Part shown: piece after piece, positions 1-64,000 of the stretch
How positions within the stretch are numbered: position 1 is the stretch's first letter
How the letters are laid out: every line of letters begins with the position of its first letter
From: a virus
Lineage: Duplodnaviria > Caudoviricetes
Length of the DNA: 64,000 nt
Virus record (IMG/VR): IMGVR_UViG_3300033498_000048
Location: 128,001-192,000 of that record
Reading direction: 5' to 3' (one strand)
The notes under the pieces: generated by a model
What the model was told of the DNA's origin: nothing
What the model saw: the letters and a program-made list of their open reading frames with translations, nothing else
Databases searched by the model: none
Program-made: the position numbers and the translations under genes

Positions 1-1402
1 TAAACACCTTACTTAATGTTCCAGATGGTTTACCTAAACAAACATTTTTTGGACGTTGTAATCCAAGTTCATCTGCCATTGAATACGCAGCAAATGTTGT
101 TACTCTTTGCATACTAGATAAATCATATTCTAGTAAATCTGGACGTTGTGCTATTCCAGTTAATCCAACACCACACAATCTTAAGAAAATGTTATTAAGA
201 TGCCATGATTCTTGTAATATTCCATCATTTAAATTAACACAAGTTTGTCTATAATTAGCTCTTGCTGATAATCTTAATGCCTCATGCAACCCAGATGTAT
301 CTCCAATAAACTTAGACACATCAATCTCAACCAAATTACAGAATCCCTTATTAGGTAATAATACTTCTGCACACGGATTGACAATATTAAACCAAGGAGC
401 TTTTGATAGAGCAGCCTCACCATTGATGAATCCAGGTTCACTACCCCCACCTTCTTCCATGATACTAAAAATATCAAGTAGTTCATTTTTAGTTGGTTTT
501 GTATTAAATATTAATGAGTTATTCGATTGTGAACGTTGCGGATTATTATTCCAATACTCACGTTTAGCAATTGCAAACTCGTCCCATTCTGGTTGCCCAT
601 ACTCAAATAACGCAATTTCAGCACTTCTACGACTGGAAAGAATTGTACCTAGCCAGTTCACTATATCCAATATATCAATGCGTGATAAGAGTTCTCCAGC
701 CTTCCTGTTCATTATCTGTGCAATAGCAACGTATGCTTTAGATATTGCAGTATCACCACTACTAATCCAACCGTAACCCTTTAACCTACATCCAGCAGGT
801 CTTATTTCACTAAAATCAAATACAAGCTTATCTGCTGGATATTTACCAGCTAACAATTTACCTATTGATTTTGCCCAAGCTTCGGCTGAATCTCCAATTG
901 AAATAGTCCAAGTTTTAGTTTGATTGTTCCATGTTTCTAAATTGGTTTCTCTTCCACCTTTAGTAGTTCTTTGTGTTGGAATTACTTGAATGTCTTTAAT
1001 TGGTTTAAAGAACCCATTTAATGTACCAACTTTAGGTTTAAATCCTACTCCACAGCCTTGCATTAAAAGCCATAATACATCCACAACATCATATACGGTT
1101 TCAACAATAGTACCACTACAATTGAACTGGGATGCTTCCCGTGTTTGTGCGATTTCTGTTCCACCTAACCACAAAGTTCTTCCCGAAACAGATACCTTTT
1201 TAACTAACATCAAACAATAAAATGAAAACAATTCCGAATATTCTTTGTGTGTTAGTTCTCTCCCTAATGCTCGTTTCCATAACCACCACTGGTGCAGCAT
1301 AACCCGTAAACAAATGTCATCCCACGATTCAAACTTGGTTTCCATTTCATTTTGTGGTCTTGCATACGTTCTTCTTATAATTACTTCACTTCTAGTTTCC
1401 AA
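1..1402 (-). CDS. nrdJ: Class II (adenosylcobalamin-dependent, monomeric RTPR-type) ribonucleotide reductase, 3' end beyond window
   Basis: Manual translation of the minus strand (absent from the ORF track because no stop lies in the window): ETRSEVIIRRTYARP...KVSVSGRTLWLGG...REASQFNCS...LLMQGCGVGF...SSRRSAEI...GGSEPGFIN...NPCAEV...KPSGTLSK. Start is probably TTG at 1402, or ATG slightly upstream if an A5 run is really A4. Confidence 0.92.
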   Translation of the reverse strand, partial: METRSEVIIRRTYARPQNEMETKFESWDDICLRVMLHQWWLWKRALGRELTHKEYSELFSFYCLMLVKKVSVSGRTLWLGGTEIAQTREASQFNCSGTIVETVYDVVDVLWLLMQGCGVGFKPKVGTLNGFFKPIKDIQVIPTQRTTKGGRETNLETWNNQTKTWTISIGDSAEAWAKSIGKLLAGKYPADKLVFDFSEIRPAGCRLKGYGWISSGDTAISKAYVAIAQIMNRKAGELLSRIDILDIVNWLGTILSSRRSAEIALFEYGQPEWDEFAIAKREYWNNNPQRSQSNNSLIFNTKPTKNELLDIFSIMEEGGGSEPGFINGEAALSKAPWFNIVNPCAEVLLPNKGFCNLVEIDVSKFIGDTSGLHEALRLSARANYRQTCVNLNDGILQESWHLNNIFLRLCGVGLTGIAQRPDLLEYDLSSMQRVTTFAAYSMADELGLQRPKNVCLGKPSGTLSKVF

Positions 1403-1700
1403 TTTGTCATTTTTCCATTTTAATTCACTATTACCATTATATAAAGTTTAAATTAAGCAATCTGATTGCTTACCATTCGACATAACTTCGGAATCACTGC
1501 CCATGAATATGGCTATTAGACTTTTTAACGTTGTCCAAATATGTGTTCTGAAAGTTTACCTTCACCATCTAACGTGTCAGCATTATCAATGTAAATTATG
1601 TCATCACCTGTTTTTAAAACAAACATAATTACATCATTGTCAAATAAAAATAGAGTTTTGTTTCACACTTCCATCACTATTGATAATAGGCTTACCAACT

Positions 1701-3014
1701 CTATTCTATTGGAATGATTTTAGTTTCTTTGAATGTAATATCTTGTAATCCACGTTTTAAGCATAACTCATCGTCTGATTTGTCCATATACAGTTGTAAC
1801 ATTGGAATTTCATTTTGAATTACTACTCCAATCTTATTAATAATATTTCGCAATGTTGGATGTACGGTTAATGAACTCCTCAAATCTAATACATAAGCAA
1901 TTTGTGGTAAGTCGTATGACAGTGTTGTAACAACATTAAATCCCATTGGAATATAATATTGCAATTCATACTTATTACACAATAATAAATCTAGCTTGTG
2001 TAATTGATTACCAATCCTAGCATTAATTTCATCAATAACACAATCAGGTAAATTGTCCAAATACCATTCATTAAATCCATATTGAGTTGTTAATAATGGC
2101 ATTTCACATAAACCATTCCGATGTCTTTGAATGTCCCTAAATGAACCATAATCTAATAAAAATTCAAATAGGACTGTTCCATATTTTTTAAGGTGTTTTG
2201 GTAACATTTTACCTTTCGGTCTATGTTCCATCAATTCAATATCCAACTGCTTAAAATCAAAGTTGAGTGTTTTGAAATTGATATTAAATCCATTATACTC
2301 AACAGATTCGGCATAGTGGATATATTCTGAATATTTCACCCCATACTTAATAATGTCAGGTTTTAATTTGTAGTTGAAGCTACTTGGATATTTACTTTGT
2401 AATTGTAACAACATTTCATTGGCAATGTTTCTAACTTCCAATAATGGATGTTGTAACAAATCATCAATCCTATCTTTAGCTTGACTTAAGCTTGTTGTCC
2501 ATGATAACTGAGTAGTAGCACCACTCGGTAAAAATCCACGCATAATATCAAAGCACCTTGATTGAATTGCTTTATCGTAAACTGTTTGGTTAATTCCATT
2601 TGATTTTGGATTTTGCCTTTTTAATTCAGCTATTACAATTGGTTGATATTCAGTGTATATATTCATCCACTCATTTAATATCTCTTTTGAAGTAGCTGAA
2701 TTAACGGGGTCTATCATTGGTCTTGATTGGAAGTCAATATATCGGGTTGAAGATTCTTGTCCAGAATATAATGGTGAATCTTGAATTGCTTTAGCTGCCA
2801 AAATTGACACATTTTCTATATAGATGGTTGTAGTACCACAATCTCCAATACTTTTATGTCCATACCCAATATAAAAGTTGGACATAAAATTAGTTGAACC
2901 AACATCTTCAACTTTTTTTATGTGGTCTAAAACCGATAATCCAGAACGACTGTATAATGCTTGTATCATTGCATTATCCTCAGCACTAAGGTCATCCTTA
3001 ATGATTATATTCAT
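1701..3014 (-). CDS. thyX: Flavin-dependent thymidylate synthase (ThyX/Thy1, tandem-domain form)
   Basis: GYGHKSIGDC, QESSTRY and FRDIQRHR motifs; two Thy1-like halves. Confidence 0.85.
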   Translation of the reverse strand: MNIIIKDDLSAEDNAMIQALYSRSGLSVLDHIKKVEDVGSTNFMSNFYIGYGHKSIGDCGTTTIYIENVSILAAKAIQDSPLYSGQESSTRYIDFQSRPMIDPVNSATSKEILNEWMNIYTEYQPIVIAELKRQNPKSNGINQTVYDKAIQSRCFDIMRGFLPSGATTQLSWTTSLSQAKDRIDDLLQHPLLEVRNIANEMLLQLQSKYPSSFNYKLKPDIIKYGVKYSEYIHYAESVEYNGFNINFKTLNFDFKQLDIELMEHRPKGKMLPKHLKKYGTVLFEFLLDYGSFRDIQRHRNGLCEMPLLTTQYGFNEWYLDNLPDCVIDEINARIGNQLHKLDLLLCNKYELQYYIPMGFNVVTTLSYDLPQIAYVLDLRSSLTVHPTLRNIINKIGVVIQNEIPMLQLYMDKSDDELCLKRGLQDITFKETKIIPIE

Positions 3015-3037
3015 GTATTTCCCCTAGTTGACCAGTG

Positions 3038-3436
3038 TTAATCGTGGTTATATTCTAATATCTCAATACCATCTTTTCTCACAATAACTTTAGAGTGGTC
3101 TCCGAAAGCTACTTTAAATGTTTGTTCGCCTAATTCCGTTTGTGTGAACGCAGACAACTCATCAAGTAATGGATATACTCCATTAGAATAAGAATCATAA
3201 TCATCCTCATCAAAGTCATCTTCAGTTAAATAAACATCAAAGTCATTTACACCAAACGTACATTCATCTCCATCATTGAAGTATGGAGTGTACTGTGTCC
3301 AACTAACACAATATGGTGGCGAATTACCATCAAAGATTTGTGCCAACATATCAGCAATAGTTGCGTTTGCTTGTTCTTGAAGTGTCTTCACCATAGCTTC
3401 ATATTGTTCTGTTAATCTTACAAGCTTTTCATTCAT
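3038..3436 (-). CDS. Conserved phage hypothetical protein (WTQYTPYFNDGDEC motif)
   Basis: 132-aa ORF with GGAG RBS; the motif is one I recall from large phages. Confidence 0.75.
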   Translation of the reverse strand: MNEKLVRLTEQYEAMVKTLQEQANATIADMLAQIFDGNSPPYCVSWTQYTPYFNDGDECTFGVNDFDVYLTEDDFDEDDYDSYSNGVYPLLDELSAFTQTELGEQTFKVAFGDHSKVIVRKDGIEILEYNHD

Positions 3437-3644
3437 ATTAACTCTCCTTATATTGTTTTGTTTAAAACTTCAACTTAATTAAAACTTTCCCCGTTTATCA
3501 AAATCAAGACTATATCTATGTATTAACATAATATAGTTTTCACTATTTCAAGTGTTAATCCATATGGTAGGCTAGCACATCCTTGAAATTTAGCTTTTAC
3601 TAAATCAGTAAACTTCCTCTGGTATATTATTAATCATATTCCCA

Positions 3645-4001
3645 TTACTCAGTTTTATTAAACTTTATAACTCGCCTTTTCTTTAATGTTCCGCTCATCC
3701 ACGGTTGTATTTCCATATTTTTAAAATAATTTTCAACCGTGGGAATGAATCCCAAGTCACCTAAGATGTGGTTTTCTGCTACTGCCCTTGGAGAGTATTC
3801 TCTACCATCTGAATTGACTAAACATTGTCCAAAGAATTGTTCTACTAACATTAATCCGAATTGATTGTGAAGTAATGCTCTGTGTCTTATATCAGGCATT
3901 GTGTGGTATGATTGGTCTATAAACTCATGTATTGGATAATAATCTTCTTTTTTACCTCCAAACATCTTTACGTCTAACTTTGCGTGGATATATGGTTTCA
4001 T
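3645..4001 (-). CDS. DUF6915-like hypothetical protein
   Basis: MKPYIHAK...YYPIHEFIDQS...HRALLHN...HILGDLGFIPT pattern. Start moved to the MKPY ATG. Confidence 0.7.
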   Translation of the reverse strand: MKPYIHAKLDVKMFGGKKEDYYPIHEFIDQSYHTMPDIRHRALLHNQFGLMLVEQFFGQCLVNSDGREYSPRAVAENHILGDLGFIPTVENYFKNMEIQPWMSGTLKKRRVIKFNKTE

Positions 4002-4002
4002 A

Positions 4003-4242
4003 TTAAAATAAATGTTGGTTATCGCGAATAAAGGCATAAACTTTACAATAAACTGAATCGAATCCAAATTTTTTCAGTAAATCATCATCCAATAAAAAAT
4101 CACGTTCTAAATTATACTCAGTAGCGTATCTTTTACCATTTTCAACAACTTGTATCATATCTCTACTACAAGATTTTTTAACTGGTCTATCTAACAAACT
4201 AACAAACGTTTTACAAAAACTAACCATTTCACTATCTTTCAT
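4003..4242 (-). CDS. Hypothetical protein
   Basis: 79-aa ORF with RBS, co-directional with its neighbours. Confidence 0.6.
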   Translation of the reverse strand: MKDSEMVSFCKTFVSLLDRPVKKSCSRDMIQVVENGKRYATEYNLERDFLLDDDLLKKFGFDSVYCKVYAFIRDNQHLF

Positions 4243-4265
4243 TATACTCCCCTAAACATTATTAA

Positions 4266-4616
4266 TCATCGGCATAGCCTAACGCACATCAAATCTGTTA
4301 TGTGAGCTTTTACCACATCACCATTCCAAAAATCAACGACATATATCCAATCTGTGGAACTTAAAGTTGATGTTAAATAGCATTGATAATCCTTCTTGAT
4401 AACATCTTGAAATACACCAGTATCAATGCAATAATCTGTATCGTTTTTACTAGGTTTTTGGATTATTGCAATTAATTCTGATAAAGTAGGAAGTCGCCAA
4501 TCATAATAACCAGCGACACCTTGATGTTTTTGAATTTCAAATTGGACATCTTTGAAATTTGATTTGAATGTATTTTTAGTCCATAATTTATCATTACAGA
4601 AACAAACTTGATTCAT
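4266..4616 (-). CDS. DUF1566 (Lcl C-terminal, C-type-lectin-like fold) domain protein
   Basis: DWRLPTLSEL, Y.TST, and ...VVDF.NG...VRLCR motifs. Confidence 0.75.
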   Translation of the reverse strand: MNQVCFCNDKLWTKNTFKSNFKDVQFEIQKHQGVAGYYDWRLPTLSELIAIIQKPSKNDTDYCIDTGVFQDVIKKDYQCYLTSTLSSTDWIYVVDFWNGDVVKAHITDLMCVRLCR

Positions 4617-5607
4617 AGTAGTCTTTAATTAATTTTTCAATTTCAGAATTGGACGAGGCTAAAACAAATGGTTTAAGCTTATCGGCATAATGCTTACGGA
4701 ACTTTTCATTGAATCTCCCTAATTCTTTCAATTTAAGTCCAGTAACTTTAGATATAACGTTCCCTGACAACTTTTGTTTGAATATCTTATTATCAGCATC
4801 TTCTTTTAATACATTATCATATCGCAATTTGAAGTCTGGAAACAATCTAAAACACTTATTTAAAATTGTGTTTGTGTCTATTGATTTAGATTTTTTAAAA
4901 GTTTTTGTTTCAATCCACTTTAGAAATTCCATGTAAGTTTTTCGTTTTTTATCCCTAATGCGACTATCGTGATTTCTAGTGGATAAATTGTACCAGTGTG
5001 GAGAAAAATACTTACAATCACTGACATAATTAAAGATGTCCTCTAACGTGTCGAATTGTGTATTGTGATAGTTATCATAACCTAAGACAGACAATGCTTG
5101 TTCCCAATCGTGTGTGATTACAATTTCAGCAATCACACGGGTATCTTCTTTAAGAGTGTAAATTAACCCTTGATGTCCAAGCTTCAAGCCAGCAACTTTG
5201 AATAGAACACCCAATAGATTACCGAGGTCATTATACGAATAATAGCATTTAGCAAAATCATACGTTACAATTGGAGTATAAATTAAATCCGTTTGAACTT
5301 TTTTACCCGATTTACATTTCCACACAAAACTAAAACATAGTGATTTGTCGTCTGCATGGAATGCAATTGGATTATAACCTTCTATAACCGATTTAAAAAC
5401 ATAATCTAATGGGTATATTGAAGTGTCCATTGTATATAAAATGTCAATATCACCATGATTTGGTTTAGTATTATACCACGCAATTGGAACAAAGGTTATT
5501 CCAGGGCAAATGTGGTTTAACATTTTTTGTATTTGAGCTAACTCAGATGTTAGTTCTGGAGTATCAATTCTTTGAACCCCGAAATCAGCTAACGCATTGC
5601 CACCCAT
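4594..5607 (-). CDS. Putative nucleotidyltransferase-fold protein (jumbo-phage MGGNA family)
   Basis: MGGNAL start, HGDIDIL (G-D-x-D), VQTDLI, YYSYNDLGNLLG. Confidence 0.55.
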   Translation of the reverse strand: MGGNALADFGVQRIDTPELTSELAQIQKMLNHICPGITFVPIAWYNTKPNHGDIDILYTMDTSIYPLDYVFKSVIEGYNPIAFHADDKSLCFSFVWKCKSGKKVQTDLIYTPIVTYDFAKCYYSYNDLGNLLGVLFKVAGLKLGHQGLIYTLKEDTRVIAEIVITHDWEQALSVLGYDNYHNTQFDTLEDIFNYVSDCKYFSPHWYNLSTRNHDSRIRDKKRKTYMEFLKWIETKTFKKSKSIDTNTILNKCFRLFPDFKLRYDNVLKEDADNKIFKQKLSGNVISKVTGLKLKELGRFNEKFRKHYADKLKPFVLASSNSEIEKLIKDYYESSLFL

Positions 5608-5664
5608 AATTAATCACCTCTTAGTTAGTTAATATTGAAATTTTAACATTTACACACTTTAAAG

Positions 5665-6192
5665 TCAACTATCTGTACATTTTTTCAACAAGTATTGTAG
5701 CTGTTTTATTTGTTCTAGGTTTAGTTCATTATCAACTTGTAACGCAATGTTTCTTTTTTCTAATTCAACGATTTTAGCATTTAATTCTACAATTGTATTA
5801 TCTTTGATATTGAGACTTACTTTTAACTCGTCAAAGTTCCTTTCGAGATGTTCAAGTTTGCACAATCTAGCTTCTAAACCCTTTATCATTTCCCATAAAC
5901 GATTGTTTTCGTCACGAGCTAGTGCCAATTCTTGTTTTTGATTTTCGATTTGTTCTTTCAAGTGCTGATACAGGTAGCTTTCTGTATCATTTCTATTGAT
6001 TTGGTTATTATTCTCACTATTTGTTTTTTGAATCATTTTAATAATTGGAGTGGCAATTGCAATCATTGCTAATACCACTAAACCTATTACTGTTAAATTT
6101 TCATAAAAGTTGCTTAATACATGATGTCCACTTTCCAAAACATTAGATGTAGGTGATAATATACCACCTAATAGGTTTGTAGGAGTTTCCAT
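5665..6192 (-). CDS. Single-pass membrane protein with long coiled coil
   Basis: Hydrophobic LTVIGLVVLAMIAIATPII followed by a heptad-rich C-terminus; translationally coupled to the upstream gene. Confidence 0.7.
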   Translation of the reverse strand: METPTNLLGGILSPTSNVLESGHHVLSNFYENLTVIGLVVLAMIAIATPIIKMIQKTNSENNNQINRNDTESYLYQHLKEQIENQKQELALARDENNRLWEMIKGLEARLCKLEHLERNFDELKVSLNIKDNTIVELNAKIVELEKRNIALQVDNELNLEQIKQLQYLLKKCTDS

Positions 6193-6668
6193 TATTGACC
6201 TCCATTATTGTTTTTTCTATCAGCCAAACATCTAATCATACACCACCACACTAGCAATGTAATCAAAACACTACTAAGTATATCTATTGGGATAATATTT
6301 GGAACATATAATTGCTTATATGCCAACATCGTTGCTGTTGTGTATGATGTCCACACAACAGAACTAAGAATACAATCAAACACTAATGTCCAATAATTCC
6401 GTATAGCCATTATTAAAGAAAACATATTCATGGATGCTGCTAATATAAACAATCCGCCCCATAGTTCTCCAGGTATAATGTGTAAAATGAAATAGTGTGT
6501 CGGTGATATGTAAGTTTGCATTTCTTGTAAAAAAAACATTAATCCAAACACAAAATTAGCCATTGAAACGAAAAAACGCATCGAAACTAAGTCGCTCCTG
6601 ATACAAATGTCAAATAGCTTATTCAACACATATTTCGTTATTTGTGATTCCTTTAAACGCTTAAACAT
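6192..6668 (-). CDS. Multi-pass membrane protein (holin-like candidate)
   Basis: Three to four hydrophobic segments, GGAG RBS before MFKR, and a TATAAATA late promoter 30 bp upstream. Confidence 0.6.
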   Translation of the reverse strand: MFKRLKESQITKYVLNKLFDICIRSDLVSMRFFVSMANFVFGLMFFLQEMQTYISPTHYFILHIIPGELWGGLFILAASMNMFSLIMAIRNYWTLVFDCILSSVVWTSYTTATMLAYKQLYVPNIIPIDILSSVLITLLVWWCMIRCLADRKNNNGGQ

Positions 6669-6697
6669 AAAAACTCCAGTCAATTATTAATAATTAA

Positions 6698-6705
6698 TAT
6701 TTATA
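6698..6705 (-). promoter_or_regulatory. T4-type late promoter TATAAATA
   Basis: Exact match upstream of the membrane-protein pair. Confidence 0.75.
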
Positions 6706-6723
6706 TTTGACTGAATCTTAATG

Positions 6724-6894
6724 TTAATTAGTAAGCAATTGCTCAATTATATTGAGTCGAAGCAATCGCATAGCCACATTTCTATTTCCACGTTGAGTCC
6801 GTTTATCCATTGAACGTGCTGTTATTCCAGTTGGAATGTGTTGGATTAATATTCCATTATTGTTCCAAATGCTTCTGGAATGGGCGATTGTATA
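6724..6894 (-). pseudogene. Remnant of RF-1/ArfB-like domain (no GGQ, no canonical start)
   Basis: Open frame reads ...ILIQHIPTGITARSMDKRTQRGNRNVAMRLLR, matching the post-GGQ H-x-P-T-G...R-S/T-Q..N...AM segment of class I release factors. Confidence 0.4.
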
Positions 6895-6954
6895 TCAATA
6901 TTACCTCTCCAGTTAATTGTTATTTCGATGTATGTCTTATCCGAACAAAAACGA

Positions 6955-7215
6955 TTAACACGATATTGAAATTCGTTTGATGCAATTTAACGAGTTTTCA
7001 GCAATATCTGAAATCGTATATTTAAACATTGTCCAAAATTCAGTTAATCCAATGTCATTTGCACTTTCTGTAATAGAATCAGACACCCATTCTTGTATTG
7101 TACCAACATATTGTTTATCTGAATTGTCCTGATTAATTTTGACAATAACATTATCATTAGACACTGAAATTGAAACAGCATAGTCTAACATATGTAAATG
7201 TGTAGTTATAATCAT
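6955..7215 (-). CDS. Hypothetical protein (possibly frameshifted near its 3' end)
   Basis: 86-aa ORF with GGAG RBS; the +1 frame stays open for about 45 further codons. Confidence 0.55.
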   Translation of the reverse strand: MIITTHLHMLDYAVSISVSNDNVIVKINQDNSDKQYVGTIQEWVSDSITESANDIGLTEFWTMFKYTISDIAENSLNCIKRISISC

Positions 7216-7372
7216 AATTTTTTAATATGCTCCATGTTATCTCTCAATAAGAGAAATTAAGTTTTAAATTTCTTGTAGCCATTACTCATTTCCAATTATT
7301 GATTGGTAGCGAGTGCTGGAATTGAATTCCACGATAATTTCCTTATGAATGAAACACTCTACAACTTGTTTT

Positions 7373-7897
7373 CTAACGCAATCTCAACAAAATGTCATCA
7401 ATTATTGGGTGTAGGTCTACATCAAGTACATTATAACCATTATCAATCACGAAATGACCATGATGTTTAATTCCAGCCTCAGATTCGTGGAACTTGATAC
7501 CATGTTTCGATTCAAACCTACTTCCAACAACTTTAACAATGATTCCACCATTATTAACAATCACATCAACTTCGTTATCAAATCTTAAATCATCAACAAT
7601 GATAACTCGACTATGGGATTCAGCAACAGCATTTAGCCATTTGTTAATCCAGATATTTGGACTAATTAAGTTTCTACCAATATCAGTGCCAAGCAATTGT
7701 AATATTTTTCGTCCATTCTCATTTTTAATTCCATCCCAACCCATCGACAATGCTAAATCTTTGACAGGTTTTGCAAATGGAATTATGGAACTAATTGAAC
7801 CAAACCCTTTATGCAAAGAATTTGCAATGGTTGTTTTTCCACTACCCTTTAATCCACTTATTCCAACTATAACCTTATTTCTGCTACTCATAATCAT
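7373..7897 (-). CDS. 1: Deoxynucleoside monophosphate kinase (T4 gp1-like)
   Basis: GISGLKGSGKTT P-loop, RKILQLLGTDIGR, IVDDLRFDNE. Confidence 0.85.
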   Translation of the reverse strand: MIMSSRNKVIVGISGLKGSGKTTIANSLHKGFGSISSIIPFAKPVKDLALSMGWDGIKNENGRKILQLLGTDIGRNLISPNIWINKWLNAVAESHSRVIIVDDLRFDNEVDVIVNNGGIIVKVVGSRFESKHGIKFHESEAGIKHHGHFVIDNGYNVLDVDLHPIIDDILLRLR

Positions 7898-8048
7898 AAG
7901 TATAAAAGTCCAATAAAAATGATGTAAAAAACTGCTAATGCTTTGTCAACTGCCGATGGTTCGGAATTGTTCACACACGTTAAATCTTGTTCGTATAAAT
8001 TATAATGTTTCATTTAAAATTTCCGTTTGTTAATCTAATTGTGGTGTA

Positions 8049-8255
8049 TTACCATATGTTGTTTGGACATGATGCTCCTAAGAATTTTACTTTATATGAT
8101 ACAATACAACCACATTTACTACATTGTCCCATTAACTTAATTAGTAGTGGACAATGGTTACAACAATCAAGCCTAGACTGTTGTAACTCTGGACTAGCAT
8201 ATTTAATATTTCCAGTTATCATGTCCATTGCAACATCTATTAAACCATAACTCAT
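8049..8255 (-). CDS. Small Cys-rich protein (C..C...CSKCGC...CP...W)
   Basis: Seven-Cys pattern; CATAAATA late-promoter variant at 8281-8288. Confidence 0.65.
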   Translation of the reverse strand: MSYGLIDVAMDMITGNIKYASPELQQSRLDCCNHCPLLIKLMGQCSKCGCIVSYKVKFLGASCPNNIW

Positions 8256-8283
8256 TTGTGTTCCAAAATTGTAAATGAGTTAT

Positions 8284-8504
8284 TTATGCTTGCTCTTTAG
8301 CATCTTCTATCAGTTGTAGGTGTTTTCTGATATATCTCATCAACAACATACATTTTCAGTTTGTTTGAATGTCGCATCTCCAATATCTGAAATTGGTACA
8401 GGAAACAAAAATCCCTCAACATCAGTTTTATACCACAATTCACTTTCTGTATAATGTGAAAATGTTGCTGTTTTACCATCTTTAACCAATTCTTTGATTT
8501 CCAT
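8284..8504 (-). pseudogene. Small conserved phage protein interrupted by a 1-nt deletion in an A run
   Basis: MEIKELVKDGKTATFSHY...LWYKT...FPVPISDIGDATF switches frame at GAAAATG to ...MLLMRYIRKHLQLIEDAKEQA*. The span is 221 nt, one short of 74 codons. Confidence 0.55.
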
Positions 8505-8511
8505 AAAAACC

Positions 8512-8748
8512 TCAAATCATATTAATATTAACATCTGGATCCAAAACTTCTTTTATATCCAGTCCTAAGTTTCTTGCAATGTTTAATTTAATTTCATATT
8601 GGATATTTTCATCAGCCAGTTCTGCTTTAGTCCAATTATATCCAATACCATCTTTAACAATTTCTTTTTTTGTGAATCCAGCAGAAACTAATCGTTTAAT
8701 TAATCCAGATAAGGATTCATTTAAATTCATCGCCATATAATACACCAT
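8512..8748 (-). CDS. Hypothetical protein
   Basis: 78-aa ORF downstream of a sigma70-like promoter. Confidence 0.6.
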   Translation of the reverse strand: MVYYMAMNLNESLSGLIKRLVSAGFTKKEIVKDGIGYNWTKAELADENIQYEIKLNIARNLGLDIKEVLDPDVNINMI

Positions 8749-8772
8749 TAAGTTAATAGGTTAAAAATGAAC

Positions 8773-8802
8773 ATTATACGTTTAAATTGATTGTGTTGTC
8801 AA
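8773..8802 (-). promoter_or_regulatory. Sigma70-like early promoter TTGACA-18-TATAAT
   Basis: Exact hexamers with an 18-bp spacer. Confidence 0.65.
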
Positions 8803-8821
8803 CTATCATACAGATTTACAG

Positions 8822-9262
8822 TTAAGCTAATCTGTAAGTTGGAAGTTTCAACATTAACTCAATCTCCCACTCAGTATAGCCTTCCTCACGCAACAAAACC
8901 CTAACACCATTGGCACTACAATCTGGTAACTCTTTTGTTCGTCCATAAATTCTTTCTGGTAAAACAATTGATACACAAGTCATTAATCCACCCAATGAGT
9001 CATAGTCTTCATTAAAGGTTCCCCAAGGATACGGATTTTCAACTGTATCAAACATATCTACAAGATTTAACAATCCACGATAATTCTTTGCATCCAATAA
9101 GCATATGGTTTTGTGTTTACTAATCCATTCCCAAAACAGTTTGTCTTTAATTGTGACATCACATTTATACTTTAATGTCAACTCACACATTGCGTGAGTT
9201 GTTTGAATTCCATGTTGTTTATCATTTAAATATAAACCCATAACCCACGAATATAATCTCAT
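8822..9262 (-). CDS. Peptidyl-tRNA hydrolase type 2 (PTH2)-like protein
   Basis: Order of motifs Q-T-T-H-A, W...K-T-I-C-L, L..L and E-D...T-C-V-S-I-V-L-P follows the PTH2 pattern (Q..HA / W / K.VL / D...T). Confidence 0.5.
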   Translation of the reverse strand: MRLYSWVMGLYLNDKQHGIQTTHAMCELTLKYKCDVTIKDKLFWEWISKHKTICLLDAKNYRGLLNLVDMFDTVENPYPWGTFNEDYDSLGGLMTCVSIVLPERIYGRTKELPDCSANGVRVLLREEGYTEWEIELMLKLPTYRLA

Positions 9263-9350
9263 TATACCTTATCCTATAAATGAAAGTAAACATAAAAAAT
9301 TGCATATGCTATAGACAAAGCAACAATTGTTAAAATAACCCAATGGTATA

Positions 9351-9800
9351 TCAATTGTATTCCCCTGATTGTATAGTTATAAAGTTTGTGTTACCTACAC
9401 CAACAACATGACAGTTTTCTTCATCACCGACCAAGTAGTAAACTGTTCCAGTGAAATTTTGAATGGTGGTTGCCCATTGACAACCACTAGGAATAATAAA
9501 GTCTGGATTATATCTTAAAATTTCATCCAACTCAAACACTGCAACTAATCCAATAATTGAGCAAAATCCACCAATTACATTATCGAATACTTTTGGAACA
9601 TCTTTAATACCTTGAATTGGATTTTGTGTTTTGTAGGTGGTACATACCCAATTCCCAAACAATGTCGATTCACAAAGGTAATTCTTGAATCCAAGAGCTT
9701 CAAGGTTGTTACCATAGTCACACCTTTCCAAATCTAACTCATTGGCTATCACATAACAGGGGTCGGTAATTATAACAGTTTTAGAAGTTATATTCATCAC
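9351..9800 (-). CDS. Hypothetical protein (IITDPCYV motif)
   Basis: 149-aa ORF, coupled to the upstream ORF. Confidence 0.7.
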   Translation of the reverse strand: MMNITSKTVIITDPCYVIANELDLERCDYGNNLEALGFKNYLCESTLFGNWVCTTYKTQNPIQGIKDVPKVFDNVIGGFCSIIGLVAVFELDEILRYNPDFIIPSGCQWATTIQNFTGTVYYLVGDEENCHVVGVGNTNFITIQSGEYN

Positions 9801-10080
9801 AATCTATCTCCTCAACAAAATCAGCAACATAAAAACGAACTATTTTATCGTGTAATAACGGATTAACGAAATCGGACATATTGTTCATAATTAAATTGAC
9901 ACTGAAATCTAACAAATCAACGTCAACTTTGGCTTCTTTCCAATATTCACATAACAATGTGTTTAACCGAGTTACCTCAACTTCAATTAATCCTTGACTA
10001 ACTTCAATCTTTTTATTTAATAAACGTGATGTTGCTATTATGTTTAATACTTTAGTGTGTTGTGCTACTGATATTGACAT
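9781..10080 (-). CDS. Hypothetical protein
   Basis: 99-aa ORF in an operon. Confidence 0.6.
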   Translation of the reverse strand: MSISVAQHTKVLNIIATSRLLNKKIEVSQGLIEVEVTRLNTLLCEYWKEAKVDVDLLDFSVNLIMNNMSDFVNPLLHDKIVRFYVADFVEEIDCDEYNF

Positions 10081-10139
10081 GATATGTGTTCCTATTAAAA
10101 ATAGTAATTACTCAATTTGTGGAACACATCATAACACAT

Positions 10140-10622
10140 CTAAAAACAATGTAAAGCCTTTTCAGTATATTTTAAATATAATTCAAACTGTCTTTTTATA
10201 ACAGTTTTCCCTACAGAATCTGGACGCTTACTATCCCACAATATACAATCTTGAAGTGTAACTACCATCGGTACATCAACACATTTAAACCCAATAATTG
10301 TAAGTTCACTTTTCAATTCCAGCCTTGTTTTTTCGTTTAGGTTGGTGTCTGCACAAATGATATTTTTTCCATTTTCAAATGCTTGTTTTGCTTTGGAAAT
10401 ATAAATCTGTGTAACCCGTTTTTCGTTAGGTTTATTGAATTTCCAAAGTTTCCACAATTCACCTGGAATTATCTCACGCTTATTCCATTTAGACAATATT
10501 TCTTTGCGTATGTCATCGCGACATACAATCTGCCATAATGACGGGTCAAATGTTTTTGCTAAAGTTGTTTTGCCAGAACCACTTGGTCCAATTAAAATAT
10601 TTGCTATTAATACAACACTCAC
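10140..10622 (-). CDS. Polynucleotide-kinase-type P-loop kinase (PseT N-terminal domain only)
   Basis: ILIGPSGSGKTT, VCRDDIR, ICADTNLN, CILWDSKR; no HAD phosphatase half. GTG start after GGAG. Confidence 0.75.
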   Translation of the reverse strand: MSVVLIANILIGPSGSGKTTLAKTFDPSLWQIVCRDDIRKEILSKWNKREIIPGELWKLWKFNKPNEKRVTQIYISKAKQAFENGKNIICADTNLNEKTRLELKSELTIIGFKCVDVPMVVTLQDCILWDSKRPDSVGKTVIKRQFELYLKYTEKALHCF

Positions 10623-10666
10623 ATCAAACTCCACAAAAATATGGGGCTGTAGTAGCCCCACAATTA

Positions 10667-10945
10667 CTAACAAGATTGACTTGATGCTGACCAACCACCA
10701 TCATAATCACCATCCGAACAACCTGAATCAGACCATCCATCTTCACCCTCACAGTCTGATGATACCCATTGATTTCTTGGATGATATGAACCACCCATAC
10801 CATACGATGGTCCATCAAAGATAAAACTGACTTTATGCTCATCCGCAATACTTTCACATTCCGACAACAGTTCGATAATTTTAGTCAATCTTTCATTGAT
10901 TTCTTCATTTGCTTGGGTGCTGTTTACAATTTCATTAATTTCCAT
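10667..10945 (-). CDS. Hypothetical protein with Gly/Ser/Asp-rich tail (YGMGG...W.ASSQSC)
   Basis: 92-aa ORF with GGAG RBS. Confidence 0.65.
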   Translation of the reverse strand: MEINEIVNSTQANEEINERLTKIIELLSECESIADEHKVSFIFDGPSYGMGGSYHPRNQWVSSDCEGEDGWSDSGCSDGDYDGGWSASSQSC

Positions 10946-11312
10946 TAAGTTCTCCGTTTTTATTTAAAGTTATATTTTTATCAATGACCTTGATTGGTTC
11001 AATGATAGTTTGTTCAAAATCTGCTAATATTTTGTTATATTGATATACACTTAACTCCAAAACATCCGTTGGAATTATATTCGGAACATTCCAAGTTCCA
11101 TTTCCACAATCAAATATTGTGAGTTTTGCATTAGGTAATCCATCACACATACCACTGAACTTAAATGACATTACAACATTGTTATCTACGCTTTTCAGTA
11201 TTTGTTCCAACGTAATGTCTCGTTGCCATTGTCCAGTGTTACTATTTTCAATGAAGTGTTTAAGGGAAGTTCTCGATAACTCGCCAAAAGTTAAGTTGTT
11301 GAAGGTATCCAC
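10935..11312 (-). CDS. Hypothetical protein
   Basis: 125-aa ORF overlapping its neighbours in an operon. Confidence 0.6.
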   Translation of the reverse strand: MDTFNNLTFGELSRTSLKHFIENSNTGQWQRDITLEQILKSVDNNVVMSFKFSGMCDGLPNAKLTIFDCGNGTWNVPNIIPTDVLELSVYQYNKILADFEQTIIEPIKVIDKNITLNKNGELNGN

Positions 11313-11617
11313 CTTAATCCCTTAGTATATAGTTTAAAAACAAATGGAGACCTATAATCTCTATGCGTACCGATGACCCAAGTAATATCACCATCAACTA
11401 ACACTTCTGCCACAGATTCAAAATCATGTAAATCCCAGAATACCTTTTCGATGTTGGAAAACGGACCACATGAAATACTGGTTGGAAATACGAGCATTCT
11501 TGGATTATGTTTACGCAATTCAGTTACGATATGTTGCGTTGAAACGTATTCCGTGTGTTTTGCTTTTTCATTCTCGGTACAACACCATAATAGATACTCT
11601 ATCGTATCTTTAGTCAT
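11291..11617 (-). CDS. Hypothetical protein
   Basis: 108-aa ORF with GGAG RBS. Confidence 0.65.
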   Translation of the reverse strand: MTKDTIEYLLWCCTENEKAKHTEYVSTQHIVTELRKHNPRMLVFPTSISCGPFSNIEKVFWDLHDFESVAEVLVDGDITWVIGTHRDYRSPFVFKLYTKGLRWIPSTT

Positions 11618-11633
11618 AATATTAACTCCATAA

Positions 11634-12059
11634 TTATAATTTATTACAAAATTGCTTAAATGTCAACTTTTCAACCACGACTTCCTTACTTGACGAATAA
11701 AACTTTTTAACTCGCATAATCGTTTTAGCCAATATGTTAATTTTTTTAGTCTTTCTGTCATAGGATATTTGAATTGGAATATTAATATCAGTAGATAATG
11801 AGTGAATTAATCTATCAATGTCATCGTCTGTTCCTAGATGCGATAAATCAACTCCAAACTTATCATATAATGATGTATAAATCATTACCAATTCAGATGT
11901 CGTTATTTGTTTTTTGTTCCTACTATCATTTAACCTATCAAAAAAGTGGTTGGTGAAAACTATATCTAAGCCCAATTTATTAAATAAGTTATCTAAATGT
12001 TTTTCAATTATTCTTAATTGGGTTTTTGAAATTGGTTGTTCATCATTTGTTCCAGGCAC
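11634..12059 (-). CDS. Conserved T4-like hypothetical protein (FTNHFFDRLNDSRN), probable virion/internal protein
   Basis: H-F-x-D-R-x-N-D-x-R-N motif, C-terminal LTFKQF, and an AATAAATA late-promoter variant at 12082-12089. Confidence 0.65.
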   Translation of the reverse strand: MPGTNDEQPISKTQLRIIEKHLDNLFNKLGLDIVFTNHFFDRLNDSRNKKQITTSELVMIYTSLYDKFGVDLSHLGTDDDIDRLIHSLSTDINIPIQISYDRKTKKINILAKTIMRVKKFYSSSKEVVVEKLTFKQFCNKL

Positions 12060-12152
12060 AATATAATCCTTTAAATGACAATATTTATTGAATTATACCA
12101 TTTAACCAAAGCTGCAAACAAGCACATATTAAATGATAATCGACTATGGATT

Positions 12153-12350
12153 CTATTTTAATAGACTTTTTTCTAAAAGTTTCTCACCAGCATTAACATC
12201 ACTTTCGGTAATTATCTTATATACACCTCCATTTAAAATCCTGAAATAACATAATTTACCTGCTACTATTCCATATTCTACTTTGTGAACGGTTGAAATA
12301 TCACCATTACCATAGTCTATAGCTATGAGTTTACTACCTTTAATATCCAT
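12153..12350 (-). CDS. Hypothetical protein
   Basis: 65-aa ORF with GGAG RBS. Confidence 0.6.
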   Translation of the reverse strand: MDIKGSKLIAIDYGNGDISTVHKVEYGIVAGKLCYFRILNGGVYKIITESDVNAGEKLLEKSLLK

Positions 12351-12380
12351 TTAATTCTCCAAAAAAACTTCATTGTACAA

Positions 12381-12671
12381 TCATTTTTCGACATCCAACA
12401 AGGTATTGTCTAGTGTTATTGTCAATTGAATAAATCGAGTGTGGAGTGACTCCAGTTTAATGTGTATCGTTTCATAATAAGCAATTAATTCACACAATTC
12501 ACCTGTATGGACGTTAGTATTTTTAATCCAACAAACAAGTCTATAAAATGTGATTATTGTTGACTCGTATAAGCTAACACCAACAATCTTTAATGAAACT
12601 ATGCTTAGTAGTCCAATTATTTTGACTTGTTTGTTTATTAACATCTGACTAACTCGCATGGAATGGAACAA
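12381..12671 (-). CDS. Hypothetical protein
   Basis: ORF fills the gap in a minus-strand operon; start uncertain. Confidence 0.45.
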   Translation of the reverse strand: MFHSMRVSQMLINKQVKIIGLLSIVSLKIVGVSLYESTIITFYRLVCWIKNTNVHTGELCELIAYYETIHIKLESLHTRFIQLTITLDNTLLDVEK

Positions 12672-12683
12672 TACATAAAAAGA

Positions 12684-13079
12684 CTAAACAACTTTAGCCC
12701 ATGAAATAAGTCTATAAATTAAAATTGCTGTTTTTTCACTAACAAAACCCAACCTAATTCTAGTTAATTTACCACCACTGAAAATCAAATATTCTAACAA
12801 TTGGTTTCGCTTGTTTAAGCTAATGTGTGCGTTTTGTAACTGTTTTTTACACATGGAAACAGATTCTTCTGGATAACATGGGAAAAAATATAATTCATCA
12901 TTCAAGTTTGCAATAGTTTTGCGTACATTTGCAATTTCACTTTTAACAATACCAATTTGCTCAGTGATATAAAGATTGCACAACTTACATAGATTTGCCT
13001 TTGTTTTGTTGGACTTTTCCAATGAAATTTGTGCTAATTGGTTATTTAACTCGCTTTTGATTTGTTTAATTGTTTTCAT
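12684..13079 (-). CDS. Hypothetical coiled-coil protein
   Basis: 131-aa ORF, ATG overlapping the upstream stop. Confidence 0.65.
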   Translation of the reverse strand: MKTIKQIKSELNNQLAQISLEKSNKTKANLCKLCNLYITEQIGIVKSEIANVRKTIANLNDELYFFPCYPEESVSMCKKQLQNAHISLNKRNQLLEYLIFSGGKLTRIRLGFVSEKTAILIYRLISWAKVV

Positions 13080-13849
13080 TATAAATTTACTCCACCCAAT
13101 TCAAGTTTCAATGACAACTTACTTTGTTGCCTGTTGTAAGGTTTACTCATTTCATAGTACCCTGATGTATCATAATCACATAATTTCAAATTGAAGTTTG
13201 GAAGCTCAAGTCTATTGATGTGAAATGAATCAGTGTAGTATTTGGCATATAATAACTGAAAATCAGCGATTGTCAATTTCTTATTTTTAATACCACTTAA
13301 AAACAATTCATCCCTAAACATGATTTTCAAGTAATCAAAAAAACAATGTTTTCTATTCCTATCAACTCTTTTTGGAGTAGGTGGATTATCAATTGACATC
13401 GTGAATACATCAATGCTATTGATAATATCTTTAATACCAAGTTCTAATAGACTAATTTTATGAATCACGGATTGTGACCAACCATATTCTGAGTGTGAAC
13501 GTAACCAATCTAGTATGTCAAAATTATTTACGTCAAATTCACGGTCTAACATTTTATTGGAATACACCCATGTGCCGTTATTGTATATTCCACGAAATTG
13601 GTCATATTCAATCAGGTGTAATACTCCATCTGGAACCACACAGTAACCTTGTTCAATTAGCAATCCAATACCATGATTAAAACTTTTAATTTGTTTAACT
13701 TTAACTCCAGTAAAGTTATATTCAGCATACACATCATCATCAACAATTCTCAACCAATATACTTTACTATATGGATGTAAGAATTGTTCAATAGACATAA
13801 CTGGCAGTCCAACCATCTTCTTAATAATTGGAATTTGAAATTTTTTCAC
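13079..13849 (-). CDS. Hypothetical protein
   Basis: 256-aa ORF with GGAGG RBS, coupled. Confidence 0.75.
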   Translation of the reverse strand: MKKFQIPIIKKMVGLPVMSIEQFLHPYSKVYWLRIVDDDVYAEYNFTGVKVKQIKSFNHGIGLLIEQGYCVVPDGVLHLIEYDQFRGIYNNGTWVYSNKMLDREFDVNNFDILDWLRSHSEYGWSQSVIHKISLLELGIKDIINSIDVFTMSIDNPPTPKRVDRNRKHCFFDYLKIMFRDELFLSGIKNKKLTIADFQLLYAKYYTDSFHINRLELPNFNLKLCDYDTSGYYEMSKPYNRQQSKLSLKLELGGVNL

Positions 13850-14139
13850 TATACCTCCATTTTATACAACCAATCAACAGGAATATTAGCATTAATGTCG
13901 TAACAACAGCCTTCAAACTGAAATTCAACGACATCGGTATAATCTCGTACAATTTTAGTTCCAGCAACAGTAACAATTTTTTCAAACTCGCCATCCTCTG
14001 GAGTTTCAACCACAATTTTTATCTTATCTCCTTTTTTTATGGAAGTTGCTTTTTTGTAACCTTTTCTTCTACTGATTTTGCTTCCACTCTTAACTTCAAT
14101 AACATTTTCATACAATATGGCTGAACTTGAATGCGACAT
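13849..14139 (-). CDS. Hypothetical protein (SH3/KOW-like small beta domain possible)
   Basis: 96-aa ORF, first gene after a perfect sigma70 promoter. Confidence 0.65.
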   Translation of the reverse strand: MSHSSSAILYENVIEVKSGSKISRRKGYKKATSIKKGDKIKIVVETPEDGEFEKIVTVAGTKIVRDYTDVVEFQFEGCCYDINANIPVDWLYKMEV

Positions 14140-14169
14140 GATTATTTACCCCTTGTTTGAATTTTTTAC

Positions 14170-14198
14170 ATTATAGTTATTTGAAATTAAGATGTCAA
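14170..14198 (-). promoter_or_regulatory. Sigma70-like early promoter TTGACA-17-TATAAT
   Basis: Perfect consensus, 42 bp from repeat array 1. Confidence 0.8.
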
Positions 14199-14239
14199 CT
14201 ATTAATTTGTAATAAAAATACTAGCGACTGTCCACCAAG

Positions 14240-14790
14240 AATCAATGAGTTAGCACTTACAGGTTGGTGTTAGTTATATAACTGTTCCAAGTGCTAACTC
14301 ATTGATTCGTATAGTGTAATTAATTGTTATTAACTATCAATAGGTTAGCACTTACAGACATTAAGTAATTATAGGGACGCTTCAAGAGTGTATCATTCAT
14401 TGTCAATTATTAAAATCAATGAGTTAGCACTTGCACTGGTCTTATAATTAACTAACTGTTCCAAGTGCTAACCACTTGTTTAATATACATAAAGTTAATT
14501 AGTATAACTATCAATAGGTTAGCACTTATAGACTGGTATTAGTTATATAACTGTTGCAAGTGCTAACCTATTGATAGTTGGTTGTCCAAACCATTGAGGT
14601 GTAGTTAAAAATTGGAACAAATATGTAACTAATTGTGTTGAATAGCTAAAATCAATGAGTTAGCACTTACAGCGTGGTATTAATTACTTAATTGTTCCAA
14701 GTGCTAACCTATTGATTTAATTGAGAATGGTACAAGGTAATAATATCAACGACTTAGCACTTGGACGGTGTTATTAATTATCCAAGTGCT
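14240..14790. repeat. Inverted-repeat array 1 (68-bp units; IHF-box arms)
   Basis: Complete units start at 14240, 14414, 14509 and 14650, e.g. AATCAATGAGTTAGCACTT-N30-AAGTGCTAACTCATTGATT; partial units at 14335 and 14744. Confidence 0.95.
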
Positions 14791-14824
14791 ATTTTTATGA
14801 GTGGAACATTTCCACAATTGAATA

Positions 14825-16138
14825 CTAAAGACTAATCGAACTAACTTCGTTTAAATACATTTTATTAGCTGTTGTATTCAATAACGATTTTAGTTCTTTT
14901 TCTTTGTTTTTTAATGAGGTGTTTAAATCTGCTATTTTATCTTTTGTTAGGTTGTAAATAGGCATTGATAACAACTTATCTACATTAATGAATCCATTGT
15001 TCGATAATAACTCTACCAATTGTTTTTTAGACAATTCTTTAAATGTTGTTGCATTTTCAATGTAATAATTGATAAATCGTATTTTTTCTGAAATATCTGC
15101 TATTTCAGCAGTAACTATATCAATTAACTTTAAACGTCTCAATTCATAAATGTGAAGTCGATACTTAACAAAATAATCAACAATTTCTGCTGCCGAATTA
15201 AATACTTGAAGTTTAGAATTAACATTCCACAATGTTAAGTTTTCAGTGTCTTTTGATACCAACTTAAATGTATTATAAATGGTATCAATGTCCATATTAG
15301 TAACATTCCTAGGGCATTTAATTTCAATATTAAATCCATCTTCTGAAGAATCATCATCATAATCTTTGATTACATCTGTTTCCTTCAGTTTATTAAGGAT
15401 TGTTTTAATATCATCAAGGAACATTCCAATTGGCAATTCGGTAATACTAATTGTCGTTGAATTAACAATTTCCAATTTACCTTTGAAAATCCATTGGTTT
15501 TGATTTTCACCTTTTAATATTTGTCCAATGAAATTCTTATACCAAGGAATCAACTCAATTCTAGGTGTACCATTTAATATAGCAATAATATCATTTTTTA
15601 CATCAATTGGATTATATGCTAACACTTTACTGGCATATCCAGTACCAATTCCATGTGTTCCATTAATTAATACAACTGGTAATATTGGAACATAGAACTT
15701 TGGCTCAATTTGTTGGTCATCTTCATATAGATGTTCCAATATCACATCATCTGTACTATTAAATAATGTATTAAATGATGGAGATAACTTTGTGAAAATA
15801 TACCTATGTGCTGCTGGAATTGGTGATAATCTTGAACCAAATTGCCCTATAGGTTCGAGTAAATTGATATTGTTTGAACCAGCAAAGTTTTGAGCTAAGT
15901 TACAAATAACACCACCGATTCCTGCTTCTCCGTGGTGGTAAGCTGTTTCAGCAGCAACGGATGAACACAATTGTGCTACTTTGATTTCTGTGTTGGTTCT
16001 TTTTTTACAAGTGTGGACTATTTTACGTTGTGTTATTTTTAATCCATCTATGACATTTGCAATACTCCGTTGTGAATCATATATCGTGTATGGTTTATGT
16101 TGTGTTTCAAAAAACTCATTAATTGTTATCTTTTGCAT
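14825..16138 (-). CDS. 52: Type II DNA topoisomerase, GyrA/ParC-like subunit (T4 gp52)
   Basis: DGLKITQRK, YHHGE, GQFGSR...AAHRYIF (catalytic RY), NGTHGIGTGY. Confidence 0.95.
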   Translation of the reverse strand: MQKITINEFFETQHKPYTIYDSQRSIANVIDGLKITQRKIVHTCKKRTNTEIKVAQLCSSVAAETAYHHGEAGIGGVICNLAQNFAGSNNINLLEPIGQFGSRLSPIPAAHRYIFTKLSPSFNTLFNSTDDVILEHLYEDDQQIEPKFYVPILPVVLINGTHGIGTGYASKVLAYNPIDVKNDIIAILNGTPRIELIPWYKNFIGQILKGENQNQWIFKGKLEIVNSTTISITELPIGMFLDDIKTILNKLKETDVIKDYDDDSSEDGFNIEIKCPRNVTNMDIDTIYNTFKLVSKDTENLTLWNVNSKLQVFNSAAEIVDYFVKYRLHIYELRRLKLIDIVTAEIADISEKIRFINYYIENATTFKELSKKQLVELLSNNGFINVDKLLSMPIYNLTKDKIADLNTSLKNKEKELKSLLNTTANKMYLNEVSSISL

Positions 16139-16152
16139 TTGCTTATTCCCAG

Positions 16153-18042
16153 TTATACCAACTCACTAATACCCATCCAATCTTTTCTTAGATTAGTCAT
16201 TCCCTTTTCTTTTGAAAACATTAACTTGAATGTTCCAGGAACATCGCTATCAATTCCAGTTGATACTACCATTAAATTATTATCTAATGACGTTTCATCA
16301 AAATATTCTTTCCATTCTTTTGATGTTGATGTTCCAAGTCCTTTATAATATTTAAATGTAAATCCTGTATTAGATTCTTTCCATTCATTAAATTTGTCCA
16401 GTGAATAGAAGTTAATCGACTTCTTTTTATGTTGTACCTTAACAATTGGAGTATTTAAAATACAAATGATTCCCAATTCAAATAGTTCTGGAAAAAACTT
16501 GTGAAACATATTTAATAACAATGACCTGATTTGATAACCATCAAGGTCTTGGTCCGTGGTTATGATGATTTTTCCAAACCTAATATCATTTACAGATTCA
16601 ACTTTAACTCCGAGTTGTAATCCTAATATAGTCAATATGTTTTTAAATTCAGAGTTGTTTATAACGTCTTTAATGTCCATATCAAACACATTAATTGGTT
16701 TACCTTTTAATGGAAATGCTCCATGTAATTTAGTATTCCTACCACTTAATATTCCGCTAAGAGCCGAATCACCCTCAACAAGAAATAATGAGGTTTCCAT
16801 TCTATTTTTTGATGTTGCATCGTGAAACTTTGGAACATTCTTTGGGTCATTTTTGTTAATTAGTTTACTATGTTTCCGCAATTCAGCAGCAATTGTAGCC
16901 TGTTCTTTAGCCTTTACCCAATCTAATATAGATTGAATAGCATCTAATTCCAATACTTTTTTTATGAACTTATCATCACAGACCCACTCAGTTTGATATG
17001 CCTTGGGTTCTGTAATTAATTGTTCCTTAGTTTGGCTAGAATATCTAGGTTTAGCAATACTAGCAACAATGAATAATTGTAAATGGTTTTTAATATCTGC
17101 TGGCTTTACATCAATCTTGTGTTTTTTACTAAAATGGAATTTGAGCTTTGAAACTATTTGATTGGTTACATAATCAATATGTGTTCCCCCAACAAATGTT
17201 TCTGTTCCGTTGACAAACGAAACGTGGTCAAAGCCATCGGTTGCAGATGTAACAGCAATTTTCCAAGTATCGGTTTCATCAATTGCATAATTATCACAAT
17301 ACATGGAAACATAGTTTTTATATGAATCAATTTTTATCAATTCACCGTTTAAATGTATCTTTAATTTTGGATTACATCCAGCAACATCATAAACACGTTT
17401 AACTAACCTATCGTAATTATCTTGGTCTAATGTTTCTAAATTAAAGCGTGGATAGTCTGGAATCCATGATATTTCAGTAAACCGTTTTTTTGATTTGGTT
17501 ATTACTGGCTCTGTTTTTAACCTTGAATTGTTACTGTGTGTCTGGTTAAATGAGTTAGTTCCATCTGAAGTTATAACATTAAACTCAGTTGCAAATATTG
17601 CAGTTAATGATGCACCCTCACCATTTTGACCTGCACTAAAACCATCATCCGAATCATCATCAAAATTGCTTCCAGATTTCAATTCAAATACCATTTCTGG
17701 AATCCATTGGTTGTAGTCTTTGTGTTTGACAACTGTAATTCCACCATTATCAAACACTGTAATTTTACCAGTGCCTTTATCAATAGTCACTTTGATTGTA
17801 TCTAAATGTGACCCATCTGGACGTTTAGAAAAGTCGATTGAGTTTGAAATAACTTCATCAAATACTTTTAATAGTCCAGGACAAAAAGTCAGCTCTTTCT
17901 TCACAAAATTCTTTTCAATTTGGTTGTGAATAAATGTACTTGCTGTATGTGGATTAATAGACCCGATATATCTTCCTGGTCTGTGTAAAACATGGTCTAT
18001 ATCATCCAATTTTTTAAATCGTTCTTCAATCGTTTTTAACAT
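16153..18042 (-). CDS. 39: Type II DNA topoisomerase, GyrB-like subunit (fused gp39+gp60)
   Basis: HVLHRPGRYIGS, EVISNSID GHKL box, GQNGEGA, VEGDSA, PLKGK, DQDLDG, YYKGLGTS. Confidence 0.95.
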   Translation of the reverse strand: MLKTIEERFKKLDDIDHVLHRPGRYIGSINPHTASTFIHNQIEKNFVKKELTFCPGLLKVFDEVISNSIDFSKRPDGSHLDTIKVTIDKGTGKITVFDNGGITVVKHKDYNQWIPEMVFELKSGSNFDDDSDDGFSAGQNGEGASLTAIFATEFNVITSDGTNSFNQTHSNNSRLKTEPVITKSKKRFTEISWIPDYPRFNLETLDQDNYDRLVKRVYDVAGCNPKLKIHLNGELIKIDSYKNYVSMYCDNYAIDETDTWKIAVTSATDGFDHVSFVNGTETFVGGTHIDYVTNQIVSKLKFHFSKKHKIDVKPADIKNHLQLFIVASIAKPRYSSQTKEQLITEPKAYQTEWVCDDKFIKKVLELDAIQSILDWVKAKEQATIAAELRKHSKLINKNDPKNVPKFHDATSKNRMETSLFLVEGDSALSGILSGRNTKLHGAFPLKGKPINVFDMDIKDVINNSEFKNILTILGLQLGVKVESVNDIRFGKIIITTDQDLDGYQIRSLLLNMFHKFFPELFELGIICILNTPIVKVQHKKKSINFYSLDKFNEWKESNTGFTFKYYKGLGTSTSKEWKEYFDETSLDNNLMVVSTGIDSDVPGTFKLMFSKEKGMTNLRKDWMGISELV

Positions 18043-18265
18043 AATGCTCCGTTAAATTGTAAATGTTAATATCAACAGACGTAAATTCACGTTCCTTTTC
18101 AATAATCTTATTATCCTTGCGTTTTATATTTCTTCTTATTTTTTCACTAAAGACCTTCCGTTGTTTACCCCAATTCATTGGTACTTTACCGACCCACTCA
18201 CTAGGTATTTCCACCAGTTTTCCACGCCTTAATCTATAAAAGATTCCATCTTTTTCAATTCTCAT
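18026..18265 (-). CDS. Small basic protein, paralogue B (YRLRRGKLVEIPSEWVGK)
   Basis: Shares an 18-aa block with the adjacent ORF; ATGA/stop coupling. Confidence 0.7.
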   Translation of the reverse strand: MRIEKDGIFYRLRRGKLVEIPSEWVGKVPMNWGKQRKVFSEKIRRNIKRKDNKIIEKEREFTSVDINIYNLTEHYVKND

Positions 18266-18483
18266 ATTAAGTCTGGACCACTAAAAGTATTTAATGAATG
18301 TATTTCATATAAATTAACACCACCTCGGTCTATAGTTCTTCCACGTTTGGGTTTTTTGCTTTGTCTGTTCCTCATAGTACAAGGAGTTGTTACTTTACCG
18401 ACCCATTCGCTTGGAATTTCAACAAGTTTACCACGTCTTAGTCTATAATAGATTCCATATATTTCTTTACGCATAATAATCAC
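18262..18483 (-). CDS. Small basic protein, paralogue A (YRLRRGKLVEIPSEWVGK)
   Basis: Tandem duplicate; AGGTG RBS. Confidence 0.7.
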   Translation of the reverse strand: MIIMRKEIYGIYYRLRRGKLVEIPSEWVGKVTTPCTMRNRQSKKPKRGRTIDRGGVNLYEIHSLNTFSGPDLI

Positions 18484-18497
18484 CTATAATTAAATTG

Positions 18498-19676
18498 TCA
18501 AATAAATTCACCTGGATGTGAATACAATACCTTATCTTTAGGGTTCGCTGATGTTGTAACCTCGGCAAATCTAACCCCTTTATTATTCTTTAGGGTTAAT
18601 ATATATTCAAAATTGGAAATTAAATCATAACTACCCTTTATTCCAATTGAGCTTGCAGTTTTTGAGTGACATGATAGTATGAAATTTATACCAACTTTCC
18701 TACCTTCTGTCAATAGTGGAAGTAAAAAGTCAGATAGGTTTTGAATATTTTTAGATACTGTTGTCCACTCGTCAGAAAAATAATAGACTTGTGGAAATTC
18801 ACCTTCAATAACAGCACCACTTCCTAATTGTTCATATCTGTGGTCCATTAAATGTAATGAGTTTTCTAGCTCTTCAGCAATAGCAGGGTAATTCCTACCT
18901 TGTCCTACAACACGCACACGTTCATCCCATTTCCCTGGGGTAGTGTGTGAATCCATAACTACTACTAAATGTCCCTGCCCTAATTTCTGTTTAATTAAGT
19001 GTTGGAATAGTGTTGTTTTACCCGAACCCTGTGAACCAATTATCAATATACGTTTAGAGTCAATTAATTCCTCTAATAATCCAGTCAAGTATCCATTATC
19101 ATCTTTTTTATTGATGCTTATAACCCCAACGTATGGATTTTGATTGGAATTAATTGATTCGTATATTACATCTTCTTCATCGTCATCGTTGTTTCCACAA
19201 TCTAAAACAGTATCATGTTCTTCAACACAATAATCGTCTGGATTTACATCCGTATCACATTCTTCAACGCAATAATCATCTGGACTTACACTTGTTTCGT
19301 GTTGTAATACAGCAATAGATGTCAATTGATATGGAGTGCATAGTTTCTCATTTCTAACTCTACTAATTGTATTGATGTGTATTTCTTTATTTAATTCCAA
19401 TTCATGTAGTTTTTGATACCGATGTAAATCCGTTAGGTTTTTTAAGTATCTAACTAAAAAAAAACAACATGGAACTAATACAAATAGTGCAGATATTAAG
19501 ATTATGATTCCAAGTAACCCGAACACCCCAGAAGTGGCAGTTACATAACTGTCAAGATAATTGTGTGGATATAATGATACAGATATATAATACCCCTTTA
19601 TTGTGATTGCAATTATCGCTGTAACCACGACAACTGCAACATATGATACAATTGTTAATAAATTGTTATTTCCCAT
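18498..19676 (-). CDS. Membrane-anchored FtsK/HerA/TraD-like P-loop ATPase
   Basis: Two N-terminal TM segments, acidic linker with a duplicated PDDYCVEE, Walker A GSQGSGKTT, Walker B YYFSDEW, and EGRKVGI. Confidence 0.7.
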   Translation of the reverse strand: MGNNNLLTIVSYVAVVVVTAIIAITIKGYYISVSLYPHNYLDSYVTATSGVFGLLGIIILISALFVLVPCCFFLVRYLKNLTDLHRYQKLHELELNKEIHINTISRVRNEKLCTPYQLTSIAVLQHETSVSPDDYCVEECDTDVNPDDYCVEEHDTVLDCGNNDDDEEDVIYESINSNQNPYVGVISINKKDDNGYLTGLLEELIDSKRILIIGSQGSGKTTLFQHLIKQKLGQGHLVVVMDSHTTPGKWDERVRVVGQGRNYPAIAEELENSLHLMDHRYEQLGSGAVIEGEFPQVYYFSDEWTTVSKNIQNLSDFLLPLLTEGRKVGINFILSCHSKTASSIGIKGSYDLISNFEYILTLKNNKGVRFAEVTTSANPKDKVLYSHPGEFI

Positions 19677-19709
19677 GAAAGTCCCTTGACATTTGTTAAT
19701 TCTATTCTA

Positions 19710-19738
19710 CATATACTATACAAATTCAATTATGTCAA
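19710..19738 (-). promoter_or_regulatory. Sigma70-like promoter TTGACA-17-TATATG
   Basis: Directly upstream of the membrane ATPase gene. Confidence 0.55.
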
Positions 19739-19751
19739 GGGACTTTCAATA

Positions 19752-20087
19752 TCATTTCATAAAACGTTTAATTGCACTTAGTTTGCTCCGTATTAATTTA
19801 TTAATGTGACGATTGATTATTGTTTTTGTGTCTAACAATTTGCGAATTTCGTCTATATCAGTTTTAATTGGTTTCCATTCATTTTCTAATCCATATTCGT
19901 AACAATCATACACCTCAACGAAATATAACATTCCACCATATTCATACAAAACAAATGCCATTTCATAATCACAAATTGCAACAAATACTTGATTAATCAA
20001 TAAGCATGGTTCACAAAACTCAATCGACAAATCAACAGCATTTTTACATTTCCAAGATATGAGTGGAGATATTGTAACATTCTTCAT
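19752..20087 (-). CDS. Hypothetical protein
   Basis: 111-aa ORF. Confidence 0.65.
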   Translation of the reverse strand: MKNVTISPLISWKCKNAVDLSIEFCEPCLLINQVFVAICDYEMAFVLYEYGGMLYFVEVYDCYEYGLENEWKPIKTDIDEIRKLLDTKTIINRHINKLIRSKLSAIKRFMK

Positions 20088-20090
20088 ATT

Positions 20091-20363
20091 TTATGCTACC
20101 ATTGGACTATCAACTGTTTCGTCCATGTAAGTTAAAAAGAAACTAACCGAATATTCATTTGCAGCAATATGATGTATGTTAATAGTATTTCCAAGTGACC
20201 GTACAAAGTTTAGCAATAATTGCATACTATGTTTAATGGTCACTTTATTTGGATAATCAATTACTACAATTTTTCTACACAATTCATATGCAGAATCATC
20301 AATTTCAATTGTTCCATGTTTACTCCAAAAAGCATTTAATTCTTTGTTTATAGTTTCACTCAT
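20091..20363 (-). CDS. Hypothetical protein
   Basis: Start placed at MSETINKE after a GAGG RBS; the longer track ORF runs into repeat array 2. Confidence 0.6.
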   Translation of the reverse strand: MSETINKELNAFWSKHGTIEIDDSAYELCRKIVVIDYPNKVTIKHSMQLLLNFVRSLGNTINIHHIAANEYSVSFFLTYMDETVDSPMVA

Positions 20364-20387
20364 TTTGTTTCCTCTAGTATTATTTTG

Positions 20388-20670
20388 AATCAATGACTTA
20401 GCACTTGGAACAGTTATATAATTAATACCACGATGCAAGTGCTAACCTATTGATTTTGTTATATTGTAATCATTCTCAATTAAATCAATAGGTTAGCATT
20501 TATGAGTATTGGTTAATTAGTAAAGTGTTCCAAGTGCTAACTCATTGATTTATAGTAATTGACGATAATAGCTACTATATCAACAGGTTAGCACTTACAA
20601 CTGTTATATAACTAAGACCAATCTGCAAGTGCTATCTTGTTGATTCTTAATAATTGACAAGATAGCACTT
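20388..20670. repeat. Inverted-repeat array 2
   Basis: Complete units at 20388, 20483 and 20578 (95-bp period, 30-bp cores), plus a partial arm near 20652. Confidence 0.95.
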
Positions 20671-20940
20671 GTGGAACATATTATAACACGCTTAATGATG
20701 TGTTCAGAACCAACACGATTAACCCAGTGATTCCAGATAAACTTATAAATGGGTTCAATCTGAATGCTTCTGTTGGAGTTCGTTTTAATCTTGATGTTGT
20801 GTGGAAGATAAGCATAATAACACAAATACCACAAATAATATTAATAAGCAATTTTAATTCTCCAGTTGATAAGTAATTTATAGTTGTGCATGATACATTA
20901 AATAATAAAAAAGTCAAATAAATATGTTTATATTTTAAAA

Positions 20941-21900
20941 ATGGAGAAAGGTATGTTACAAGGTTTACAAAGTAATGCGTTTTCATATTCACAGTTCGTA
21001 TGGTTCATAGGTGTAGTTGAAGATAGAGATGACCCAGAAAAGACTGGACGACTTAAAGTAAGAATATTTGGCTATCACGATGAAGAAGATAGTGAAAATT
21101 CAAGTAGTGAAATATCAAAAGATTCGTTAGTTTGGGCTGCAACAATGCAACCAACAACCAGTGCAGCATTAAGTGGAATTGGTCATAGTCCAACAGGTAT
21201 TATGGTTGGTACAACGGTTGTTGGTTTTTTTGCAGATGGTCATAGTGCAGAAATGCCTATTATTATGGGTACATTAACAGGTAAACCAACAAAAACAAGT
21301 CAAACAAAGACAAAATATGAGGATGGTGAGTCGGATGCAAATAGGTTAGCTAGGGGAGAAACAAAAGAAACATCTATAGAAAAACAAAACGACTCATTGA
21401 CTGAGGGTGATGGGTGGAAAGAACCAAAATCAGCATATGCTGCAAAATATCCATACAATCATATAATTGAAACAGAGTGTGGACATATACAAGAATTTGA
21501 TGATACCGATGGTGCAGAACGCATACGAATTTACCACAAGAATGGTACATTTTGGGAAATACATCCAGGTGGAGATTATGTTTTAAAAATCCAAGGTACA
21601 CAATACGAAATCATCAAAACAGACTCTAATGTTAAAATAGGGGGTAATTTAAATGTAGAAGTAACTGGTGATGTGAAACTCAAAGTGAACGGTAAAGTTG
21701 ATTGTCAAGTTGTTGGGAACATAACGGTTAAATCAGATGGTGATATAGCAATGACTGCTACTGGAGATTTTGATATTAAATGTGGTGGGAATGCGACAAT
21801 TCAATCTGGTAGTTCTATGAAACTTGAGTCTGGTGGTAATACGTCAATTGATGCTGGAGGTATGTGTAGTATTAATGGGTCAATGGTAACAATAAATTGA
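20941..21900 (+). CDS. 5: Baseplate hub/spike protein, gp5-like (OB fold + beta-helix, no lysozyme domain)
   Basis: WFIGVVEDRDDPEKTGRLKVRIFGYH, V.GFF.DG...P.IMGTL, YPYNH..ETECGH..EFDDT.G.ERI, then 8-residue beta-helix repeats. AATAAATA upstream. Confidence 0.88.
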   Translation: MEKGMLQGLQSNAFSYSQFVWFIGVVEDRDDPEKTGRLKVRIFGYHDEEDSENSSSEISKDSLVWAATMQPTTSAALSGIGHSPTGIMVGTTVVGFFADGHSAEMPIIMGTLTGKPTKTSQTKTKYEDGESDANRLARGETKETSIEKQNDSLTEGDGWKEPKSAYAAKYPYNHIIETECGHIQEFDDTDGAERIRIYHKNGTFWEIHPGGDYVLKIQGTQYEIIKTDSNVKIGGNLNVEVTGDVKLKVNGKVDCQVVGNITVKSDGDIAMTATGDFDIKCGGNATIQSGSSMKLESGGNTSIDAGGMCSINGSMVTIN

Positions 21901-21910
21901 CCCAAACACT

Positions 21911-22258
21911 TTAATTAGTAGCTGAATATACCATTTTTAATATATCATCTTTTGATAAGTCTTTAATATTTACTATATTGTCCAATAGCCAATCGAAACG
22001 TGTTTTCCAAACATCTTGGAGTTTATTGGTTTTATTTGCTAGATGTATTTTGATGTTTTCCATTGAATCTGTTGTAAATATTGGAACCCACTCACTTATT
22101 GAGTTTTGTCGTTCTAATAATCTATAACAATGAATTGATGGATTATCTATGGCAATGTTTCCACGAATAGAAACTATATTCTCTTCAAATATCGGTTCGG
22201 TCATATTATTCTTCCATATATTGATTTGTGAATCCAAGCAATACAGTTGAGTCGTCAT
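21911..22258 (-). CDS. Hypothetical protein
   Basis: ORF; true start probably MTEPIF. Confidence 0.55.
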   Translation of the reverse strand: MTTQLYCLDSQINIWKNNMTEPIFEENIVSIRGNIAIDNPSIHCYRLLERQNSISEWVPIFTTDSMENIKIHLANKTNKLQDVWKTRFDWLLDNIVNIKDLSKDDILKMVYSATN

Positions 22259-22742
22259 CTAATTGTTCAAAATTTAAACATATTATCTTATCAGACTGCA
22301 ATGCTATTAATAAACTATGTAATATTTGTGGAAGTCCAATCATTGTAGTATCTGTTATTACTGGATTAATTTCAACCCATATTAACGGGTGTTTTAATAA
22401 TGTATTAACACATGGAGTATAACAGTTCCACAAATTGTGAATAGCACAACTATCCATATTAAATACTTTATTTAATTTATTTGTTATAATATCAATTAAT
22501 TCATAAACATTGGTATATTGTTTTGTATTATCATCGGTGGTCGAATCTAATATTTCAAGTGTAGACCAATCAATTGTAATATCAACATCTAGTAAATAGT
22601 TTAATAGTTCAATATTTCCAAGCAATAGGTTGTTATGCTTAACCCTATTTTCAAACACACAATATCCAGATATTGGGTCATTCTTGAGTAATTCAAATAC
22701 AACCTTTTTATACAAATCTGTTACTGTTTTTTGTTTTAACAT
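22206..22742 (-). CDS. Hypothetical protein
   Basis: 178-aa ORF with AAGGTG RBS. Confidence 0.65.
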   Translation of the reverse strand: MLKQKTVTDLYKKVVFELLKNDPISGYCVFENRVKHNNLLLGNIELLNYLLDVDITIDWSTLEILDSTTDDNTKQYTNVYELIDIITNKLNKVFNMDSCAIHNLWNCYTPCVNTLLKHPLIWVEINPVITDTTMIGLPQILHSLLIALQSDKIICLNFEQLDDDSTVLLGFTNQYMEE

Positions 22743-22768
22743 CGAATCACCTTCAACTGTAGTAAATA

Positions 22769-22782
22769 TATAAATATTTATA
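22769..22782. promoter_or_regulatory. Palindromic back-to-back late promoters TATAAATATTTATA
   Basis: TATAAATA on + (22769-22776) and on - (22775-22782), between divergent genes. Confidence 0.65.
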
Positions 22783-22827
22783 AATCTAATTAAATAGAAT
22801 CATAAATATTAAAGATAAGGGGTAAAC

Positions 22828-23184
22828 GTGAAACCAGCAACTATTAACTTAACAATATATCAGGGTTCAACTTTTACTAAAGATTATATTTGGAAAGTTG
22901 GTGAACCAGCAATTCCAGTTAATTTGACTGGATATACAGCTAAGATGCAAATCCGCGAAAAAATATCAGAAGCTACTATATTAATCGAATTATCAACAGA
23001 AAATGGTAGGATATTAATTCCTAATCCAATTGAAGGACACTTTTCATTTTTAATATCTGCTACAGATACGTCAATGTTAAGTTTTAAAAATGCTGTATAT
23101 GATTTAGAGTTGTATTCTCCATCTGGGGTTGTTCGCAGATTGTTTGGTGGGTCAGTAACATTATCTCCAGAGGTTACTAGATGA
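22828..23184 (+). CDS. Virion-associated Ig/BppU-like protein (TIYQGSTF...YTAKMQIR...VYDLEL...RLFGG.VTLSPEVTR)
   Basis: Pattern typical of small phage tail/baseplate adaptor proteins; late promoter upstream. Confidence 0.65.
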   Translation: MKPATINLTIYQGSTFTKDYIWKVGEPAIPVNLTGYTAKMQIREKISEATILIELSTENGRILIPNPIEGHFSFLISATDTSMLSFKNAVYDLELYSPSGVVRRLFGGSVTLSPEVTR

Positions 23185-23753
23185 CAGATGAATTACTCGT
23201 TTCCAATCAAGATGGGATTCAAGTAATTGTACTATCTGGTATTACCGATACCATAACAGAAACTGAAGTTGTTACAAATGCAATCGAATCTACTATTGAA
23301 AGTGGAATTGTTACAATATATGACGATAAACTAACTTACATTGAATCTAAAGATGACCCTCCAACGTTAATTAATACAATTGGTGTTGGTCCACCTGGTC
23401 CACCTGGTCCACCTGGTCCAATTGGAGATGGTGTATTTCCACCACAATATTTCAACATCAATCAGAATACTACCAGTTATATTTTAGATACTTTAGATGT
23501 TTTGAACCATAGAACGTGTAAATGGATAGTCAATATCAGTGACGATTATAATACTAGATTTAGATGCTGTGAAGTTTTAATGTTAAATCACAATTCACAT
23601 TGTTCATTTGTTGTTTATAGTAGTATGGGGAGTCAAATACAACATAAAATTAATATAGAATTAATTGGAAATGACATTAATATGACACTTGATAATTATG
23701 AAAATGTTGATTTGAAAGTTGGTGTTATTAGGATTGGAATGTTATTTGTTTAA
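23181..23753 (+). CDS. Virion fibre/decoration protein with short collagen motif
   Basis: GPPGPPGPPGP followed by a C-terminal beta domain (LD...RTCKWIV...E.LML.H). Confidence 0.6.
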   Translation: MTDELLVSNQDGIQVIVLSGITDTITETEVVTNAIESTIESGIVTIYDDKLTYIESKDDPPTLINTIGVGPPGPPGPPGPIGDGVFPPQYFNINQNTTSYILDTLDVLNHRTCKWIVNISDDYNTRFRCCEVLMLNHNSHCSFVVYSSMGSQIQHKINIELIGNDINMTLDNYENVDLKVGVIRIGMLFV

Positions 23754-23774
23754 ATTAAATATATAGGGGTTAAA

Positions 23775-24809
23775 ATGTCACAACAATTATTTGAAGTTGA
23801 ATTGGGTATTGCATTTGGTGGAGCATCCATTATTGCAGATGTTGATTCACCAACTGGAACTGGGTTATCTAGTTCTGTTGGCGTTGGTTCGATATTCCAC
23901 AACACAACATCTGGTGAATTGTGGATTAAAAAAATTGCTGGTTCTGGGCAATTAAACTGGAGTAAAATTGCATTATATAGCGATATTACTAATAGGAGTT
24001 GGCGTGAACCAGTTACGGTTGTTGATAGTACAAGTATTGTAATTCCAGTAGGTGTTGCGACAGAAACCATAACAATTGATGGTGTCGTTATTGATGGTGG
24101 TGCTAGTGTATTATTCAAAAATACAACAATCACAACCAATAGGAACGTATATATCTATGATAAAGTTACGGGTACATTCATTGAAGAACTCAATCAAGAA
24201 ACTGCTGGAGACCAAGTGTTTGTGTTGGAAGGCACAAGTGCAGGTAAATCGTTTGCTTTTAATTCTAATACGAATGAGTGGATCCAAAACGATAGTTCTT
24301 CCTTAGATGAAGAAGGCTATGTTAGAGCATTCGTAGGCAAATCTGGAGTAGGTAATGTATTGCCAACTTATACATCTAATAATTACATCGCAGATGGTGA
24401 TACATTACAAACTGCTATCGGTAAGTTGGATGGTTCAGTTGCAAGTCAAGAAGTTTTGTTAGGTACTGCTAGGTTTGACTCCTTTGAATCTACAGTAACG
24501 ACCCAGAGAGCTATTGATTCTGTATTCACAGAACAAGTTATTGCGTGTAAATGGATATTGTATATCCAAGGCACTTCAACTAATAGGGAACTAATTGAAA
24601 TATTGGCTCTACATAATGGAACTCCAACCTCCAATGCAACTATTGTTCCAGATTATACCAAATATGCAAAATTAAAATTTGGAACAATTACAGACTTAGA
24701 TGTTAGTGTAGGATTAATTGGGACAGGTACAACACAAGAAATGCAACTATTAGTTAGTTCGACTATGCCAGTAGATGTGTGGGCAATTCGAGAAGTTATT
24801 AATTGGTAA
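23775..24809 (+). CDS. Tail fibre/decoration protein
   Basis: WREPV...IDGVVI...VLFKN T..NRNVYIY motif; C-terminal domain paralogous to that of the upstream gene. Confidence 0.65.
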   Translation: MSQQLFEVELGIAFGGASIIADVDSPTGTGLSSSVGVGSIFHNTTSGELWIKKIAGSGQLNWSKIALYSDITNRSWREPVTVVDSTSIVIPVGVATETITIDGVVIDGGASVLFKNTTITTNRNVYIYDKVTGTFIEELNQETAGDQVFVLEGTSAGKSFAFNSNTNEWIQNDSSSLDEEGYVRAFVGKSGVGNVLPTYTSNNYIADGDTLQTAIGKLDGSVASQEVLLGTARFDSFESTVTTQRAIDSVFTEQVIACKWILYIQGTSTNRELIEILALHNGTPTSNATIVPDYTKYAKLKFGTITDLDVSVGLIGTGTTQEMQLLVSSTMPVDVWAIREVINW

Positions 24810-24815
24810 AATTGG

Positions 24816-25106
24816 ATGAGTGCATTAACTGATTTTTTTGAAGTTGGTGGTATTGTAATAAATGATATAGTAGCAATAGCTGCTGGAATTAATGACCCAA
24901 CTATCATATTATTAGACCTTCCTGTTGGTTCATTGTACATAAGAACAACTGGTGAATTGTGGACTAAATATGGAGCATTATCAAATGAATGGAAATTGGT
25001 TAATATCACAGATACACAATCATTAGAGGAATTAATTGTGTATAATAATTTAGGAGACCCAGAATTGCTTTTTATGAATGATACAATAGTTAAGGTTAGT
25101 ATATGA
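24816..25106 (+). CDS. Small virion protein (GSLYIRTTGELW motif)
   Basis: Late operon; shares a motif with its neighbours. Confidence 0.55.
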   Translation: MSALTDFFEVGGIVINDIVAIAAGINDPTIILLDLPVGSLYIRTTGELWTKYGALSNEWKLVNITDTQSLEELIVYNNLGDPELLFMNDTIVKVSI

Positions 25107-25846
25107 AACACGAAAATGCACCATTAGGACAAATTCACGTTCCATATAATTGGATATTTAATAATGCTACTGCTAGGTTAGCTGTAACATCTTTTTTACA
25201 AACTGATTTAGGTAAACTTGCGTACCAATTAAGTGATAATACACTATGGATTTTAATTGGCACACAAGGTATATGGAAAGATATAGTTGGAACAGTATCA
25301 ATTGTCAGTGGACATTGGCGAGATTTAAATTCAGAAATAGACCCACGAAGTGGTAATACAGCTCCAGCTTGGACAGTATTTAGAAATGGTATTTATTTTT
25401 ATGCGTTTTCACCATCTGCAATGCGTGAGGTATTTTCAAATTTTCACTTCCAGCACGATTATTTGTTGGGAAGTGCAGTATTTGCTCATGTACACTTTTC
25501 TATCAATACACAAGCGTCTGGAGTGGTTAGGTGGGGTATTGAGTACACCATTGCAAGGGGACATCAACAAACAACTGGGTCAACATTTCCAACAACAACG
25601 ACAATATACGCTGAACAAACAATAGTTGGAACAACAGACCAATATAAACATTTTGTATTAGACTTTCCAGGTGTAACTGATTCAAACATTGAACCAGATA
25701 CTATTATGTCATGTAGGTTATTTCGTGATGCAACAAGTGTAAATGATACATATCCAGATATTGTGTTTGGAATTAAATTTGATTTACATTATCAAGTTGA
25801 TGGGTATGCAACTGTAAATAGATTGCCTAATTTTTACACAATATAA
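25103..25846 (+). CDS. Virion structural protein (fibre tip/receptor-binding candidate)
   Basis: 247-aa beta-rich ORF in a late operon; GKLAYQLSDNTLW motif. Confidence 0.6.
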   Translation: MKHENAPLGQIHVPYNWIFNNATARLAVTSFLQTDLGKLAYQLSDNTLWILIGTQGIWKDIVGTVSIVSGHWRDLNSEIDPRSGNTAPAWTVFRNGIYFYAFSPSAMREVFSNFHFQHDYLLGSAVFAHVHFSINTQASGVVRWGIEYTIARGHQQTTGSTFPTTTTIYAEQTIVGTTDQYKHFVLDFPGVTDSNIEPDTIMSCRLFRDATSVNDTYPDIVFGIKFDLHYQVDGYATVNRLPNFYTI

Positions 25847-25869
25847 ACAACTCAATTGGAATTTACTAT

Positions 25870-26331
25870 ATGATAACTATTTTCTTTGCACTAAATCACA
25901 CTATTGAATCTAAATTAATAAGATTTAGTACCAATAGTGATTATTCACATTGCGGATTTGTTGATAAAACAAAAAACACAGTTATTGATTCCACTATCGA
26001 ATATGGTGTATCTGAATATCCAATATCGAAAATAATATTGAAGTATGATAAAATAGTTTTCGTGGATTTAACCTGTATATCGTACACTGCAATTAATTAT
26101 GCTAGACAACAACTAGGTAAAAAATTTGATTGGACTGCCATTATTGGAATTAATATGTTCCGCAGAAATTGGCATGAAGAGGATAGGTGGTTTTGCTCAG
26201 AATTGATTACATGGGCGTGTAACAGAGCATTTGTAAATTTCGTGACTAAAAACAATGTATTGCGTGTAACTCCTAATGACGTGTTCAATATATCAACAAC
26301 AATCGGAGGTAAACTTTCAATAATAAAATAA
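25870..26331 (+). CDS. Permuted papain-like amidase (YiiX/YebB, NlpC/P60 superfamily)
   Basis: YSHCG...DST...GV, ARQQLGKKFDW, WFCSELI, VTPND. Confidence 0.8.
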   Translation: MITIFFALNHTIESKLIRFSTNSDYSHCGFVDKTKNTVIDSTIEYGVSEYPISKIILKYDKIVFVDLTCISYTAINYARQQLGKKFDWTAIIGINMFRRNWHEEDRWFCSELITWACNRAFVNFVTKNNVLRVTPNDVFNISTTIGGKLSIIK

Positions 26332-26652
26332 TGAAATCTGATTAATCTGGATTAGTTATTATTATTAATACCAATAACCAGATTCCATTAAATGAAAATG
26401 TATATAAAGAAAAAGAAATTTAAAACTAAATGTTAAAGTCACAATAGCAATATACAAGTATCACCGAAGTAATACCAACTTTAAATGTTGAAACAACACA
26501 CAATTAACAATTAACAATCGTTATAAAAATACAGTAGCAATAAACAAAGTGAATAACTGTAAGCAATAACGATATAATTCAATTTTATAGTTTTTGTGAT
26601 ACATTAATTAAAAATCACTTAAATCTCTATATACATATAAACCATTTTACAA

Positions 26653-27216
26653 TTAGATTATTTTATTATCTAAAAGTAATAACTCCAAATCATCTGGAAT
26701 TTGAATTTCAGTGCGATAATTCAATTCTAATAATTCATCTTTCAATTTTTGAATTGCTGTATTCAAACATTGAATCTCTTGTTCAACGTGTGAAATGTCT
26801 TCTGGAAGCAACACAGATGATGTAAAACTACAGTCGTACTTATTAACCGTTTCTGCTGATTTATATCTACCAATGCGTTTATCAATTTCAGTGACTGACA
26901 TCGCAACCGAATCAGTTTTTATTAACTTTAATGTAGCTAACGCTTGTCCACTAGAATTAAGATTCGCTAATATTTTATATATTCCGCTTTCGTAATTTGC
27001 TTGATATACAAGATTGCGTATAGCACCACTCGCAGTGGTTAAGTTAATGCGGGATGTCATATTTTTGAATAACTTATCATTTCCAGCTTCAATCTTTGCT
27101 TCAATAGCAGTTGAATACTCATTAAACTCAACGGTTGTTGGGAGTTGAATAGAATTGATTGTTGCTTGAATTGTGTGTAATATCGCAGATGCTTTTCTTA
27201 AATTAATTTTTTTCAT
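26653..27216 (-). CDS. Hypothetical coiled-coil protein (MKKINLRKASAI)
   Basis: 187-aa ORF with GAGG RBS. Confidence 0.7.
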   Translation of the reverse strand: MKKINLRKASAILHTIQATINSIQLPTTVEFNEYSTAIEAKIEAGNDKLFKNMTSRINLTTASGAIRNLVYQANYESGIYKILANLNSSGQALATLKLIKTDSVAMSVTEIDKRIGRYKSAETVNKYDCSFTSSVLLPEDISHVEQEIQCLNTAIQKLKDELLELNYRTEIQIPDDLELLLLDNKII

Positions 27217-27361
27217 TTAGTCCTCTTTAAATTGTATTGTGTATTGATGTCCAAACACGCTTTCAATAATTTGCTTGTTTGGAGCATCAAATGCCTTGAA
27301 TCCAGACTCTTTTTTAACCAAGTATTAAATGAGTGTTCGCCAGCTAACTCAAACCACTTGT

Positions 27362-27640
27362 TTAGTTTCCAATTAAGTCTCCACGTTCATTGCATACCTG
27401 TAAGATTATATGTTCTCCAGTTACACATGAAAACACATCTGAACACTTAGGAGTTTTTTTCAAAAAACAATTGCGACATGGTTCGTATGTTCTTTTGTCT
27501 TGGGTAACTTTAACGTATATATCAGTTGATGTATTTGTTGTACCAGTTGCTTTTATAAGCGAATTAGTAGGTTTTAATATTGTTCCAATTGGAAAGCTTT
27601 TTTGTTTGTTTAAAGCTGGATTTAGGCTTAACTTAATCAC
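27362..27640 (-). CDS. Hypothetical protein with Cys cluster (C..C.......C......C)
   Basis: 92-aa ORF. Confidence 0.55.
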   Translation of the reverse strand: MIKLSLNPALNKQKSFPIGTILKPTNSLIKATGTTNTSTDIYVKVTQDKRTYEPCRNCFLKKTPKCSDVFSCVTGEHIILQVCNERGDLIGN

Positions 27641-27641
27641 G

Positions 27642-28103
27642 TTATATCTCCATTAAACATTCGATTAATCTGTCCAACTCAGTAACGCTTAGGCTCTCAA
27701 TTGAACTTGTCAAGATTTTACGTTTTTCTTCCAGTTCATTATGTTTATCTCTACTGTTAATATACGCATGATAGCGTCTAAATAGTCTTCTATCATTAAT
27801 CAATTCTTTTCTACGAAATAACAAATACTGTATTTCTTGTGGAAATTGTGCCAATACACCCAACACTTCTGAAAAATTAGATAGCTTAATATCAGATTGT
27901 GCATACCGTTTTATAAGTGTAATTCTTTTATTCAATAAACGATTTAAACTGTTATTCGCATTGTTTAATTCTTTTGGTATTACATCGAATGATTTAGTAT
28001 ATATTTCATATTGTTCAATTATATATGATAATCGTTGTAGTATTGCTGCATTCAATTGTCCAACTCTAATTGGAAGTTTAACTATGTCAAATTTCTTAGC
28101 CAT
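27642..28103 (-). CDS. Hypothetical protein
   Basis: 153-aa ORF. Confidence 0.65.
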   Translation of the reverse strand: MAKKFDIVKLPIRVGQLNAAILQRLSYIIEQYEIYTKSFDVIPKELNNANNSLNRLLNKRITLIKRYAQSDIKLSNFSEVLGVLAQFPQEIQYLLFRRKELINDRRLFRRYHAYINSRDKHNELEEKRKILTSSIESLSVTELDRLIECLMEI

Positions 28104-28179
28104 TATCTTTCCTATTCATAATATAACCTCGTTAATCTATATTGGTATAGTAAACTAATTGATTAACGAAGTCAAGCTT

Positions 28180-28782
28180 TTATTCCATAATACCTGCGTA
28201 TATTTTTTGAATACGCATAACGTCCATACAAACATCATGTAACGCATTGTGAGTAACTGCCGTTGGAATACCTAAATCTTTATATCTACCAAATCCATCT
28301 ATCGAACTTTCTAACACGTCAACAAAAGTTCTTACATCCCTCAACATCCAAGTGTTTATTGGCATAGAAATTGTGTTAGCTACATTATCATACAATGATG
28401 TTAATATTGGACCATCAAATGCTATACCCCTAGACCACACAAAACTATTATTGTATGAATATTGTGTAGTTCCAACAAACTTTGAAAACAATCTCAACCC
28501 TTGCTCAACACTAACATCATGCTTTGATGGCTTTGTAATAGACTTAGCCGAATCACCTTGCTTTCTCCACCACTCCATAGTATCAACTTCAACATTCCGT
28601 TTATACTTTTTGATTTGCTCGATTGAATCAAATTTAATATAAAATCCAGATTTAACTAAGTCATCAAATTCACACATTGAATCTAACGTGAATTGGACAC
28701 AAGCTAATGATAAAATAACACTGTTAGGTCTAGTACCCAAAGTTTCCATATCAATTAACAAATGAGTTTTGTTTTGTATCAT
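28180..28782 (-). CDS. dexA: DEDD 3'-5' exonuclease, T4 DexA-like
   Basis: LIDMETLG, WWRKQ, WSRGIAFD, RDVRT, HNALHDVCMD. Confidence 0.85.
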   Translation of the reverse strand: MIQNKTHLLIDMETLGTRPNSVILSLACVQFTLDSMCEFDDLVKSGFYIKFDSIEQIKKYKRNVEVDTMEWWRKQGDSAKSITKPSKHDVSVEQGLRLFSKFVGTTQYSYNNSFVWSRGIAFDGPILTSLYDNVANTISMPINTWMLRDVRTFVDVLESSIDGFGRYKDLGIPTAVTHNALHDVCMDVMRIQKIYAGIME

Positions 28783-28837
28783 ACAACCTCCACATTGAAT
28801 TGTTGTGGATATTACTCCACAACAATCATTTAAACTA

Positions 28838-29707
28838 TTAGTTATTTAACATAGACTTAAATCTAGCTAAGTCATCGTCATCGTCAATAGTTGCAGCTTG
28901 TGGTGCTGAAGCTGGTCCATTAAGGTGTGCAGTTTGGTTAAATGCTGTATCTTTTGCAACTACTCCAACTAAACTGTTATATCTAGTTGATAATTCATCG
29001 TATGTTTTAAACTTATCACTTGATGATAATTCAACTAAACCATGCAATTGATGTTCTAACGACTCTAAAAATTGTTCATCAGATGAAAGTGGTTTTGGAG
29101 CATCAAACTTGCTTTTATCATAGTTTCTACGTCCATCAACTTTTCGGATGATTAATCTAAAATTCGCTCCTTCCCATAAATCGAACGGTTCAAACGCATC
29201 TTCACCTAATGCTGGGTCTGGTTTAATTGCATCCTGAATTTTCGCATAAATTTTAACTCCGTAGCGAAAAATGAACACCTTACCTTCATTTTCTGGATGT
29301 TGTGAATCGGAAATAACTAATACATTACTATAATAACTTAGTTTCCGTTTACGGGTTCGGACGATTTGTCGATTTTCTTCAATTCCGGTGTTCCACAATT
29401 CACTATTAGCCTCACACACAGGACACTTATGGTCTTTGCCCAATGTTGTTGGGCAATTTTCGATAAACCATTTTTCACCGATTTTAAACCCGTGATTATA
29501 CAAACTTGTATATGGACTATCTTCATTTGGACATGGAGGTAAAAATCTTATAATACTTGAATGATTACCAGCATTATCTACTTGGGGTTCCCAGATTTTA
29601 TCGTTTTTGAATGAATTACCATTTCCTTGTTCCATTTGGGCTTTTAATGCTGCTAGTCCAGATTTGGATTGGCTTTTCTCTTTCAATTTTTTCAAAAAAT
29701 CACTCAT
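28838..29707 (-). CDS. 32: Single-stranded DNA-binding protein gp32
   Basis: IIRFLP, HGFK...WFIENCPTT...CPVC, RKRKLSYYSNVLV, NEGKVF.FRYG.KI, NYDKSKF, acidic tail. Confidence 0.95.
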   Translation of the reverse strand: MSDFLKKLKEKSQSKSGLAALKAQMEQGNGNSFKNDKIWEPQVDNAGNHSSIIRFLPPCPNEDSPYTSLYNHGFKIGEKWFIENCPTTLGKDHKCPVCEANSELWNTGIEENRQIVRTRKRKLSYYSNVLVISDSQHPENEGKVFIFRYGVKIYAKIQDAIKPDPALGEDAFEPFDLWEGANFRLIIRKVDGRRNYDKSKFDAPKPLSSDEQFLESLEHQLHGLVELSSSDKFKTYDELSTRYNSLVGVVAKDTAFNQTAHLNGPASAPQAATIDDDDDLARFKSMLNN

Positions 29708-29751
29708 TTAACTTTCCTTTTGTTATTCACTTATCCATAATATACTTTTAA

Positions 29752-30357
29752 TTAACTTAAATTTTCAATGTATTGCTTTATTTTACTACTTTCTACGGTG
29801 AGGAACGGTTTATACTTTTTTAATTTAAATGCAATCTCTGACCACAGTGGGTCAGATTTAGATTGTTCAGTGTATGCTAATCCTTTATCTAAAACCGATA
29901 ATGTTTCATCTGTTATTCCACCGAATATTTCTTGTGATTTTTTAAATATCAAAGGCAATTCACCATTGCTAATGAATAAATCACGCAAAGTAAATTTAGA
30001 ATCATACATAAAATCAGCTAAATTTGCAATATCTTTAGAGATTACATATTCAAGTGATTTTACCCGTCCCATTCTATCAGTGTGGAACATTTTGATTTCA
30101 TCGTCAAAATATATATCACTGATATGACAACTACTATTTAACAAAAACGAACTAATAATCAAATTACATCTATCAATTCTATTTGGATATTTCAAATGTA
30201 ATGATGTAAATAATTTACAATCCCGTCTTTTTAAATATGTTTCAAATGGAATCCTTTTATATACAGAATTGTAATTCCAATTAAAGGATTCCATCGTGAA
30301 ATGTGTTTTAATATAAACATAATCAATATAAGTTTCAAACCCGATTGATATGTCCAT
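29752..30357 (-). CDS. 59: Helicase loader gp59
   Basis: Y..Y..IK.HFT, RRD..LF, K..KYKPFL; sits immediately upstream of gp32 as in T4. Confidence 0.8.
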   Translation of the reverse strand: MDISIGFETYIDYVYIKTHFTMESFNWNYNSVYKRIPFETYLKRRDCKLFTSLHLKYPNRIDRCNLIISSFLLNSSCHISDIYFDDEIKMFHTDRMGRVKSLEYVISKDIANLADFMYDSKFTLRDLFISNGELPLIFKKSQEIFGGITDETLSVLDKGLAYTEQSKSDPLWSEIAFKLKKYKPFLTVESSKIKQYIENLS

Positions 30358-30358
30358 A

Positions 30359-30580
30359 TTATCTTTTTTTACTAATCAATGTTGGAGTTTTAATAATAAC
30401 ACGATTTGTTTTAATAGCCTCAGCTTTTAATAATTCGATAACGTGTTTGTCTAATATTCCAATAATTGCTTCAACTCTGTCATCTGAACCACAGTATATC
30501 AAAAGTGCATCTATTAAGTCAACACCTTGACTGTCTTTTATATGTGTCAATTCTGTTAATATTCGTTCACTTGCATTCAT
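30359..30580 (-). CDS. 33: Late transcription coactivator gp33
   Basis: IDALL.YC...L...LK.EA...N pattern and 33-59-32 synteny. Confidence 0.6.
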   Translation of the reverse strand: MNASERILTELTHIKDSQGVDLIDALLIYCGSDDRVEAIIGILDKHVIELLKAEAIKTNRVIIKTPTLISKKR

Positions 30581-31686
30581 TTACAACTCTCAATATATTT
30601 TACACGGGCATCAAACACTGCCGATTTGATTTTCATTCCATCTTTGAACTGCTTTGCAATTGCCTCAGCATCAACTTTAGATGCCAACTCAATGTCGTTA
30701 ATTAACAATGATAATGAAGTTTTTTTCAAATTGTGGAACACTGCTACTACATCAAATATAACAAGAATGTTTTTATTTGTCAATGCCCTTGTGTTCATAA
30801 TTAAATCTAATCGTTGACTCGTACTCAATAACTCATAATCAAGGATTGTGTTGTAATGTGCTTTAAACAATTTGTTTAGAACTGAATACTCTGTTGGAAT
30901 ACAATGCCTTATATAGTCTAAATCACTCTTAAAGTTTGTTCCAATTGCAATAAATTTAGACACACTGGAATTAGCTTTTTTCAATAATGTTTTTGAGTAC
31001 GCTCTATATATAGACATAGCATCAATATCTAATGCCCCACAATCTTTTAGTGCATCAAACATTTTCCATGTGTATTTTTCACTTAAGCCTTTTTTAATTT
31101 CTAAAAATATTCTTTCTTGACATTGTTTATCAAGTTCAGGAACAACCTTTGACATCAGCTCAATAGTTTCTGGGTGTATTTTAAATCCGTATCTGGCATG
31201 AAACCTTGCTGCTCGCAATACACGCACTGGGTCTTCAGCAAATGCGATTGAAACGTGTTTAATCGTTTTATTTCTCATATCAGCAATACCATTAAATGGG
31301 TCTATTATATTCCCATTCACGTCCATTGCTATAGCATTCATCGTTAAATCTCTGCGTTTTAAATCAGAGATAATACCAACACCAGTTTTATCAACTTGGA
31401 ATCCAGTATAACCGACTCCATTTTTACTTTCTGTTCTGGTCAATGCAACTTCGTTATTGTCAATAAGGAACACTGGAAATGATTTCCCAACCATTTCAAT
31501 ATCAGGAAACAATCTTCTGAACTCAGTTTCTGTTAAATCGACAACAATATCGAAATCGTTAATATCACACTTTAGAATGTGGTCTCTCACACAACCTCCA
31601 ACTAAGAAAGTTTTTTGTGGAACTTTCTCAATTAAAACATTTGGAATTTTACTTAATAACGTTGATGTTTTCATGTCATAATCCAA
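30577..31686 (-). CDS. cca: tRNA nucleotidyltransferase (class II CCA-adding enzyme, no HD domain)
   Basis: LVGGCVRD...DFDIVV, VGKSFPVF, DLKRRDLTMNAIA, EDPVRVLRAARF, ERIFLE. Confidence 0.9.
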   Translation of the reverse strand: MDYDMKTSTLLSKIPNVLIEKVPQKTFLVGGCVRDHILKCDINDFDIVVDLTETEFRRLFPDIEMVGKSFPVFLIDNNEVALTRTESKNGVGYTGFQVDKTGVGIISDLKRRDLTMNAIAMDVNGNIIDPFNGIADMRNKTIKHVSIAFAEDPVRVLRAARFHARYGFKIHPETIELMSKVVPELDKQCQERIFLEIKKGLSEKYTWKMFDALKDCGALDIDAMSIYRAYSKTLLKKANSSVSKFIAIGTNFKSDLDYIRHCIPTEYSVLNKLFKAHYNTILDYELLSTSQRLDLIMNTRALTNKNILVIFDVVAVFHNLKKTSLSLLINDIELASKVDAEAIAKQFKDGMKIKSAVFDARVKYIESCK

Positions 31687-31707
31687 CTTTGTTTATTTGA
31701 TTTGCAC

Positions 31708-31736
31708 ATTATGCTATAACGATTTCGATTTGTCAA
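31708..31736 (-). promoter_or_regulatory. Sigma70-like promoter TTGACA-17-CATAAT
   Basis: Upstream of cca. Confidence 0.65.
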
Positions 31737-31740
31737 GATA

Positions 31741-32268
31741 TTATTCTATACCATCTTTGGTATATGCTTGATTCCAAGTAAATACTGGACTTGTGAACGT
31801 GGTACTATCATTTTTAAAAAACATACTCAACTGAGAATACATTACACCTCTATCTAACATTGCTACATTAGAATGTTTTTTGTGTGGTAAAATCCTATAA
31901 GAAACAGTTGTTACTCCAGAAAAACCTAATGCCTTAGCTGCACCTTTTGATAAATCAAATTTTCTGTTTCCAACGTATGGTCCTCGGTCATTAATTCGTA
32001 CAGTGATTGTTTTTCCCTTTCTGGACATTTCAACTAATGTTCCCATTGGAAGGGTTTTATGGGCTGCTGTCATAGCATTTTGATTAAAACGTTCACAAGT
32101 TCTTCCGTGCTTAGTTTTAATCTGATGTGCTGTACATCTACCATGAAACCCTGGACCATACCAACTTACCAATGCTGAGTCTGCGTTTGCATAAAAACTA
32201 GCTAGAGCTAGGGTAATTAATGTGGTATTCTTTAGACATTTTAACACACTTTTCGATTCTTTTGTCAT
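31741..32268 (-). CDS. rlpA: RlpA-family (DPBB) lytic transglycosylase with signal-peptide-like N-terminus
   Basis: SWYGPGFHGR.TA, MTAAHKTLPMGT, VRINDRGPY...FDLS..AA..LG; no SPOR domain. Confidence 0.85.
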   Translation of the reverse strand: MTKESKSVLKCLKNTTLITLALASFYANADSALVSWYGPGFHGRCTAHQIKTKHGRTCERFNQNAMTAAHKTLPMGTLVEMSRKGKTITVRINDRGPYVGNRKFDLSKGAAKALGFSGVTTVSYRILPHKKHSNVAMLDRGVMYSQLSMFFKNDSTTFTSPVFTWNQAYTKDGIE

Positions 32269-32887
32269 CTATTTTTCTCTTAAAGACTTGTGGAAGTCCA
32301 CCTCTAACCGAAATTAATACGACTAATTGTGTACATGATATTCCAGTTACTTCGTAAAGCATCATAGCATAAAAGCAACATTGTAAAAAATACGACTCAA
32401 TATCTTCAGCCTTTTTTTCACGTCTAGCACTTTTAAAATCAATAATACTCAAGACCCCTTGATAATAGCCAATACAATCTGTACGTCCAGCAATCTTTAG
32501 GACATCAGAATATAGTGGCAATTCAAGTGAGATAGCTTCCACTTTTTTCATATAAATCAAAAGATTTCTATACAATTCAATTGCAATGTCATTAGTGGAA
32601 ATTAAATGGAAGTCTCCATTTAAATGATGTTCCAATAACTTGTGCATATTTGACCCTAGTTCCGTAGACTCTTTTGTAATTCTATCAGCTTCGGAACTAC
32701 CAACTTTTTTTCTCCAATCATCTAACCAAGTTTTATCGGTCATTTTGGACAAGATAGTAGTAACAGATGGATATTTGTTTCCATCTGGGGTAGTATAAAG
32801 TCTTTCTCCAATTAAGTTAGTACAATCAGAAAATCTTGCAGCATACGCTTTTGAATAAGATAATATTGTTTCTTTAGTGTTCTTCAT
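32198..32887 (-). CDS. PD-(D/E)XK exonuclease (Cas4-like, conserved in T4-like phages)
   Basis: YPSVTTIL, WRKKVG, G..MH, IAGRTDCI, IIDFKS, YFLQ..FYA. Confidence 0.85.
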   Translation of the reverse strand: MKNTKETILSYSKAYAARFSDCTNLIGERLYTTPDGNKYPSVTTILSKMTDKTWLDDWRKKVGSSEADRITKESTELGSNMHKLLEHHLNGDFHLISTNDIAIELYRNLLIYMKKVEAISLELPLYSDVLKIAGRTDCIGYYQGVLSIIDFKSARREKKAEDIESYFLQCCFYAMMLYEVTGISCTQLVVLISVRGGLPQVFKRKIDDKRIEKCVKMSKEYHINYPSSS

Positions 32888-33019
32888 CTGATTTAACTTT
32901 TACTGTGATATTTTATGTGGACTTCACATAAACCCAATATATTATTTACGTCACAACTTCTTCATAAATCACCTCCATTTGCATAATTTACTACAATCTG
33001 GTTTCGATGTCAACAACTT

Positions 33020-33274
33020 TTAATAAGTTGTAAAATCAGACCCTGGATTTGACCTTGATAACTTGTTAATAAAGGTTTGCCAATCTCCGTGTGGTTTTAT
33101 GTGTCCTAATCTAATAGGGTCTCCCATTCTATTTCCTTTAGTGTGTATTTGTTTAACTAATGTAATCTCACACATTGGACATGGTTCGGATTCAGGCATT
33201 TTATAATCAACCATCTTTAGTGTGCGTTCAAAGATATATTCACAATTCCCGCATTGATACTCATATAGTGGCAT
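33020..33274 (-). CDS. FmdB-family zinc-ribbon regulatory protein
   Basis: MPLYEYQCGNC...CPMC. Confidence 0.8.
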   Translation of the reverse strand: MPLYEYQCGNCEYIFERTLKMVDYKMPESEPCPMCEITLVKQIHTKGNRMGDPIRLGHIKPHGDWQTFINKLSRSNPGSDFTTY

Positions 33275-33451
33275 TTATTGTCCTTGTATTAATTGCATTT
33301 ATCTATCGCCTTTCTCTATTTGTGGCTATTTCTGATATTTGTGCTTCCAGTAACTTTATGGTGTATTGTAATTGTACATTGTCTGGAATCTGTAATATCA
33401 AATCATTTAACTTATTAACGTGATATTGCATATCTTTAATCTTATCTGTTG

Positions 33452-33667
33452 TCATTCTAATTCTAGTGTCAAGCTATCACATTTAATGGTTTTAAACTTT
33501 CCAGTCAATAGACTTAAAACCACTACACAGAAATATCCATTCGGATTCATGGCTGGTTCAGATGTAATTAAATACCTAGTTTCATCATTATCAATTTTAC
33601 AAACTTTCTTTATTAACATTAACATTCTCCAATTTAGTTGCAATGTCATAATATTTATACGCAACAT
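33452..33667 (-). CDS. Hypothetical protein (true start probably MLMLIKK)
   Basis: GGAG RBS before the internal ATG. Confidence 0.5.
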   Translation of the reverse strand: MLRINIMTLQLNWRMLMLIKKVCKIDNDETRYLITSEPAMNPNGYFCVVVLSLLTGKFKTIKCDSLTLELE

Positions 33668-33797
33668 CTTCTTTCAATAACATTGATTGTATGTTAGATA
33701 ATTCAATCAATTCTTTACGAGTTTCTTCCAATTTAATATTCAATTGTGTTTGAATATTGTCAATTTCACTATATAACGATTTAATGTGTAATACCAT
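33597..33797 (-). CDS. Hypothetical coiled-coil protein, possibly 5'-truncated
   Basis: The reading frame is open upstream as far as the edge of repeat array 3. Confidence 0.5.
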   Translation of the reverse strand: MVLHIKSLYSEIDNIQTQLNIKLEETRKELIELSNIQSMLLKEDVAYKYYDIATKLENVNVNKESL

Positions 33798-33879
33798 TAA
33801 TCTTTCGTAGTCCGAATAGTTCCTATGTTTTAACGTCTTTATTGCTTGTTCTTTGTTGTTAATTTTCTTAGCTCCAAAA

Positions 33880-34652
33880 TATCAACAGGTTAGCACTTGC
33901 AAACTGGTATTAGTTATATAACTGTTCCAAGTGCTAACTCATTGATTATGTTTAAAAATATAAAACCACCACTAATACCAGTTTGCAAGTGCTAACCTGT
34001 TGATATTGGATGACCATTCTTGTTCAATTATTAAGAATCAATAACATAGCACTTGGAACAGTTTACTAATTAACCAACACCTGTAAGTGCTAACTCATTG
34101 ATTCTTAAACATTCAGTCTAATTAGCACTCGTGGAACTGGTCTTAGTTGTATAATCGTTGCAAGTGCTAACTCATTGATATTATTAGGACACAATCATTC
34201 CGAATTAAATCAATAGGTTAGCATTTACAGATTGGTCTTAGTTATATAACCGTTGATATTTGATTACCATTCTTGTCAATTATGAAGAATCAATGAGTTA
34301 GCACTTGCAACGTGTTAGTAATTACCTAACCGTTATAAATGCTAACTAACTGTTTATTAAGCATTTTCACCATAACCTAACTAAATCAATGAGTTAGCAT
34401 TTATATGGGTGTCTTAATTATATAACGGTTGCAAGTGCTAACCTATTGATTCTTAATACCAACATAAAACTCCAGTATGGACTGATATTAACCATTACTA
34501 ATTCGTTAATATTACCAACGCTTCTAGTCAATTATTTTGAATCAATGACTTAGCACTTGGAACGGTTATATAATTAACTAACTGCTCCAAGTGCTAACTT
34601 ATTGATTTAATTGAGTTTGTGTGATTGTATATGAATCAATGAGTTAGCACTT
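33880..34652. repeat. Inverted-repeat array 3 (largest)
   Basis: Complete units at 33880, 34036, 34288, 34384 and 34540; orphan or degenerate arms at 33987, 34162, 34208 and 34634. Confidence 0.95.
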
Positions 34653-34709
34653 GGAACAACTAACCAATGAACGACTAAATACCACATACCACATAATTGG
34701 ATAACTTGG

Positions 34710-35189
34710 ATGATAATAAATTTTGATACTGTCACGTTGATATTTATATTCATATTAATTGAATATATCATATACAATTGTATTAAGAGTAAGAATGATA
34801 CAATTCCAGACTGGGATAGAAAGTGTATATGGAAAACAAAAGTAAAAAAATTGGTTAAGGTTGTTGATGGTGATACATTTACAGCATTCGTGGATGGACA
34901 TCATCCAATTGACAATAAACCAATTGGAATTAGAATCAGGGGAATAGATACTCCTGAAATGAAATCGACAGACGAACACACTAAAAGACTAGCAATAGAG
35001 GCTAAAGAAGTTGCTATGGGTGTATTAACTAAGTCCAGAAAGATTGTGCTATATAACGTAAGCTTAAATGACAAATATGGAAGGATGTTAGCGACTGTGT
35101 TTTGTGATGGAATAGATTTAGCCAAACTTCTTCTTAATAGAGGACTGGCTAAACCTTATTTTGGAGGAACTAAAGAGGATTGGGATTAA
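34710..35189 (+). CDS. Staphylococcal nuclease-like (SNase/thermonuclease) with N-terminal membrane anchor
   Basis: KVVDGDT, IRIRGIDTPEM, DKYGRMLA, LLNRGLAKPY; hydrophobic first 25 aa. Confidence 0.88.
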   Translation: MIINFDTVTLIFIFILIEYIIYNCIKSKNDTIPDWDRKCIWKTKVKKLVKVVDGDTFTAFVDGHHPIDNKPIGIRIRGIDTPEMKSTDEHTKRLAIEAKEVAMGVLTKSRKIVLYNVSLNDKYGRMLATVFCDGIDLAKLLLNRGLAKPYFGGTKEDWD

Positions 35190-36589
35190 TTTAGTGCAGC
35201 AAATTTGTTTTTCGGTTGCTGTGGAGTTGGTTGTTTACTATAATTGTGATTAGACACATTTTTTTGTTCTGAATCCATAACGTTATAGATTCGCTGGAGC
35301 ATTAAATCTAAACCTAATAGGAATTTTGAATTGGTGTTTTTATCACCATATCTGTTTTTTAACTGTTTTCCATGAATTTGATTTAATGCCACCAATTCTT
35401 CTGTTTGTGCTAGTGCTATGGCAAAATCCATAGTTGCTGCTACTGCAAGCGATTCGGATATATCAGACATTTCAGCATCCGTAGAACTTTGTGCAGCCCT
35501 ATTCAATTGGAATGCAGACCAACCCACAACATCTAACTCAATGAATAGTCCACGAACTTCTTCCGCAACTGCTTTTAAGTAAAAATAACTAGATGTGTTA
35601 GCTGCCTTTAATCTATAGCTTCCAACTAATCCAAGATAATCAACTAAAATTACTTTTGGGACAAAATTTTGTTTTAATTTTAAATCATTTAATAGTGATT
35701 TAAAGTGCATTACATTTGCAGACCCTGGAGGATATTGTTTTACTTTTATGCGTCCAAAACTAGATTCTTTTATCCTATCAATTTTGGACATATATCTAGT
35801 TCGACCATATTCAGCAAATGAATTTATTGGAATACCCAATACATTAGCATCTATCCGTTTCAATATTTGTTCTTCACTCATTTCCAATGATATGTATAAA
35901 ACATCGTAACCGAGTTTAGCATACATTCCAGCTAAGTAACATAAACTCAATGTTTTACCAACATTTATTCCACTTAATACTATGTTTAATGTTTTACTTT
36001 CAACTCCACCATTTGTAATTGTATTCAAAATGTTTATATCAAATGGGTGTTTGGACAATGGTTGTGTATAATAATCCCAACGTGCATTGGCATCATCTAA
36101 GAAATCCATTCCAACCTTAGTATCAAAACTAATTGATACTGCGTCACGAAGCATATCTGGAATCATAGTTGGTGGAGTTGTTTTATCATCTCCATCGTAT
36201 ATATTAATAGACTTCATAATAGCATTGTAAACGGCTTTATCTTGACAAAACTTTTCAGCTTGTTTTGCCAACCACGCAAAATCGCTAGGGGTTTCAATCT
36301 TGTGAACTTCCCTTACGATGTTTTGAGCTTGAGTCAATTCAATGTCATTTAACTTTGTATTCCGTAAATCAATTAACAAAGTTGTGGCATTTGGTTTTGT
36401 TTGATATTTGGAAATATAGCCAGCAATTGTTTCAAAAACTATTCTTTCCAATTTATCGTGGAAATACTCTGGTTTAATAAACGGTAATGCTTGTCCAATA
36501 AATTCAGTGTTTGTTATCAAACTTCCCAATATCAATTTTTCTGTTGATATATCCATACATAATCCTATTATAATTATTAAATAAAACAC
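35186..36589 (-). CDS. 41: Replicative helicase gp41
   Basis: EKFCQDKAVYNAI, GINVGKT, ISLEMSEE, IKVKQYP, VDYLGL, KAVAEEVRG, QLKNRY. Confidence 0.95.
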   Translation of the reverse strand: MFYLIIIIGLCMDISTEKLILGSLITNTEFIGQALPFIKPEYFHDKLERIVFETIAGYISKYQTKPNATTLLIDLRNTKLNDIELTQAQNIVREVHKIETPSDFAWLAKQAEKFCQDKAVYNAIMKSINIYDGDDKTTPPTMIPDMLRDAVSISFDTKVGMDFLDDANARWDYYTQPLSKHPFDINILNTITNGGVESKTLNIVLSGINVGKTLSLCYLAGMYAKLGYDVLYISLEMSEEQILKRIDANVLGIPINSFAEYGRTRYMSKIDRIKESSFGRIKVKQYPPGSANVMHFKSLLNDLKLKQNFVPKVILVDYLGLVGSYRLKAANTSSYFYLKAVAEEVRGLFIELDVVGWSAFQLNRAAQSSTDAEMSDISESLAVAATMDFAIALAQTEELVALNQIHGKQLKNRYGDKNTNSKFLLGLDLMLQRIYNVMDSEQKNVSNHNYSKQPTPQQPKNKFAALN

Positions 36590-36626
36590 AATTGGATATT
36601 TAACTTATTCCAATTGTGCATATACA

Positions 36627-38108
36627 TCAATCTATTTCATCTTCAATAACATCAATTGGAACAATACTACTTCCAAATAAATTCGCAGTTGATAATTTAA
36701 AATTGTCAATTACCCATTTTTTAAATGTTGGATTGTCTAATATCGGTGTCCAAAATTCAGAACAATCCGTTTCTTTTAATCTCCATTTTTTAGCTTCAAT
36801 TTCACCTGTATCAAATACTCTTGAATACCAACCTTGGACTGGTTTAATAACAAGCCCTGATTGTAACCCTAACTCAATCAATCCAGTGTAAGTCGATAAT
36901 CCACCATCAAATTTAACTGTAATCGGAATCTTTGATTTCTCTATAACTACTCTTGATTTCTCAACATTTACCACAAAATTATGTCCAATTAATTCTGTTC
37001 CATCTTTTTCTTGTTGTCTACCGATAATGAAAATTGTATCTGCGGAATAATATGGACCCGTATTATGCGTTACAACTCCATTTTCCAAAATATAATGTTC
37101 AGCTTCATAGACTGAAATATCATAAACTGGCAATTTACCAACTATATTAATTGATTTGACAATCCTTCCACTTGTTTTACCAATATACCCATTTGTTGTA
37201 ACTGGAGTATCAATTTTTAAATTTTTTGCCTCTGTCCAACCATCAATTGTTAAAAATGAATGATTGTTTGAACAAGTGACACTATATCCATCATCAAATT
37301 GAATCTCATAACATTCTGGAATGCCAATATGTAACGTATCAGGATTCCATATTGAAGTAACAACTTTATCACCAATCGCAGTTCTAACCTGTTCACCAAC
37401 TTTAATGTTTTGTATTTCTTTAAGAGTGTTGTCCGACATTTGAAGCTTTGTTCCCGACACTAAACAACCTCCACTAACAACTGCTTTTGAATAGATTTCC
37501 TGTGTTTGATAGATGTGTGCCACGATAACACATGGAATGTTCTTTATTTTCATATATGGAGTAATAATTCTAAAAAATGATTTAATCTGTTTAGCTCTGC
37601 TCATATCAGCAACAGATTTTTCATCTTTAGCATCATCAACTTCTTTTTTGGATGCTATATTTCCGATTGAGTCCACAACAAAGATTACTTTATCACCCCG
37701 TTCAATTCCTTCTAATTGGTTTACCATATCGAACTTCAATTCTTCCAAATTCAGGATTGGAATGTGCATTACTCTTCCCATATCAATTTCCAATGAATTG
37801 AAATAGTCTTTAGAAGTACCAAACTCACAATTGTAAAACATTAATACAGACTCAGGATATTTGTCCATGTATTTTTTAGCCATTATCAGGGAAAACATTG
37901 TTTTAAATGATTTCGATGCACCTGCTAATATTGTGATTCCAGGTGAAAAGCCACCATCGACATCTCCCGATAACAAAATATCGAGAGATGGAATCCCAGT
38001 GTGTACGACTTCAGTTTGATTAAAAAACTTAGAGTCCTTTAATATTTCCGTTGCTTTAATTGTTGAATTGCTTTTCAATCTGTCCATCAAGCTTGTTTTT
38101 GTAGCCAT
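36627..38108 (-). CDS. uvsX: UvsX RecA-like recombinase containing a mini-intein
   Basis: GASKSFKT, VVDSIGN.ASKKE, KSVADMSRAK, SGG|intein|TGPYYSAD. Confidence 0.95.
   Translation of the reverse strand: MATKTSLMDRLKSNSTIKATEILKDSKFFNQTEVVHTGIPSLDILLSGDVDGGFSPGITILAGASKSFKTMFSLIMAKKYMDKYPESVLMFYNCEFGTSKDYFNSLEIDMGRVMHIPILNLEELKFDMVNQLEGIERGDKVIFVVDSIGNIASKKEVDDAKDEKSVADMSRAKQIKSFFRIITPYMKIKNIPCVIVAHIYQTQEIYSKAVVSGGCLVSGTKLQMSDNTLKEIQNIKVGEQVRTAIGDKVVTSIWNPDTLHIGIPECYEIQFDDGYSVTCSNNHSFLTIDGWTEAKNLKIDTPVTTNGYIGKTSGRIVKSINIVGKLPVYDISVYEAEHYILENGVVTHNTGPYYSADTIFIIGRQQEKDGTELIGHNFVVNVEKSRVVIEKSKIPITVKFDGGLSTYTGLIELGLQSGLVIKPVQGWYSRVFDTGEIEAKKWRLKETDCSEFWTPILDNPTFKKWVIDNFKLSTANLFGSSIVPIDVIEDEID
37062..37466 (-). 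mobile_element. Cis mini-intein in UvsX (135 aa, Cys1...His-Asn, Thr+1)
   Basis: CLVSGT (block A), TCSNNH (block B), VYDISV...VTHN|T (blocks F/G); no endonuclease domain. Confidence 0.92.
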
Positions 38109-38140
38109 TATTTGTTCCTATAATCCATATCACACAACAA

Positions 38141-39205
38141 TCATATATTGGTTTTAAATTTAATTAATGAGCTTACTGGACGTAAACTACTAACTTCTTT
38201 TTTCTTGGTCTTAGGTTTAATTATATGTTGAGGTTCAACAACTGTCAATTCAGTAGTTTGTTTACGGAATTGATTTAAGTTATTAACTTTAACTGGACTC
38301 CAATTAACTAAATTTGTAAAACTTTCCAATGGTTTTAAGAATGTTTTATTGAATTGGGTTTCTTTATCAACATATTTGTCTAATCCAAATTCCTCTAACA
38401 ATTCATCTGTAAATGCTATTGCATTATTTAATGTTGGATTTTGTTTGATTAAATATAAATATCTAACTTTCATTCCATTGGTAATTAATTGATATTCTTT
38501 ATCTAGTCCATATTTAAATAACTGATTATTGTAGGTTAGGCTAGCTTTGACTTGGACTGGAGTTCCAGACTTCCACGAAAATTTGTTTCCATGTAAACCA
38601 ACATCACTCCAACCACCAATGTCATTTACTCCAGTTGGCTTTGCTATATCATACAAATCAAGCTTAGGGTACGCAGCTTTAAATGATTTAACACGTTGCT
38701 GTAGGTCAGCCTCAGTTCCGTTTAATATTAGCTTAAAACAGGCTTCCAGTTCATTTTTGACTATATTTGGAGTGCTTGTTCGAGCTGTTTCAACACCAAC
38801 TGACTTTAATTTTGGTTCCGCATAACGGACATTTTCATTGTCCCAAACTTGTAAAATGTAGTTCTTTTTCGCTCTCCAAATACCCCTATCACAAATCACT
38901 TCACGTTTCATCTTTAGTGTATTATCAATTGCGTTTAAATAATTTGATAATATCGCAAATTTTTCATCTATAAATGGAGTAACCACTTCATCCGAAAATT
39001 TACTTAAATAGTCCACAATAGTATTAGTTGGAGTGTTTTGTGGAACAACTCTTTCTATTAAATTATTTAATTCTAAATACGAGGAATTATGTAGTAATAC
39101 CCCATTACCAAAAAAGTTGTGACAATCAGCAACTTCAATATCATATACCCATTCTTCTTGTATTCCCAATGATTCGATTGTAAAATTATTTGTTTCTACA
39201 AGCAT
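38141..39205 (-). CDS. 43: DNA polymerase gp43 C-terminal fragment preceded by split-intein IntC
   Basis: 40-aa IntC, then SSYL..., KMKREVI, WRAKKNY, KLKSVGVETARTSTP. Confidence 0.95.
   Translation of the reverse strand: MLVETNNFTIESLGIQEEWVYDIEVADCHNFFGNGVLLHNSSYLELNNLIERVVPQNTPTNTIVDYLSKFSDEVVTPFIDEKFAILSNYLNAIDNTLKMKREVICDRGIWRAKKNYILQVWDNENVRYAEPKLKSVGVETARTSTPNIVKNELEACFKLILNGTEADLQQRVKSFKAAYPKLDLYDIAKPTGVNDIGGWSDVGLHGNKFSWKSGTPVQVKASLTYNNQLFKYGLDKEYQLITNGMKVRYLYLIKQNPTLNNAIAFTDELLEEFGLDKYVDKETQFNKTFLKPLESFTNLVNWSPVKVNNLNQFRKQTTELTVVEPQHIIKPKTKKKEVSSLRPVSSLIKFKTNI
39086..39205 (-). mobile_element. Split intein C-fragment (IntC, 40 aa, ends LLHN, Ser+1)
   Basis: MLVETNNFTIESLGIQEEWVYDIEVADCHNFFGNGVLLHN|S. 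Confidence 0.93.
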
Positions 39206-40241
39206 TAATATTCTCCTGTATTCTTTTTATTTCGGTTTCAAAAAAATTGATATAATCTGTTTCCCATATTATATCTACATAATATCCCAGTGAGCGTAAA
39301 TGGTTATTTTTTATGATGTCATTATCCCATATTTGTTTTGAATTAAGGCTTTTGTTATATGGGTTTGGAGTATCACTCTCGATAAACATTTTTGGATTGG
39401 CGTGAAATACATCACCATTAAACTCTAAACAATATTTAATATCAGTAATTACAAAATCATACTTAAAATATTTAAATTGCTTAGACTCTGAAACCATAGT
39501 AGAACCAAATTCATTTTTATGTTCAGCAAAATAACAATGTTCCCTTTCGACTTCTGTTAAAATATTATCGTAAATGTTCCAACATAAATTTTGGGACATT
39601 TTAGATGCGAATGTGTGTACAGAAGAAATGTAACGGTCATATCTAATCATACCATCAAGTTCACCATACCTATTAATAAAGTTTTGAATTGTGTTAGCCT
39701 TTTTGCTACAAACATCGTTATATTTTTTAACACCATCAGTATTACCGTATTTTTCAATATAATATGGTAATACCTTTCCATTATATTTTTGTTTATCGCA
39801 ATAACTTTTCCATTTTTTATGACCTACGGTTTCACCATATCTTAAAATCATATTATCTAATGTAACAGCTCTCGATTTGTTAAACTTTAAAAAATCAAGT
39901 TCGGTCATTCCAAATTTTTCTTTTTTATATTCAAATGAATTGGTATTTGCTTGCTTATCACAATATGACTTCCACTTTTTACTACCTAATTGATTACCAT
40001 ATCTTAATATCATATTGTCCAACGTTTGGCTTTTTTTAGTTCTTAATAACAAACATCTATCTAATAAGTCATCATGTAATATATTACCATCCATAAATCC
40101 AACAATATACCCACAAATTGATTGTATGGACCAGGTATTATCTAAAAAATGTTTCTTTATTCTTAAATACTCTGATAAGTAATATTCTTTATTAACATTA
40201 CCATCTAACTTCAATTTAAAATCTTTAAAATTAACTACCAT
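39186..40241 (-). mobile_element. Free-standing homing endonuclease, Vsr-like/EDxHD-type C-terminal domain with repeated RYG/KYG motifs
   Basis: YDF...LEFNGDVFHANP...DIIKN...LGY.V.IIWETD; lies between the two polymerase halves. Confidence 0.8.
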
Positions 40242-40298
40242 GTCACTGCCTCGTGTCTGTATAAAAATATATTTATGTAGACCTGAGGCAGTGACATA

Positions 40299-42647
40299 TT
40301 ACTTCATCAACTTGATAAACTTGTCTGTACTAATAACTTCAGTTGGTTTAATTGAAATGTTTTTTCCATCACGGTTTACTATTAATGAATGGTCTGCTGT
40401 ACAAATAATTTCAGTTCCATCTACTGTAATTTTAAACAATTCTTTTTTAACTTTGTGAGCCATAACGTATTTTATTGGATTTACAACTAATTTCCCGTTA
40501 ATATCTACTCCATACGCATTTAGATTAAATACTGGTTTAACGATATTGTCAATTTCATTTTTTACTGGAATTGTATTAATTGAATCAAATAAATTCCCTA
40601 TTTTCATATCACCACAATCCATTGAAATTACCGTATCACCAACAACGGAATCTGTATCGGAATAGATGACATAATCAACTCCATTAGTTTTAAACCTAGA
40701 ATTTAAAAACTCGTTTAATCGTTTAGCAATGTATAAGATTACAAGTTGTCCAGTTAGTGTAATACCTTCCGCCATATCATTTGAAGAATATCTGAATCCA
40801 GCGTTTCCACAAGACCCATAACACGAGTTGAGTGCTAATTTTAGGGCTATTTGCATAGCTTCGTGGAATGCCGAATCAGTATATAACTTTTCCAATTCGT
40901 TCTTCAATTCAGCATCCATTAAGTTTGCTAATTTAGTAGTACCACGTTTAGACAATTCGGTTTTAATGAGTTCTATTTTTTTATCAGCAGCTATTCGCAT
41001 CGTTTTATGCGAAACACGGTCATTAAACATTTCAGTGATAATTTCTGGAATGATACCAATTTTATCTTTTGAAAACATTGCCCCATTAGCTGCCATAGCA
41101 CAATTCAGCTTTTTTAAGTGTGCTGTATCTACATTTAAATCAATTAAATCTTCCACTAAATTTCCAGTAGCAGTCTTAACTAATGTTTCATAACTCACGT
41201 TTAACATTCGCATTATTGATGGATATAATGATGTTAAATCAAATGCGACAACCCATTTATATAAACCTGGAATTGGCTCTTTAACAAATGCTCCAGCATA
41301 TCCATCACTTGATTGTTTTTGTGGAGCGGGTGGGATTTGTATTCCTTTTTTTCTAAGTGCGTTATAAACTAAACATTCCCAGTTCTTGACTTGTCCAAAT
41401 ATTTCAGATTGTTTTACTTTACACATATACGCGATTGTTAATCCAATGAAAATGTAATTTAACTTCGCGTCCAACTTTCTAGGCAACCTAACGTCTTGGG
41501 TGTTATATTCTACAAATTTATTATAAGCATACTCTTTAATGTAATTATCAATCGTGAAATAAACATCAATCAATTCATTAGCATTTAGTTTATCCAAATC
41601 AACATTTAATATGTTAATATCAAATTTAGTTGTTTGGATGTAATCTAATTCAATTGGTAATTCTTTTCCATATTGTTGTTGGACACGTTCTTTAAATCTA
41701 CCAATTTTTAATATTTCTAAATCATTGTTTGATTTTAATGCTTTTTGGGATAGTATTCCATTATATAAATTGTGTAATGAACCAAATTCTGAATAATCAA
41801 CCTTCCGTTCTGATAATTCGACTAATGCAATATTATCTAATGAATAACTCCCAAGCTTTTGGGTACTAAACTTTTTATACATTTCGATATAGTCGTATGG
41901 AGAAATACCCAATATTTTATATCCCTTTTTTAAATTATCTAATTCAATTTCGGATATAACATTTCTAGCTTTTTTGTAAAATGGACTCAATCGGTCAGCC
42001 CACTGTTTACCCAATACTTTTTTTATTCGATTGATGATATAGGGAATATCAAATTCATTAATATTGAATCCTGTTATAATATCTGGTTCTATTTTAATCC
42101 ACTCATTAACGAATGTCATTAATAAATGCCGTTCATCGTCACATTCAATATATAATTCATCTGGATTACAATGACCAGTAAATGTTTTAGTTCCAATCGT
42201 TATATAGGTTGTATTATGTGCAAACGTTGCAAGTGTGATACTTGTTACTTCATTATCAGCAACATCTGGAGGTGAATATCCAAGTACAACATCAAATGCA
42301 ACTTCAATATCAAAGTTTAAAATGTTAATCTTTGTTATATCAAACTTTATTAAATCTGGATATTCAGTTGCAATGAATTGATGTGCTAAACTTGTTTGTC
42401 CGTGTATTTGACGATAGTTTCTGTTTTTGCGAATGTACTCATTAGTTTCTTTGACACTATTGAATCGTATGCTTGATAGTTTTTCACCCATAAATCCAAT
42501 TGCATCACCTTTACCCCTGTCACTTGGTACATATAAAACAAATGGGTAATTTTCTAATATTTCAGTCTGTCTTTTTTCTCCATCAAAAAACCTATGGAAT
42601 ATCTTATTTTCTTGCACTTCAACCGATGTGTAAAACTTTTCTGGCAT
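40299..42647 (-). CDS. 43: DNA polymerase gp43 N-terminal fragment ending in split-intein IntN
   Basis: FDIEV (ExoI), GFNINEFDIPY, FDLTSLYPS (motif A), KLALNSCYG (motif B), YSDTD|S (motif C). Confidence 0.95.
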   Translation of the reverse strand: MPEKFYTSVEVQENKIFHRFFDGEKRQTEILENYPFVLYVPSDRGKGDAIGFMGEKLSSIRFNSVKETNEYIRKNRNYRQIHGQTSLAHQFIATEYPDLIKFDITKINILNFDIEVAFDVVLGYSPPDVADNEVTSITLATFAHNTTYITIGTKTFTGHCNPDELYIECDDERHLLMTFVNEWIKIEPDIITGFNINEFDIPYIINRIKKVLGKQWADRLSPFYKKARNVISEIELDNLKKGYKILGISPYDYIEMYKKFSTQKLGSYSLDNIALVELSERKVDYSEFGSLHNLYNGILSQKALKSNNDLEILKIGRFKERVQQQYGKELPIELDYIQTTKFDINILNVDLDKLNANELIDVYFTIDNYIKEYAYNKFVEYNTQDVRLPRKLDAKLNYIFIGLTIAYMCKVKQSEIFGQVKNWECLVYNALRKKGIQIPPAPQKQSSDGYAGAFVKEPIPGLYKWVVAFDLTSLYPSIMRMLNVSYETLVKTATGNLVEDLIDLNVDTAHLKKLNCAMAANGAMFSKDKIGIIPEIITEMFNDRVSHKTMRIAADKKIELIKTELSKRGTTKLANLMDAELKNELEKLYTDSAFHEAMQIALKLALNSCYGSCGNAGFRYSSNDMAEGITLTGQLVILYIAKRLNEFLNSRFKTNGVDYVIYSDTDSVVGDTVISMDCGDMKIGNLFDSINTIPVKNEIDNIVKPVFNLNAYGVDINGKLVVNPIKYVMAHKVKKELFKITVDGTEIICTADHSLIVNRDGKNISIKPTEVISTDKFIKLMK
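40302..40649 (-). mobile_element. Split intein N-fragment (IntN, 116 aa, Ser1)
   Basis: SVVGDT (block A with Ser1), CTADHS (block B T-x-x-H), stop after KFIKLMK. Confidence 0.93.
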
Positions 42648-42648
42648 A

Positions 42649-42963
42649 TTAAATTAACTCCATTATTATATTCTTTATTATATCACCATGACATTTAAAC
42701 GGGGCGCAACAACACTCTAACAAGATTGTAATATCTGGGTTTAACCGTATTAGGTTAATGATACGATTAATTTCAATGGATTGTTGCGATGCTTCATTTA
42801 ATAACTTTTCTTGTAACCAATACTCATATAATTCTAGGACATCTTCTCTGGTATTGTTATCGTCTATTGGATATGGATTACCCAACACAGTTGGACGCAT
42901 AATATTAATGCGTGTTCCACTGCGAACCTTAGATTTGAACTTATTGATTACAATTATATTCAA
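42649..42963 (-). CDS. DUF4326-like protein
   Basis: I.RPT.LGNPY, Y..WL, L.C.CAP..CHGD.I. Confidence 0.75.
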   Translation of the reverse strand: MNIIVINKFKSKVRSGTRINIMRPTVLGNPYPIDDNNTREDVLELYEYWLQEKLLNEASQQSIEINRIINLIRLNPDITILLECCCAPFKCHGDIIKNIIMELI

Positions 42964-43247
42964 GTCAATATCATTCCACCATTATTTGGGACAATTAGAC
43001 CAGTTCCAAATTGTTTATTGTAATAATTTAAGATGTCTGTGATTGGAGTAAATGGACCAGCAATTATATCTTTCGATTGTATTGTTATTTCATTTTCAAT
43101 AAAAAAGTTTAATATATTAGCGAGTCCAGTTTGTTCGCCTTGTGAAACAATAGTAACTGGATTCTTAACCCTAATTGATTCTACATTAGTTTCAACTACT
43201 TCACCCATAATGACTCCGATATGGGTCATATAACATTGTACATTCAT
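42960..43247 (-). CDS. Conserved T4-like hypothetical protein (small beta-barrel)
   Basis: I.GEV...KNP motif; position upstream of gp43. Confidence 0.6.
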   Translation of the reverse strand: MNVQCYMTHIGVIMGEVVETNVESIRVKNPVTIVSQGEQTGLANILNFFIENEITIQSKDIIAGPFTPITDILNYYNKQFGTGLIVPNNGGMILT

Positions 43248-43249
43248 TT

Positions 43250-43867
43250 TTATGCTCCTGTGTGACCTAAGCCACCTTTTCTGTTTGTTTTTAATTTCGG
43301 TCTATCTTTTAATTCTTGGAACGTGTGCTGATTATATTCTACAATTTCAGCTTGTACTAGCCTTGAATCTTGTAAAATGTGTTGTTTAACTGCTGTCGTG
43401 TTTGTAATTAATATATAAACTGGTTCAACATAGTCCTCATCAATATACCCAACACAATTCGACAAATTTATTCCATTTTTAATAGAAACACCACTTCTTG
43501 AATACAGTTTCATAACGAAACCTTGTGGAATATCAAATATTAAATTTGTTGGGATAATTGCCCTATCTCCAGGATTTAACAAGACTCCAACCATATTATT
43601 AACTTCTATGTGATGTCTAACTGACCGTTGGATTTCAACATTCATTTCATCATAAACTGTAACAGTTGGTATTCCACCAAAATCGGTATATAAATCAAAA
43701 CAACCCGATTTTAATGTTCCGTATTTTGGAATTTTAGCACTATCACTAACTTTAAACACACCAACACCCTTTGGTACTGGACAGGTGTTTGTGTTGGGTT
43801 CAAATAATAGTTCCCCCAAATCGGTTACTTCTGGTTGAGTTGTTTTGCCTTTTTTAACTTCTGTCAT
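43250..43867 (-). CDS. dut: dUTPase (trimeric type)
   Basis: SGCFDL, YSRSG, GYIDEDY, RLVQAE, RKGGLGHTG. Confidence 0.9.
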   Translation of the reverse strand: MTEVKKGKTTQPEVTDLGELLFEPNTNTCPVPKGVGVFKVSDSAKIPKYGTLKSGCFDLYTDFGGIPTVTVYDEMNVEIQRSVRHHIEVNNMVGVLLNPGDRAIIPTNLIFDIPQGFVMKLYSRSGVSIKNGINLSNCVGYIDEDYVEPVYILITNTTAVKQHILQDSRLVQAEIVEYNQHTFQELKDRPKLKTNRKGGLGHTGA

Positions 43868-44327
43868 GTCTTTCTCCTACGGTATATTTTGACATTAATT
43901 TCCATTGTGATTTCTCACTATATGATAAAACGCACAATTTAATTTTGTTTGTGTTGTTTTTTAATACACTCAATGGAGTAATCAATTTCCATTGCATTAA
44001 TAACTTTGATATGTTTTTTAATCTATCAATATCATCGTGTGAAACGATGGTTTTAGATGTTTTTCCATCCAATAGAAACAGGTGTTTGAAGTGTACAATA
44101 AAGTATCTTCCTTGTTTATGTAAAAGGTGACAAGATTGCCACAATATTGGAACACCATTTACATCTTGATAATATGATACAACTCCCATCCTTGTAAGTG
44201 TTTCACACACTTTTAGGAAATCGTCCGTACTTAATGGTGCTACTTCAATAGCAGTTCTTAAGATATTCAAATCATTATTGGTTATCACAATTTCTCCATT
44301 ATTTAATTTTTTTATTAACTTTGCCAC
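43854..44327 (-). CDS. regA: Translational repressor RegA
   Basis: DDFLKVCETLTRMG, LWQSCHLLHKQGRYFIVHFKHLFLLDGK. Confidence 0.92.
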   Translation of the reverse strand: MAKLIKKLNNGEIVITNNDLNILRTAIEVAPLSTDDFLKVCETLTRMGVVSYYQDVNGVPILWQSCHLLHKQGRYFIVHFKHLFLLDGKTSKTIVSHDDIDRLKNISKLLMQWKLITPLSVLKNNTNKIKLCVLSYSEKSQWKLMSKYTVGERHDRS

Positions 44328-44715
44328 CCTCTAACAATAATGAGTCCAAATAGGACTCATGTTGTTTTAATATTGGCACAACTTCTTTTGCTTTAGTGTA
44401 TGAATAACCATACACTCGCTGTATTTTATCAATTAATACTGTATCGTCAATATTTTTATTCCACTTGGAATACCGTTTTCGTTTTGGTATAACATGGAAT
44501 AAAAATGTGTATTGCATTTGAATGTCCATTTCAAATCTGATATTCAATTCATTCACAAGTAAAGCCGTATCTCGATATTGAGATAGTGCTTTATTAATCA
44601 TAAATGGATTATACTCAGCAGTTAATTGTTCTTCAATTAATTCTGTTTTTCCATTTGTGATATTGTTCACAATATCAAATAAACCTAAAGATGGTTGGTT
44701 GTCCAATGTACTCAT
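44299..44715 (-). CDS. 62: Clamp loader small subunit gp62
   Basis: YNPFMINKALSQ..DT...VNELN, KRKRYSKW, YGYS..KA.EV. Confidence 0.9.
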   Translation of the reverse strand: MSTLDNQPSLGLFDIVNNITNGKTELIEEQLTAEYNPFMINKALSQYRDTALLVNELNIRFEMDIQMQYTFLFHVIPKRKRYSKWNKNIDDTVLIDKIQRVYGYSYTKAKEVVPILKQHESYLDSLLLEGGKVNKKIK

Positions 44716-46106
44716 TTGAACTCCAAATCCCGCATTAACTCGGTTAGCATTGCAACTATATTCAATTCTTTATCGGAAACAAAGTTTGACTTATAATCAT
44801 AATCTGATAACGTTAGTACCAATTGTGGTAACGAACTTGGAATAACATAATCTGGGGCTTTAAGATAAATTGCTCTTGATAATGTCATTTGGGAATTGTC
44901 TAAATTACTAACAACCCATTTTCTAACCTCGTTCCATTTACTGGGGTCTCTTAAATATGTAAACAACTCATCAATATTAGCATCTGATAAACTTGTTAAT
45001 ACGAGTTCGTCCAACCTGTTATTGACCATTGATAATTGTTGTAACGTTGTTGTGATTTTTCGCATATCTGGAAAATGCGTTGTTATTACCTTCGCAACAA
45101 CATTCCTATCATATTCAACTCCCTCATGGTCTAATATTTCTAGCATTCTTTTTTCAAGTGGGAGTATCACTTCCATTTTTTCAGCTTTAGTAAGTGCAAA
45201 GTCAACAACTGCACACCTACTTTTTAATGGACCCATAATTCTATTGCTAAAATTGGCAGTCAATATAAACCTACAGTTTGCACTATAGGTTTCCATAAAG
45301 TTTCTTAATGCAGGTTGTGTGCTATTACAATTGTGAGCTACTACACCATTTTCCAAAATGAAATTGTGATTATCATCATTAGTAGTCAAATCATAAACTG
45401 GTAACATTCCCAATGATTCCATCGACACAATGGTTTTTGTTTTTCCATTGGAATCAACAAGCTTATCACCAATTTTGATACCATCCTTTTTTTCTGATAC
45501 TCCACAATATCCATTTATTGATTCAATGGTGTAAAAAGGATGGTCTTTTGTGCAATACATTCTTGAATAATCATCAAATTGTACAATGTACACTTCGCCT
45601 ATTCCCGACTTGAATACGAATGCTTCTGCTGTGTATTGTTCACCTGTTGTTGTGTTATATGATAATATATTAACTGTTTTATCATAAATTGAATCAAATG
45701 ACTTTAATTCTGGAACACCATCTATATTCACAGTGTAAATATGTTGGTTTCCAGCAAAACAATTTAAATAATCGGCTTCATCTAATAATACTACTTTATA
45801 TCCACCTCTATTCTTCATACTAACGGTGCTAGCATAACGTTCAATCGTAGTTCGGAGCGTATCAATGTTCCCATCTTTCGAGGCATTGATTTCCAGTAAG
45901 TCAATGCCCATATCACTACACAACGCTCTTGGAATTGTGGTTTTTCCAACACCCTGATAACCAGTGAACAACATATTTGTTATTTGTCCACTGTCAATAA
46001 TAGCTTGAAAATAGTTTTTTAATCTCGATGGTAAAATAACATTAGCCATCGTTCTTGGACGAAACTTCTCAGCCCAAAGTGGTTGATTCGGAGTAATATC
46101 CAACAT
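44712..46106 (-). CDS. 44: Clamp loader large subunit gp44 containing a mini-intein
   Basis: WAEKFRP, GYQGVGKTT, LDEADYLN|intein|CNSTQPALR, LKSRC, FPDMRK. Confidence 0.95.
   Translation of the reverse strand: MLDITPNQPLWAEKFRPRTMANVILPSRLKNYFQAIIDSGQITNMLFTGYQGVGKTTIPRALCSDMGIDLLEINASKDGNIDTLRTTIERYASTVSMKNRGGYKVVLLDEADYLNCFAGNQHIYTVNIDGVPELKSFDSIYDKTVNILSYNTTTGEQYTAEAFVFKSGIGEVYIVQFDDYSRMYCTKDHPFYTIESINGYCGVSEKKDGIKIGDKLVDSNGKTKTIVSMESLGMLPVYDLTTNDDNHNFILENGVVAHNCNSTQPALRNFMETYSANCRFILTANFSNRIMGPLKSRCAVVDFALTKAEKMEVILPLEKRMLEILDHEGVEYDRNVVAKVITTHFPDMRKITTTLQQLSMVNNRLDELVLTSLSDANIDELFTYLRDPSKWNEVRKWVVSNLDNSQMTLSRAIYLKAPDYVIPSSLPQLVLTLSDYDYKSNFVSDKELNIVAMLTELMRDLEFK
45330..45761 (-). mobile_element. 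Cis mini-intein in gp44 (144 aa, Cys1...His-Asn, Cys+1)
   Basis: CFAGNQ (block A), CTKDHP (block B), VYDLT...VAHN|C; no endonuclease domain. Confidence 0.92.
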
Positions 46107-46121
46107 TATATAACCTCAATA

Positions 46122-46775
46122 TTAAGATTCTAGTGAAATGAAATATTCAAGATGTCCAGATTCAGATACAAATCTTGACATATCCCCAACATCCACAATA
46201 TAGTTTTGTGGAATTAATTTTAAGTATTGAATTGCAAGTTCAAATGAAAACTCACCTTGCATCTTTTTATTAAAATCAATTTCAATTAATAATTGATTTC
46301 CACTTGGATCCAACTTATTAAACACTTTTAATCCATCATTAGTGATTGCTAGGTGGGATAATGATAGGATGCTTGATGTCTTTAATATCTGTTCTAACAC
46401 TTCTTTTGTTAGTAAAAATGACACACTTTTTTGTTCTTCAGTCATTTCAATATCAACTGTCCACCCAGAGTTGAGTATTAAATTTTGAGGACTTGGAACA
46501 TACTTAACAGTATTTTTACCCTCAGAAATATTAAACGGAATATGTGACTCTGTGAATGTTATTTCTGGGTCATTAAAAGTGCTTAACGTATTCAACAGCT
46601 CAGATAATTCAAAGATGTTGAAGTCTACTGGAAAGGTTTCCTCGATATACGCTGTAACATATATGTGGTCTAATACTGACATTGTTTTTATCACATTTCC
46701 AGATTTGAATACGATTCCTGGATTTATGGTATTAAGATTTTTTAATATATCTCGTGTTGCTTTGCTCAATTTCAT
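46122..46775 (-). CDS. 45: Sliding clamp gp45
   Basis: MKLSKAT..ILKNL..IN.GIVFK.G; F.I..L.E.L..LS.F; 45-44-62-regA synteny. Confidence 0.9.
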   Translation of the reverse strand: MKLSKATRDILKNLNTINPGIVFKSGNVIKTMSVLDHIYVTAYIEETFPVDFNIFELSELLNTLSTFNDPEITFTESHIPFNISEGKNTVKYVPSPQNLILNSGWTVDIEMTEEQKSVSFLLTKEVLEQILKTSSILSLSHLAITNDGLKVFNKLDPSGNQLLIEIDFNKKMQGEFSFELAIQYLKLIPQNYIVDVGDMSRFVSESGHLEYFISLES

Positions 46776-46797
46776 TGTTTATTTCCTGTGTTAATTG

Positions 46798-48528
46798 TTA
46801 AATTGTATTTCCTTCAATCATTTTAGAATACCCATTTTCTTTTCCGAATGCTATTGTTGATTTGAACATATCGACCCATCTATCTGGTGAGTGACTAATA
46901 ACAAACACATTGATATTGTTTAATGAATTTAATAAATCAATTAAGGAACTTGTTCCATCTTCATCTAAACTACCGTCCAATATTTCATCAAAAAACAAAA
47001 CATTGCACGACATATTATTTTGCAATTTGGCAATATCTAACCACGTCATTAATATTGCTAAATCTATTCTAAACTTTTCACCTTCACTAAAATTGAAATA
47101 ACTAATTTCATCCATTCCCCTAGCCAAAATTTGTTCATTAAAGTTTTCATCTAATACAAATGTTGCAAAAAAACCCAAGGTCTTTAAATGTGAGTTTATA
47201 ATCGAATTGATTACTGGAATAAACTCTTTAATAATTGTTCGTTTTATTCCAGTATCTTTTAAAATTAAACTAGACACATCATATTGTACCGATAAATTAT
47301 CAAATTCTGATTTCTTAGCATTTAAGTTATTATATTCACAATTCAGTTTTTGTAAAGTGTTATATTCATCATCAAGATTAGTTAATTCTGGACGTGAATT
47401 TTTCTTCAAATTCATAAGCTTTTTTATTGCCTGTTCTTTCTCAGAAATTTGAAATTTAGCTTTATCTATTTTGTTTTTAATATCTTCATTTGTCAATAAT
47501 TTATTATTGATGTCTGTTAAATATGCACTTAGTCCAGTACTTTTTTCAGTCAATTCAGTTAAAGTATTATGTAATTGATTTATCTTTAAATTCAACCCTT
47601 CAACTTTATTGTACTTCGTTTCATCTGTAATGTCCTGTGAACAAGTTGGACAAATATTATTGGAATTAAAAAATGCAATATCAGATTTAACTGTTCGAGT
47701 TTTCTCTTCCAATTTAAACTTATATTCTCCAAGTGTTGATAGCTTGGATTTTGCTTTATTTAATTCGGTAATATCTACAGATATAAGCTGGTCAATCAAT
47801 ACACCAATATTAGACCTCATGTTATGTAGTTCTGATTCCATATCCTTAATATCTGTTTCAATCTTTTGAAAATGATTCTTACTTTTAGATTCATTTTCTT
47901 TTTCCATTTTTGATATATGGGATTCCATCAATGAAATTTTTTCTTTAAGTATTAAAATTTCATTTTTTAATTGATGTGATGATTCTTTTAATATAGATAC
48001 ATTATTTCTATGGACATCATTCATTAATCCAAATATATGTAATTGGAGCATATCCTCAATAAACTTTCTACGGTCATCTGTTTTTAACTGCATGAATGAA
48101 ACATATGTTGCTTTACCTAAAACTACAATTTGAGTAAAGGCATTGTAATTGAAATGCAAAATATCAGATTCCAATATTGTTTGGTAATCTCGTACAGTGG
48201 ATGATTGGTCTAATAACACACCATCTTTCCATATTTCAAAAACTTGTGGACAACCACCTCTAACAACTTTAAAGTTTACACCTTGTGTTTCAAATTCTAT
48301 TTCACAAAGTAAGCCTTTTTTATTTTTATAATTGATAATTCCAGTTTTGTTAATTTTTCTGAAAGGTTTTCCAAACAATGAATATGTCATAGCATCCAAC
48401 ATTGTTGACTTCCCACCACCATTTTTACCTTGGATTAAGGTTGTTTTATGGCGATTTAGTTCAATGTACGTCCAATCATCCCCAAAACTTAAAATGTTTT
48501 TATATCTAAGATTTTTAAAAATAATCAC
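46798..48528 (-). CDS. 46: Recombination endonuclease ATPase subunit gp46 (Rad50-like)
   Basis: GKNGGGKST, CPTC zinc hook, FSEGEK, FFDEILDGSLD. Confidence 0.95.
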   Translation of the reverse strand: MIIFKNLRYKNILSFGDDWTYIELNRHKTTLIQGKNGGGKSTMLDAMTYSLFGKPFRKINKTGIINYKNKKGLLCEIEFETQGVNFKVVRGGCPQVFEIWKDGVLLDQSSTVRDYQTILESDILHFNYNAFTQIVVLGKATYVSFMQLKTDDRRKFIEDMLQLHIFGLMNDVHRNNVSILKESSHQLKNEILILKEKISLMESHISKMEKENESKSKNHFQKIETDIKDMESELHNMRSNIGVLIDQLISVDITELNKAKSKLSTLGEYKFKLEEKTRTVKSDIAFFNSNNICPTCSQDITDETKYNKVEGLNLKINQLHNTLTELTEKSTGLSAYLTDINNKLLTNEDIKNKIDKAKFQISEKEQAIKKLMNLKKNSRPELTNLDDEYNTLQKLNCEYNNLNAKKSEFDNLSVQYDVSSLILKDTGIKRTIIKEFIPVINSIINSHLKTLGFFATFVLDENFNEQILARGMDEISYFNFSEGEKFRIDLAILMTWLDIAKLQNNMSCNVLFFDEILDGSLDEDGTSSLIDLLNSLNNINVFVISHSPDRWVDMFKSTIAFGKENGYSKMIEGNTI

Positions 48529-49598
48529 ATATCTCTCCTTGAATTATTAACTGCTTCGGTATAAATGTCAGAAAAATACAATGACAGTTTGTCCTTATTA
48601 ATGTTCACACTATCTACATTATTAATAAATTGATTTATTTTATCAATAGTTGATACTGGTTGTGGAATCACATCAACGTTTGTAGTGCCAATTAATTCTT
48701 TTACTTGTTCGCGTTCTTGTATATCAACACTATATGACACACTTGTTATTTTGTCAACAAACAAGTCCAATAGCTTCCTGTTCACAGAACTTAATGAGTT
48801 TATCATTATCTTAACTACTTTATTGTTAAATTGCTCATAATCATATCCAACAATATCAATCGAATCATTAAAATCAACAATCTCATAAACATTAATTGTA
48901 TTTTCTATAAGTTCTAATTTCATGTTCTTGGTATCTAAGATTGTAAAACCTTTTTTAACTTTGTAATCGCCCCAATTAGTTTGATTGGTATTACCAATGT
49001 ATGTGATTATTCCATTTGTAGATGGAATATGAAAATGTCCACTTAAAACCATATTAAATCTATTAAAAATTGAAGGGTCAAGTCCACTGTTACTTGGTTG
49101 TCCCCTACTAACCTCAAATGATTTAATTTCAAAGTGTCCACCAATAACATCAGCTTCAACTTTGTTTAACCAATCTATACTATCTTCATAATTACCTGAA
49201 TGAATCCAACCAATTAAACCAATTTTAATTCCATCATATTCAAACACCTTATGGTTATTAACAATTTCAATGTTTGAATATGAACCTAACAACAAATCAA
49301 TGCTATTAATCGAGCTGGTGTTTCTATAAAAAATATCGTGATTCCCGTAAATCACCTTGACATCCAACTTCAATTCGAGCATTCTATCTAAGAAGTGTTT
49401 TTTTGTATGGTGTAATATGTAAAAGTTAATATCCTTTCTACGTTCAAATATATCACCAAGCATAATAACTTTTTTTATTTTATTTTTTATAATGTATGGA
49501 AAAAACACTTTATCAAAAAACTCAACCAAGTTATTCATGTAATATGGACTATTAGACCTTGCTCCCCAATGAATATCAGTTATAAATGCAACTTTCAA
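48525..49598 (-). CDS. 47: Recombination nuclease subunit gp47 (Mre11-like)
   Basis: TDIHWG, LGDIF, GNHD, GHFE, SGHFH. Confidence 0.95.
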   Translation of the reverse strand: MKVAFITDIHWGARSNSPYYMNNLVEFFDKVFFPYIIKNKIKKVIMLGDIFERRKDINFYILHHTKKHFLDRMLELKLDVKVIYGNHDIFYRNTSSINSIDLLLGSYSNIEIVNNHKVFEYDGIKIGLIGWIHSGNYEDSIDWLNKVEADVIGGHFEIKSFEVSRGQPSNSGLDPSIFNRFNMVLSGHFHIPSTNGIITYIGNTNQTNWGDYKVKKGFTILDTKNMKLELIENTINVYEIVDFNDSIDIVGYDYEQFNNKVVKIMINSLSSVNRKLLDLFVDKITSVSYSVDIQEREQVKELIGTTNVDVIPQPVSTIDKINQFINNVDSVNINKDKLSLYFSDIYTEAVNNSRRDM

Positions 49599-49599
49599 A

Positions 49600-49791
49600 T
49601 CATACCTCCTTTTCGATTAACATTTCGTACATCTTTTTAACACAATCAAAACACAAATGTATATGTGAACTTTGTCCTCTGATTGTGTACCAACTTACCA
49701 TTTCTTTACCTCTTTCAATTTTAGTATCACATCCCCGACAAATCGCAACACGTTCAGCTTTTCTAATTTCGATTCCATTATATCCAGGCAT
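49600..49791 (-). CDS. Small zinc-finger protein (PARP-zf-like C..C...H.C..C)
   Basis: AICRGCDTKI...HLCFDC. Confidence 0.55.
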   Translation of the reverse strand: MPGYNGIEIRKAERVAICRGCDTKIERGKEMVSWYTIRGQSSHIHLCFDCVKKMYEMLIEKEV

Positions 49792-49794
49792 ATA

Positions 49795-50265
49795 TTAATA
49801 CTCTTGGTTGTACCATAAAAACGCATTATCCCGATTCAAATCACAAGTATCAGATTCTTGCAATTCATACATTTCGTGTTCTAATGCAAACATTTTAGAT
49901 TCCTTAGCTGCAAATGTTTTCTTTTCCCGTTCTATTCTACGCAAAAAAGCCCTCCATATAACCATCGTAAAGTAGCTAAACGGTTGTGAACTTTTTAATG
50001 GGTCAAATGAATCAATTGCTTCAATTGCATTTACTATTCCATCTCCAACCATATCTTCTTTATAGGTATAATTGACAAAATTATATTTGTTACTTAAATT
50101 CGTTGCTATTTTAATAAATATAGCTCCAATTTTTTCTGGAACTCTAGGTTTTTTTAAATCATTATTTTTAGCATATTCCCTAGCGGAAACATATTCTTTT
50201 AATAATTCCAAAAAATCCTTATTGTTCACATAATTAATGGGTTCCCTCTTCATTGTTATTTCCAT
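49795..50265 (-). CDS. 55: Late-transcription sigma factor gp55
   Basis: YVNNKDF, IATNLS.K.NF.NYTYKEDMVGDGI, PFSYFT...AFLRRI..EKK. Confidence 0.93.
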   Translation of the reverse strand: MEITMKREPINYVNNKDFLELLKEYVSAREYAKNNDLKKPRVPEKIGAIFIKIATNLSNKYNFVNYTYKEDMVGDGIVNAIEAIDSFDPLKSSQPFSYFTMVIWRAFLRRIEREKKTFAAKESKMFALEHEMYELQESDTCDLNRDNAFLWYNQEY

Positions 50266-50333
50266 ATCCTAAATTAAAACTTTAAAGTAAAACTTACATA
50301 TTACTCCACCATCATGTGTTACCACATCTTTTG

Positions 50334-50362
50334 ATTATATAATGACATCGTTAAACTGTCAA
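50334..50362 (-). promoter_or_regulatory. Sigma70-like promoter TTGACA-17-TATAAT for the gp55-47-46-45-44-62 operon
   Basis: Perfect consensus upstream of gp55. Confidence 0.75.
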
Positions 50363-50400
50363 TTTAACTAAATATGTAATTTATAAAGGTTGATTACAAA

Positions 50401-51048
50401 ATGAAAAAATGGAAAATATCAAACGATTGTTTAGATATTATTAAACAAGAAAGTCCTTATTATCAAACACCAGTTTTATTAAATACATTAGAAGTTTTCC
50501 CTTCTAGGCATATCCATGTTTTAGGACATAACATAACAACGTATGTTTGGACTCCACACCGTTCAACTGACCGATATACTGTCCAATCAAGTTTAAAACG
50601 CTGTGAAAAACTACTTAATGACCAATTGAATGATTTACGTCCAAAGTTTAAAGAAATTGCAGACCAAATAAATCAAAATCAAATTGATGCAATAGCAAGT
50701 TGTCTACAAAGTATGTGGATTGAATTAGAGTCGGAACATACTATCATTGATGAGTTTCTTAAAACCCGTTTTTTTAAATCAATGAAAATAGACAAATTTG
50801 AAAGAGCTTCAAATGACCTAAGCAATCACACATCATTTTATTTTCCTAGATATTATCCAGAAGAAGTTGTGCGGGATAATGATAAAAACGAATTGGGAAA
50901 ACGCAGACGAAAAGAGTGTAGACTATTTGACACAACGCAAGAAGAAGCTAAAAGCAATCTACCAGATTCAAATATGTTTGCGTTGGCTAAAAAAATGAAA
51001 AACCCAAAAGAACGTGCTAAGTTTATCAAGCAATTTATGTCAATTTAA
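50401..51048 (+). CDS. Hypothetical protein
   Basis: 215-aa ORF; no family recognised. Confidence 0.7.
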   Translation: MKKWKISNDCLDIIKQESPYYQTPVLLNTLEVFPSRHIHVLGHNITTYVWTPHRSTDRYTVQSSLKRCEKLLNDQLNDLRPKFKEIADQINQNQIDAIASCLQSMWIELESEHTIIDEFLKTRFFKSMKIDKFERASNDLSNHTSFYFPRYYPEEVVRDNDKNELGKRRRKECRLFDTTQEEAKSNLPDSNMFALAKKMKNPKERAKFIKQFMSI

Positions 51049-51061
51049 TTGGAACTAAAAT

Positions 51062-51562
51062 ATGTCTGAACTAAAAAAAGGTACAACAGGGAATAATTAC
51101 AATCTAGCGATGGGTACGAATTATAAATTCGAGCTACATGATGCTGGAGCTGAATCCTTTAATTATTTTATTCAAGATGCTATTATTCCTGGATTAGCAA
51201 TGGGTTCAATTGAAGGTGCGTATCAAAATGAGCAAACCTTTGTTCCAGGGAATAGAATTGATTATGAACCATTTAATACCTCATTTATCGTATCTGAAGA
51301 TTTTGATAACTATTTTTTTATATATGATTGGTTACATAAAATGCGTGATATTGAAACTCCATTTAAACATACCAGAGATGGAACATTACACATTTTTAGT
51401 AACAACAAAACTTATAATTTAGAAGTTAGGTTTTTTGGTATGTTTCCAACTAGCTTAGGTGAATTATCTTTTATGAGTAATACACTTTCAACCGAGCCTT
51501 TAATCTGTATGGTATCGTTTGCATATGAATGGTTCGAGATTTACAATAAAGACAGAGTTTAG
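51062..51562 (+). CDS. 3: Tail completion/sheath stabiliser gp3 (tail-tube-like fold)
   Basis: YFIQ...IPG...VPG..IDYEPF...FIVSEDF.NY..IYDW. Confidence 0.8.
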   Translation: MSELKKGTTGNNYNLAMGTNYKFELHDAGAESFNYFIQDAIIPGLAMGSIEGAYQNEQTFVPGNRIDYEPFNTSFIVSEDFDNYFFIYDWLHKMRDIETPFKHTRDGTLHIFSNNKTYNLEVRFFGMFPTSLGELSFMSNTLSTEPLICMVSFAYEWFEIYNKDRV

Positions 51563-51598
51563 TAGTATTATCAAAGCTCATTACTGTCAATCATTACA

Positions 51599-52187
51599 AA
51601 TCAATAGGTTAGCACTTGATACCGTTAGGTAATTAATATATCGTTCCAAGTGCTAACCAGTTGATATTTGATTACATTCTTGTCAATTATTAAGAATCAA
51701 TGAGTTAGCACTTACATTGGTCTATTAATTATATAACAGTTACAACTGCTAACCTATTGATATTATTAATACTACATCACATCCAATTAAATCAATGACT
51801 TAGCACTTACAACGGTTATATAATTAATAGACCAATGCAAGTGCTAAGTCATTGATTCTTGATAACCGATATTATGTCCAACCAAGTGTTAGCTATAACT
51901 GTCAATTAAATATAAATCAATAAGTTAGCATTTGGAACAGTCTTATAATTAGTAAATGGTATCAAGTGCTAAGTCACTTGACTTAAAATGAATTAGACAA
52001 CTTCACTATTGGTTCTAAAATGATTAGAGCATTACCAATCATTCTCAATTTTAACCGATTTACCGTTGGTACTAAGAATCAATGACTTAGCACTTGCATT
52101 GGTCTGTTAATTATATAACCGTTGTAAGTGCTAACCTATTGATTTTTATTCACTGTCAATTAAATATAAATCAATAAGTTAGCATTT
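51599..52187. repeat. Inverted-repeat array 4
   Basis: Complete units at 51599, 51695, 51790, 51915 and 52077; orphan arm at 52169; a roughly 48-bp direct repeat at about 51897 and 52152. Confidence 0.95.
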
Positions 52188-52223
52188 GGAACAGTCTTAC
52201 TAATTAACCTTATGCTAATCACA

Positions 52224-52252
52224 TTGACTATTTTTTGATTCGATAATATAAT
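52224..52252 (+). promoter_or_regulatory. Sigma70-like promoter TTGACT-17-TATAAT
   Basis: Immediately after array 4, upstream of uvsY. Confidence 0.7.
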
Positions 52253-52279
52253 ATAAAATTAACTTATGGAGTTATAATA

Positions 52280-52705
52280 ATGGAATTGGAACAAATACAA
52301 ACCGAAATACAACTTGATAGTGTATTAAATGAAACTAAGCTTGATACTGAAAGTTTAAAGATTCCTATGTTACATTCAAAATGGTACAACTATTTAATAT
52401 TTGAAGCTCAGACATTAAAAAGGGTTGAACGAACATTTAACAAAGTAAAAAAGGCTAGAATTGAATATTATTTAGGGAAAGCTCCAGATGAAGTATATAA
52501 AGAACACCCTAAACCATACAATGTGTTAAAACAGGATTTAGAGTTGTATTTGAGTGCTGATGATGAATATCAAGTTCAACAAGAGTTGATAACTAACCAA
52601 CAAATCAAAATTGATTTAATTGAGCAGTTTTTAAAGCAAGTTTCGCAGCGTTCATTTAATATAAAAAACGCAATAGATTTTATGAAGTTTAAAAGTGGAT
52701 TGTGA
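52280..52705 (+). CDS. uvsY: Recombination mediator UvsY
   Basis: ESLKIPMLHSKW, EYYLGKA...VY, YL.AD, R.FNIKNAIDF.KFKSG. Confidence 0.92.
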   Translation: MELEQIQTEIQLDSVLNETKLDTESLKIPMLHSKWYNYLIFEAQTLKRVERTFNKVKKARIEYYLGKAPDEVYKEHPKPYNVLKQDLELYLSADDEYQVQQELITNQQIKIDLIEQFLKQVSQRSFNIKNAIDFMKFKSGL

Positions 52706-52983
52706 TGGATAATATAATTAAAAAAATAAATCACATCGTAACAATTGTTGGTGATATAGACTGTTATAATGATGAAATATTAATACAAACATTCCAAGAT
52801 GAATTTAACAACGATAAAGTATATGCTATTACCTTACAATTAGATAAAGCTTTTACGGAATTATATGCTAATGGAAAACCAGTAAATAAGTTATATATTA
52901 ACTATTCAGATTTAGAATATGTAGTATTAGAACAATTACTAAAATTCTCAGAAACCTATATGGATTTATACTATGAAAATTAA
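52702..52983 (+). CDS. Hypothetical protein
   Basis: 93-aa coupled ORF. Confidence 0.6.
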   Translation: MMDNIIKKINHIVTIVGDIDCYNDEILIQTFQDEFNNDKVYAITLQLDKAFTELYANGKPVNKLYINYSDLEYVVLEQLLKFSETYMDLYYEN

Positions 52984-52991
52984 AAGGGATT

Positions 52992-53762
52992 GTGATGAGT
53001 AATATCATACTCCACAATGGAGATTGCTTTGAGGTGTTTCACAATATTCCAGATAAGTCTATCGACTTGATATTAACGGATTTACCTTATGGAAAACTAT
53101 CTTGTAAATGGGATATAGTAATTCCATTTACAGTTATGTGGGAAAACATAAACCGAGTCATTAAACCAAACGCTGCTGTTGTTTTGTTTGCAAGCCAACC
53201 GTTTACTAGTTTATTAATTACTTCAAACATTAAGATGTTTAGGTACGAATGGATATGGCAAAAAAACACGAGTGGAAGTTTTGTATTGGCAAAAAAACAA
53301 CCAATGAAGTATCACGAGAATATTTGTGTGTTTTATAATAAACAACCAACTTATAATCCAATTTTCGAGCAATACGCTGAATCAACTAAGATAAGGTTTC
53401 CAAATAATGGACACGTTAATTGCGACAAACTTGTAAACTCAAACAGTTTCAATAACATCCAATCAATAAAACGGGTTAAGGGTGCTGAAATGCTAATGAG
53501 TCGTGGAACATATCCAAAAAGTGTTCAATACTTTAAAGGTGTTCACAATGGAAATAATACTAGGTTACATCCATCACAAAAACCTGTTGATTTGTTAGAA
53601 TATTTAATAAAAACATACACAAATGAAGGCGAGCTTGTATTAGATTTTACTATGGGTAGTGGGTCAACTGGAGTTGCGTGTAAAAATACAAATAGAAACT
53701 TTATCGGTATAGAAAAGGATGAAGATATTTACAACACAGCAAACAATAGATTAAAGGATTAA
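52992..53762 (+). CDS. Orphan N4/N6 DNA methyltransferase (beta class)
   Basis: DLILTDLPYG (motif IV variant), HPSQKPVDLLEYLI, VLDFTMGSGSTG (motif I). Confidence 0.9.
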   Translation: MMSNIILHNGDCFEVFHNIPDKSIDLILTDLPYGKLSCKWDIVIPFTVMWENINRVIKPNAAVVLFASQPFTSLLITSNIKMFRYEWIWQKNTSGSFVLAKKQPMKYHENICVFYNKQPTYNPIFEQYAESTKIRFPNNGHVNCDKLVNSNSFNNIQSIKRVKGAEMLMSRGTYPKSVQYFKGVHNGNNTRLHPSQKPVDLLEYLIKTYTNEGELVLDFTMGSGSTGVACKNTNRNFIGIEKDEDIYNTANNRLKD

Positions 53763-53764
53763 AG

Positions 53765-55252
53765 ATGATAATAATATCAAAGTTAAATGAATTGTATTTA
53801 AAAGTAGATTCGGACGATAGGGGAGTATTAAGAGAAATATCTGATAAGTTTTCATTTATGGTTCCAGGGTATCAATATTCACCACAATATAAAAATGGAG
53901 TTTGGGATGGTAGAATTAAACTCTTTAATGTTAATTTGAGAACTCTGTATTCAGGGTTATTAATGGATTTAATTGATTATTTAAAGTCTGAAAATTATCA
54001 ATTTGATATTTCAGATAAGACAATCATCAAATCACAAACATTGGACTCTGAATTTGATATATTTAAGACTGATGTCTATAACTATACCAATATGTCAGTT
54101 GAAGGTATATACTCATATCAAATGGAAGCATTAATTAAGTGTATATTCTATAATAAAGCCTTGATACTATCCCCCACTGGGTCGGGTAAGAGCCACTTAA
54201 TTTATTTGTTAGTTAGATTTTTATTACAACACTTGGAGCGTGATATTTTAATTTGTGTTCCAACAACAGCATTATGTTCCCAAATTATTGATGATTTTGA
54301 TGATTATGTTGTTGATGATTGGATTGCATATGATAATTGTCATAAAATATACAGTGGACAAGATAAAACATCTAATAAACGAGTTGTTGTTTCTACCTAC
54401 CAATCCTTAGTAAAAATGTCGAGTGACTATTTTAATAAGTTCGATGCTTTAATTGTGGACGAAGCACATCAAGCTGATAGTAAAAGTATTATTAGTATAA
54501 TTGATAATATGGCACACGCTCCATGGAGATTCGGTTTAACTGGAACTTTGAATGGAACTAAAATACATGAATTATGTTTGCGTGGGTTGTTTGGTCCAAC
54601 AATCAAAACAAAAACAACTAAAGAGTTGATGGATATAGGTGTCTTAGCCAAATTGAAAATAGTAGCATATAAGTTAAAGTATTCAGCAGATGATAGGAAA
54701 TTAGTTAGAAAGTTACATAGCGAATATCAAACTGAAATAAAATGGATACTAGAAAATGTTAATAGAAATTCATTCCTAATTAATAAAGCGTTTGAAACAA
54801 CAAAAAACACATTAATATTATTTAATATGTCAGAGCATGGAAAAGAATTATTGCGAATTGCAAATGATATGAATGCTAATGGTACTAAGCAAATATTTTT
54901 TATGAATGGAAATACCAAAACAGATGAACGGGAAGAAATTCGTAAAAATTTAGAATTAATTAATGATGCGATTCTAATAGCATCTTATGGAGTATTTTCA
55001 GTTGGAGCTAATGTTAAAAACATTGACTTTGTGATGTTTGCACACCCGTATAAAGCTAGGATAAGAAACCTCCAGAGTATTGGAAGGTCAATTAGAAAAA
55101 AAGACGGAAAAGACTTTGCAACATTAATAGATATTGGGGATGATTTAACTCAAAATAAAAAACCTAATATCACATATTCCCATTTTACATCAAGGTTGAA
55201 AATTTATACAGCAGAACAATTTGATTACATTATAAGTGAAGTCGATATGTAA
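53765..55252 (+). CDS. uvsW: SF2 DNA helicase UvsW
   Basis: WDGRIKLF, SPTGSGKS, VDEAH, GLTGT, ASYGVFS.GAN, LQSIGR. Confidence 0.95.
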   Translation: MIIISKLNELYLKVDSDDRGVLREISDKFSFMVPGYQYSPQYKNGVWDGRIKLFNVNLRTLYSGLLMDLIDYLKSENYQFDISDKTIIKSQTLDSEFDIFKTDVYNYTNMSVEGIYSYQMEALIKCIFYNKALILSPTGSGKSHLIYLLVRFLLQHLERDILICVPTTALCSQIIDDFDDYVVDDWIAYDNCHKIYSGQDKTSNKRVVVSTYQSLVKMSSDYFNKFDALIVDEAHQADSKSIISIIDNMAHAPWRFGLTGTLNGTKIHELCLRGLFGPTIKTKTTKELMDIGVLAKLKIVAYKLKYSADDRKLVRKLHSEYQTEIKWILENVNRNSFLINKAFETTKNTLILFNMSEHGKELLRIANDMNANGTKQIFFMNGNTKTDEREEIRKNLELINDAILIASYGVFSVGANVKNIDFVMFAHPYKARIRNLQSIGRSIRKKDGKDFATLIDIGDDLTQNKKPNITYSHFTSRLKIYTAEQFDYIISEVDM

Positions 55253-55269
55253 ATACAAAAATATTCGAT

Positions 55270-55277
55270 TATAAATA
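55270..55277 (+). promoter_or_regulatory. T4-type late promoter TATAAATA
   Basis: Exact match 21 bp upstream of 55298. Confidence 0.75.
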
Positions 55278-55297
55278 CTATCTTTTAGGAGTAAGAT

Positions 55298-55588
55298 ATG
55301 TCTCAAAAAGTATTTGAATTGGCTAAAAATGGTCAAGAATCAGGTGTTGTTTTTATCAATTTGGTTAAAGTTGTGAATCCAACACCAGTAGTAGGAACAT
55401 CTACGGTATTAAACCCTGTAGCTCCTACAACTACAGTTTCTGCTGTTGATGGTATTGGTTTCAAAAACGAACAAGCAGATGCTGCATTATCGTCTTTTGC
55501 ATTTGATTCAGTGAACGGTAAAGTTTATATCAAAATCGCTAATACTCATGCAGCCACAGATTGGAAAGAATTGACCCACGCTGCCTAA
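55298..55588 (+). CDS. Small late (virion) protein
   Basis: Late promoter plus AGGAG RBS; the FDSVNGKVYIK...DWK motif resembles the fibre-module motif. Confidence 0.65.
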   Translation: MSQKVFELAKNGQESGVVFINLVKVVNPTPVVGTSTVLNPVAPTTTVSAVDGIGFKNEQADAALSSFAFDSVNGKVYIKIANTHAATDWKELTHAA

Positions 55589-55599
55589 TCCTTAAAATT

Positions 55600-55630
55600 G
55601 GTGGGCATATCAGTTATCGTATGTCCCACC
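55600..55630. terminator. Hairpin between convergent genes (GGTGGGCATA...TATGTCCCACC)
   Basis: 10-bp stem with one bulge, just after the stop of 55298..55588. Confidence 0.55.
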
Positions 55631-55826
55631 TATTCCACAATAATGTTAAGTAATCTTTTTTGTGGTTTTAAGTTTTTTACAATATATTTAAACACATCAT
55701 CATACGAATAATGTACCTTAGTGCTACCTCTGATTGTATAATATGTGTCGTTACCATATACATTTTCCTCAATAATGTATTCACCTTCAGAATCTATTAA
55801 TGTTTTACCATCACGACTTAACCCAA

Positions 55827-56426
55827 TTAAATATAGTTGTGTTTTTCATACTCTTTAATTGTTTTTTTGTACACATCAACTATTGCTATGATACCTGCAT
55901 CTGTTAAATCCCTTGTTCCAATTCCAGCATAATTTAATGATAATATTGGAATCTCACATTCAATATACCTATTATATATCCAATTATACCACAATTCAGA
56001 TATACAATCAAATACAAAAACTTCTTTATTGTTAGCGATAGCCATTTCAACAGCGTAACCAGTTCCACCATCAACTGTTACTTTATTTGATTTTGATTTA
56101 AATCCGCGACTATTAGTATTCCCTGGAATAACAAGTCGACTAATTGCTAAAATCCTAGTTGAGTTTTTAACTTGAAACCAGTTCCGACCCAATAAGCTTG
56201 AATACTTATCTGACCAATTTCTACCTAAAACCTTTGCTGCTTTTTTAGCATGATTAATACCTTCGGCAATGTCAGTGTCAGATAATAATTTGTTTCCAAG
56301 TGGAGTTCGTTTACCATGATAATAATGAATGTGGTTAATAAATCCCATATCACGACCTATTATGTCCCAAGCCGAATCTGCACCAGTTGCTCCACCAGAG
56401 TAATTCGTATAATTATGTTGCATCAT
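55827..56426 (-). CDS. SLOG/DprA-like Rossmann-fold protein (SGGATGAD)
   Basis: YSGGATGADSAW, RNWFQV, GGTGYAV, YAGIGTR. Confidence 0.65.
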   Translation of the reverse strand: MMQHNYTNYSGGATGADSAWDIIGRDMGFINHIHYYHGKRTPLGNKLLSDTDIAEGINHAKKAAKVLGRNWSDKYSSLLGRNWFQVKNSTRILAISRLVIPGNTNSRGFKSKSNKVTVDGGTGYAVEMAIANNKEVFVFDCISELWYNWIYNRYIECEIPILSLNYAGIGTRDLTDAGIIAIVDVYKKTIKEYEKHNYI

Positions 56427-56673
56427 GTAGTTGAGTCATTGATTGATACCAAAGGGCGATTGGACGATTCCAGACCGTTAAATCATTCAATCTCTGATAT
56501 ACAACTGTTGGTGGATATTCGTCCAACCTGCCTGAATTTAAGTTTGATAGTAAAAGCACGGTATATGTTGAACCATTTTTATGAATCCAAGTCGAACCTA
56601 TTTCTGGATTATTCATCTTTAACCTCCTATAATTATAATACGCCAAATTAACACAATAATAGTATAGTGTCAA
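56413..56673 (-). CDS. DUF1653-like small protein (true start probably MNNPEIG)
   Basis: W.HKNG..Y.V...VVYQ.L.D..VW.RP. Confidence 0.6.
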   Translation of the reverse strand: MTLYYYCVNLAYYNYRRLKMNNPEIGSTWIHKNGSTYTVLLLSNLNSGRLDEYPPTVVYQRLNDLTVWNRPIALWYQSMTQLHDAT

Positions 56674-56674
56674 A

Positions 56675-56892
56675 TGTCAACAAGTTAGCACTTAGGACAC
56701 ATTAAGTTATTCATTGTCAATTATTATAAATCAATAGGTTAGCACTTACATGGGTGTATTAATTATATAACTGTTCCAAGTGCTAACCTATTGATAGTGT
56801 TATCATTCATTATCAATTATTATAAATCAACAAGTTAGCACTTGGAACGTGTTAGTAATTACTTAATGAGTGTAAGTGCTAAGTCATTGATT
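56675..56892. repeat. Inverted-repeat array 5
   Basis: Complete units at 56729 and 56825 (96-bp period); partial arm at 56675. Confidence 0.93.
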
Positions 56893-56896
56893 GTTA

Positions 56897-57601
56897 CTAC
56901 TTGCTTAATTTATATATTCCATTAACAAGTGCTAATACTAACTTTACATTTGTAGACATGGGCCAAGGGAAAGTAAGTCCAGTTAATTTACCAGTAGCAA
57001 ATAACAACAGCATTCGAGTTCCTTCTGGTCCACCAAATAATGTTGGTAAATCATAATCACCCTTTACTGCTTTGAGTGCAGATGATAAATCCATATCATA
57101 ATTTGCGTTACCAGTTGATGTACCACCATCATCAAGGAACATCCAAAGCAATAAGCCACCAACAACAACCCCACCAACTTTTTTCAGTGCTGGATGCTTA
57201 ACTAAAAAATCTTGTAATTTTTTTAATTCATTATCTGTCCATTTAACAACTTTTGTTGACGCAACATAATCAGCAATCTTTAATTGTAAATCGGTATATA
57301 ATTGGAATCCAGCTTTTAATTTACTGTATAACATACCAAGACTAAATTTGATTTCCCTAAAAAACTCAAATATTTTTTTGTTTTTACAGGCAACTAATAA
57401 ATCTTGAACACGAGTCTTGGAAATCTGTGCCAATTCTACAAAAAACCAATATTTTTCTTTAATCGCGTCCGTCAATTTAACAAGCTCAAACTCAGTTAAA
57501 AGTTTACCGTTTTCCATCTCAAGCAATCTAATCGCTTCAGAATATGACGCAAAATCTTGGTCATATTCATATTGTTCTAGGAACATCTCAAATGTTAGCA
57601 T
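56897..57601 (-). CDS. Late hypothetical protein, probable head-internal protein
   Basis: TATAAATA at 57626-57633; N-terminus MLTFEMFLE. Confidence 0.65.
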   Translation of the reverse strand: MLTFEMFLEQYEYDQDFASYSEAIRLLEMENGKLLTEFELVKLTDAIKEKYWFFVELAQISKTRVQDLLVACKNKKIFEFFREIKFSLGMLYSKLKAGFQLYTDLQLKIADYVASTKVVKWTDNELKKLQDFLVKHPALKKVGGVVVGGLLLWMFLDDGGTSTGNANYDMDLSSALKAVKGDYDLPTLFGGPEGTRMLLLFATGKLTGLTFPWPMSTNVKLVLALVNGIYKLSK

Positions 57602-57625
57602 ACAATATACCTTATTAAATTCAGG

Positions 57626-57633
57626 TATTTATA
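57626..57633 (-). promoter_or_regulatory. T4-type late promoter TATAAATA
   Basis: Exact match 25 bp upstream of 57601. Confidence 0.75.
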
Positions 57634-57695
57634 TTGCTAGCATTTATATTTGTGTTGTGTTACAATGTGCAAATTGTTTAATTAGGTAGGTTATT

Positions 57696-58337
57696 ATGTT
57701 AGAAATTACAGTGAATGCGGATGTTAGGAATTTTAAAGTTGGAGATGAGTTTAAATTCCAGTTTGATAATGGTTGCAGTGTTATGGTTGGTGAAAATGGT
57801 AGCGGGAAATCAACTATCACAAATGCTATTAGAGGACATTTCATGTCACTCGATAAAGCAAAAGGTGTTGGGAATAGCTTAAATAACTATGACATTGTAA
57901 CCTTATCTAAATCGTTTGATGTAAAAACTGATTATGATTATTGCTTTGTTATTGATTTTCACCTAGATAATCCATTAGCATCAAACAACGCATACGATGC
58001 TGTTGAGTTTTTGATGAATGGTGGATATGCTGTTAAAGATAAGTCACATGGAGAATGTAGTCTACATATGTTGGGTAAACTATTACAACAACTTGACAAT
58101 TTTAGAGCTATTAATAAACTCGCTAAGATTTTGTTGATATTGGACGAACCAGAAAGTGGTATGTCCATTAAAAAACAATTCAAATTGGCAAGTGTTATGA
58201 TTCCTGGAATCATAAAAAAACACAATGTTGATATGTTAATTATTACTCACAACACAATTATTACTTCAAGTGTTGAAACTGTTTTTGATATGGAAACAAA
58301 ACAAATAGTTCCTGTTAATGACTATATTTATAGTTGA
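57696..58337 (+). CDS. Stand-alone ABC-type ATPase (COG3910-like)
   Basis: GENGSGKST, SHGE signature, LILDEPESGMS, IITHN. Confidence 0.8.
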   Translation: MLEITVNADVRNFKVGDEFKFQFDNGCSVMVGENGSGKSTITNAIRGHFMSLDKAKGVGNSLNNYDIVTLSKSFDVKTDYDYCFVIDFHLDNPLASNNAYDAVEFLMNGGYAVKDKSHGECSLHMLGKLLQQLDNFRAINKLAKILLILDEPESGMSIKKQFKLASVMIPGIIKKHNVDMLIITHNTIITSSVETVFDMETKQIVPVNDYIYS

Positions 58338-58390
58338 TATGATACACGCTCTAATTGCGATATTCAAGCCATTAGAGCGTGTTGTCATAA

Positions 58391-58720
58391 CTATCGTCTT
58401 TTAGGATAGATAGACTCACCAGTTTCGTGAGGTAATTTGGCTGACGTTTTAACTACGACAGCATTAATATATCCAACTTTTTTAATTAAAATTGTGTTAA
58501 TAACAGCCATATCATCTGGTTCTGATGATATGATTGTTACTGCAACGGTATCACGTTCATCAACATATTCGATTTTTGCTGATGATAAGTCTACTCCATA
58601 ATCACCTAATTCAGATTTAGAATTTTTAAATAATGTATTGGTCATATAGAAACAATACTTCATTTGTACTGATTCGGTCATTTTTGTGTAGGCATTAAAA
58701 CTAATGTGTTTAATTGACAT
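58391..58720 (-). CDS. Hypothetical protein (possible late/internal protein)
   Basis: GATAAATA variant upstream; ISFNAY...TES N-terminus. Confidence 0.55.
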   Translation of the reverse strand: MSIKHISFNAYTKMTESVQMKYCFYMTNTLFKNSKSELGDYGVDLSSAKIEYVDERDTVAVTIISSEPDDMAVINTILIKKVGYINAVVVKTSAKLPHETGESIYPKRR

Positions 58721-58784
58721 ATTAATGTTCCTTAAATATAATTATTTATCAATTGTAATATTTTAGGTAGAGGTGTACTAAACC

Positions 58785-59039
58785 ATGTTATACAAAACAA
58801 CTAATTGTGTATTAAAAATGCAAATCAATGGAGTTTGTCATAGTGCATATTGCACTACGATGGGAAAGGGTATGAAAATTAAATTGGTAATAATCAAATC
58901 AACACATGAAAAAATGCTTAAAAAAGCAATTGCTGCTTATAATAAATTACATTTATCTATAACAATCAACAACGAACAATTGTGGTTTGATGTTGTCAAG
59001 TTTGATAGGAACATTCCAATAGAAGAGTTAAGCCTATGA
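58785..59039 (+). CDS. Hypothetical protein
   Basis: 84-aa ORF with GAGGT RBS. Confidence 0.55.
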   Translation: MLYKTTNCVLKMQINGVCHSAYCTTMGKGMKIKLVIIKSTHEKMLKKAIAAYNKLHLSITINNEQLWFDVVKFDRNIPIEELSL

Positions 59040-59068
59040 TTGACACAAAATTAACTTCGTAGTATATT
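59040..59068 (+). promoter_or_regulatory. Sigma70-like promoter TTGACA-17-TATATT
   Basis: Upstream of the glycosyltransferase operon. Confidence 0.65.
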
Positions 59069-59103
59069 TCGTTAATTCTAAAATTTTAAACGGAGGTTAC
59101 TGA

Positions 59104-60267
59104 ATGATAAGAAAAACGGTAAAAAACTTACATGGCAACGAAGTGTGGGCTGACAAAAGGTATATTTCGATTGATTGCCCTGAAGACCATTGGAAAAATA
59201 TGCCAGATTTCAAAATAAAACCATCAACTGTGTATTGTGCTATATCATTTGAGTTTGAATCACAAGATGATGTACAAACATTTGCCAATACTATAGGACA
59301 AACAATCCACCCTGGAACAAAATCAATATGGCATCCTAAATTAAATATCGGTGATTTTTCAAAAGTTAGATATGTTTCAAATCGTGAACCAGAAAATTCT
59401 ATGAAATATCCAATTTATATTCCATCTAAGGGACGACATAAAAACAGATTAACATCCGACACTCTAATCAAAATGGGTATTAAGCATTATATAGTGGTTG
59501 AAGAATCTGAATATGATTTATATCTTAAAGTATGTAATCCAGATTTTGTAACAGTATTGGTTATTCCACAAAGCTATTTTGATGAATATGAAACATTGGA
59601 CGATTTAGGGTCAACAAAATCAAAGGGACCAGGACCAGCAAGAAACTTTGCATGGGAACATTCAATTTCAATGGGACATAAACGACATTGGGTCTGTGAT
59701 GATAATGTTCAAAATTTTTATCGACTTAATAATAGCAAACGTGTTATTGTTTCAGATAGTGCGATATTTAGAGCAATGGAAGACCATGCTGATAGTTATG
59801 AAAACGTTTATATGTCTGGTCCACACTATCGTTTTTTTGTTCTTCCAAATAAAATCCGTTCTCCATTTTCAATTAATACTAGAATTTACTCTACAAACTT
59901 GATTCTAAATGATATTCCATTTAGATGGCGTGGTAGATATAATGAAGACACGATTTTATCGTTAGATATTTTAGCATCTGGGAATTGTACGTTCCAATAT
60001 TATGCGTTTTTGAGTGGTAAAGTCAAAACTCAATCGATTAAAGGTGGAAACACAGATGAGTTCTATTCAAAAGAAGGGACTAAACCGAAATCACAAATGC
60101 TAAAAGATGTTTACCCAGACATCACAGACGTGGTGTGGAAATTCAATCGGTGGCATCACATCGTTGATTATTCCAAATTTAGAGGCAACAGATTAAAAAC
60201 AAATATTGACTTTGTTCCAAATATCAGTGACAATAACTATGGAATGAAATTGGTGGAAATAAATTAA
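59104..60267 (+). CDS. GT-A glycosyltransferase of the TET-associated/GREB1-like family with an extra N-terminal domain
   Basis: YPIYIPSKGR, GPGPARNFAW, WVCDDN, WRGRYNEDT..SL..L, QSIKGGNTDEFY, RWHH.VDY. Confidence 0.75.
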   Translation: MIRKTVKNLHGNEVWADKRYISIDCPEDHWKNMPDFKIKPSTVYCAISFEFESQDDVQTFANTIGQTIHPGTKSIWHPKLNIGDFSKVRYVSNREPENSMKYPIYIPSKGRHKNRLTSDTLIKMGIKHYIVVEESEYDLYLKVCNPDFVTVLVIPQSYFDEYETLDDLGSTKSKGPGPARNFAWEHSISMGHKRHWVCDDNVQNFYRLNNSKRVIVSDSAIFRAMEDHADSYENVYMSGPHYRFFVLPNKIRSPFSINTRIYSTNLILNDIPFRWRGRYNEDTILSLDILASGNCTFQYYAFLSGKVKTQSIKGGNTDEFYSKEGTKPKSQMLKDVYPDITDVVWKFNRWHHIVDYSKFRGNRLKTNIDFVPNISDNNYGMKLVEIN

Positions 60268-60429
60268 ATGACTACTAGAAAAATATTAATACGTTTTGCA
60301 TCTCAAAGTGATGTGGATGATTTTATCAAAAAAACTGGCATTAACATCAATACTAAAATGACACGATGCAAATATGCTCCAAAACTATCATTAAAGCGTT
60401 TCATTAAACGAAAAACTGAGGAAGTATAA
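60268..60429 (+). CDS. 53-aa protein resembling the glycosyltransferase N-terminal domain
   Basis: Manual translation MTTRKILIRFASQSDVDDFIKKTGININTKMTRCKYAPKLSLKRFIKRKTEEV; starts right after the GT stop and overlaps the next ATG. Confidence 0.6.
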   Translation: MTTRKILIRFASQSDVDDFIKKTGININTKMTRCKYAPKLSLKRFIKRKTEEV

Positions 60430-60653
60430 TGAAAACTAAAGTTGTATTTAAAATTCTTGAAGGTAATGTAATTGCATTGTTTCCAGATATTCGTGAAAGT
60501 GGCAATACAATTCTCAGTTATATGCACATCGGTCAACATAGTGCAGCAGCTAGATGTTGGTTATATGAATTAGTTGATGCCACTGTTGCACAATATAGTC
60601 AACTCAAAAAAGAGTTAATTAGTATTGGGTATGATTTACAGCTAATTAATTAA
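60429..60653 (+). CDS. Conserved phage hypothetical protein (IALFP...SY.HIGQHS.A...Y..L..EL...GY)
   Basis: 74-aa coupled ORF. Confidence 0.7.
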   Translation: MKTKVVFKILEGNVIALFPDIRESGNTILSYMHIGQHSAAARCWLYELVDATVAQYSQLKKELISIGYDLQLIN

Positions 60654-60670
60654 TGTGTTAAACATTTCCA

Positions 60671-61021
60671 TTGGAAATGGCTTTAATTGACAGAATGGAG
60701 CTTGAAATGTGCGATTTAAAAAAAGAGTGTAGTGTGTTAAATGATGTGCTTAAAGAGCAGCATTTTGGGTTAAGTTTTTACGATACCCATTTTGATATAA
60801 TCCCAGAATTAAAGTTGTTTAGGGTGATAGATATTGCTATAGCTGCATACACATTAGATAGTGCAATTAATTATTATAAAAAGCATATAGGTGTTGATGT
60901 TGACATTAACGATGGAGACGTGTATGAAATTTCTAATTCTCAGATGGACAATTATGTTGGTGTGACACTGAAGTCCAAAACGGCAAAAGAGTTTGATTTT
61001 TTATTTAGGTGGGAGATATAG
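60671..61021 (+). CDS. Hypothetical protein
   Basis: 116-aa ORF. Confidence 0.6.
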   Translation: MEMALIDRMELEMCDLKKECSVLNDVLKEQHFGLSFYDTHFDIIPELKLFRVIDIAIAAYTLDSAINYYKKHIGVDVDINDGDVYEISNSQMDNYVGVTLKSKTAKEFDFLFRWEI

Positions 61022-61024
61022 GTT

Positions 61025-62188
61025 ATGTTATACATTCCAAGTCAATTAAGAATTGGTTATAGAAATGATGGTGAATCATATAATGGAAAGCTAGGTTACA
61101 TCATACACATGGACAATAGAAAAACAGTTCCTAATGGGTGGGAAAAATGGAGAAATAAAGATATACACCCGATGGATATTCAAAATGTTCCAACCACTGG
61201 GTTTAAATTAGGTAAGGCAGTTGGTGGTGGACGCTCGTGGAATGCAAGACAAGATTGGGTTAGGGTTTATGACCCAAGAGGTTTTGAATTTGAAATATCG
61301 GTTGATAATTTATTGATTATATTGGGAAGCTCCAATAGTATCCATAAAGAATTGGAAGGTGAATTTGTTTATTCGTGGAATAGACAGCAATTAGTATTAT
61401 TACCAGTAGATTCAATTGAATACCGAGATGCTATGTTAGATACTATGGTTGTAACGAGTGGTAAAAAGTTCAAAAAAACAGATTTGATTATTGGACACAC
61501 ATACACGTTTAAAAACAAAAAACAATATGTGTATATTGGTAGCGATTATAATACACATAGGTTTTATGACACAACTAGGATTGATAATTCTAGGGATAGA
61601 GTTAAACTTGGTCTTGACTTTTTTGACTATTTCTACGAGACAACATCACTAACACAACTGTTGTACATATCAGATACTATTGATGATAATTGGACTGAAT
61701 TATCACACCAAATGCAATTTTCACCAGTTTTTCACGTTTGTACTTCCGTAGAGGAAGTTGAATTTGATACTGAAAACATACCTGAATTATTGGAATATAT
61801 GTCTACAGGTAAATCAATTAGACTTAATTTTCAACCAATTCGAGTTAAATGTAGTAATAAGACTGTATTTGGTCCAATGGAGATAAACTTAAAAGGCAGA
61901 TTGGACTGTGTTAAAACATTGATTCCATGGGATTATGCTATGGTTAATCCAGATAGAGAAGTATCAGATGGTGTTTTTGAATTTAGATTCCCAACGGAGT
62001 ATTGTTATAAATTCAAATGTGAACCATTATTTACCAAACAGAATGTACATTACAATGTAGTAACACTTACACTAGATGAATTAATATCGAAATTTTATGT
62101 GGTATATTTAAAACATAATTTATCTAACGGTAACTATTATTATAGTGGAAAGTTAGATAATAGACGGAACAATAATTATGAAAATTAA
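61025..62188 (+). CDS. Conserved jumbo-phage hypothetical protein (RVYDPRGFEFEI..NL)
   Basis: 387-aa ORF. Confidence 0.75.
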   Translation: MLYIPSQLRIGYRNDGESYNGKLGYIIHMDNRKTVPNGWEKWRNKDIHPMDIQNVPTTGFKLGKAVGGGRSWNARQDWVRVYDPRGFEFEISVDNLLIILGSSNSIHKELEGEFVYSWNRQQLVLLPVDSIEYRDAMLDTMVVTSGKKFKKTDLIIGHTYTFKNKKQYVYIGSDYNTHRFYDTTRIDNSRDRVKLGLDFFDYFYETTSLTQLLYISDTIDDNWTELSHQMQFSPVFHVCTSVEEVEFDTENIPELLEYMSTGKSIRLNFQPIRVKCSNKTVFGPMEINLKGRLDCVKTLIPWDYAMVNPDREVSDGVFEFRFPTEYCYKFKCEPLFTKQNVHYNVVTLTLDELISKFYVVYLKHNLSNGNYYYSGKLDNRRNNNYEN

Positions 62189-63419
62189 TAAACTTGAAAT
62201 TCAAAATTTCAAATGTATTGAAAATGCTACAATTAAATTTAATTCCAGTATGACAGTTTTAATTGGTGATAATGGAACTGGTAAAACAACAATATTAGAT
62301 GCGTTGTCTTTTGTATTGGGGGCTTTTTTAACTGGGATTGATGGAACTCCAAAACGACCATTAAAAACAACTGAGAAAAGACAGATTCACAACAAAGATG
62401 TTTTTGTAGTTCAATTGCCACTTAGAACAACTGTCCAGTTGTCGCTATTGGGTGAAGATTATTGTTATTACTTACAATCGACTAAAGAGAGTGGTAATCC
62501 AAGCTATATTAATGCAAAAAAGTTAATTGACAAAGCAAAAGAGTTGACTAAACAAGTTAGGTTTGGAGTTGGAGTTAATTTGCCATTAATGGCTTATTAT
62601 AATACTACATTTGAACACAAAAACAAAGAAGTCGCATATGCAAAAATGACATCACGCTTAATAGGTTACGATGATTGTTTATTTCCAGAGGTTGTATCTT
62701 ATAAATTTTTAAGTTGGTTTAAAACATTTGAAGATTCTAAATTAAAATTTAATAAAGATGATGGCTTATATAAAGCCTTTACTAATGCTATTAGTAGTAT
62801 GATTCCTGAATGGAAAAACATTCATTATAATTGGAAAGAAGATGATATTGTTGGACAATTAGACAATGTTGGTTGGACATCTTTTAGAATGTTAAGTGAT
62901 AGTTATAAACACATTATTCGCATTGTAGCTGATATTGCTTATCGTGCAATTAAATTAAACCCTCACTTAGGCATCAATGCTGTTACAGAAACAGAAGGTG
63001 TTGTTTTAATTGATGGAATTGATACACACTTGCATCCCAAATGGCAACGAGCAGTGGTTTCTGGTTTTAAAAGAACGTTTCCCAATATTCAATTTATTGT
63101 TACGACACATTCGCCACAATTGTTAAGCAGTGTTCATAAAAACGATATATTTATCTTAAAGGGTAATAAATTACATCAACCATCCAGTAATCCGATTGGT
63201 CGAGATTCCAGTGATATTTTGGCTGAAATTATGGACATTACTAAGCGTCCTGATGATATTCAAAAACTATCCGATAACTATTTTTCTTTACTGAATAAAA
63301 AATTATTTGAAGAAGCTCAAGAAGTTCGTAACCAACTGTTGGATAAATTAGATAGCAAAGACCCTATTTTTATTAGAGCAGATGCAATGATGACACGATT
63401 GCAATTGTTGAAAAAATGA
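62178..63419 (+). CDS. PtuA/Septu-like ABC ATPase with degenerate catalytic motifs
   Basis: GDNGTGKTT, LSDS (canonical LSDG), VLIDGIDTHLHPKWQ (canonical DEIDxHLHP), QFIVTTHSP, and a PtuA-like C-terminal helical tail. Confidence 0.75.
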   Translation: MKINKLEIQNFKCIENATIKFNSSMTVLIGDNGTGKTTILDALSFVLGAFLTGIDGTPKRPLKTTEKRQIHNKDVFVVQLPLRTTVQLSLLGEDYCYYLQSTKESGNPSYINAKKLIDKAKELTKQVRFGVGVNLPLMAYYNTTFEHKNKEVAYAKMTSRLIGYDDCLFPEVVSYKFLSWFKTFEDSKLKFNKDDGLYKAFTNAISSMIPEWKNIHYNWKEDDIVGQLDNVGWTSFRMLSDSYKHIIRIVADIAYRAIKLNPHLGINAVTETEGVVLIDGIDTHLHPKWQRAVVSGFKRTFPNIQFIVTTHSPQLLSSVHKNDIFILKGNKLHQPSSNPIGRDSSDILAEIMDITKRPDDIQKLSDNYFSLLNKKLFEEAQEVRNQLLDKLDSKDPIFIRADAMMTRLQLLKK

Positions 63420-63441
63420 CATATTGTGTTGTTATAATAGC

Positions 63442-63505
63442 TTGGACACACCGACAATCACTGGAGTTAAACGATATGTGAATAATACTGTCATAGTGTG
63501 TCCAA
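63442..63505 (+). other. Stem-loop, candidate small RNA
   Basis: TTGGACACAC...GTGTGTCCAA 10-bp stem with an inner GACA/TGTC pair, directly after an extended -10 (TGTTATAAT, 63430-63438). Confidence 0.4.
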
Positions 63506-63543
63506 CAACAAAACGTTGCTTAGAACTAAAATAAAAATATGTT

Positions 63544-63572
63544 TTGACAACGTTTTTTAAACCTATTATAAT
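63544..63572 (+). promoter_or_regulatory. Sigma70-like promoter TTGACA-17-TATAAT
   Basis: Perfect consensus. Confidence 0.75.
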
Positions 63573-63606
63573 ACCACGCATTAGTTACACCAACTGTGAG
63601 AAGAAT

Positions 63607-63975
63607 ATGAGTACAACTTTACAAGCACTAGACAGATTGATTAAATGTCACGATTCATTAGCATATCCAAACAAACCACATAATAGTCCAGCAATAGATA
63701 ACGAGTTAATTGAGCTGTTTAATAATGATGCTAGTTATTATGCAGTTGATATTGATGCTATTAGAGATGGAAGTTATTTTGGAAGACAATGTTCAATTGC
63801 ATTTTCAGAGTCTCCAATTATGGGAACTTCAATTGAGCTTGAAATTGCTTGGGATAATACAAATATTGCTGTTTATACTGCTAACCATAATGGTTATTGG
63901 GTTGCACCATACACAACTAATAAAAACGTATTAAAGGCTTGGAAACAGTTTTTAAAGAAACATTTATTCATTTAA
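63607..63975 (+). CDS. Hypothetical protein
   Basis: Start moved to MSTTLQ, downstream of the promoter. Confidence 0.6.
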   Translation: MSTTLQALDRLIKCHDSLAYPNKPHNSPAIDNELIELFNNDASYYAVDIDAIRDGSYFGRQCSIAFSESPIMGTSIELEIAWDNTNIAVYTANHNGYWVAPYTTNKNVLKAWKQFLKKHLFI

Positions 63976-64000
63976 TTGGAGATATATCATATCACTAACC

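Follow-up and report, generated by a model that had tools for sequence, protein, structure and literature searches.

Why a T4-like jumbo phage of microbial mat origin (305,782 bp, 69% AT) should carry the same 68-bp inverted-repeat unit in intergenic array after array, and what such arrays might bind, is the question raised by a 64,000-nucleotide stretch of its genome, to which we refer as the window. As far as we know, hardly any phage genome is known to contain dispersed high-copy repeats that follow a defined protein-binding grammar. We analyzed the anatomy, gene context and sequence variation of the repeat in the window and, for most measures, in the whole phage genome.

Anatomy of the repeat unit and its arrays

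We scanned for the arm of the repeat using the pattern WATCAANNNNTTAGCACTT with at most 2 mismatches. The window contains 45 arms, compared to 0.90 ± 0.92 in dinucleotide shuffles (shuffle maximum 4). This agrees with the count of about 45 that a first-pass annotation of the same DNA had arrived at by eye, and 44 of the 45 matches fall inside the five intergenic clusters that it had described, where they span 14240-14762 and 20388-20645 in the first two; the outlier is a single 1-mismatch match at 41568, within the DNA polymerase gene. Pairing of the arms yields 17 complete units rather than the roughly 19 counted earlier, but the unit structure itself is as previously described, since all 17 have a 49-bp arm-to-arm offset, which corresponds to a core of exactly 30 bp. 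Across the genome there are 217 arms (again with at most 2 mismatches), 86 units and approximately 38 arrays, and the core is exactly 30 bp long in 80 of the 86 units. Nearly all arms (213 of 217) lie outside ORF calls, and 45 are orphan or truncated. With about 100 copies of the 68-bp unit, the element takes up roughly 3% of the genome. The first unit of the window serves as the reference:

14240-14307, no strand assigned: reference unit, with the arm at unit positions 1-19 (AATCAA-TGAG-TTA-GCACTT), the core at 20-49, TAAYTA at 32-37 and the inverted arm at 50-68

Within an array, the arms follow a ><>< order with 30-bp and 26-28-bp spacers, and the units stand in tandem, usually 2-5 at a time. 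Linkers of 26-28 bp, which had been called semi-conserved, were found in 41 cases, and they comprise at least two families, TAATTGAG-TATAAT-ATACACTAAYAA and CTTAATAATTGACAATGAATGATAACAC, and, besides these, a number of diverse 27-mers. Adjacent units start 93-96 bp apart in 23 pairs, giving a period of about 95 bp, or roughly nine helical turns. Spacing is thus stricter than sequence: core length and period are fixed, while the linker sequences belong to several unrelated families. A Fourier analysis of the information content gave peaks at 10, 17 and 20.5 bp, an ambiguous result. The motif GTTATATAAC, reported earlier as a frequent feature of the core, does occur there, but it is one among several core variants, and the invariant part is the central TAAYTA. 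The core is polar, and its polarity is independent of gene direction. Its two halves are anti-correlated (z down to -6.8), indicating that the loop is kept non-palindromic.

The window holds five arrays, none of which is assigned a strand:

14240-14802: array 1, with units at 14240, 14414, 14509 and 14650 plus orphan or truncated arms
Neighbors of array 1: small ORF at 13849-14139, minus strand; topoisomerase II subunit gene at 14825-16138, minus strand
20388-20670: array 2, with units at 20388, 20483 and 20578, at a divergent junction
Neighbors of array 2: small minus-strand ORFs on the left; gp5-like baseplate hub gene at 20941-21900, plus strand, on the right
33880-34652: array 3, with units at 33880, 34036, 34384 and 34540 plus several orphan arms, in irregular order
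Neighbors of array 3: staphylococcal-nuclease-like gene at 34710-35189, plus strand, downstream; DnaB-like helicase gene adjoining
51599-52187: array 4, with units at 51599, 51695, 51790 and 52077, between two plus-strand genes
56675-56892: array 5, with units at 56729 and 56825 plus one orphan arm, between two minus-strand ORFs

All four cores of array 1 have minus polarity, while the cores of array 4 alternate (+-+-). Array 5 ends 4 bp from the stop codon of its upstream ORF (56897-57601).

Gene context and early promoters

Four of these arrays have a promoter or promoter-like site at one edge:

14170-14198, minus strand: early promoter at array 1, a perfect sigma-70-type TTGACA-17-TATAAT, 41 bp past the last arm and 31 bp upstream of the ORF start at 14139
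20654-20682, plus strand: promoter-like site at array 2, TTGACA-17-CATATT (10 of 12), outward-facing, 8 bp past the last arm
52224-52252, plus strand: early promoter at array 4, TTGACT-17-TATAAT (11 of 12), 37 bp past the array and 28 bp upstream of uvsY
56653-56680 (genome 184653-184680), minus strand: promoter-like site at the downstream edge of array 5, TTGACA-16-TATTGT (10 of 12), overlapping the orphan arm

Downstream of uvsY (52280-52705) come a DNA methylase gene and a helicase gene. Perfect TTGACA-N16-18-TATAAT sites occur 28 times in the genome and not once in a reversed-genome control, and most of them lie 30-40 bp upstream of start codons; judged by these sites, the predicted early promoters of the phage are of the host type. 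An outward-facing early promoter of the TTGACA-N17-TATAAT type is found 7-48 bp beyond the last arm in about 14 of the roughly 38 arrays. The remaining arrays have no recognizable promoter, and about 36 of 51 strong promoters have no array. The distances from last arm to promoter cluster on one helical face (R = 0.65-0.69 at 10.5-11 bp, as in about 0.2% of random sets), a post hoc result in which paralogous cassettes are included. According to crude gene calls, co-directional arrays begin a median of about 24 bp past the upstream stop codon, 4-5 arrays lie between convergent gene ends, which have no need of a promoter, and 8 lie at divergent junctions. Two tandem paralogous cassettes at genome 118,655-119,680, each made up of a unit, a promoter and an ORF, show an element-bounded duplication.

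Several known promoter and operator types were considered for the unit itself and rejected. Some units contain ATGACT-18-TATAAT, which resembles a sigma-70 promoter, but the TGAC variant of the arm is uncorrelated with core polarity. The sequence TGCTAAC resembles the Mot box of MotA-type middle promoters, but the spacing to a -10 box is wrong and both MotA and AsiA are absent. The units lack the T4 late promoter TATAAATA, which the genome uses at other places, and in a comparison by eye none of sigma-32, sigma-54, Cheo box and DnaA box fits.

The arms as candidate IHF sites

The arm contains the consensus WATCAANNNNTTR of IHF, a DNA-bending protein of the host, as cited in PMC10380432. Exact matches to it are present in 166 of the 217 arms. 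The genome has 221 such matches in all, and the 55 located outside arms compare with 55.4 expected from base composition; the same consensus read backwards, used as a control, gives 70 genome matches. Arm positions 1-6 and 11-13, which are 74-100% conserved, are the fixed positions of the consensus, and the only variable positions, 7-10, correspond to its N4 and are biased to Y-R-R-S. The flanks 5' of WATCAA are AT-rich like the whole genome, with an information content of about 0.1 bit and no position-specific signal. By sequence, then, the arm is a candidate IHF site of consensus quality, and for this reason platforms for protein binding are the most likely identity of the arrays, ahead of RNA genes and transposons.

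IHF accounts for 9 of the approximately 30 conserved positions in each half-unit, leaving over GCACTT, RSA, GTT and TAAYTA. Since the inner 42 bp of the unit (GCACTT, the polar core and AAGTGC) are not explained by IHF, this segment is probably bound by a second factor, and its exact 30-bp polar core points to a protein that is possibly new. A gene of the HU/IHF family (Bac_DNA_binding) was not found in the phage genome. Judging from the IHF-H' structure, IHF boxes that face each other across a 27-bp linker presumably have barely room for two full footprints.

A proposed role at transcription-unit boundaries

The first-pass annotation had suggested a multi-copy, cis-acting nucleoprotein platform, and the general idea is favored by the independent variation of the arms (see below), the exact spacing, the phasing and the intergenic location of the arrays. 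The reading that we favor, although tentatively and at a little less than even odds, is that the arrays are lineage-specific dsDNA protein-binding modules that engage host IHF, if the host has it, together with a second factor on the core, at transcription-unit boundaries. Two inverted IHF boxes (WATCAA-N4-TTA) at the outer ends of the unit would flank the 42-bp inner segment, and host IHF, or an IHF-like bender, would fold the arrays into compact nucleoprotein structures. The arrays follow the stop codon of one gene, and at least 14 of them precede the -35 box of the next early promoter by 7-48 bp; folded in this position, they may modulate or insulate the adjoining early promoters and so punctuate the genome. 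Being homologous and dispersed, the units could in addition provide sites for crossovers by which promoter-ORF cassettes are duplicated and shuffled, a role that PeSLs have in other T4-type phages.

A more far-reaching form of this proposal, possible but doubtful, is a chromatin-like punctuation in which some 38 phased arrays with about 220 consensus IHF boxes, read by host IHF and a phage core-reading protein, would form blocks that insulate and time early transcription units, as a prokaryotic counterpart of baculovirus hr. In replicated genomes, which would present tens of thousands of sites, IHF might be titrated off the host chromosome, and it is possible that an array acts as a host-protein sponge. 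If the arms do bind IHF, the phage would have built a host architectural protein into the arrangement of dozens of its transcription units, which bears on how jumbo phages organize and time the expression of very large genomes, on cassette shuffling in T4-type phages and on the titration of host nucleoid proteins by phages.

Sequence variation and the RNA-level alternative

The unit could instead function as RNA. It would then form the 3' end of the upstream transcript, folded as a hairpin whose stem is about 19-20 bp long, and would serve as a bidirectional terminator or attenuator, a 3' exonuclease barrier or an RNase III site, in the manner of the stem-loop half of a PeSL-type cassette. The units, if transcribed, do have stable predicted folds of -21 to -37 kcal/mol (z of -4 to -8 relative to shuffles), and for the reference unit the prediction is a stem of about 20 bp closed by a loop of roughly 26-30 nt (-36.7 kcal/mol, z = -8.1). 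The location of the arrays also suits an RNA element: those that begin about 24 bp (median) after a stop codon are often followed by an early promoter, which is the PeSL layout (PMC4122927), and at the 4-5 convergent gene ends only a terminator makes transcriptional sense. Canonical GC-stem/T-run intrinsic terminators are very rare in the genome (5 sites), so something else must end transcripts, and the ends of the arms are U-rich (UUGAUU, then UAAUU or CUUAAU).

The variation among the units, however, argues against selection for a hairpin, and we consider the RNA-level explanation unlikely. The two arms of a unit agree with one another at positions 7-10 no more than shuffled partners do (z = 1.2, -0.4, 0.1 and 1.7), leaving four variable stem positions without covariation between arms, and sense-strand mismatches of the G·U type are not in excess of those of the A·C type (61 versus 51, p = 0.40). 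This lack of both arm covariation and G·U excess indicates that base pairing is not what selection maintains, and the independent variation of the arms points to protein half-sites rather than to a hairpin. The anti-correlated core halves, which keep the loop non-palindromic, speak against the RNA-level explanation as well, as do a 26-30-nt loop and an A-U-rich stem base that are unlike those of intrinsic terminators, a canonical terminator 15 bp from one array at genome 127128, and the absence of a match to any Rfam family at the gathering threshold on either strand of the 64-kb window. An RNA element would also leave unexplained the fixed period of about 95 bp in tandem arrays and the 8 arrays at divergent junctions.

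The mobile-element alternative and the search for relatives

The unit could, alternatively, be a selfish, non-autonomous mobile element (MITE-, REPIN- or Correia-like) whose arms are terminal inverted repeats recognized by a transposase and which has colonized safe intergenic sites without any function for the phage. Such an element would fit the 19-bp terminal inverted repeats, the copy number and genome share, the intergenic placement in mixed orientation and the 45 orphan or truncated arms. Unit variants that resemble each other are dispersed across more than 100 kb, as exemplified by the cores at genome 162036 and 274840, which are identical at 29 of 30 positions. In the nearest relatives, two syntenic 21-kb loci from the replication regions are compact and lack such repeats. 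Moreover, inverted repeats, an IHF site, end-generated promoters and RNase III hairpins are found together in the Correia elements of Neisseria (PMC2649163).

We nonetheless regard a mobile element as distinctly unlikely. The earlier observation that the window contains no RAYT transposase or recombinase extends to the whole phage genome for the families Y1_Tnp (Y1/RAYT, PF01797, at E <= 0.1), rve, Resolvase and Phage_integrase (tyrosine recombinases), and flanking direct repeats, as would be left by target-site duplication, are at chance for k = 2-8. The best match of each unit to any other unit is 84-94%, with no near-identical class, and units are about as alike within an array as between arrays (52.0 versus 51.4 of 68 positions). 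The unit family is old and maintained, with no recent burst. Random insertion does not explain fixed 26-28-bp linkers and a period of about 95 bp, and the conserved positions are exactly those of the binding consensus of a host protein. Finally, the arrays are identical in reads of three mat samples from different years; for array 3, the segments 33969-34119, 34128-34278 and 34332-34482 have exact read matches in two other mat samples.

Two further mat sample runs contain the same phage at about 2x, not a diverged relative. An 8-kb query gave 0 nucleotide matches by megablast against 50,697 phage records, and a locus search with the phage DNA polymerase as query found no relative, the closest polymerases being at most 49% identical. 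The exact unit pattern has 0 matches in IMG/VR, and in JGI metagenomes and GTDB genomes it has single-copy matches only, in approximately the number expected by chance and none with the full arm. A looser pattern, consisting of two inverted IHF boxes in the same geometry, occurs in IMG/VR at one site per contig among the matches listed.

Possible roles as replication origins, enhancers or HrcA decoys

The first-pass annotation had also raised the possibility that the arrays are origins or enhancers, for which we obtained no computed support. Like baculovirus hr, they would recruit an initiator or activator that fires replication or boosts transcription genome-wide. The architecture is similar in that imperfect palindromes form multiple dispersed arrays in a large dsDNA virus, the arrays are AT-rich and adjoin promoters, array 3 adjoins the DnaB-like helicase gene, and T4 origins consist of a promoter and an unwinding element. 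However, about 38 loci is far above any known set of phage origins, and T4-type phages rely mainly on recombination-dependent initiation of replication. In the source run, read depth is flat at 24-26x over 20 kb that include two arrays, with no gradient and with excess only from repeat multi-mapping, and GC skew follows gene strand only, without an inflection at the arrays. An origin or enhancer function is very improbable.

Scarcely to be credited is a decoy function in which the arrays titrate the host heat-shock repressor HrcA and thereby induce chaperones: the arm core TTAGCACTT shares 8 of 9 bases with the CIRCE half-site TTAGCACTC, and G14, C15, A16 and T18 are invariant or nearly so, but CIRCE, the inverted TTAGCACTC bound by HrcA, has a spacer of exactly 9 bp, whereas 80 of 86 units here have a 30-bp spacer and the spacing distribution contains no N9 class, the phage has no HrcA gene, and the overlapping bases fit the IHF reading better. 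The phage unit, which shares the half-site TTAGCACT with CIRCE, is not a member of that family, given its spacer, its arrayed copies and the overlap of the half-site with the candidate IHF box.

Relation to known repeat families

The match of the arm to the IHF consensus (PMC10380432) and the PeSL-like promoter layout (PMC4122927) both tie the element much closer to BIME-1/RIP, Correia elements and PeSLs than an earlier statement that no known analogue has such a geometry would suggest. It is a member of none of these, its closest known elements. Newly seen here are the IHF-consensus arms, their independence, the polar core, the 93-96-bp period and the adjacency to promoters.

Baculovirus hr are targets of the viral IE-1 protein and have enhancer and origin functions in a eukaryotic nucleus. 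In common with the phage arrays, they are imperfect palindromes in multiple dispersed arrays, set within direct repeats of about 70 bp, and belong to a large dsDNA virus; homology to the phage element is absent at the level of both sequence and protein. In Neisseria, CREE have the IHF site in the core, a TA target duplication and single copies. Similarities to the phage element include a scale of about 100 bp, inverted-repeat ends, a conserved core, at least 100 copies and links to IHF, end promoters and long RNA hairpins (PMC2649163). Unlike CREE, the phage element has its candidate IHF boxes in the arms, lacks target-site duplication and forms phased tandem arrays.

BIME-1/RIP (RIB) consists of two inverted REPs around an IHF site, and the tandem form, BIME-2, binds gyrase. 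BIME-1/RIP and the phage arrays are both extragenic mosaics of short repeats with alternating orientation, regular spacing and an IHF site, often at the 3' ends of transcription units and also in tandem arrays (PMC2817692). In the phage, however, the inverted repeats are themselves the candidate IHF boxes, whereas BIME-1 has GC-rich REP hairpins around a central IHF site. The 19-bp phage arm is AT-rich and not self-complementary, so that palindromy arises only from arm pairs, and the unit has a 30-bp polar core centered on TAAYTA. Furthermore, the phage lacks a RAYT gene, and its genome is of the lytic type rather than a bacterial chromosome.

PeSL hairpins are short and simple, e.g. G(n)-loop-C(n), and occur once per cassette. 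The phage palindrome, in contrast, is 68 bp long and highly conserved, carries candidate IHF boxes and usually stands in 2-5 copies at about 95 bp, with no sign of selection for pairing; as a hairpin it would have a 19-bp stem, a loop of about 30 nt and no clear T-run. Many phage arrays also have no recognizable promoter, just as most strong promoters have no array. What the phage element has in common with the PeSLs of T4-type phages is, in about 14 of the roughly 38 arrays, a palindrome directly before an early promoter of the sigma-70 type with its Shine-Dalgarno sequence and small ORF, as well as dispersal in plastic regions and cassette duplication (PMC4122927), of which the cassettes at 118,655-119,680 are the one clear case in this phage.

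Repeat arrays in the phage genome

The first-pass annotation had described clusters of a 68-bp unit composed of a 19-bp arm, a 30-bp core and the inverted arm. This repeat finding is real and striking. When we searched the window with the 19-bp arm pattern, allowing up to two mismatches, we obtained 45 matches where 0.9 would be expected, and 44 of these fall within the five clusters originally named (14240-14790, 20388-20670, 33880-34652, 51599-52187 and 56675-56892; arrays 1 to 5). The earlier count was about 45 arms and about 19 complete units; we found 17 arm pairs with an exact 30-bp core. A lone arm-like sequence, AATCAATTCATTAGCATTT (one mismatch), occurs within the DNA polymerase gene at 41568-41586 (+); it is unpaired and probably matches by chance. 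The 64-kb window gave no match to Rfam families or tRNAs.

The whole genome contains 217 arms and 86 units, 80 of which have the exact 30-bp core, together with 45 orphan arms. These make up approximately 38 arrays, which occur in 18 of the genome's 31 ten-kilobase bins; the long-gene structural blocks carry none. The arrays had been called intergenic, and 213 of the 217 arms indeed lie outside the open reading frames predicted by a simple caller of our own (449 genes, 85% coding).

Anatomy and spacing of the unit

A symmetrised profile of 80 units reveals strong conservation at positions 1-6 (WATCAA), 11-19 (TTAGCACTT), 20-22 (RSA), 26-28 and 32-37 (TAAYTA), and almost none in the flanks. We applied two tests to ask whether the palindrome is maintained for base pairing or consists of half-sites that vary independently. 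At variable positions 7-10, agreement between left and right arms is at the level of randomly re-paired arms (z -0.4 to 1.7). Among the 49 units flanked by co-directional genes, sense-strand mismatches comprise 61 of the G·U type and 51 of the A·C type, with no excess of G·U (p = 0.40). Therefore, there is no detectable selection on pairing. Every unit, if transcribed, would nonetheless fold into a stem of ~19-20 bp with a loop of ~26-30 nt (-21 to -37 kcal/mol), and the units may contribute secondarily to the formation of 3' ends or to RNA stability, though their pairing bears no sign of selection. Canonical intrinsic terminators with a GC stem and T-run are rare, with 5 sites in the whole genome; one of these, at genome positions 127,128-127,151, is ~850 bp before the window and 15 bp from an array.

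The core halves show anti-correlation, with z reaching -6.8 at position 29, and one polar consensus, G-S-A-A-C-N-R-T-T-A-N-N-T-A-A-Y-T-A-A-N-A-C, fits 67 of the 80 units once they are suitably oriented. This polarity is independent of the direction of neighbouring genes and is mixed within arrays.

Linkers between neighbouring units measure 26-28 bp in 41 cases, yet their sequences fall into two or more unrelated families, with further diverse singletons. Adjacent units start 93-96 bp apart in 23 pairs, a period of approximately nine helical turns. Because length is kept more tightly than sequence, the spacing argues for a structural constraint that would act on the double-stranded DNA of the arrays. 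Tight length with loose sequence is predicted neither by RNA hairpins nor by independent insertions.

The arm contains an IHF box

Over its first 13 positions, the arm reads WATCAA-NNNN-TTA, which is the conventional binding consensus, WATCAANNNNTTR, of the host DNA-bending protein IHF (PMC10380432). Every specified position of this consensus is matched in 166 of the 217 arms, and the four least conserved arm positions coincide exactly with its N4 segment. The whole genome holds 221 matches, of which 55 lie outside arms, compared to 55.4 expected from base composition; the consensus read backwards, as a control, yields 70. We relied on PMC10380432 for the consensus in place of Table 2 of PMC6907758, in the extracted version of which the H-NS and IHF motifs are apparently swapped, with WATCAANNNNTTR under H-NS. 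The phage encodes no HU/IHF-family protein, so any IHF would need to be supplied by the host.

GCACTT is as conserved as the IHF box. Since IHF accounts neither for it nor for the RSA block, the GTT block and the TAAYTA centre, it is likely that a second factor reads the inner 42 bp of the unit. The units are most likely a phage-borne family of IHF-box palindromes, which would act as double-stranded DNA nucleoprotein modules where transcription units meet and ahead of early promoters, and which would double as recombination cassettes. That IHF binds, that a second factor exists and that the units have these functions is what we infer from these patterns.

Promoters and gene junctions

Perfect TTGACA-N16-18-TATAAT sites number 28 in the genome and zero in the reversed genome. 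Of these 28, 23 are intergenic, and they typically lie 30-40 bp upstream of start codons in the correct orientation, which points clearly to use of host-type early promoters. The T4 late motif TATAAATA, enriched 11-fold 30-40 bp upstream of genes, is in use as well. MotA and AsiA are absent from the phage. Given this enrichment of both motifs and the absence of MotA and AsiA, the early and late signals are classic, whereas no middle-mode system is recognisable. In 14 arrays, an outward-facing promoter is found 7-48 bp past the last arm.

Promoters and promoter-like sites in the window
14198-14170 (-): early promoter, perfect match, outward-facing from an array
20654-20682 (+): promoter-like site, outward-facing from an array
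52224-52252 (+): early promoter upstream of uvsY, outward-facing from an array
56680-56653 (-): promoter-like site, outward-facing from an array
58714-58742 (+) and 63544-63572 (+): examples of other perfect TTGACA-N16-18-TATAAT promoters

The distances from array to promoter cluster near 7-8, 21, 28-32, 40-42 and 48 bp. They share a single face of the helix (R = 0.65-0.69, a value that 0.24% of random sets attain), but this test was post hoc and included paralogues, and helical phasing is only suggestive.

In co-directional contexts, the array begins a median of ~24 bp past the upstream stop codon, and one linker family bears a remnant -35 box (AATTGACAATGA). Where a promoter lies beyond the array, this arrangement matches that of the PeSL (promoter-early stem-loop) cassettes of T4-type phages, in which a stem-loop precedes an early promoter (PMC4122927). 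A tandem pair of paralogous cassettes occupies genome positions 118,655-119,680, ~8.3 kb before the window. Each consists of a unit, a TTGACA...TATATT promoter and an ORF of ~100 codons (about 95-103 aa) and, as estimated from their alignment, the two are roughly 80% identical; the N-termini of the encoded proteins are conserved and the C-termini divergent. This pair shows that unit-promoter-ORF cassettes duplicate as blocks.

Arrays are over-represented at both divergent (8 of 38) and convergent (7 of 38) junctions, each of which makes up 8% of all junctions. Overall, then, arrays mark transcription-unit boundaries rather than promoters as such.

Mobility and distribution

Dispersed copies are similar up to, and not beyond, the boundaries of the 68-bp unit, and closely similar cores are found more than 100 kb apart. 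However, no target-site duplications occur at units. The absence of a RAYT transposase or recombinase, previously noted for the window, extends to the whole genome, where a search for Y1/RAYT, rve, resolvase and tyrosine-recombinase genes found none. There is no class of near-identical copies, as the best match of each unit is 84-94%, and units of one array are no more alike than units from different arrays. For these reasons, the family looks like an old one that has been maintained and has occasionally duplicated locally, rather than like an active transposon. Ectopic recombination among units probably occurs.

The exact unit pattern is absent elsewhere in IMG/VR. JGI metagenomes and GTDB genomes contain single-copy matches only, none with a full arm, and their number is about the chance level by our expectation. 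Paired IHF boxes at the unit geometry occur in IMG/VR at one site per contig among the matches listed. In the two nearest relatives, the syntenic regions are compact and contain no repeats, and the element appears specific to this phage lineage. Exact copies of parts of array 3 occur among reads from two other mat samples.

The element behaves as a blend of the E. coli BIME-1/RIP elements, the Neisseria Correia elements and the T4 PeSLs. Because it lacks at least one defining feature of each, we do not assign it to any of them.

Phage genome and replication genes

The window covers bases 128,001-192,000 of a 305,782-bp virus record, which derives from the metagenome of a microbial mat; two other mat studies also contain it at low depth. 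The phage has a G+C content of ~31% and encodes a T4-type replication set: a family-B DNA polymerase, both topoisomerase II subunits, a gp46/47-like nuclease, UvsX, UvsY, a UvsW-like helicase, a clamp loader and a DnaB-like helicase. Its polymerase is only ~36% identical to those of T4-like cyanophages, and no protein in a large collection exceeds 49% identity to it. The genome ends (1-127 and 305,656-305,782), labelled a direct terminal repeat, are an exact 127-bp overlap. Since 127 bp is a typical assembler k-mer length, these ends more likely reflect assembly overlap in a genome that is circular or circularly permuted than true terminal repeats.

The polymerase gene has a precomputed hit to the intein-splicing domain PF14890. 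Two further proteins, the 493-aa UvsX-like recombinase and the 464-aa clamp loader, each match their PHROG family in two separated stretches, with inserts of ~60 aa and ~145 aa, respectively. This suggests that several replication genes may carry inteins or other insertions.

Genes with signs of an intein or insert
40299-42647 (-): DNA polymerase
36627-38108 (-): UvsX-like recombinase
44712-46106 (-): clamp loader

In both nearest relatives, the polymerase is split into two ORFs. At 14-19 kb of their loci, in the interval from uvsX to the DnaB-like helicase gene, both also have genes for GTP cyclohydrolase I and QueC and a gene with a faint radical-SAM hit, and one has a QueF-like gene; these genes point to 7-deazaguanine DNA modification. 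Within the window, positions 19210-19290 contain a tandem repeat of 42 bp (1.9 copies, 87% matches), inside an ORF at 18498-19676 (-) whose product weakly resembles a terminase large subunit.

Follow-up and report, generated by a model that had tools for sequence, protein, structure and literature searches.

The genome of a T4-like jumbo phage was found to carry 35 intergenic arrays, about 3.4% of its length, of a 66-bp unit with twofold symmetry, and our preferred explanation, to which we give an even chance, is that these are BIME-like arrays of candidate double-stranded sites for a dedicated, probably phage-encoded, putative protein. The anatomy of the units, their copy number, spacing, intergenic position and association with promoters, the lack of selection for pairing of their arms, and their partial conservation in one relative, were read directly from the DNA, and it is from them that we infer protein binding, the identity of the binder and a regulatory role of the units. 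The main value of the result is corrective, in that the fit of the repeat arms to the consensus of the integration host factor (IHF) is real, yet it is not shared by all arms and is not what forms the conserved core of the element.

The record, from a microbial-mat metagenome, is 305,782 bp long, with direct terminal repeats and a G+C content of 31%, and no RNA-sequencing run was found to contain the phage. The window, that is the whole stretch of 64,000 nucleotides whose coordinates are used below, corresponds to bases 128,001-192,000 of that record. Its genes are T4-like and encode a split-type topoisomerase II, a family-B DNA polymerase, UvsX, UvsY and UvsW, as well as a clamp loader, a gp46-like SbcC, a gp41-type helicase and gp5. 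The closest cultured phages are those on Stenotrophomonas, Xanthomonas and Ralstonia, with a protein identity of only 37-45%, and the cyanophage marker psbA is absent from the phage. No protein of the HU/IHF family (PF00216) was found in the phage by a profile search, nor were homologues of MotA or AsiA, and the four families of transposase and recombinase genes that were searched (Y1/RAYT, PF01797; TnpB; DDE_3; serine recombinase of the resolvase type) gave no member.

Repeat arms were searched with the pattern ATCAA-N4-TTAGCACTT, in which the N4 was left free, and were accepted with at most one mismatch, or two if they were inside an array. The results of this search showed that there are 217 arms in the genome, while the reversed genome gave none at up to one mismatch. 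The window contains 45 of them, the number that a preliminary description had estimated (about 45 sites per 64 kb), and the eight arm variants quoted in that description were all found there. The IHF consensus WATCAANNNNTTR occurred 52 times in the window, against 15.0 +/- 4.0 times in shuffled sequences (maximum of 25). The statement that every arm is a consensus IHF box was correct for 41 of the 45 arms of the window but is overstated, because the exact fit extends to only 166 of the 217 arms genome-wide (76%) and the remaining quarter miss it. Even at positions 14240-14717, where the repeats had been described, eight exact boxes are accompanied by one degenerate arm (14463-14480, AAACAA). 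A fit to the consensus has a chance of about 1.2e-4 per position in window shuffles, which gives about 0.002 for a 19-nt arm, and the fit of the arms is unlikely to be due to chance. Outside the arms, matches to the consensus were not enriched (55 versus about 71 expected). A solitary arm-like match with one mismatch, located at 41568..41586 on the plus strand inside the DNA polymerase gene, is probably a chance match or a relic.

In order not to judge conservation on positions that the arm pattern itself had fixed, we re-anchored the units on the TTAGCACTT..AAGTGCTAA dyad alone, which gave 92 units (184 arms) in the genome and none in the reversed genome. The exact consensus fit was found in 138 of these 184 arms (75%). 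The W position is an A or a T in 97% of them (A 73%, T 24%), the following A-T-C-A-A are conserved at 95, 89, 93, 97 and 93%, respectively, and the major allele at the four N4 positions reaches 79, 49, 67 and 79%, respectively. The earlier observation that TCAA and TTA are nearly fixed was therefore upheld, ATCAA and TTA being 89-97% conserved even when the units are located by the dyad, and since the dyad-anchored units retain this alternation of conserved, relaxed and conserved segments, the pattern is real and not an artefact of the search. The GCACTT that had been called invariant is the most invariant part of the arm, with G12, C13 and T10 each present in 217 of 217 arms, and it behaves as would be expected of a site for a dedicated protein, as had been suggested for a second protein.

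These results bear on a reading in which the arms are genuine sites for host IHF that are maintained by selection, with IHF bending the outer end of each arm and a second protein holding GCACTT. Such sites may serve to organise the phage DNA, to stimulate the early promoters next to them or to sequester IHF from the host. This reading is compatible with our preferred one if IHF is a co-factor of the dedicated protein. The exact fit of three quarters of the arms and the low chance level of such a fit speak for it, as does the conservation of ATCAA under unbiased anchoring while the N4 is relaxed. The central T of the TTR, a base at which substitution lowers the affinity of IHF by a factor of more than 100 (bioRxiv 10.1101/382655), is present in 217 of 217 arms and the upstream flanks of the arms are A/T-rich, as this reading would have it. 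Against it stand the quarter of the arms that miss the consensus, the lack of any excess of boxes outside the arms and the fact that the phage encodes no HU/IHF-family protein of its own. We regard the selection of the arms as host IHF sites as unlikely on balance, and we are equally doubtful that IHF binding to the arms serves as a functional, lineage-specific co-factor.

Comparison of the N4 segments of the 217 arms showed that each position is essentially in one of two states (T170/C41, A109/G99, A147/G58 and G169/C43), with an information content of 0.7-1.8 bits. Six tetramers, TGAG, TAGG, TAAG, TGAC, CAAG and CAGG, account for 175 of the 217 arms (81%), so that the proposal that the middle four bases vary freely is not tenable, and the haplotypes are linked. 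The combination GG at the second and third positions was seen about five times when about 27 occurrences were expected from the allele frequencies, and a C at the fourth position never followed AG. This pattern suggests a small number of sub-families, separated by one or two mutational steps, that were copied to different places in the genome, rather than free drift at four positions. The variation is confined to the N4, as had been stated, when only the 13-nt box is considered, but not beyond the box, where the N12 segments of the core and the outer spacers are more variable. The argument leading from the N4 to selection for IHF binding is weakened, because the N4 is not free and the N12 core segments vary more than it does; in its form based on a free N4, this argument for selection fails. 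The two-state N4 with its linked haplotypes is also a point against the arms being IHF sites under selection.

The IHF-like box is only the outer part of an arm that belongs to a larger unit. This unit is 66 bp long, has twofold symmetry and reads ATCAA-N4-TTAGCACTT-N12-TAATTA-N12-AAGTGCTAA-N4-TTGAT. The core between the two arms is exactly 30 bp in 81 of the 92 dyads, and its central hexamer is TAATTA in 55 of these 81 units and TAGTTA or TAACTA, one transition away, in 17 more. The N12 segments on either side of the hexamer are not symmetric to one another. Within arrays the arms alternate in orientation with a period of about 48 bp: the start-to-start spacing was 48 nt in 81 of 86 convergent pairs (within a unit) and 44-48 nt in 47 of 56 divergent pairs (between units). 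The 217 arms form 42 clusters, 35 of which have at least two arms. The median best match of a core at another locus was 87%, and 24 of 47 outer spacers had a match of at least 70% elsewhere compared with one in shuffled controls; the cores and half of the outer spacers thus recur between loci, and the arrays are therefore mosaics of a few modules. Recurrent outer flanks preceding ATCAA are GTCAATTATTAAGA-, CTCAATTAA- and AACT-. Tandem duplication was rejected as the sole origin of the arrays, only one of them being called as a 96-nt tandem repeat, with 78% identity. A CRISPR array or solitary CRISPR repeat unit, for which direct repeats no shorter than 23 nt and separated by unique spacers would be required, was rejected as well, since the arms alternate and the spacers recur between loci.

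This geometry sets a limit to IHF occupancy. The IHF consensus occupies one half of a wrapped site of about 35 bp (bioRxiv 10.1101/382655), and outward-facing boxes of neighbouring units have a common spacer of 26-30 bp, whereas about 20 bp would be needed for each box. Because the other half of each site would fall in this shared spacer, neighbouring arms would not both be fully wrapped, and at most one of the two would be, which counts against the IHF reading. Alternate occupancy of neighbouring boxes by IHF is possible. To our knowledge, no T4-like lytic phage depends on IHF. The idea that the sites titrate host IHF and thereby affect CRISPR adaptation is speculation.

Array 1, at 14240..14792 (arrays and units are given without strand), has ten arms and a truncated last arm at 14784-14792, and lies in a gap of 685 bp that contains no credible ORF. 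It comprises four complete dyad units of 66-68 bp starting at 14240, 14414, 14509 and 14650, together with a solitary arm (14335) and a short unit (14744). The unit at 14240..14307 is representative of the family, with an arm of the form W+ATCAA-N4-TTAGCACTT, a 30-bp core with a TAGTTA/TAATTA centre and a mirror arm. Array 2 (20388..20670), with six arms and a degenerate one, lies in a divergent gap and precedes the gp5-like baseplate hub gene. Array 3 (33880..34652) is the largest in the window with 13 arms and occupies a divergent gap next to an SNase-like nuclease gene and a gp41-type helicase gene. Array 4 (51599..52187) has ten arms and is found between a tail-tube-like gene and uvsY. Array 5 (56676..56935) has five arms and a degenerate one, and is the only array called by Tandem Repeats Finder, with a period of 96 nt.

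The arrays are intergenic: 213 of the 217 arms lie outside the ORFs of a crude call, in which ORFs make up 85% of the genome. The junctions at which they are located are co-directional on the minus strand in 20 cases and on the plus strand in four, divergent in seven and convergent in four. They are concentrated in the replication module and in parts of the genome where the genes are small and on the minus strand, and long stretches of the genome outside the window, at 87-116 kb, 185-215 kb and 217-252 kb, are free of arrays. The order of elements around array 1 is typical. The gene for the topoisomerase II medium subunit (gp52-like; 14825..16138, minus strand) has its 3' end abutting the array, which is followed by a perfect sigma-70 promoter, TTGACA-17-TATAAT, at 14170..14198 on the minus strand, located between the array and a gene of 96 amino acids (13849..14139, minus strand) that it drives, firing away from the array. 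Similarly, a sigma-70-like promoter, TTGACT-17-TATAAT, is found at 52224..52252 on the plus strand, 37 nt past array 4 and directed towards uvsY. Array 4, one of the largest, is directly upstream of uvsY (52280-52705), and phage T4 has its oriF(uvsY) origin at what we take to be the corresponding place.

Intergenic sites matching at least 11 of the 12 positions of the sigma-70 consensus numbered 52 in the genome, mostly on the minus strand, and many of them are perfect TTGACA-17/18-TATAAT promoters. They look like a large set of early promoters. These near-consensus sites imply that the host RNA polymerase is of the TTGACA/TATAAT type, which we take to argue against a Bacteroidota host. Such consensus promoters and the proteobacterial relatives of the phage make a host with IHF plausible, which favours the IHF reading. 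A site of at least 11/12 was present outside the array in 13 of 28 array-bearing gaps, compared with 28 of 180 other gaps having at least 50 free bases (odds ratio of 4.7, p = 5e-4). The promoters beside arrays always fire away from the array, and their -35 hexamer is 0-91 nt from the nearest arm, a variable distance unlike that of a classical activator site. The frequent location of arrays upstream of sigma-70 promoters is likewise in keeping with IHF sites. A promoter-linked role cannot be general, because four of the 35 arrays are between convergent genes and 15 of the 28 testable arrays have no strong adjacent promoter. Two other roles were considered and rejected. A promoter within the unit or its spacer was dismissed after inspection, no pair of hexamers being found at a spacing of 16-18 bp, and so was a MotA box formed by GTGCTAA, the phage having neither MotA nor AsiA and showing no consistent -10 element at the right distance.

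Since the units are palindromic, they could also be read as RNA or single-strand hairpins, stem-loops which on read-through would stop or attenuate transcription or protect the 3' ends of mRNAs, in the mode of REP elements and of the PeSL (promoter-early stem-loop) elements of T4-type phages. Single units folded strongly as single strands, at -11.7 to -22.1 kcal/mol (z = -3.6 to -9.2), the unit at 14240..14307 giving -22.1 kcal/mol (z = -9.2) as single-stranded DNA, and with hairpins of this stability a role as cruciform DNA or RNA is conceivable. That arrays follow the 3' end of a gene and precede the promoter of the gene after it also suits this reading, and PeSLs provide a precedent in T4-like phages (PMC2839356, PMC4122927). 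Pairing between the arms, however, is not under selection. The identity of the N4 between the two arms of one unit was 0.608, compared with 0.570 for random arm pairs (z = 1.3), Watson-Crick pairing was seen in only 38-64 of 86 units per N4 position, and transition mismatches between the arms showed no bias on the sense strand (G.U 46, A.C 38; p = 0.45). With neither co-variation or compensatory change between the arms nor a strand bias of mismatches, hairpin pairing is not what has been maintained. Furthermore, there is no U-tract, only one terminator-like site was found in 7.4 kb (2.1 were expected by chance), and a comparison with Rfam gave no family match to the units, the resemblance to microRNA hairpins being below threshold. 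In the case of the seven arrays in divergent gaps, neither flanking gene would be transcribed into the array. The conserved central palindromic hexamer and the fixed spacing of 30 bp are needed by a symmetric protein on duplex DNA and are superfluous for a loop. We therefore consider the hairpin role improbable, and retain a site in duplex DNA as the preferred reading.

Relatives of the phage were sought with the topoisomerase II medium subunit as an anchor. One close relative was found, with a topoisomerase 71% identical to that of the phage, on two short ENA contigs (L146 and L147). Downstream of the same topoisomerase gene, these contigs carry two palindromes whose arms end in TTAGCACTT(G) and whose cores are 28-29 bp long, followed by TTGACT-18-TAAAAT and the next gene; the palindromes being at the same locus and followed by a promoter and a gene, the layout is conserved. 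The ten bases outside TTAGCACTT in the arms of the relative contain TTTCAAT, GGATATT, GTGAATT and GTAAATT, and none of them fits WATCAA-N4. Comparison of the two phages, which covers four arms of one relative, does not bear out the proposal that selection maintains IHF binding, as these four arms keep TTAGCACTT(G) and the 28-29 bp spacing and have no WATCAA-N4. The two lineages therefore have in common TTAGCACTT, the dyad and the spacing, and the IHF-like part of the arm is, as judged against these four arms, specific to the phage studied. The lack of a box in the homologous palindromes is a further point against the arms being selected as IHF sites.

The homologous locus has about five units in the phage and two in the relative. 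Between the two TTAGCACTT palindromes of the relative there is an ORF of 45 amino acids (L146:2639-2776), an arrangement like that of an ORFan cassette flanked by PeSLs, and the window has extra repeat units in its place. The TOPRIM_C part of the topoisomerase II large subunit is encoded by a separate gene of 252 amino acids in the relative (L146:473-1231) and lies within one ORF of 629 amino acids in the phage (window 16153-18042); the gp39/gp60-type split, as predicted from these ORFs, differs between close lineages. More distant relatives, with a topoisomerase 35-65% identical (L148-L156 and L272-L351), had no such palindromes, and their frequent 11-mers were coding tandem repeats. The gp41-type helicase, used as a second anchor, gave no relative above 54% identity.

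Wider searches were made with the arm, the dyad and the DNA of the window. A DNA search of the array and 15 kb of the window against GenBank phages gave no match. In viral contigs, the arm pattern gave single chance matches only, the dyad pattern 24 unrelated single matches and the arm version of the relative nothing, while in metagenome contigs the dyad pattern gave 114 unrelated single matches. The dyad with TAAYTA was also searched in 185,579 prokaryote species, represented by one genome each, with a single chance match, within an Idiomarina gene. No other carrier was thus found in the viral contigs, the metagenome contigs or the genomes of the 185,579 prokaryote species.

These searches bear on the possibility that the units are selfish, non-autonomous mobile DNA of the MITE or REPIN type with no phage function, in which a transposase would recognise the arms as terminal inverted repeats and the IHF-like box would serve as a co-factor site for transposition. 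The ends of IS1, IS10 and gamma-delta carry IHF co-factor sites for transposition. The high copy number, intergenic position and inverted arms of the units, and the sub-families common to several loci, are what such elements would show, as is the difference in copy number at the homologous locus. However, we saw no target-site duplications, the flanks instead extending the palindrome (AAGA/TCTT and AACT/AGTT), and the strict alternating phasing of 48 nt is unexpected for independent insertions. The four families of transposase and recombinase genes searched are missing from the phage, and the pattern has no cellular copies (the one chance match among the prokaryote genomes) and none in other viral or metagenome contigs. 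Moreover, MITEs are rare in viruses, being present in 0.01% of viral sequences (PMC11602168). Although they have inverted repeats, the units are not MITEs by the tests applied to them, and they differ from REPINs in that pairing between their inverted repeats is not maintained (z = 1.3). We regard mobile DNA, and with it a transposition co-factor role of the box, as very improbable.

Among known systems, the REP/BIME elements of enterobacteria, pseudomonads and Xanthomonas (PMC2817692, PMC3333891) resemble the arrays most in their layout: both are high-copy, intergenic and regularly spaced, alternate in orientation and have mosaic linkers that recur between loci. An association with IHF, putative in the phage, and one with a topoisomerase are further points in common, as BIME-1 elements (RIP/RIB) are associated with IHF and BIME-2 elements bind gyrase (PMC2817692, PMC3333891). 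The binding of IHF by BIME-1 (PMC2817692) counts in favour of the IHF reading. The phage family differs from them in several respects. It sits in a lytic-type phage genome, its single arm has no self-complementarity and is not a stem-loop, the palindrome needing a pair of arms, whereas a REP unit is itself an imperfect palindrome, and its IHF-like box is inside the arm and not in the linker. Its units are AT-rich and have a core fixed at 30 bp with TAATTA conserved at the centre, it shows no compensatory pairing between its arms, and it occurs in a phage without a RAYT gene (PF01797). The phage arrays are arranged like BIMEs but are not a member of the BIME family.

The PeSLs of T4-type phages (PMC2839356, PMC4122927) offer a second comparison. 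Here too there are a T4-like phage with about 50 near-consensus sigma-70 early promoters and repeated palindromic motifs at gene boundaries that are likely substrates of homologous recombination, and the ORF of 45 amino acids flanked by the two palindromes of the relative closely resembles a cassette made up of PeSLs and an ORFan. The stem-loops of PeSLs are short and G/C-rich and lie in or beside a promoter, whereas the phage units are 66 bp long and AT-rich, occur in arrays of up to 13 arms, contain neither a promoter nor a G/C-rich terminator stem, and are also found without an adjacent strong promoter. The phage units are not PeSLs.

The arms were also compared with characterised IHF sites (lambda H' and H1; bioRxiv 10.1101/382655), which they resemble in the exact WATCAANNNNTTR of 76% of the arms, the invariant central T of the TTR and the A/T-rich upstream flank. 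They differ from them in that the putative box lies within a longer conserved arm and has a two-state N4, in that the boxes are too close to one another for both to be fully wrapped and in that they are absent from the homologous elements of the relative. A further comparison is offered by sites of the P1 parS type, in which boxes for a specific protein are combined with an IHF bend, with one site per replicon and IHF at the centre. By analogy, the phage unit may be a composite site of about 70 bp in which the boxes of a dedicated protein and a bend site cooperate; unlike parS, the phage has about 100 units and its IHF-like boxes are at the outer ends.

In the mechanism that we favour, the repeat family would be specific to this phage lineage and its IHF-like box would be the outer third of the arm. 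Each unit would be a site in duplex DNA for a symmetric, sequence-specific protein or complex, probably encoded by the phage, which would make its primary contacts with the TTAGCACTT half-sites, exactly 30 bp apart, and with the central TAATTA. The outer ATCAA would provide a second contact about 11 bp (one helical turn) outside TTAGCACTT, in the phage and not in the relative, and the partner at this contact might be either a further domain of that protein or a DNA-bending protein of the host, for instance IHF. Placed at the boundaries of transcription units and often just upstream of strong early-type sigma-70 promoters, the arrays would most plausibly have a boundary, architectural or regulatory function, in which they could insulate, bend or regulate. 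As a side effect, they may serve as substrates for the phage recombination system, as has been proposed for PeSLs (PMC2839356); this is likely in view of their length as repeats and of the very active recombination of the phage.

In a bolder version, the roughly 100 composite units would together organise the phage chromosome, a phage protein clamping the TTAGCACTT dyad and host IHF bending the outer ends, which we hold to be distinctly improbable. If it were true, intergenic DNA would be folded at the boundaries of early transcription units, the free IHF of the host would be drawn down by the high copy number of the units, and the arrays would correspond, in a phage and with a dependence on IHF, to the BIMEs of bacteria. 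Bacterial chromosomes are characterised by dense, dispersed repeats of the REP/BIME type, and a phage with about 3.4% of its genome in about 100 dyad sites is unusual because mobile repeats are very rare in viruses. Whichever reading is followed, the phage provides a compact setting in which the function of such arrays can be studied, whether as transcription-unit boundaries, in DNA architecture, as recombination hot spots or in the capture of host factors.

Two minor observations were made on genes of the window. Three replication and recombination genes, those for DNA polymerase B (40299-42647), UvsX (36627-38108) and the clamp-loader large subunit (44712-46106), all on the minus strand, gave sub-threshold hits to Intein_splicing, with scores of 27.7-32.7 bits for a cut-off of 35.8, which suggests that they contain inteins. 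A perfect tandem repeat of 9 nt, TGGTCCACC, is present in 3.8 copies at 23387-23420, within the predicted ORF 23181-23753 on the plus strand.

Follow-up and report, generated by a model that had tools for sequence, protein, structure and literature searches.

In enterobacteria, intergenic palindromes form the mosaic REP/BIME arrays, which have few types of linker and for which both protein roles (IHF, gyrase) and RNA roles are known. BIMEs are chromosomal, with REPs of about 35 bp in alternating orientation. The linker is where BIME-1 (RIP/RIB) has its IHF site, and REPs are linked to RAYT transposases. T4-type phages carry dispersed intergenic repeats of their own, the PeSL and PmSL cassettes of the variable early regions (PMC2839356, PMC4122927). 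In a PeSL, a palindromic element lies just upstream of a sigma-70-type early promoter that faces the next gene. Its short stem-loop, of which each gene has one, follows the direction of transcription and works as an intrinsic terminator, with a G+C-rich stem and a trailing T-run (PMC2839356, PMC4122927). Degraded PeSL copies that keep only the -35 box are found near intact ones (PMC4122927). Here we describe a phage genome in which 130 copies of a 68-bp palindromic unit, 95 of them full length and 35 truncated, are distributed over 42 loci (nhmmer profile), in many cases as tandem arrays with a sharp 95-bp period that is best explained by the size of a tandemly amplified module.

The genome, an IMG/VR virus record of 305,782 bp, has a G+C content of 31% and carries direct terminal repeats; the window is the whole stretch of 64,000 nucleotides that was analyzed, bases 128001-192000 of that record. 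T4-type replication and recombination genes are encoded in the window (topoisomerase II subunits, a gp41-like helicase, UvsX, UvsY and DNA polymerase), together with a clamp loader, a gp46-like nuclease and a gp5 baseplate hub. Given this gene set, the source genome is that of an uncultured T4-like jumbo phage of ~306 kb. In the UvsX-like ORF (493 aa, window 36627-38108) and likewise in the clamp-loader ORF (464 aa, window 44712-46106), the PHROG family was matched in two separated stretches, and the unmatched middles of ~60-145 aa may be insertions, for example, inteins or extra domains. A 392-aa ORF at window 18498-19676, between the topoisomerase genes and the array at 20388, gave a weak match to the terminase large subunit (residues 206-334, E = 2.9e-7).

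The array at 20388 consists of three units and two linkers between two minus-strand genes, as follows.

20091..20363, minus strand: downstream gene, 90 aa, no Pfam family
20388..20455: unit 1, a full 68-bp palindrome, core polarity minus (nhmmer 68.6 bits, minus strand)
20456..20482, minus strand: linker 1, 27 bp, with a TAATTGAG box abutting unit 2; shares 93% identity with a linker at genome 296895
20483..20550, no strand assigned: unit 2, full length; its arms are degenerate and its polarity is ambiguous (nhmmer 45-46 bits on both strands)
20551..20577, plus strand: linker 2, 27 bp, with a TTGACG box pointing away from unit 2
20578..20645: unit 3, full length, core polarity minus (nhmmer 59.1 bits)
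20654..20671, plus strand: outward-facing TTGACA box followed by an orphan arm (ATAGCACTTG)
20681..20992, minus strand: upstream gene, 103 aa, no Pfam family, with its stop codon 35 bp from unit 3

The TTGACA box and orphan arm at 20654..20671 are the remnant of a fourth module. At the other end of the array, 24 bp separate unit 1 from the start codon of the next gene downstream, on the minus strand. Because this leaves no room for a promoter between unit 1 and gene 20091..20363, the mRNA of that gene must either start in the array or cross it.

The window holds four more arrays, two of them with promoters close by.

14240..14811: array of 6 units (2 truncated) with spacings of 95, 79, 95, 141 and 94 bp, beginning 13 bp past the stop codon of a topoisomerase II gene
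14198-14170, minus strand: consensus sigma-70-type promoter TTGACA-N17-TATAAT (12/12), on the gene-proximal side of array 14240..14811
33880..34701: array between divergent genes, with 9 units, of which 3 are truncated and one has a spacer of 31 bp; spacings of 58, 98, 76, 96, 80, 96, 156 and 94 bp
51599..52236: array of 6 units of mixed polarity, with spacings of 96, 95, 125, 162 and 92 bp
52224..52252, plus strand: promoter TTGACT-N17-TATAAT at the end of array 51599..52236, 28 bp upstream of uvsY (52280-52705)
56675..56892: array of three units, one of them truncated, with spacings of 54 and 96 bp; 4 bp separate its end from the stop codon of gene 56897-57601 on the minus strand

In T4, the region upstream of uvsY is a replication origin (oriF). 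A staphylococcal-nuclease-like gene (SNase, E = 4e-12; window 34710-35189) begins 8 bp past the nine-unit array. No DNA-binding Pfam family was found among the genes that flank the arrays of the window.

The nhmmer profile that located the units was made from 72 copies chosen by a strict definition. Over its 68 bp, the unit forms an imperfect palindrome, AATCAAT-N3-TTAGCACTT-N30-AAGTGCTAA-N3-ATTGATT, laid out as a 19-bp arm, 30 bp and a second 19-bp arm, with a strongly conserved TAATTA exactly at its center. Its 30-bp core is polar, and oriented copies read roughly ...TGGT.TTAATTATATAAC.GTTC... across it. The edges are sharp, with information content dropping to ~0 from the first base outside each end of the 68 bp. 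The arm word TTAGCACTTG, with one mismatch at most, was found 53 times in the window against 4.4 expected, and 242 times genome-wide against 14 for its reversed control.

The inner layout is close to rigid. Throughout the genome, the arm-to-arm distance has its modal value in 72 of 83 close arm pairs, and 85 of the 95 full-length units are free of indels. The initial annotation had put all complete cores at exactly 30 bp, which is nearly right for the full units but not exact, the two exceptions in the window being the unit at 34112, with a spacer of 31 bp, and the unit at 14744, which is short by 9 bp. Its wider statement that length is held more strictly than sequence is true of this inner spacer, where the 19-30-19 geometry is conserved far more tightly than the bases of the 30-bp stretch. 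The inner geometry looks selected, as judged from one genome. Base-specific conservation of three blocks in each half, combined with the fixed length, points to a sequence-specific protein complex of fixed span. With no sign of an RNA role, and with strict geometry and sharp edges, the best reading is that the unit is a putative DNA-level docking site for such a complex.

Spacing between units is looser. Among neighbors less than 250 bp apart in the genome, 44 of 85 spacings are 93-96 bp and the others are scattered over a broad tail that reaches 182 bp; when both neighbors are full length, 30 of 51 pairs are spaced 92-96 bp. There are minor clusters at 76-84 bp, mostly adjoining truncated units, and at 100-106 bp. 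The five arrays of the window provide 22 neighbor spacings, half of which (11/22) are 94-96 bp; the remaining values are 54, 58, 76, 79, 80, 92, 98, 125, 141, 156 and 162 bp. The ten start-to-start distances from which phasing at 94-96 bp had been proposed were all reproduced by the nhmmer model of the unit. The sharp mode is thus real, in the window as in the genome-wide tabulation, but the listed distances were selective and leave out the scatter.

The linkers bear on the origin of this mode. Position by position, their information content is close to zero. Individual linkers are nonetheless related, with a mean nearest-neighbor identity among the 46 modal linkers of 0.75, compared with 0.58 in shuffles. 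About 33 of the modal linkers have a clear relative, often in a distant array (13878/126953, 96%; 148388/296895, 93%), and about a dozen have none that is recognizable, so that linker length may itself be under some real constraint. Some 28 high-identity matches between arrays continue from a unit into one linker. The 26-bp linkers at genome positions 67871 and 67965 are identical and belong to a 166-bp repeat whose copies are offset by 94 bp (67871-68129); this region, outside the window, is a recent tandem duplication of one unit plus linker.

Many linkers contain an outward-facing -35-like box that is tied to one flanking unit. The box lies 8-9 nt from the unit edge when it reads TTGACA and 3 nt from the edge when it reads TTGAG or TTGAT, so that the two types are 5 bp apart relative to the unit while total linker length stays constant (26-28 bp). 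This constancy despite the 5-bp offset hints at a constraint on total length. The linkers were also considered as promoters and rejected as such: the TTGACA box is 14 nt from the next unit, the would-be -10 (ATCAAT) is poor, and the region has 45 promoter-like matches against a shuffle expectation of 46.6.

Neighboring units share core polarity more often than they differ in it (25 versus 9, p = 0.009), and a unit has its closest relative in its own array 9 times, compared with 2.4 expected. On average, however, neighbors are no more alike than units of different arrays (0.751 versus 0.750), and most arrays are therefore either old or homogenized across the genome. Half of the linkers in such arrays are still 25-28 bp long. 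Length changes, counted as indel-bearing copies, amount to ~0.020 per bp in linkers and 0.0016-0.0062 per bp in units, a rate 3-12 times higher in the linker, and so it is the linker whose length can vary freely. The linkers are also near substitution saturation. Using a general value for the ratio of indels to substitutions, we estimate roughly that the sharp mode and broad tail fit a founder module of 95 bp in which each linker has undergone ~1-2 indel events.

We propose that the repeated entity is a module of ~95 bp, made up of the 68-bp dyad-symmetric unit and a fast-evolving linker of ~27 bp that often carries an outward-facing -35-like box (TTGACA, TTGAG or TTGAT) adjoining one flanking unit. 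The 94-96-bp period would then mainly be the size of this module. Arrays would have expanded through unequal crossing-over between adjacent units, with the palindromic arms allowing cores to flip, and the linkers would afterwards have decayed by substitutions and indels, leaving a sharp mode with a broad tail.

Where the units lie suggests what they might do. Nearly all are intergenic (124/130). Arrays start a few to ~35 bp from the stop codon of the upstream gene, and the largest ones (5-11 units) are found between divergent genes. At 13 of the 42 loci there is a near-consensus TTGACA-N17-TATAAT promoter (>=10/12, that is, at least 10 of 12 positions) on the gene-proximal side; the array at 20388, with its 24 bp between unit 1 and the start codon, has no promoter adjoining the unit. 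It is one of 11 arrays with a unit at <35 bp from the next start codon, and since units in that position must be transcribed, they cannot be absolute transcription blocks. Terminator-like hairpins with a T-run number 28 in 306 kb, compared with 12-20 in block shuffles. Seven of them are intergenic, five just after the end of a gene, and ~5-7 in the 306 kb are credible. The phage seems to manage almost without intrinsic terminators. Apart from one chance match, none of the terminator-like sites coincides with a unit. In a relative with a 64% identical topoisomerase (L102), a classical hairpin with a T-run and a GTTTAC-type promoter follow the topoisomerase gene, at the position that six units and a promoter occupy in our phage. 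In another relative (L104:5866-8611; topoisomerase 59% identical), two DnaJ-domain proteins are encoded just downstream of the topoisomerase genes.

The arrays thus occupy the gap that separates the stop codon of a transcription unit from the promoter that follows, or else they lie between divergent genes. This position, the terminator and promoter at the matching site in the relative and the near-lack of intrinsic terminators all suggest that the arrays most likely serve early and middle gene regions as putative boundary elements, or regulatory ones, to which protein binds. For the explanation as a whole, in which modules are inherited in tandem and units serve as protein-bound boundary elements, we see about as much reason for belief as for doubt. 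A more specific version strikes us as doubtful: the 68-bp units and 27-bp linkers would form a scaffold on which a putative protein polymerizes in helical register, and the resulting filament would insulate transcription units in place of intrinsic terminators. The filament protein would be encoded by the phage or would be a host factor that reads the IHF- or CIRCE-like arms.

The initial annotation had explained the period differently, as in-phase bending into a superstructure of the att/cos or oriC type. In that case the 95-bp period itself would be selected, and proteins bound to the units, together with IHF-type bends in the arms, would stack in register in a defined nucleoprotein superstructure. 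Its arithmetic is correct, 95 / 10.5 being 9.05 turns, and it gains from the sharpness of the mode, from linkers that keep 25-28 bp with almost no position-specific information, from a second spacing cluster at 102-106 bp, near ten turns, and from arm centers that, again by arithmetic, make up a nearly even lattice of 49 and 46 bp. It gains, too, from the IHF consensus WATCAANNNNTTR, which 143 of 190 arms match, as a string and to an E. coli consensus that may not be the host's; 163 of the 221 matches in the genome fall inside units, and the 58 outside are at chance level (53 ± 7). The spacings off the mode, however, have no 10.5-bp periodicity, whether one takes the 21 full-full spacings (Rayleigh R = 0.22, p = 0.35) or all 39 (Rayleigh R = 0.14, p = 0.46). 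None of the periods between 9.5 and 15 bp is conspicuous among them, and the 76-84 bp cluster is out of phase. Nor do the arrays have AA/TT phasing of 10-11 bp, for which the power was below that of shuffled controls, and the phage genome has no gene of the HU/IHF family (Bac_DNA_binding). Linkers are related in sequence, and the founder module of the rough estimate above, 95 bp long and with roughly 1-2 indels in each linker, would give the same distribution. Finally, the loci number 42 and are dispersed, which does not resemble a single att, cos or ori complex. Selection of the period for helical phase gains no support from these findings, and we regard it as unlikely. Neighbors on the same helical face (9.05 turns) may aid cooperative binding, an effect that the data can be explained without. 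More generally, a sharp period near whole helical turns is no evidence of phasing when a repeat grows by module copying.

The unit itself can also be read in other ways. Every unit folds into a stem of ~19 bp (-14 to -28 kcal/mol, z -4 to -8.6), as any palindrome does if transcribed, and many must be transcribed, lying right after stop codons or, in the 11 arrays mentioned, close to a start codon. As RNA hairpins, they would be mRNA stabilizers, RNase III-type processing sites or noncanonical terminators, comparable to REP and PeSL elements, in a genome with very few intrinsic terminators. Yet variable mirror columns of the unit pair no more than in shuffles, those of the core pair less often (z down to -6.6), and in co-directional gene contexts G.U is not favored over A.C on the transcribed strand (51 versus 43 mismatches, p = 0.47). 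Core polarity is independent of transcription direction (same in 20 cases, opposite in 23), no T-run follows the stem, and an Rfam scan of the window gave no match. A plain stem, moreover, does not need strong base-specific conservation of the arms, and no transcript need cross the largest arrays, between divergent genes; we find an RNA function very unlikely. It is quite unlikely, too, that the units are selfish miniature mobile DNA of the MITE or REPIN kind, occupying nonessential intergenic space and functionless for the phage. The 130 copies at 42 loci with terminal inverted arms, the 35 truncated copies, the concentration of the largest arrays in divergent intergenic regions, where insertions are harmless, and the absence of the family from relatives with 59-65% identical topoisomerases would fit such an origin. 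But there are no target-site duplications (flanking direct repeats are at control level), the phage lacks a RAYT/Y1 transposase (PF01797), a transposase acting on the ends needs neither the conserved central TAATTA nor the conserved spacer length, and the units are regularly placed relative to stop codons and promoters. The CIRCE operator of HrcA is TTAGCACTC-N9-GAGTGCTAA, and the arm word TTAGCACTT agrees at 8/9 positions with what we take to be its half-site, TTAGCACTC. Hundreds of such half-sites might act as a decoy for this host heat-shock repressor, titrating HrcA and derepressing chaperones for capsid folding. The difference in spacer, 30 - 9 = 21 bp, is two helical turns and would give the half-sites the same rotation as in CIRCE, which is arithmetic and not evidence. 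Since no copy anywhere in the genome has the 9-bp spacer of CIRCE, HrcA domains (PF01628, PF03444) are absent from the phage and the ATCAAT and TAATTA blocks have no counterpart in CIRCE, we find a decoy scarcely credible.

We searched for the unit outside this genome. In a phage collection, blastn of an array and megablast of 13 kb of genes returned only distant T4-like matches (67-69%). The arm-N30-arm pattern had 0 matches in IMG/VR, and the single-arm pattern there gave only loci with one match, consistent with chance. A metagenome scan for arm-N30-arm yielded 28 loci, none of which is the phage unit, and a single-protein search of viral contigs found no relative. The unit is absent from relatives L102-L108, whose topoisomerase proteins are 59-65% identical. 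The closest relative by topoisomerase protein (71%) has a 500-bp gap at the position that matches the array. The absence of the family from the viral and metagenomic contigs searched and from the 59-65% relatives indicates that it is probably young or lineage-specific. Among DNA sequencing runs, a microbial-mat metagenome represents the genome best, and no RNA run is listed as containing it. In two freshwater sequencing runs, of four DNA runs, a ~96% relative, seen as contigs of ~200 nt that break at repeats, has raised depth over the arrays.

An arm pair with the same spacer, TTAGCACTT-N30-AAGTGCTAA with TATTAATT near the center, recurs in metagenome contigs L112, L115, L118, L119, L124 and L129, and the site is also present in L121, L127 and L136; these contigs have 37-42% G+C. 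At the two loci examined (L115 and L136), it lies between divergent genes and adjoins an AAA-ATPase-like gene; the proteins adjoining it there belong to no informative family, and L115 has a NUMOD3-containing ORF nearby. The flanks of this metagenomic site are unrelated to the phage unit. Its resemblance may be a coincidence involving a single conserved site, or it may be distantly related to the arm pair.

Compared with described systems, the arrays resemble lambda attP/cos and oriC in that an IHF-like consensus is present and several sites for proteins are set at fixed distances. Those are single loci with mixed site types and known partners, however, whereas the phage has one site type at 42 loci, and its off-mode spacings are not helically phased. 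With CIRCE the unit shares the inverted repeat and a half-site identical at 8/9 positions, but its spacer is 30 bp instead of 9 bp, it has the additional ATCAAT and TAATTA blocks, and its ~130 copies are not tied to chaperone genes in a phage that has no HrcA. The likeness to REP/BIME extends to palindromic units in intergenic arrays, few linker types and an IHF consensus string. In the phage, this string, which is a string match only, sits in the palindrome arms and not in the linker, and there is no RAYT.

The PeSL cassettes, at which close relatives show indel or shuffling breakpoints, are similar in being dispersed intergenic repeats, in combining a palindrome with a sigma-70-type promoter, as at 13 of the phage arrays, and in their degraded -35-only copies, which resemble the linker boxes of the phage. 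The phage element differs in being a 68-bp dyad with a 30-bp polar core, without a T-run and without a tie to the direction of transcription. It also occurs in tandem, with as many as 11 units to an array and a modal period of 95 bp, often with no promoter before the next gene, as at 20388. The phage arrays fill the niche of the PeSL cassettes but fail their defining features, namely, the terminator, the fixed orientation and the single copy per gene. They occupy the place of the terminator-promoter cassettes that are usual in T4-type phages. If the unit is a docking site, the arrays would amount to a genome-wide DNA-protein system of about 130 sites, and thus to a new way for large phages to mark off transcription units or drive modular shuffling.

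Follow-up and report, generated by a model that had tools for sequence, protein, structure and literature searches.

Organization of the polymerase locus

The window, a stretch of 64,000 nucleotides, belongs to the 305,782-bp record of an uncultured T4-like phage with terminal repeats and an estimated completeness of 100%. The genome was assembled from a metagenome, and there is no isolate. The ORF listing revealed three minus-strand ORFs at 40299-42647, 39186-40241, and 38141-39205, with lengths of 782 aa (PolB-N plus IntN), 351 aa (endonuclease), and 354 aa (IntC plus PolB-C), respectively. This is a fractured-gene layout, in which two same-strand ORFs carry one intein half each and a free-standing endonuclease ORF lies between them. 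The features are as follows; a slash in a motif marks a splice junction.

40650..42647, minus strand: PolB (gp43-like) N-extein, 666 aa, ending ...YSDTD (Pfam, RB69 gp43 alignment)
40302..40649, minus strand: IntN, 116 aa, starting SVVGDT (match to PDB 9HTH)
40299-40301, minus strand: stop codon of the PolB-N plus IntN ORF
40239..40298, minus strand: RNA hairpin in the 57-nt spacer (MFE versus shuffles)
39186..40241, minus strand: putative free-standing homing endonuclease, 351 aa (likeness to Aes123, AlphaFold2 model)
39213..39217, minus strand: AGGAG Shine-Dalgarno of the IntC ORF (read from the sequence)
39086..39205, minus strand: IntC, 40 aa, blocks F and G, ending His39-Asn40 (Pfam, 9HTH)
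38141..39085, minus strand: PolB C-extein, 314 aa plus stop, beginning with Ser+1 (RB69 gp43 alignment)

The sequence-only reading had placed a Ser1/Ser+1 split intein at DTD/S in these ORFs, and its junctions, its lengths (116-aa IntN and 40-aa IntC), and its coordinates proved exact.

The exteins abut within the catalytic motif

The N-extein comprised the exonuclease domain and the palm/fingers up to motif C, with Pfam matches to DNA_pol_B_exo1 (7e-22) and DNA_pol_B (4.5e-29). The N piece aligned to residues 3-627 of RB69 gp43 through the DTDS motif (E 4e-79). The C-extein (SSYLELNN...) comprised the remainder of the palm and the thumb, and residues 40-300 of the IntC ORF aligned to RB69 gp43 623-887 (E 4.6e-32). 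The exteins meet at D623/S624 of RB69 gp43 with neither a gap nor an overlap, and splicing would therefore restore the DTDS motif, in agreement with the DTDSSYL junction expected from the letters alone. Aes123 carries its intein at the identical position, with YSDTD/S...HN/SSYL here versus YIDTD/S...HN/SVYL there (Aes123 junctions ...IDTD/SVVGDT and ...VHN/SVYL).

No second family-B polymerase was found across the complete 305,782-bp record. The earlier suggestion that replication depends on trans-splicing is consistent with this single polymerase; the sole replicative polymerase would then need protein trans-splicing inside the catalytic motif.

The two ORFs might instead encode a two-subunit polymerase that works without covalent joining, with the intein halves acting as a non-covalent dimerization handle or being irrelevant. 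Split T4-like polymerases and a split NrdA that work without splicing have been described (Dassa et al. 2009, PMC2677866; see also PMC3045599). Some Aeromonas phages have intein-less split gp43A/gp43B polymerases, and Aes123 carries an extra intein-free polB split (gp43A/gp43B1), which is absent here. However, the break at this locus falls inside catalytic motif C, and an unspliced complex would hold a 156-aa HINT domain at the active site. Every splicing residue is conserved, which is unexpected in a mere dimerization handle, and the homologous Aes123 intein does splice (PMC11923092). We consider the two-subunit arrangement improbable and prefer covalent joining of the exteins by the split intein.

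Conserved residues and predicted docking of the intein halves

IntN matched the crystallized Aes123 PolB1 intein, which is naturally split (PDB 9HTH, E 5.9e-21), and the IntC region matched residues 129-171 of the same entry (E 5.9e-07). IntC also covered positions 131-155 of the Pfam Intein_splicing profile. Judged by sequence comparison, the matches to 9HTH and the junctions are far beyond chance. [quoted passage not shown] On alignment with known split inteins, as proposed earlier, IntN was 41.7% identical to Aes123, 53% to the metagenomic contig L010, and 39.5% to CP21 (by tblastn), and IntC was 55% identical to Aes123.

The class-1 splicing residues were complete (Ser1, T84xxH87, the NX His, H29, His39-Asn40, and Ser+1). 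The nucleophile at intein position 1 is Ser1, directly after DTD; the gp41-1 type intein uses Cys1. The TxxH motif of block B (N3) is present in IntN as T84-A-D-H87, aligned with TADH of Aes123, and blocks F and G read VYDIEVADCHNFF...LLHN/S, with penultimate His39, terminal Asn40, and Ser+1. The IntC residues G14, V20, Y21, D22, E24, H29, F31, H39, and N40 are invariant among 39 homologues and were all found here (9/9), and Ser+1 occurs in 37 of those 39. Non-catalytic cysteines had been pointed out previously and were located at IntN Cys12, IntN Cys83, and IntC Cys28.

The NX-motif His upstream of block B (...KYVMAHKVKK...) aligned with the MKH of Aes123 and four other relatives. It is preceded by Ala here versus Lys/Arg in all five aligned relatives. 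In the published Ser1 set of 58 sequences (PMC10189870), the NX His "invariably" follows Arg/Lys; this signature of Ser1 (oxyester) inteins is a descriptive regularity, not a membership criterion. Ala before the NX His could lower the activity.

This Ala-His variant, together with a metagenome-assembled record that has no isolate, would fit a decaying remnant, with an inactive intein or polymerase in a phage that is itself defective or makes do with something else. Against decay stand three ORFs that are uninterrupted and of full length, intact catalytic residues in the intein, endonuclease, and polymerase, and the finding of no other PolB in a record that has terminal repeats and is estimated to be 100% complete. 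Decay is highly improbable in our assessment, and we retain a functional split intein as the preferred reading.

Docking of IntN with IntC was predicted with a score of 0.79 versus 0.00 for the best control, a pass that shows likeness and may reflect memory of solved inteins, as inteins are well represented among solved structures. Among 78 solved complexes 51 attain the docking mark, against 2 among 108 mismatched pairs. Contact agreement between runs was at least 87%, with a partner pLDDT of at least 72. The two halves are thus predicted to dock into one HINT fold.

A predicted Vsr-like endonuclease lies between the halves

The protein encoded by the 351-aa ORF was 33% identical to the 'putative VSR endonuclease' of Aes123, and its Pfam MTES_1575 match fell below the cut-off of that family. 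A six-sequence endonuclease profile found no match among PDB sequences; a structure model was required to connect the protein to Vsr and I-Bth0305I. In the AlphaFold2 model (mean pLDDT 94.8), the C-terminal domain (residues ~211-350) has a predicted Vsr-like nuclease fold. Foldseek gave a probability of 0.99 for 1cw0_A, with every Foldseek E-value > 0.001. VIA-align, run on Foldseek's own candidates with modelled residues ~211-350, gave Z 11.2 for Vsr 1cw0_A (rmsd 3.2, 117 aligned), Z 10.9 for I-Bth0305I 3r3p_A (rmsd 2.5, 97/97 aligned), and Z 11.3 for 3hrl.

Among 57 homologues, D262, E273, G276, and H280 were invariant and D308 was conserved in at least 90%; D277 was invariant in the six-sequence alignment. 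From the motif order, the conserved residues would correspond to D196, H213, and D222 of I-Bth0305I (EDxHD, PMC3239194), which likewise has a Vsr-like nuclease fold. The N-terminal ~210 aa consist of helical repeats, with three RYG/KYG-type units of ~45 aa (TL-x-N/K-x-I-x-R/K-YG...), and no NUMOD Pfam family matched these repeats. The predicted fold and the conserved catalytic residues support the assignment of an intervening endonuclease gene made by the sequence-only reading.

Hairpin and expression signals

The spacer hairpin had an MFE of -35.1 kcal/mol versus -14.7 +/- 3 in shuffles (z -6.8), and none of 200 shuffles was as good. Its outer stem is a perfect 14 bp, and the 3' arm contains the GAGG Shine-Dalgarno and AUG of the endonuclease. 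The loop carries CATAAATA, a 7/8 match to the T4 late-promoter core, and a comparable hairpin in L010 carries an exact TATAAATA. As TATAAATA was not enriched in the window and the copy in the hairpin has one mismatch, late-promoter control is drawn only as an analogy with Aeh1 mobE (Dassa et al.). Scans for sigma-70 promoters and for terminators did not outperform shuffles. The Rfam scan gave sub-threshold miRNA-precursor matches at the hairpin on both strands, consistent with these marking a long hairpin, and one snoRNA-like chance match.

The endonuclease ORF runs 20 nt into the IntC ORF (39186-39205), and the AGGAG sits inside the 3' end of the endonuclease ORF, 7 nt ahead of the ATG of the IntC ORF. 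Corresponding overlaps were found in the metagenomic contigs L010 (20 nt), L011 (23 nt), and L012 (49 nt).

Members of the endonuclease family are also found in group I introns, I-Bth0305I among them, and an intron or bypassing could in principle remove the intervening region and join the polymerase halves at the RNA level, the alternative that the sequence-only reading had itself named. The Rfam scan (E up to 1) detected no intron family in 36000-46500. Moreover, the regions on either side of the endonuclease code in frame for intein halves whose homologue is a proven split intein, and they come with a stop codon, a Shine-Dalgarno, and a start codon of their own. The probability of RNA-level joining is negligible, and joining by protein splicing is the reading followed below.

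Relatives and comparison with known systems

The same three-ORF layout was found in Aes123, PTm1, CP21, and three metagenomic contigs. It occurs in Aeromonas, Campylobacter, and Tenacibaculum phages and turned up in a further 38 metagenomic protein clusters, and is a common arrangement among metagenomes. For several phages, the split arrangement is annotated in GenBank. The polB site occurs in three states in the database tally: unoccupied, filled by a contiguous mini-intein, or split and accompanied by an endonuclease. A megablast search of GenBank phages with the locus gave no match, and IMG/VR pattern scans gave no relative. Close relatives turned up only in protein databases. Even the nearest relative shares just ~50% identity, with saturation at synonymous sites.

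Aes123 PolB1, from T4-like Aeromonas salmonicida phages, is a naturally split, cysteine-less intein with an AesN of 120 aa and an AesC of 39 aa, and it has been engineered into the CL and CLm inteins (PMC11923092). The locus shares with it a gp43-type PolB, the DTD/S site, a split at the endonuclease position, Ser1/Ser+1, fragments of similar length (120+39 aa there, 116+40 aa here), and a Vsr-like endonuclease ORF placed between the halves and running into the IntC ORF. It differs in that identity is only 41.7% for IntN, 55% for IntC, and 33% for the endonuclease. Whereas Aes123 is cysteine-less with an NX Lys-His, the intein here has three non-catalytic Cys and an NX Ala-His. The IntN and endonuclease ORFs overlap in Aes123, whereas the 57-nt hairpin spacer parts them here. 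The wild-type Aes123 intein has an in vitro splicing efficiency of ~30% since its IntN aggregates (PMC11923092), and homology is therefore no guarantee of efficient splicing.

Four members of the family have been studied biochemically, namely Aes123 PolB1, CP21 PolB1, LCGC14 PolB2, and GOM-OPS-1 PolB2 (PMC12707363). The intein of the window was compared with LCGC14 and GOM-OPS-1 by published description. Like it, CP21 PolB1, LCGC14 PolB2, and GOM-OPS-1 PolB2 are typically split Ser1/Ser+1 inteins of T4-like phage PolB, each with Cys at a non-conserved position and an NX histidine, and CP21 has the same three-ORF layout. Their fragments differ in length (120/42, 120/46, and 115/39 aa versus 116/40 aa here).

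The fractured-gene arrangement had been called an already described one, and its features matched those reported by Dassa et al. 2009 (PMC2677866), who found hairpins in 15 of 16 loci and ORF overlaps of 6-69 bp. As in those genes, host-N plus IntN, endonuclease, and IntC plus host-C lie on one strand, a hairpin covers the endonuclease start with a late-promoter-like sequence inside, and the 20-nt overlap of the endonuclease and IntC ORFs falls within 6-69 bp. Neq Pol (Nanoarchaeum equitans PolB), grouped with the cysteine-less split inteins, is also a natural split intein in a family-B polymerase. Unlike the present locus, it is thermophilic and its halves lie at distant loci without an intervening endonuclease (step IV of the Dassa model). 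PDB searches with IntN and IntC gave no detectable sequence match to the Neq Pol intein.

Discussion

We conclude that the locus is most probably a fractured T4-type polymerase gene that is rebuilt by a class-1 trans-splicing split intein with a homing endonuclease gene. The anatomy, homology, conserved residues, and hairpin were observed directly, and the predicted fold and docking agree with them. The locus is a further divergent member of the described and characterized Aes123 PolB1 family, and the mechanism is not new.

In the model that we propose, splicing activity, endonuclease activity and target, and expression timing are what we infer. A mini-intein and a free-standing Vsr-like (EDxHD-type) endonuclease gene would form a mobile element in the catalytic YxDTD/S codons. 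Two polypeptides, PolB-N plus IntN and IntC plus PolB-C, would be made, and the intein halves would associate into one HINT fold. Class-1 trans-splicing via oxyester intermediates would then proceed by an N-O shift at Ser1, transesterification to Ser+1, Asn40 cyclization, and an O-N shift, yielding one continuous polymerase of 980 aa, its DTDS motif intact, and the excised intein halves. The hairpin may bury the ribosome-binding site and start codon of the endonuclease and so hold this gene off on read-through mRNA, while the IntC ORF would be translated from its own AGGAG inside the endonuclease 3' end. The endonuclease, when expressed, would presumably spread the element by cleaving polB alleles that are unoccupied in co-infecting relatives.

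CLm and LCGC14 are named in the literature consulted as the only highly efficient ambient-temperature cysteine-less split inteins. Such tools are scarce, and a divergent PolB-site member is a reasonable screening candidate. Because of its low identity to Aes123/CLm (42% IntN, 55% IntC) and its unusual Ala-His NX motif, the intein could be naturally efficient, as a Ser1/Ser+1 intein, and orthogonal to CLm and LCGC14. If so, it would provide a third thiol-independent ligation handle once the three Cys are replaced. More speculatively, inteins in replication and packaging proteins (split PolB, UvsX, clamp loader) could act as post-translational gating of the infection cycle and not as mere parasitism. 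Taken jointly, we regard these two suggestions as doubtful.

The locus leaves the current understanding unchanged. The Ala-His variant offers a natural test of the need for a basic residue in the NX motif. As the polB site is seen in three states, it is a good system for the gene-fracturing pathway proposed by Dassa et al. In this 306-kb jumbo T4-like phage, the sole replicative polymerase would rely on trans-splicing in its catalytic motif.

Gene layout of the polymerase locus

Three successive open reading frames (ORFs), all on the minus strand, occupy window positions 38141-42647, and a predicted RNA hairpin lies between the first two:

40299-42647 (-), PolB-N + IntN ORF, 782 aa; Pfam DNA_pol_B_exo1 and DNA_pol_B, with a sub-threshold Intein_splicing match at residues 717-768
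40239-40298 (-), RNA hairpin at the 57-nt spacer from the IntN stop to the endonuclease start
39186-40241 (-), endonuclease ORF, 351 aa; sole Pfam match, a weak one, to MTES_1575, a Vsr-type restriction-endonuclease family
38141-39205 (-), IntC + PolB-C ORF, 354 aa; final 25 profile positions of Intein_splicing at residues 16-40

Junctions placed by script gave an N-extein of 666 aa ending in YSDTD, an IntN of 116 aa starting with SVVGDT, an IntC of 40 aa ending in LLHN, and a C-extein starting with SSYLELNN. The part lengths and motifs in the sequence-only reading were all correct; its observation was confirmed and its interpretation, a Ser1/Ser+1 split intein in PolB with a fractured-gene layout, was supported. 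Joining of the two polymerase halves at the RNA level is very unlikely, as no Rfam intron model matched within 36000-46500 even at E up to 1, and the flanks code for genuine intein halves, complete with a stop codon, a Shine-Dalgarno sequence and a start codon of their own.

RB69 gp43 residues 3-627 aligned with the N piece (query sdtds over RB69 gdtds) and residues 623-887 with C-piece residues 40-300 (nssyl over dsiyv) in phmmer searches against PDB sequences. The last N-extein residue therefore corresponds to D623 and the first of the C-extein to S624. By these alignments the exteins fit together exactly, and the spliced junction would read YSDTD-SSYL; uninterrupted relatives carry NDTDSAYIR or GDTDSIYL at this site. 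A polymerase working as a non-covalent two-subunit enzyme would instead have to tolerate a break inside catalytic motif C, and would leave the conservation of the splicing residues unexplained; we consider it unlikely. Decay of the locus is also unlikely, given that every ORF is open and that there is no alternative polymerase: a second family-B polymerase match was found nowhere else in the complete virus record (305,782 bp, with terminal repeats and an estimated completeness of 100%).

Intein halves and splicing residues

IntN matched PDB 9HTH, the crystal structure of the Aes123 PolB1 intein (PMC11923092), over its full length (E 5.9e-21), and the IntC region matched 9HTH residues 129-171 (E 5.9e-07), which bears out the resemblance to Aes123 PolB1 that had been noted from the sequence. 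Aes123 PolB1 is a cysteine-less intein, naturally split into a 120-aa AesN and a 39-aa AesC, that occurs in T4-like Aeromonas salmonicida phages (PMC11923092). Its insertion site is identical (IDTD/SVVGDT and VHN/SVYL), as is the gene order in GenBank, where gp43B1 "includes putative N-intein", a "putative VSR endonuclease" follows, and gp43B2 "includes putative C-intein". Identity of Aes123 to the window was 41.7% for IntN, 55% for IntC and 33% for the endonuclease; the corresponding values for the nearest relative, the metagenomic contig L010, were 53%, 65% and 49%. Tenacibaculum phage PTm1 (annotated "intein-containing split DNA polymerase precursor" and "VSR endonuclease") and Campylobacter phage CP21 have the same three-ORF layout. 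The PolB N part in the window is a single 666-aa piece, whereas Aes123, the metagenomic contigs L011 and L012, and apparently L010 have an extra, intein-free split upstream (gp43A/gp43B), at which many database homologues of 404-426 aa begin.

The set of class-1 splicing residues was complete. IntN has Ser1, block B T84-A-D-H87 and the NX-motif His, a signature of Ser1 inteins (PMC10189870); IntC has block F (VYDIEVADCHNFF) and the terminal His39-Asn40, followed by Ser+1. The window IntC carries all nine residues that are invariant in an alignment of 39 IntC-bearing homologues (G14, V20, Y21, D22, E24, H29, F31, H39 and N40). The sole deviation in the splicing motifs is an Ala before the NX His, where 5/5 aligned relatives have Lys or Arg; a basic residue here was called invariable in a published data set (PMC10189870). 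The non-catalytic Cys residues claimed earlier were located at IntN Cys12, IntN Cys83 and IntC Cys28, and the nucleophile positions are free of Cys. The intein is not literally cysteine-less, and in this it is like the CP21, LCGC14 and GOM-OPS-1 inteins, reported with Cys outside the nucleophile positions (PMC12707363).

Docking of IntN plus nine N-extein residues with IntC plus 15 C-extein residues predicted a complex with a score of 0.79 (best control 0.00); this mark is attained by 51 of 78 solved complexes and by 2 of 108 mismatched pairs. The runs shared at least 87% of their contacts, and partner pLDDT was 72 or more. Because many intein structures have been solved, this pass indicates likeness to solved inteins and may stem from memorised structures; it is no proof of binding or splicing by this copy.

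The intervening endonuclease and its expression signals

The 351-aa endonuclease has >160 metagenomic homologues, which some sources name very-short-patch-repair endonucleases. Its AlphaFold2 model, built on 57 homologues, had a mean pLDDT of 94.8. Foldseek returned no match to the model at E <=0.001; its top rows nonetheless included Vsr (probability 0.99) and I-Bth0305I. A second look with VIA-align gave matches covering residues about 211-350: 3hrl, a putative endonuclease-like protein (Z 11.3, rmsd 2.0 Å, 94 aligned), 1cw0_A, Vsr endonuclease (Z 11.2, 3.2 Å, 117 aligned), and 3r3p_A, the I-Bth0305I catalytic domain (Z 10.9, 2.5 Å, 97/97 aligned). The preceding part (residues 1-210) is helical and contains three repeats of ~45 aa. 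Across the 57 homologues D262, E273, G276 and H280 were invariant and D308 nearly so, a pattern that appears to fit the EDxHD catalytic set described for I-Bth0305I (PMC3239194). The endonuclease belongs to the "new homing endonuclease family" of Dassa et al. 2009 (PMC2677866). A database homologue of 551 aa (P0117), whose alignment spans 87% of the endonuclease with 37% identity, also has PolB and intein Pfam domains. It may represent IntN fused in frame to an endonuclease, which would be an intermediate of the fracture/fusion model.

The hairpin (MFE -35.1 kcal/mol, z -6.8; 0/200 shuffles fold as well) holds the endonuclease GAGG Shine-Dalgarno and AUG in its 3' arm and CATAAATA in its loop, a 7/8 near-match to the T4 late-promoter core; L010 has a similar hairpin with the exact core, TATAAATA, which showed no enrichment within the window. 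The endonuclease and IntC ORFs overlap by 20 nt, and AGGAG lies 7 nt upstream of the IntC ATG. Dassa et al. 2009 found hairpins in 15/16 endonuclease leaders, ten carrying a late-promoter element, and ORF overlaps of 6-69 bp at 15 loci. Drawing an analogy to Aeh1 mobE, they interpreted these features as sequestering translation, a block that is lifted on late transcripts. By the same analogy, the hairpin may sequester endonuclease translation here and free it on late transcripts.

Distribution of the insertion

L010, L011 and L012 share the three-ORF layout and the flanking synteny of clamp loader, regA, dUTPase, polB, uvsX and helicase. Among 92 database homologues of the C piece, the window's own protein included, 39 start with IntC (37 Ser+1, 2 Thr+1), at least four have a contiguous 155-162-aa mini-intein at DTD/S, and 37 have an uninterrupted DTDS, among them extein relatives at 51-53% identity. 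A mobile intein-endonuclease element would be expected to show such a patchy distribution over three states, and these states match the steps of Dassa's gene-breaking model.

L012 (4518-7077) is also fractured; its intein sits two residues upstream (GD/SVTGDT...VHN/TDSIF, Thr+1), so a second insertion point exists within the DTDS motif, and this type accounts for 2/39 IntC-bearing clusters. On the Flavobacterium-binned contig L011 (3569-4996), the IntN ORF has a ~30-aa tail beyond the intein containing IANDTDT, similar to the N-extein motif VANDTD; the tail may be what is left of a duplicated target site where the endonuclease borders.

Other inteins of the phage and significance

Two neighbouring replication genes contain contiguous mini-inteins:

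36627-38108 (-), UvsX/RecA-like recombinase; 135-aa mini-intein at ~37062-37466
44712-46106 (-), gp44-like clamp-loader ATPase; 144-aa mini-intein at ~45330-45761

The UvsX intein has the junctions GG/CLVSGTK...VTHN/TGPYY (Cys1, Thr+1), and UvsX of L010, L011 and L012 (357-360 aa) is intein-free. The clamp-loader junctions are DYLN/CFAGNQ...VAHN/CNSTQ (Cys1, Cys+1). With PolB, the replication module therefore contains three inteins in a span of 10 kb. A further Pfam Intein_splicing match lies at 207955-208062 of the complete record (G000:C1), in a 449-aa frame ~16 kb past the window end.

At this locus, a new and fairly divergent PolB1-type Ser1/Ser+1 split intein lies in the textbook arrangement of a fractured gene. 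The kind of system is not new; four family members have been characterised biochemically (PMC11923092, PMC12707363) and dozens more are unannotated in public data. The intein is of practical interest as a candidate for an orthogonal split intein independent of thiols, with a natural Ala-His variant of the NX motif, and of contextual interest in that UvsX and the clamp loader of the same phage also contain cis-inteins.
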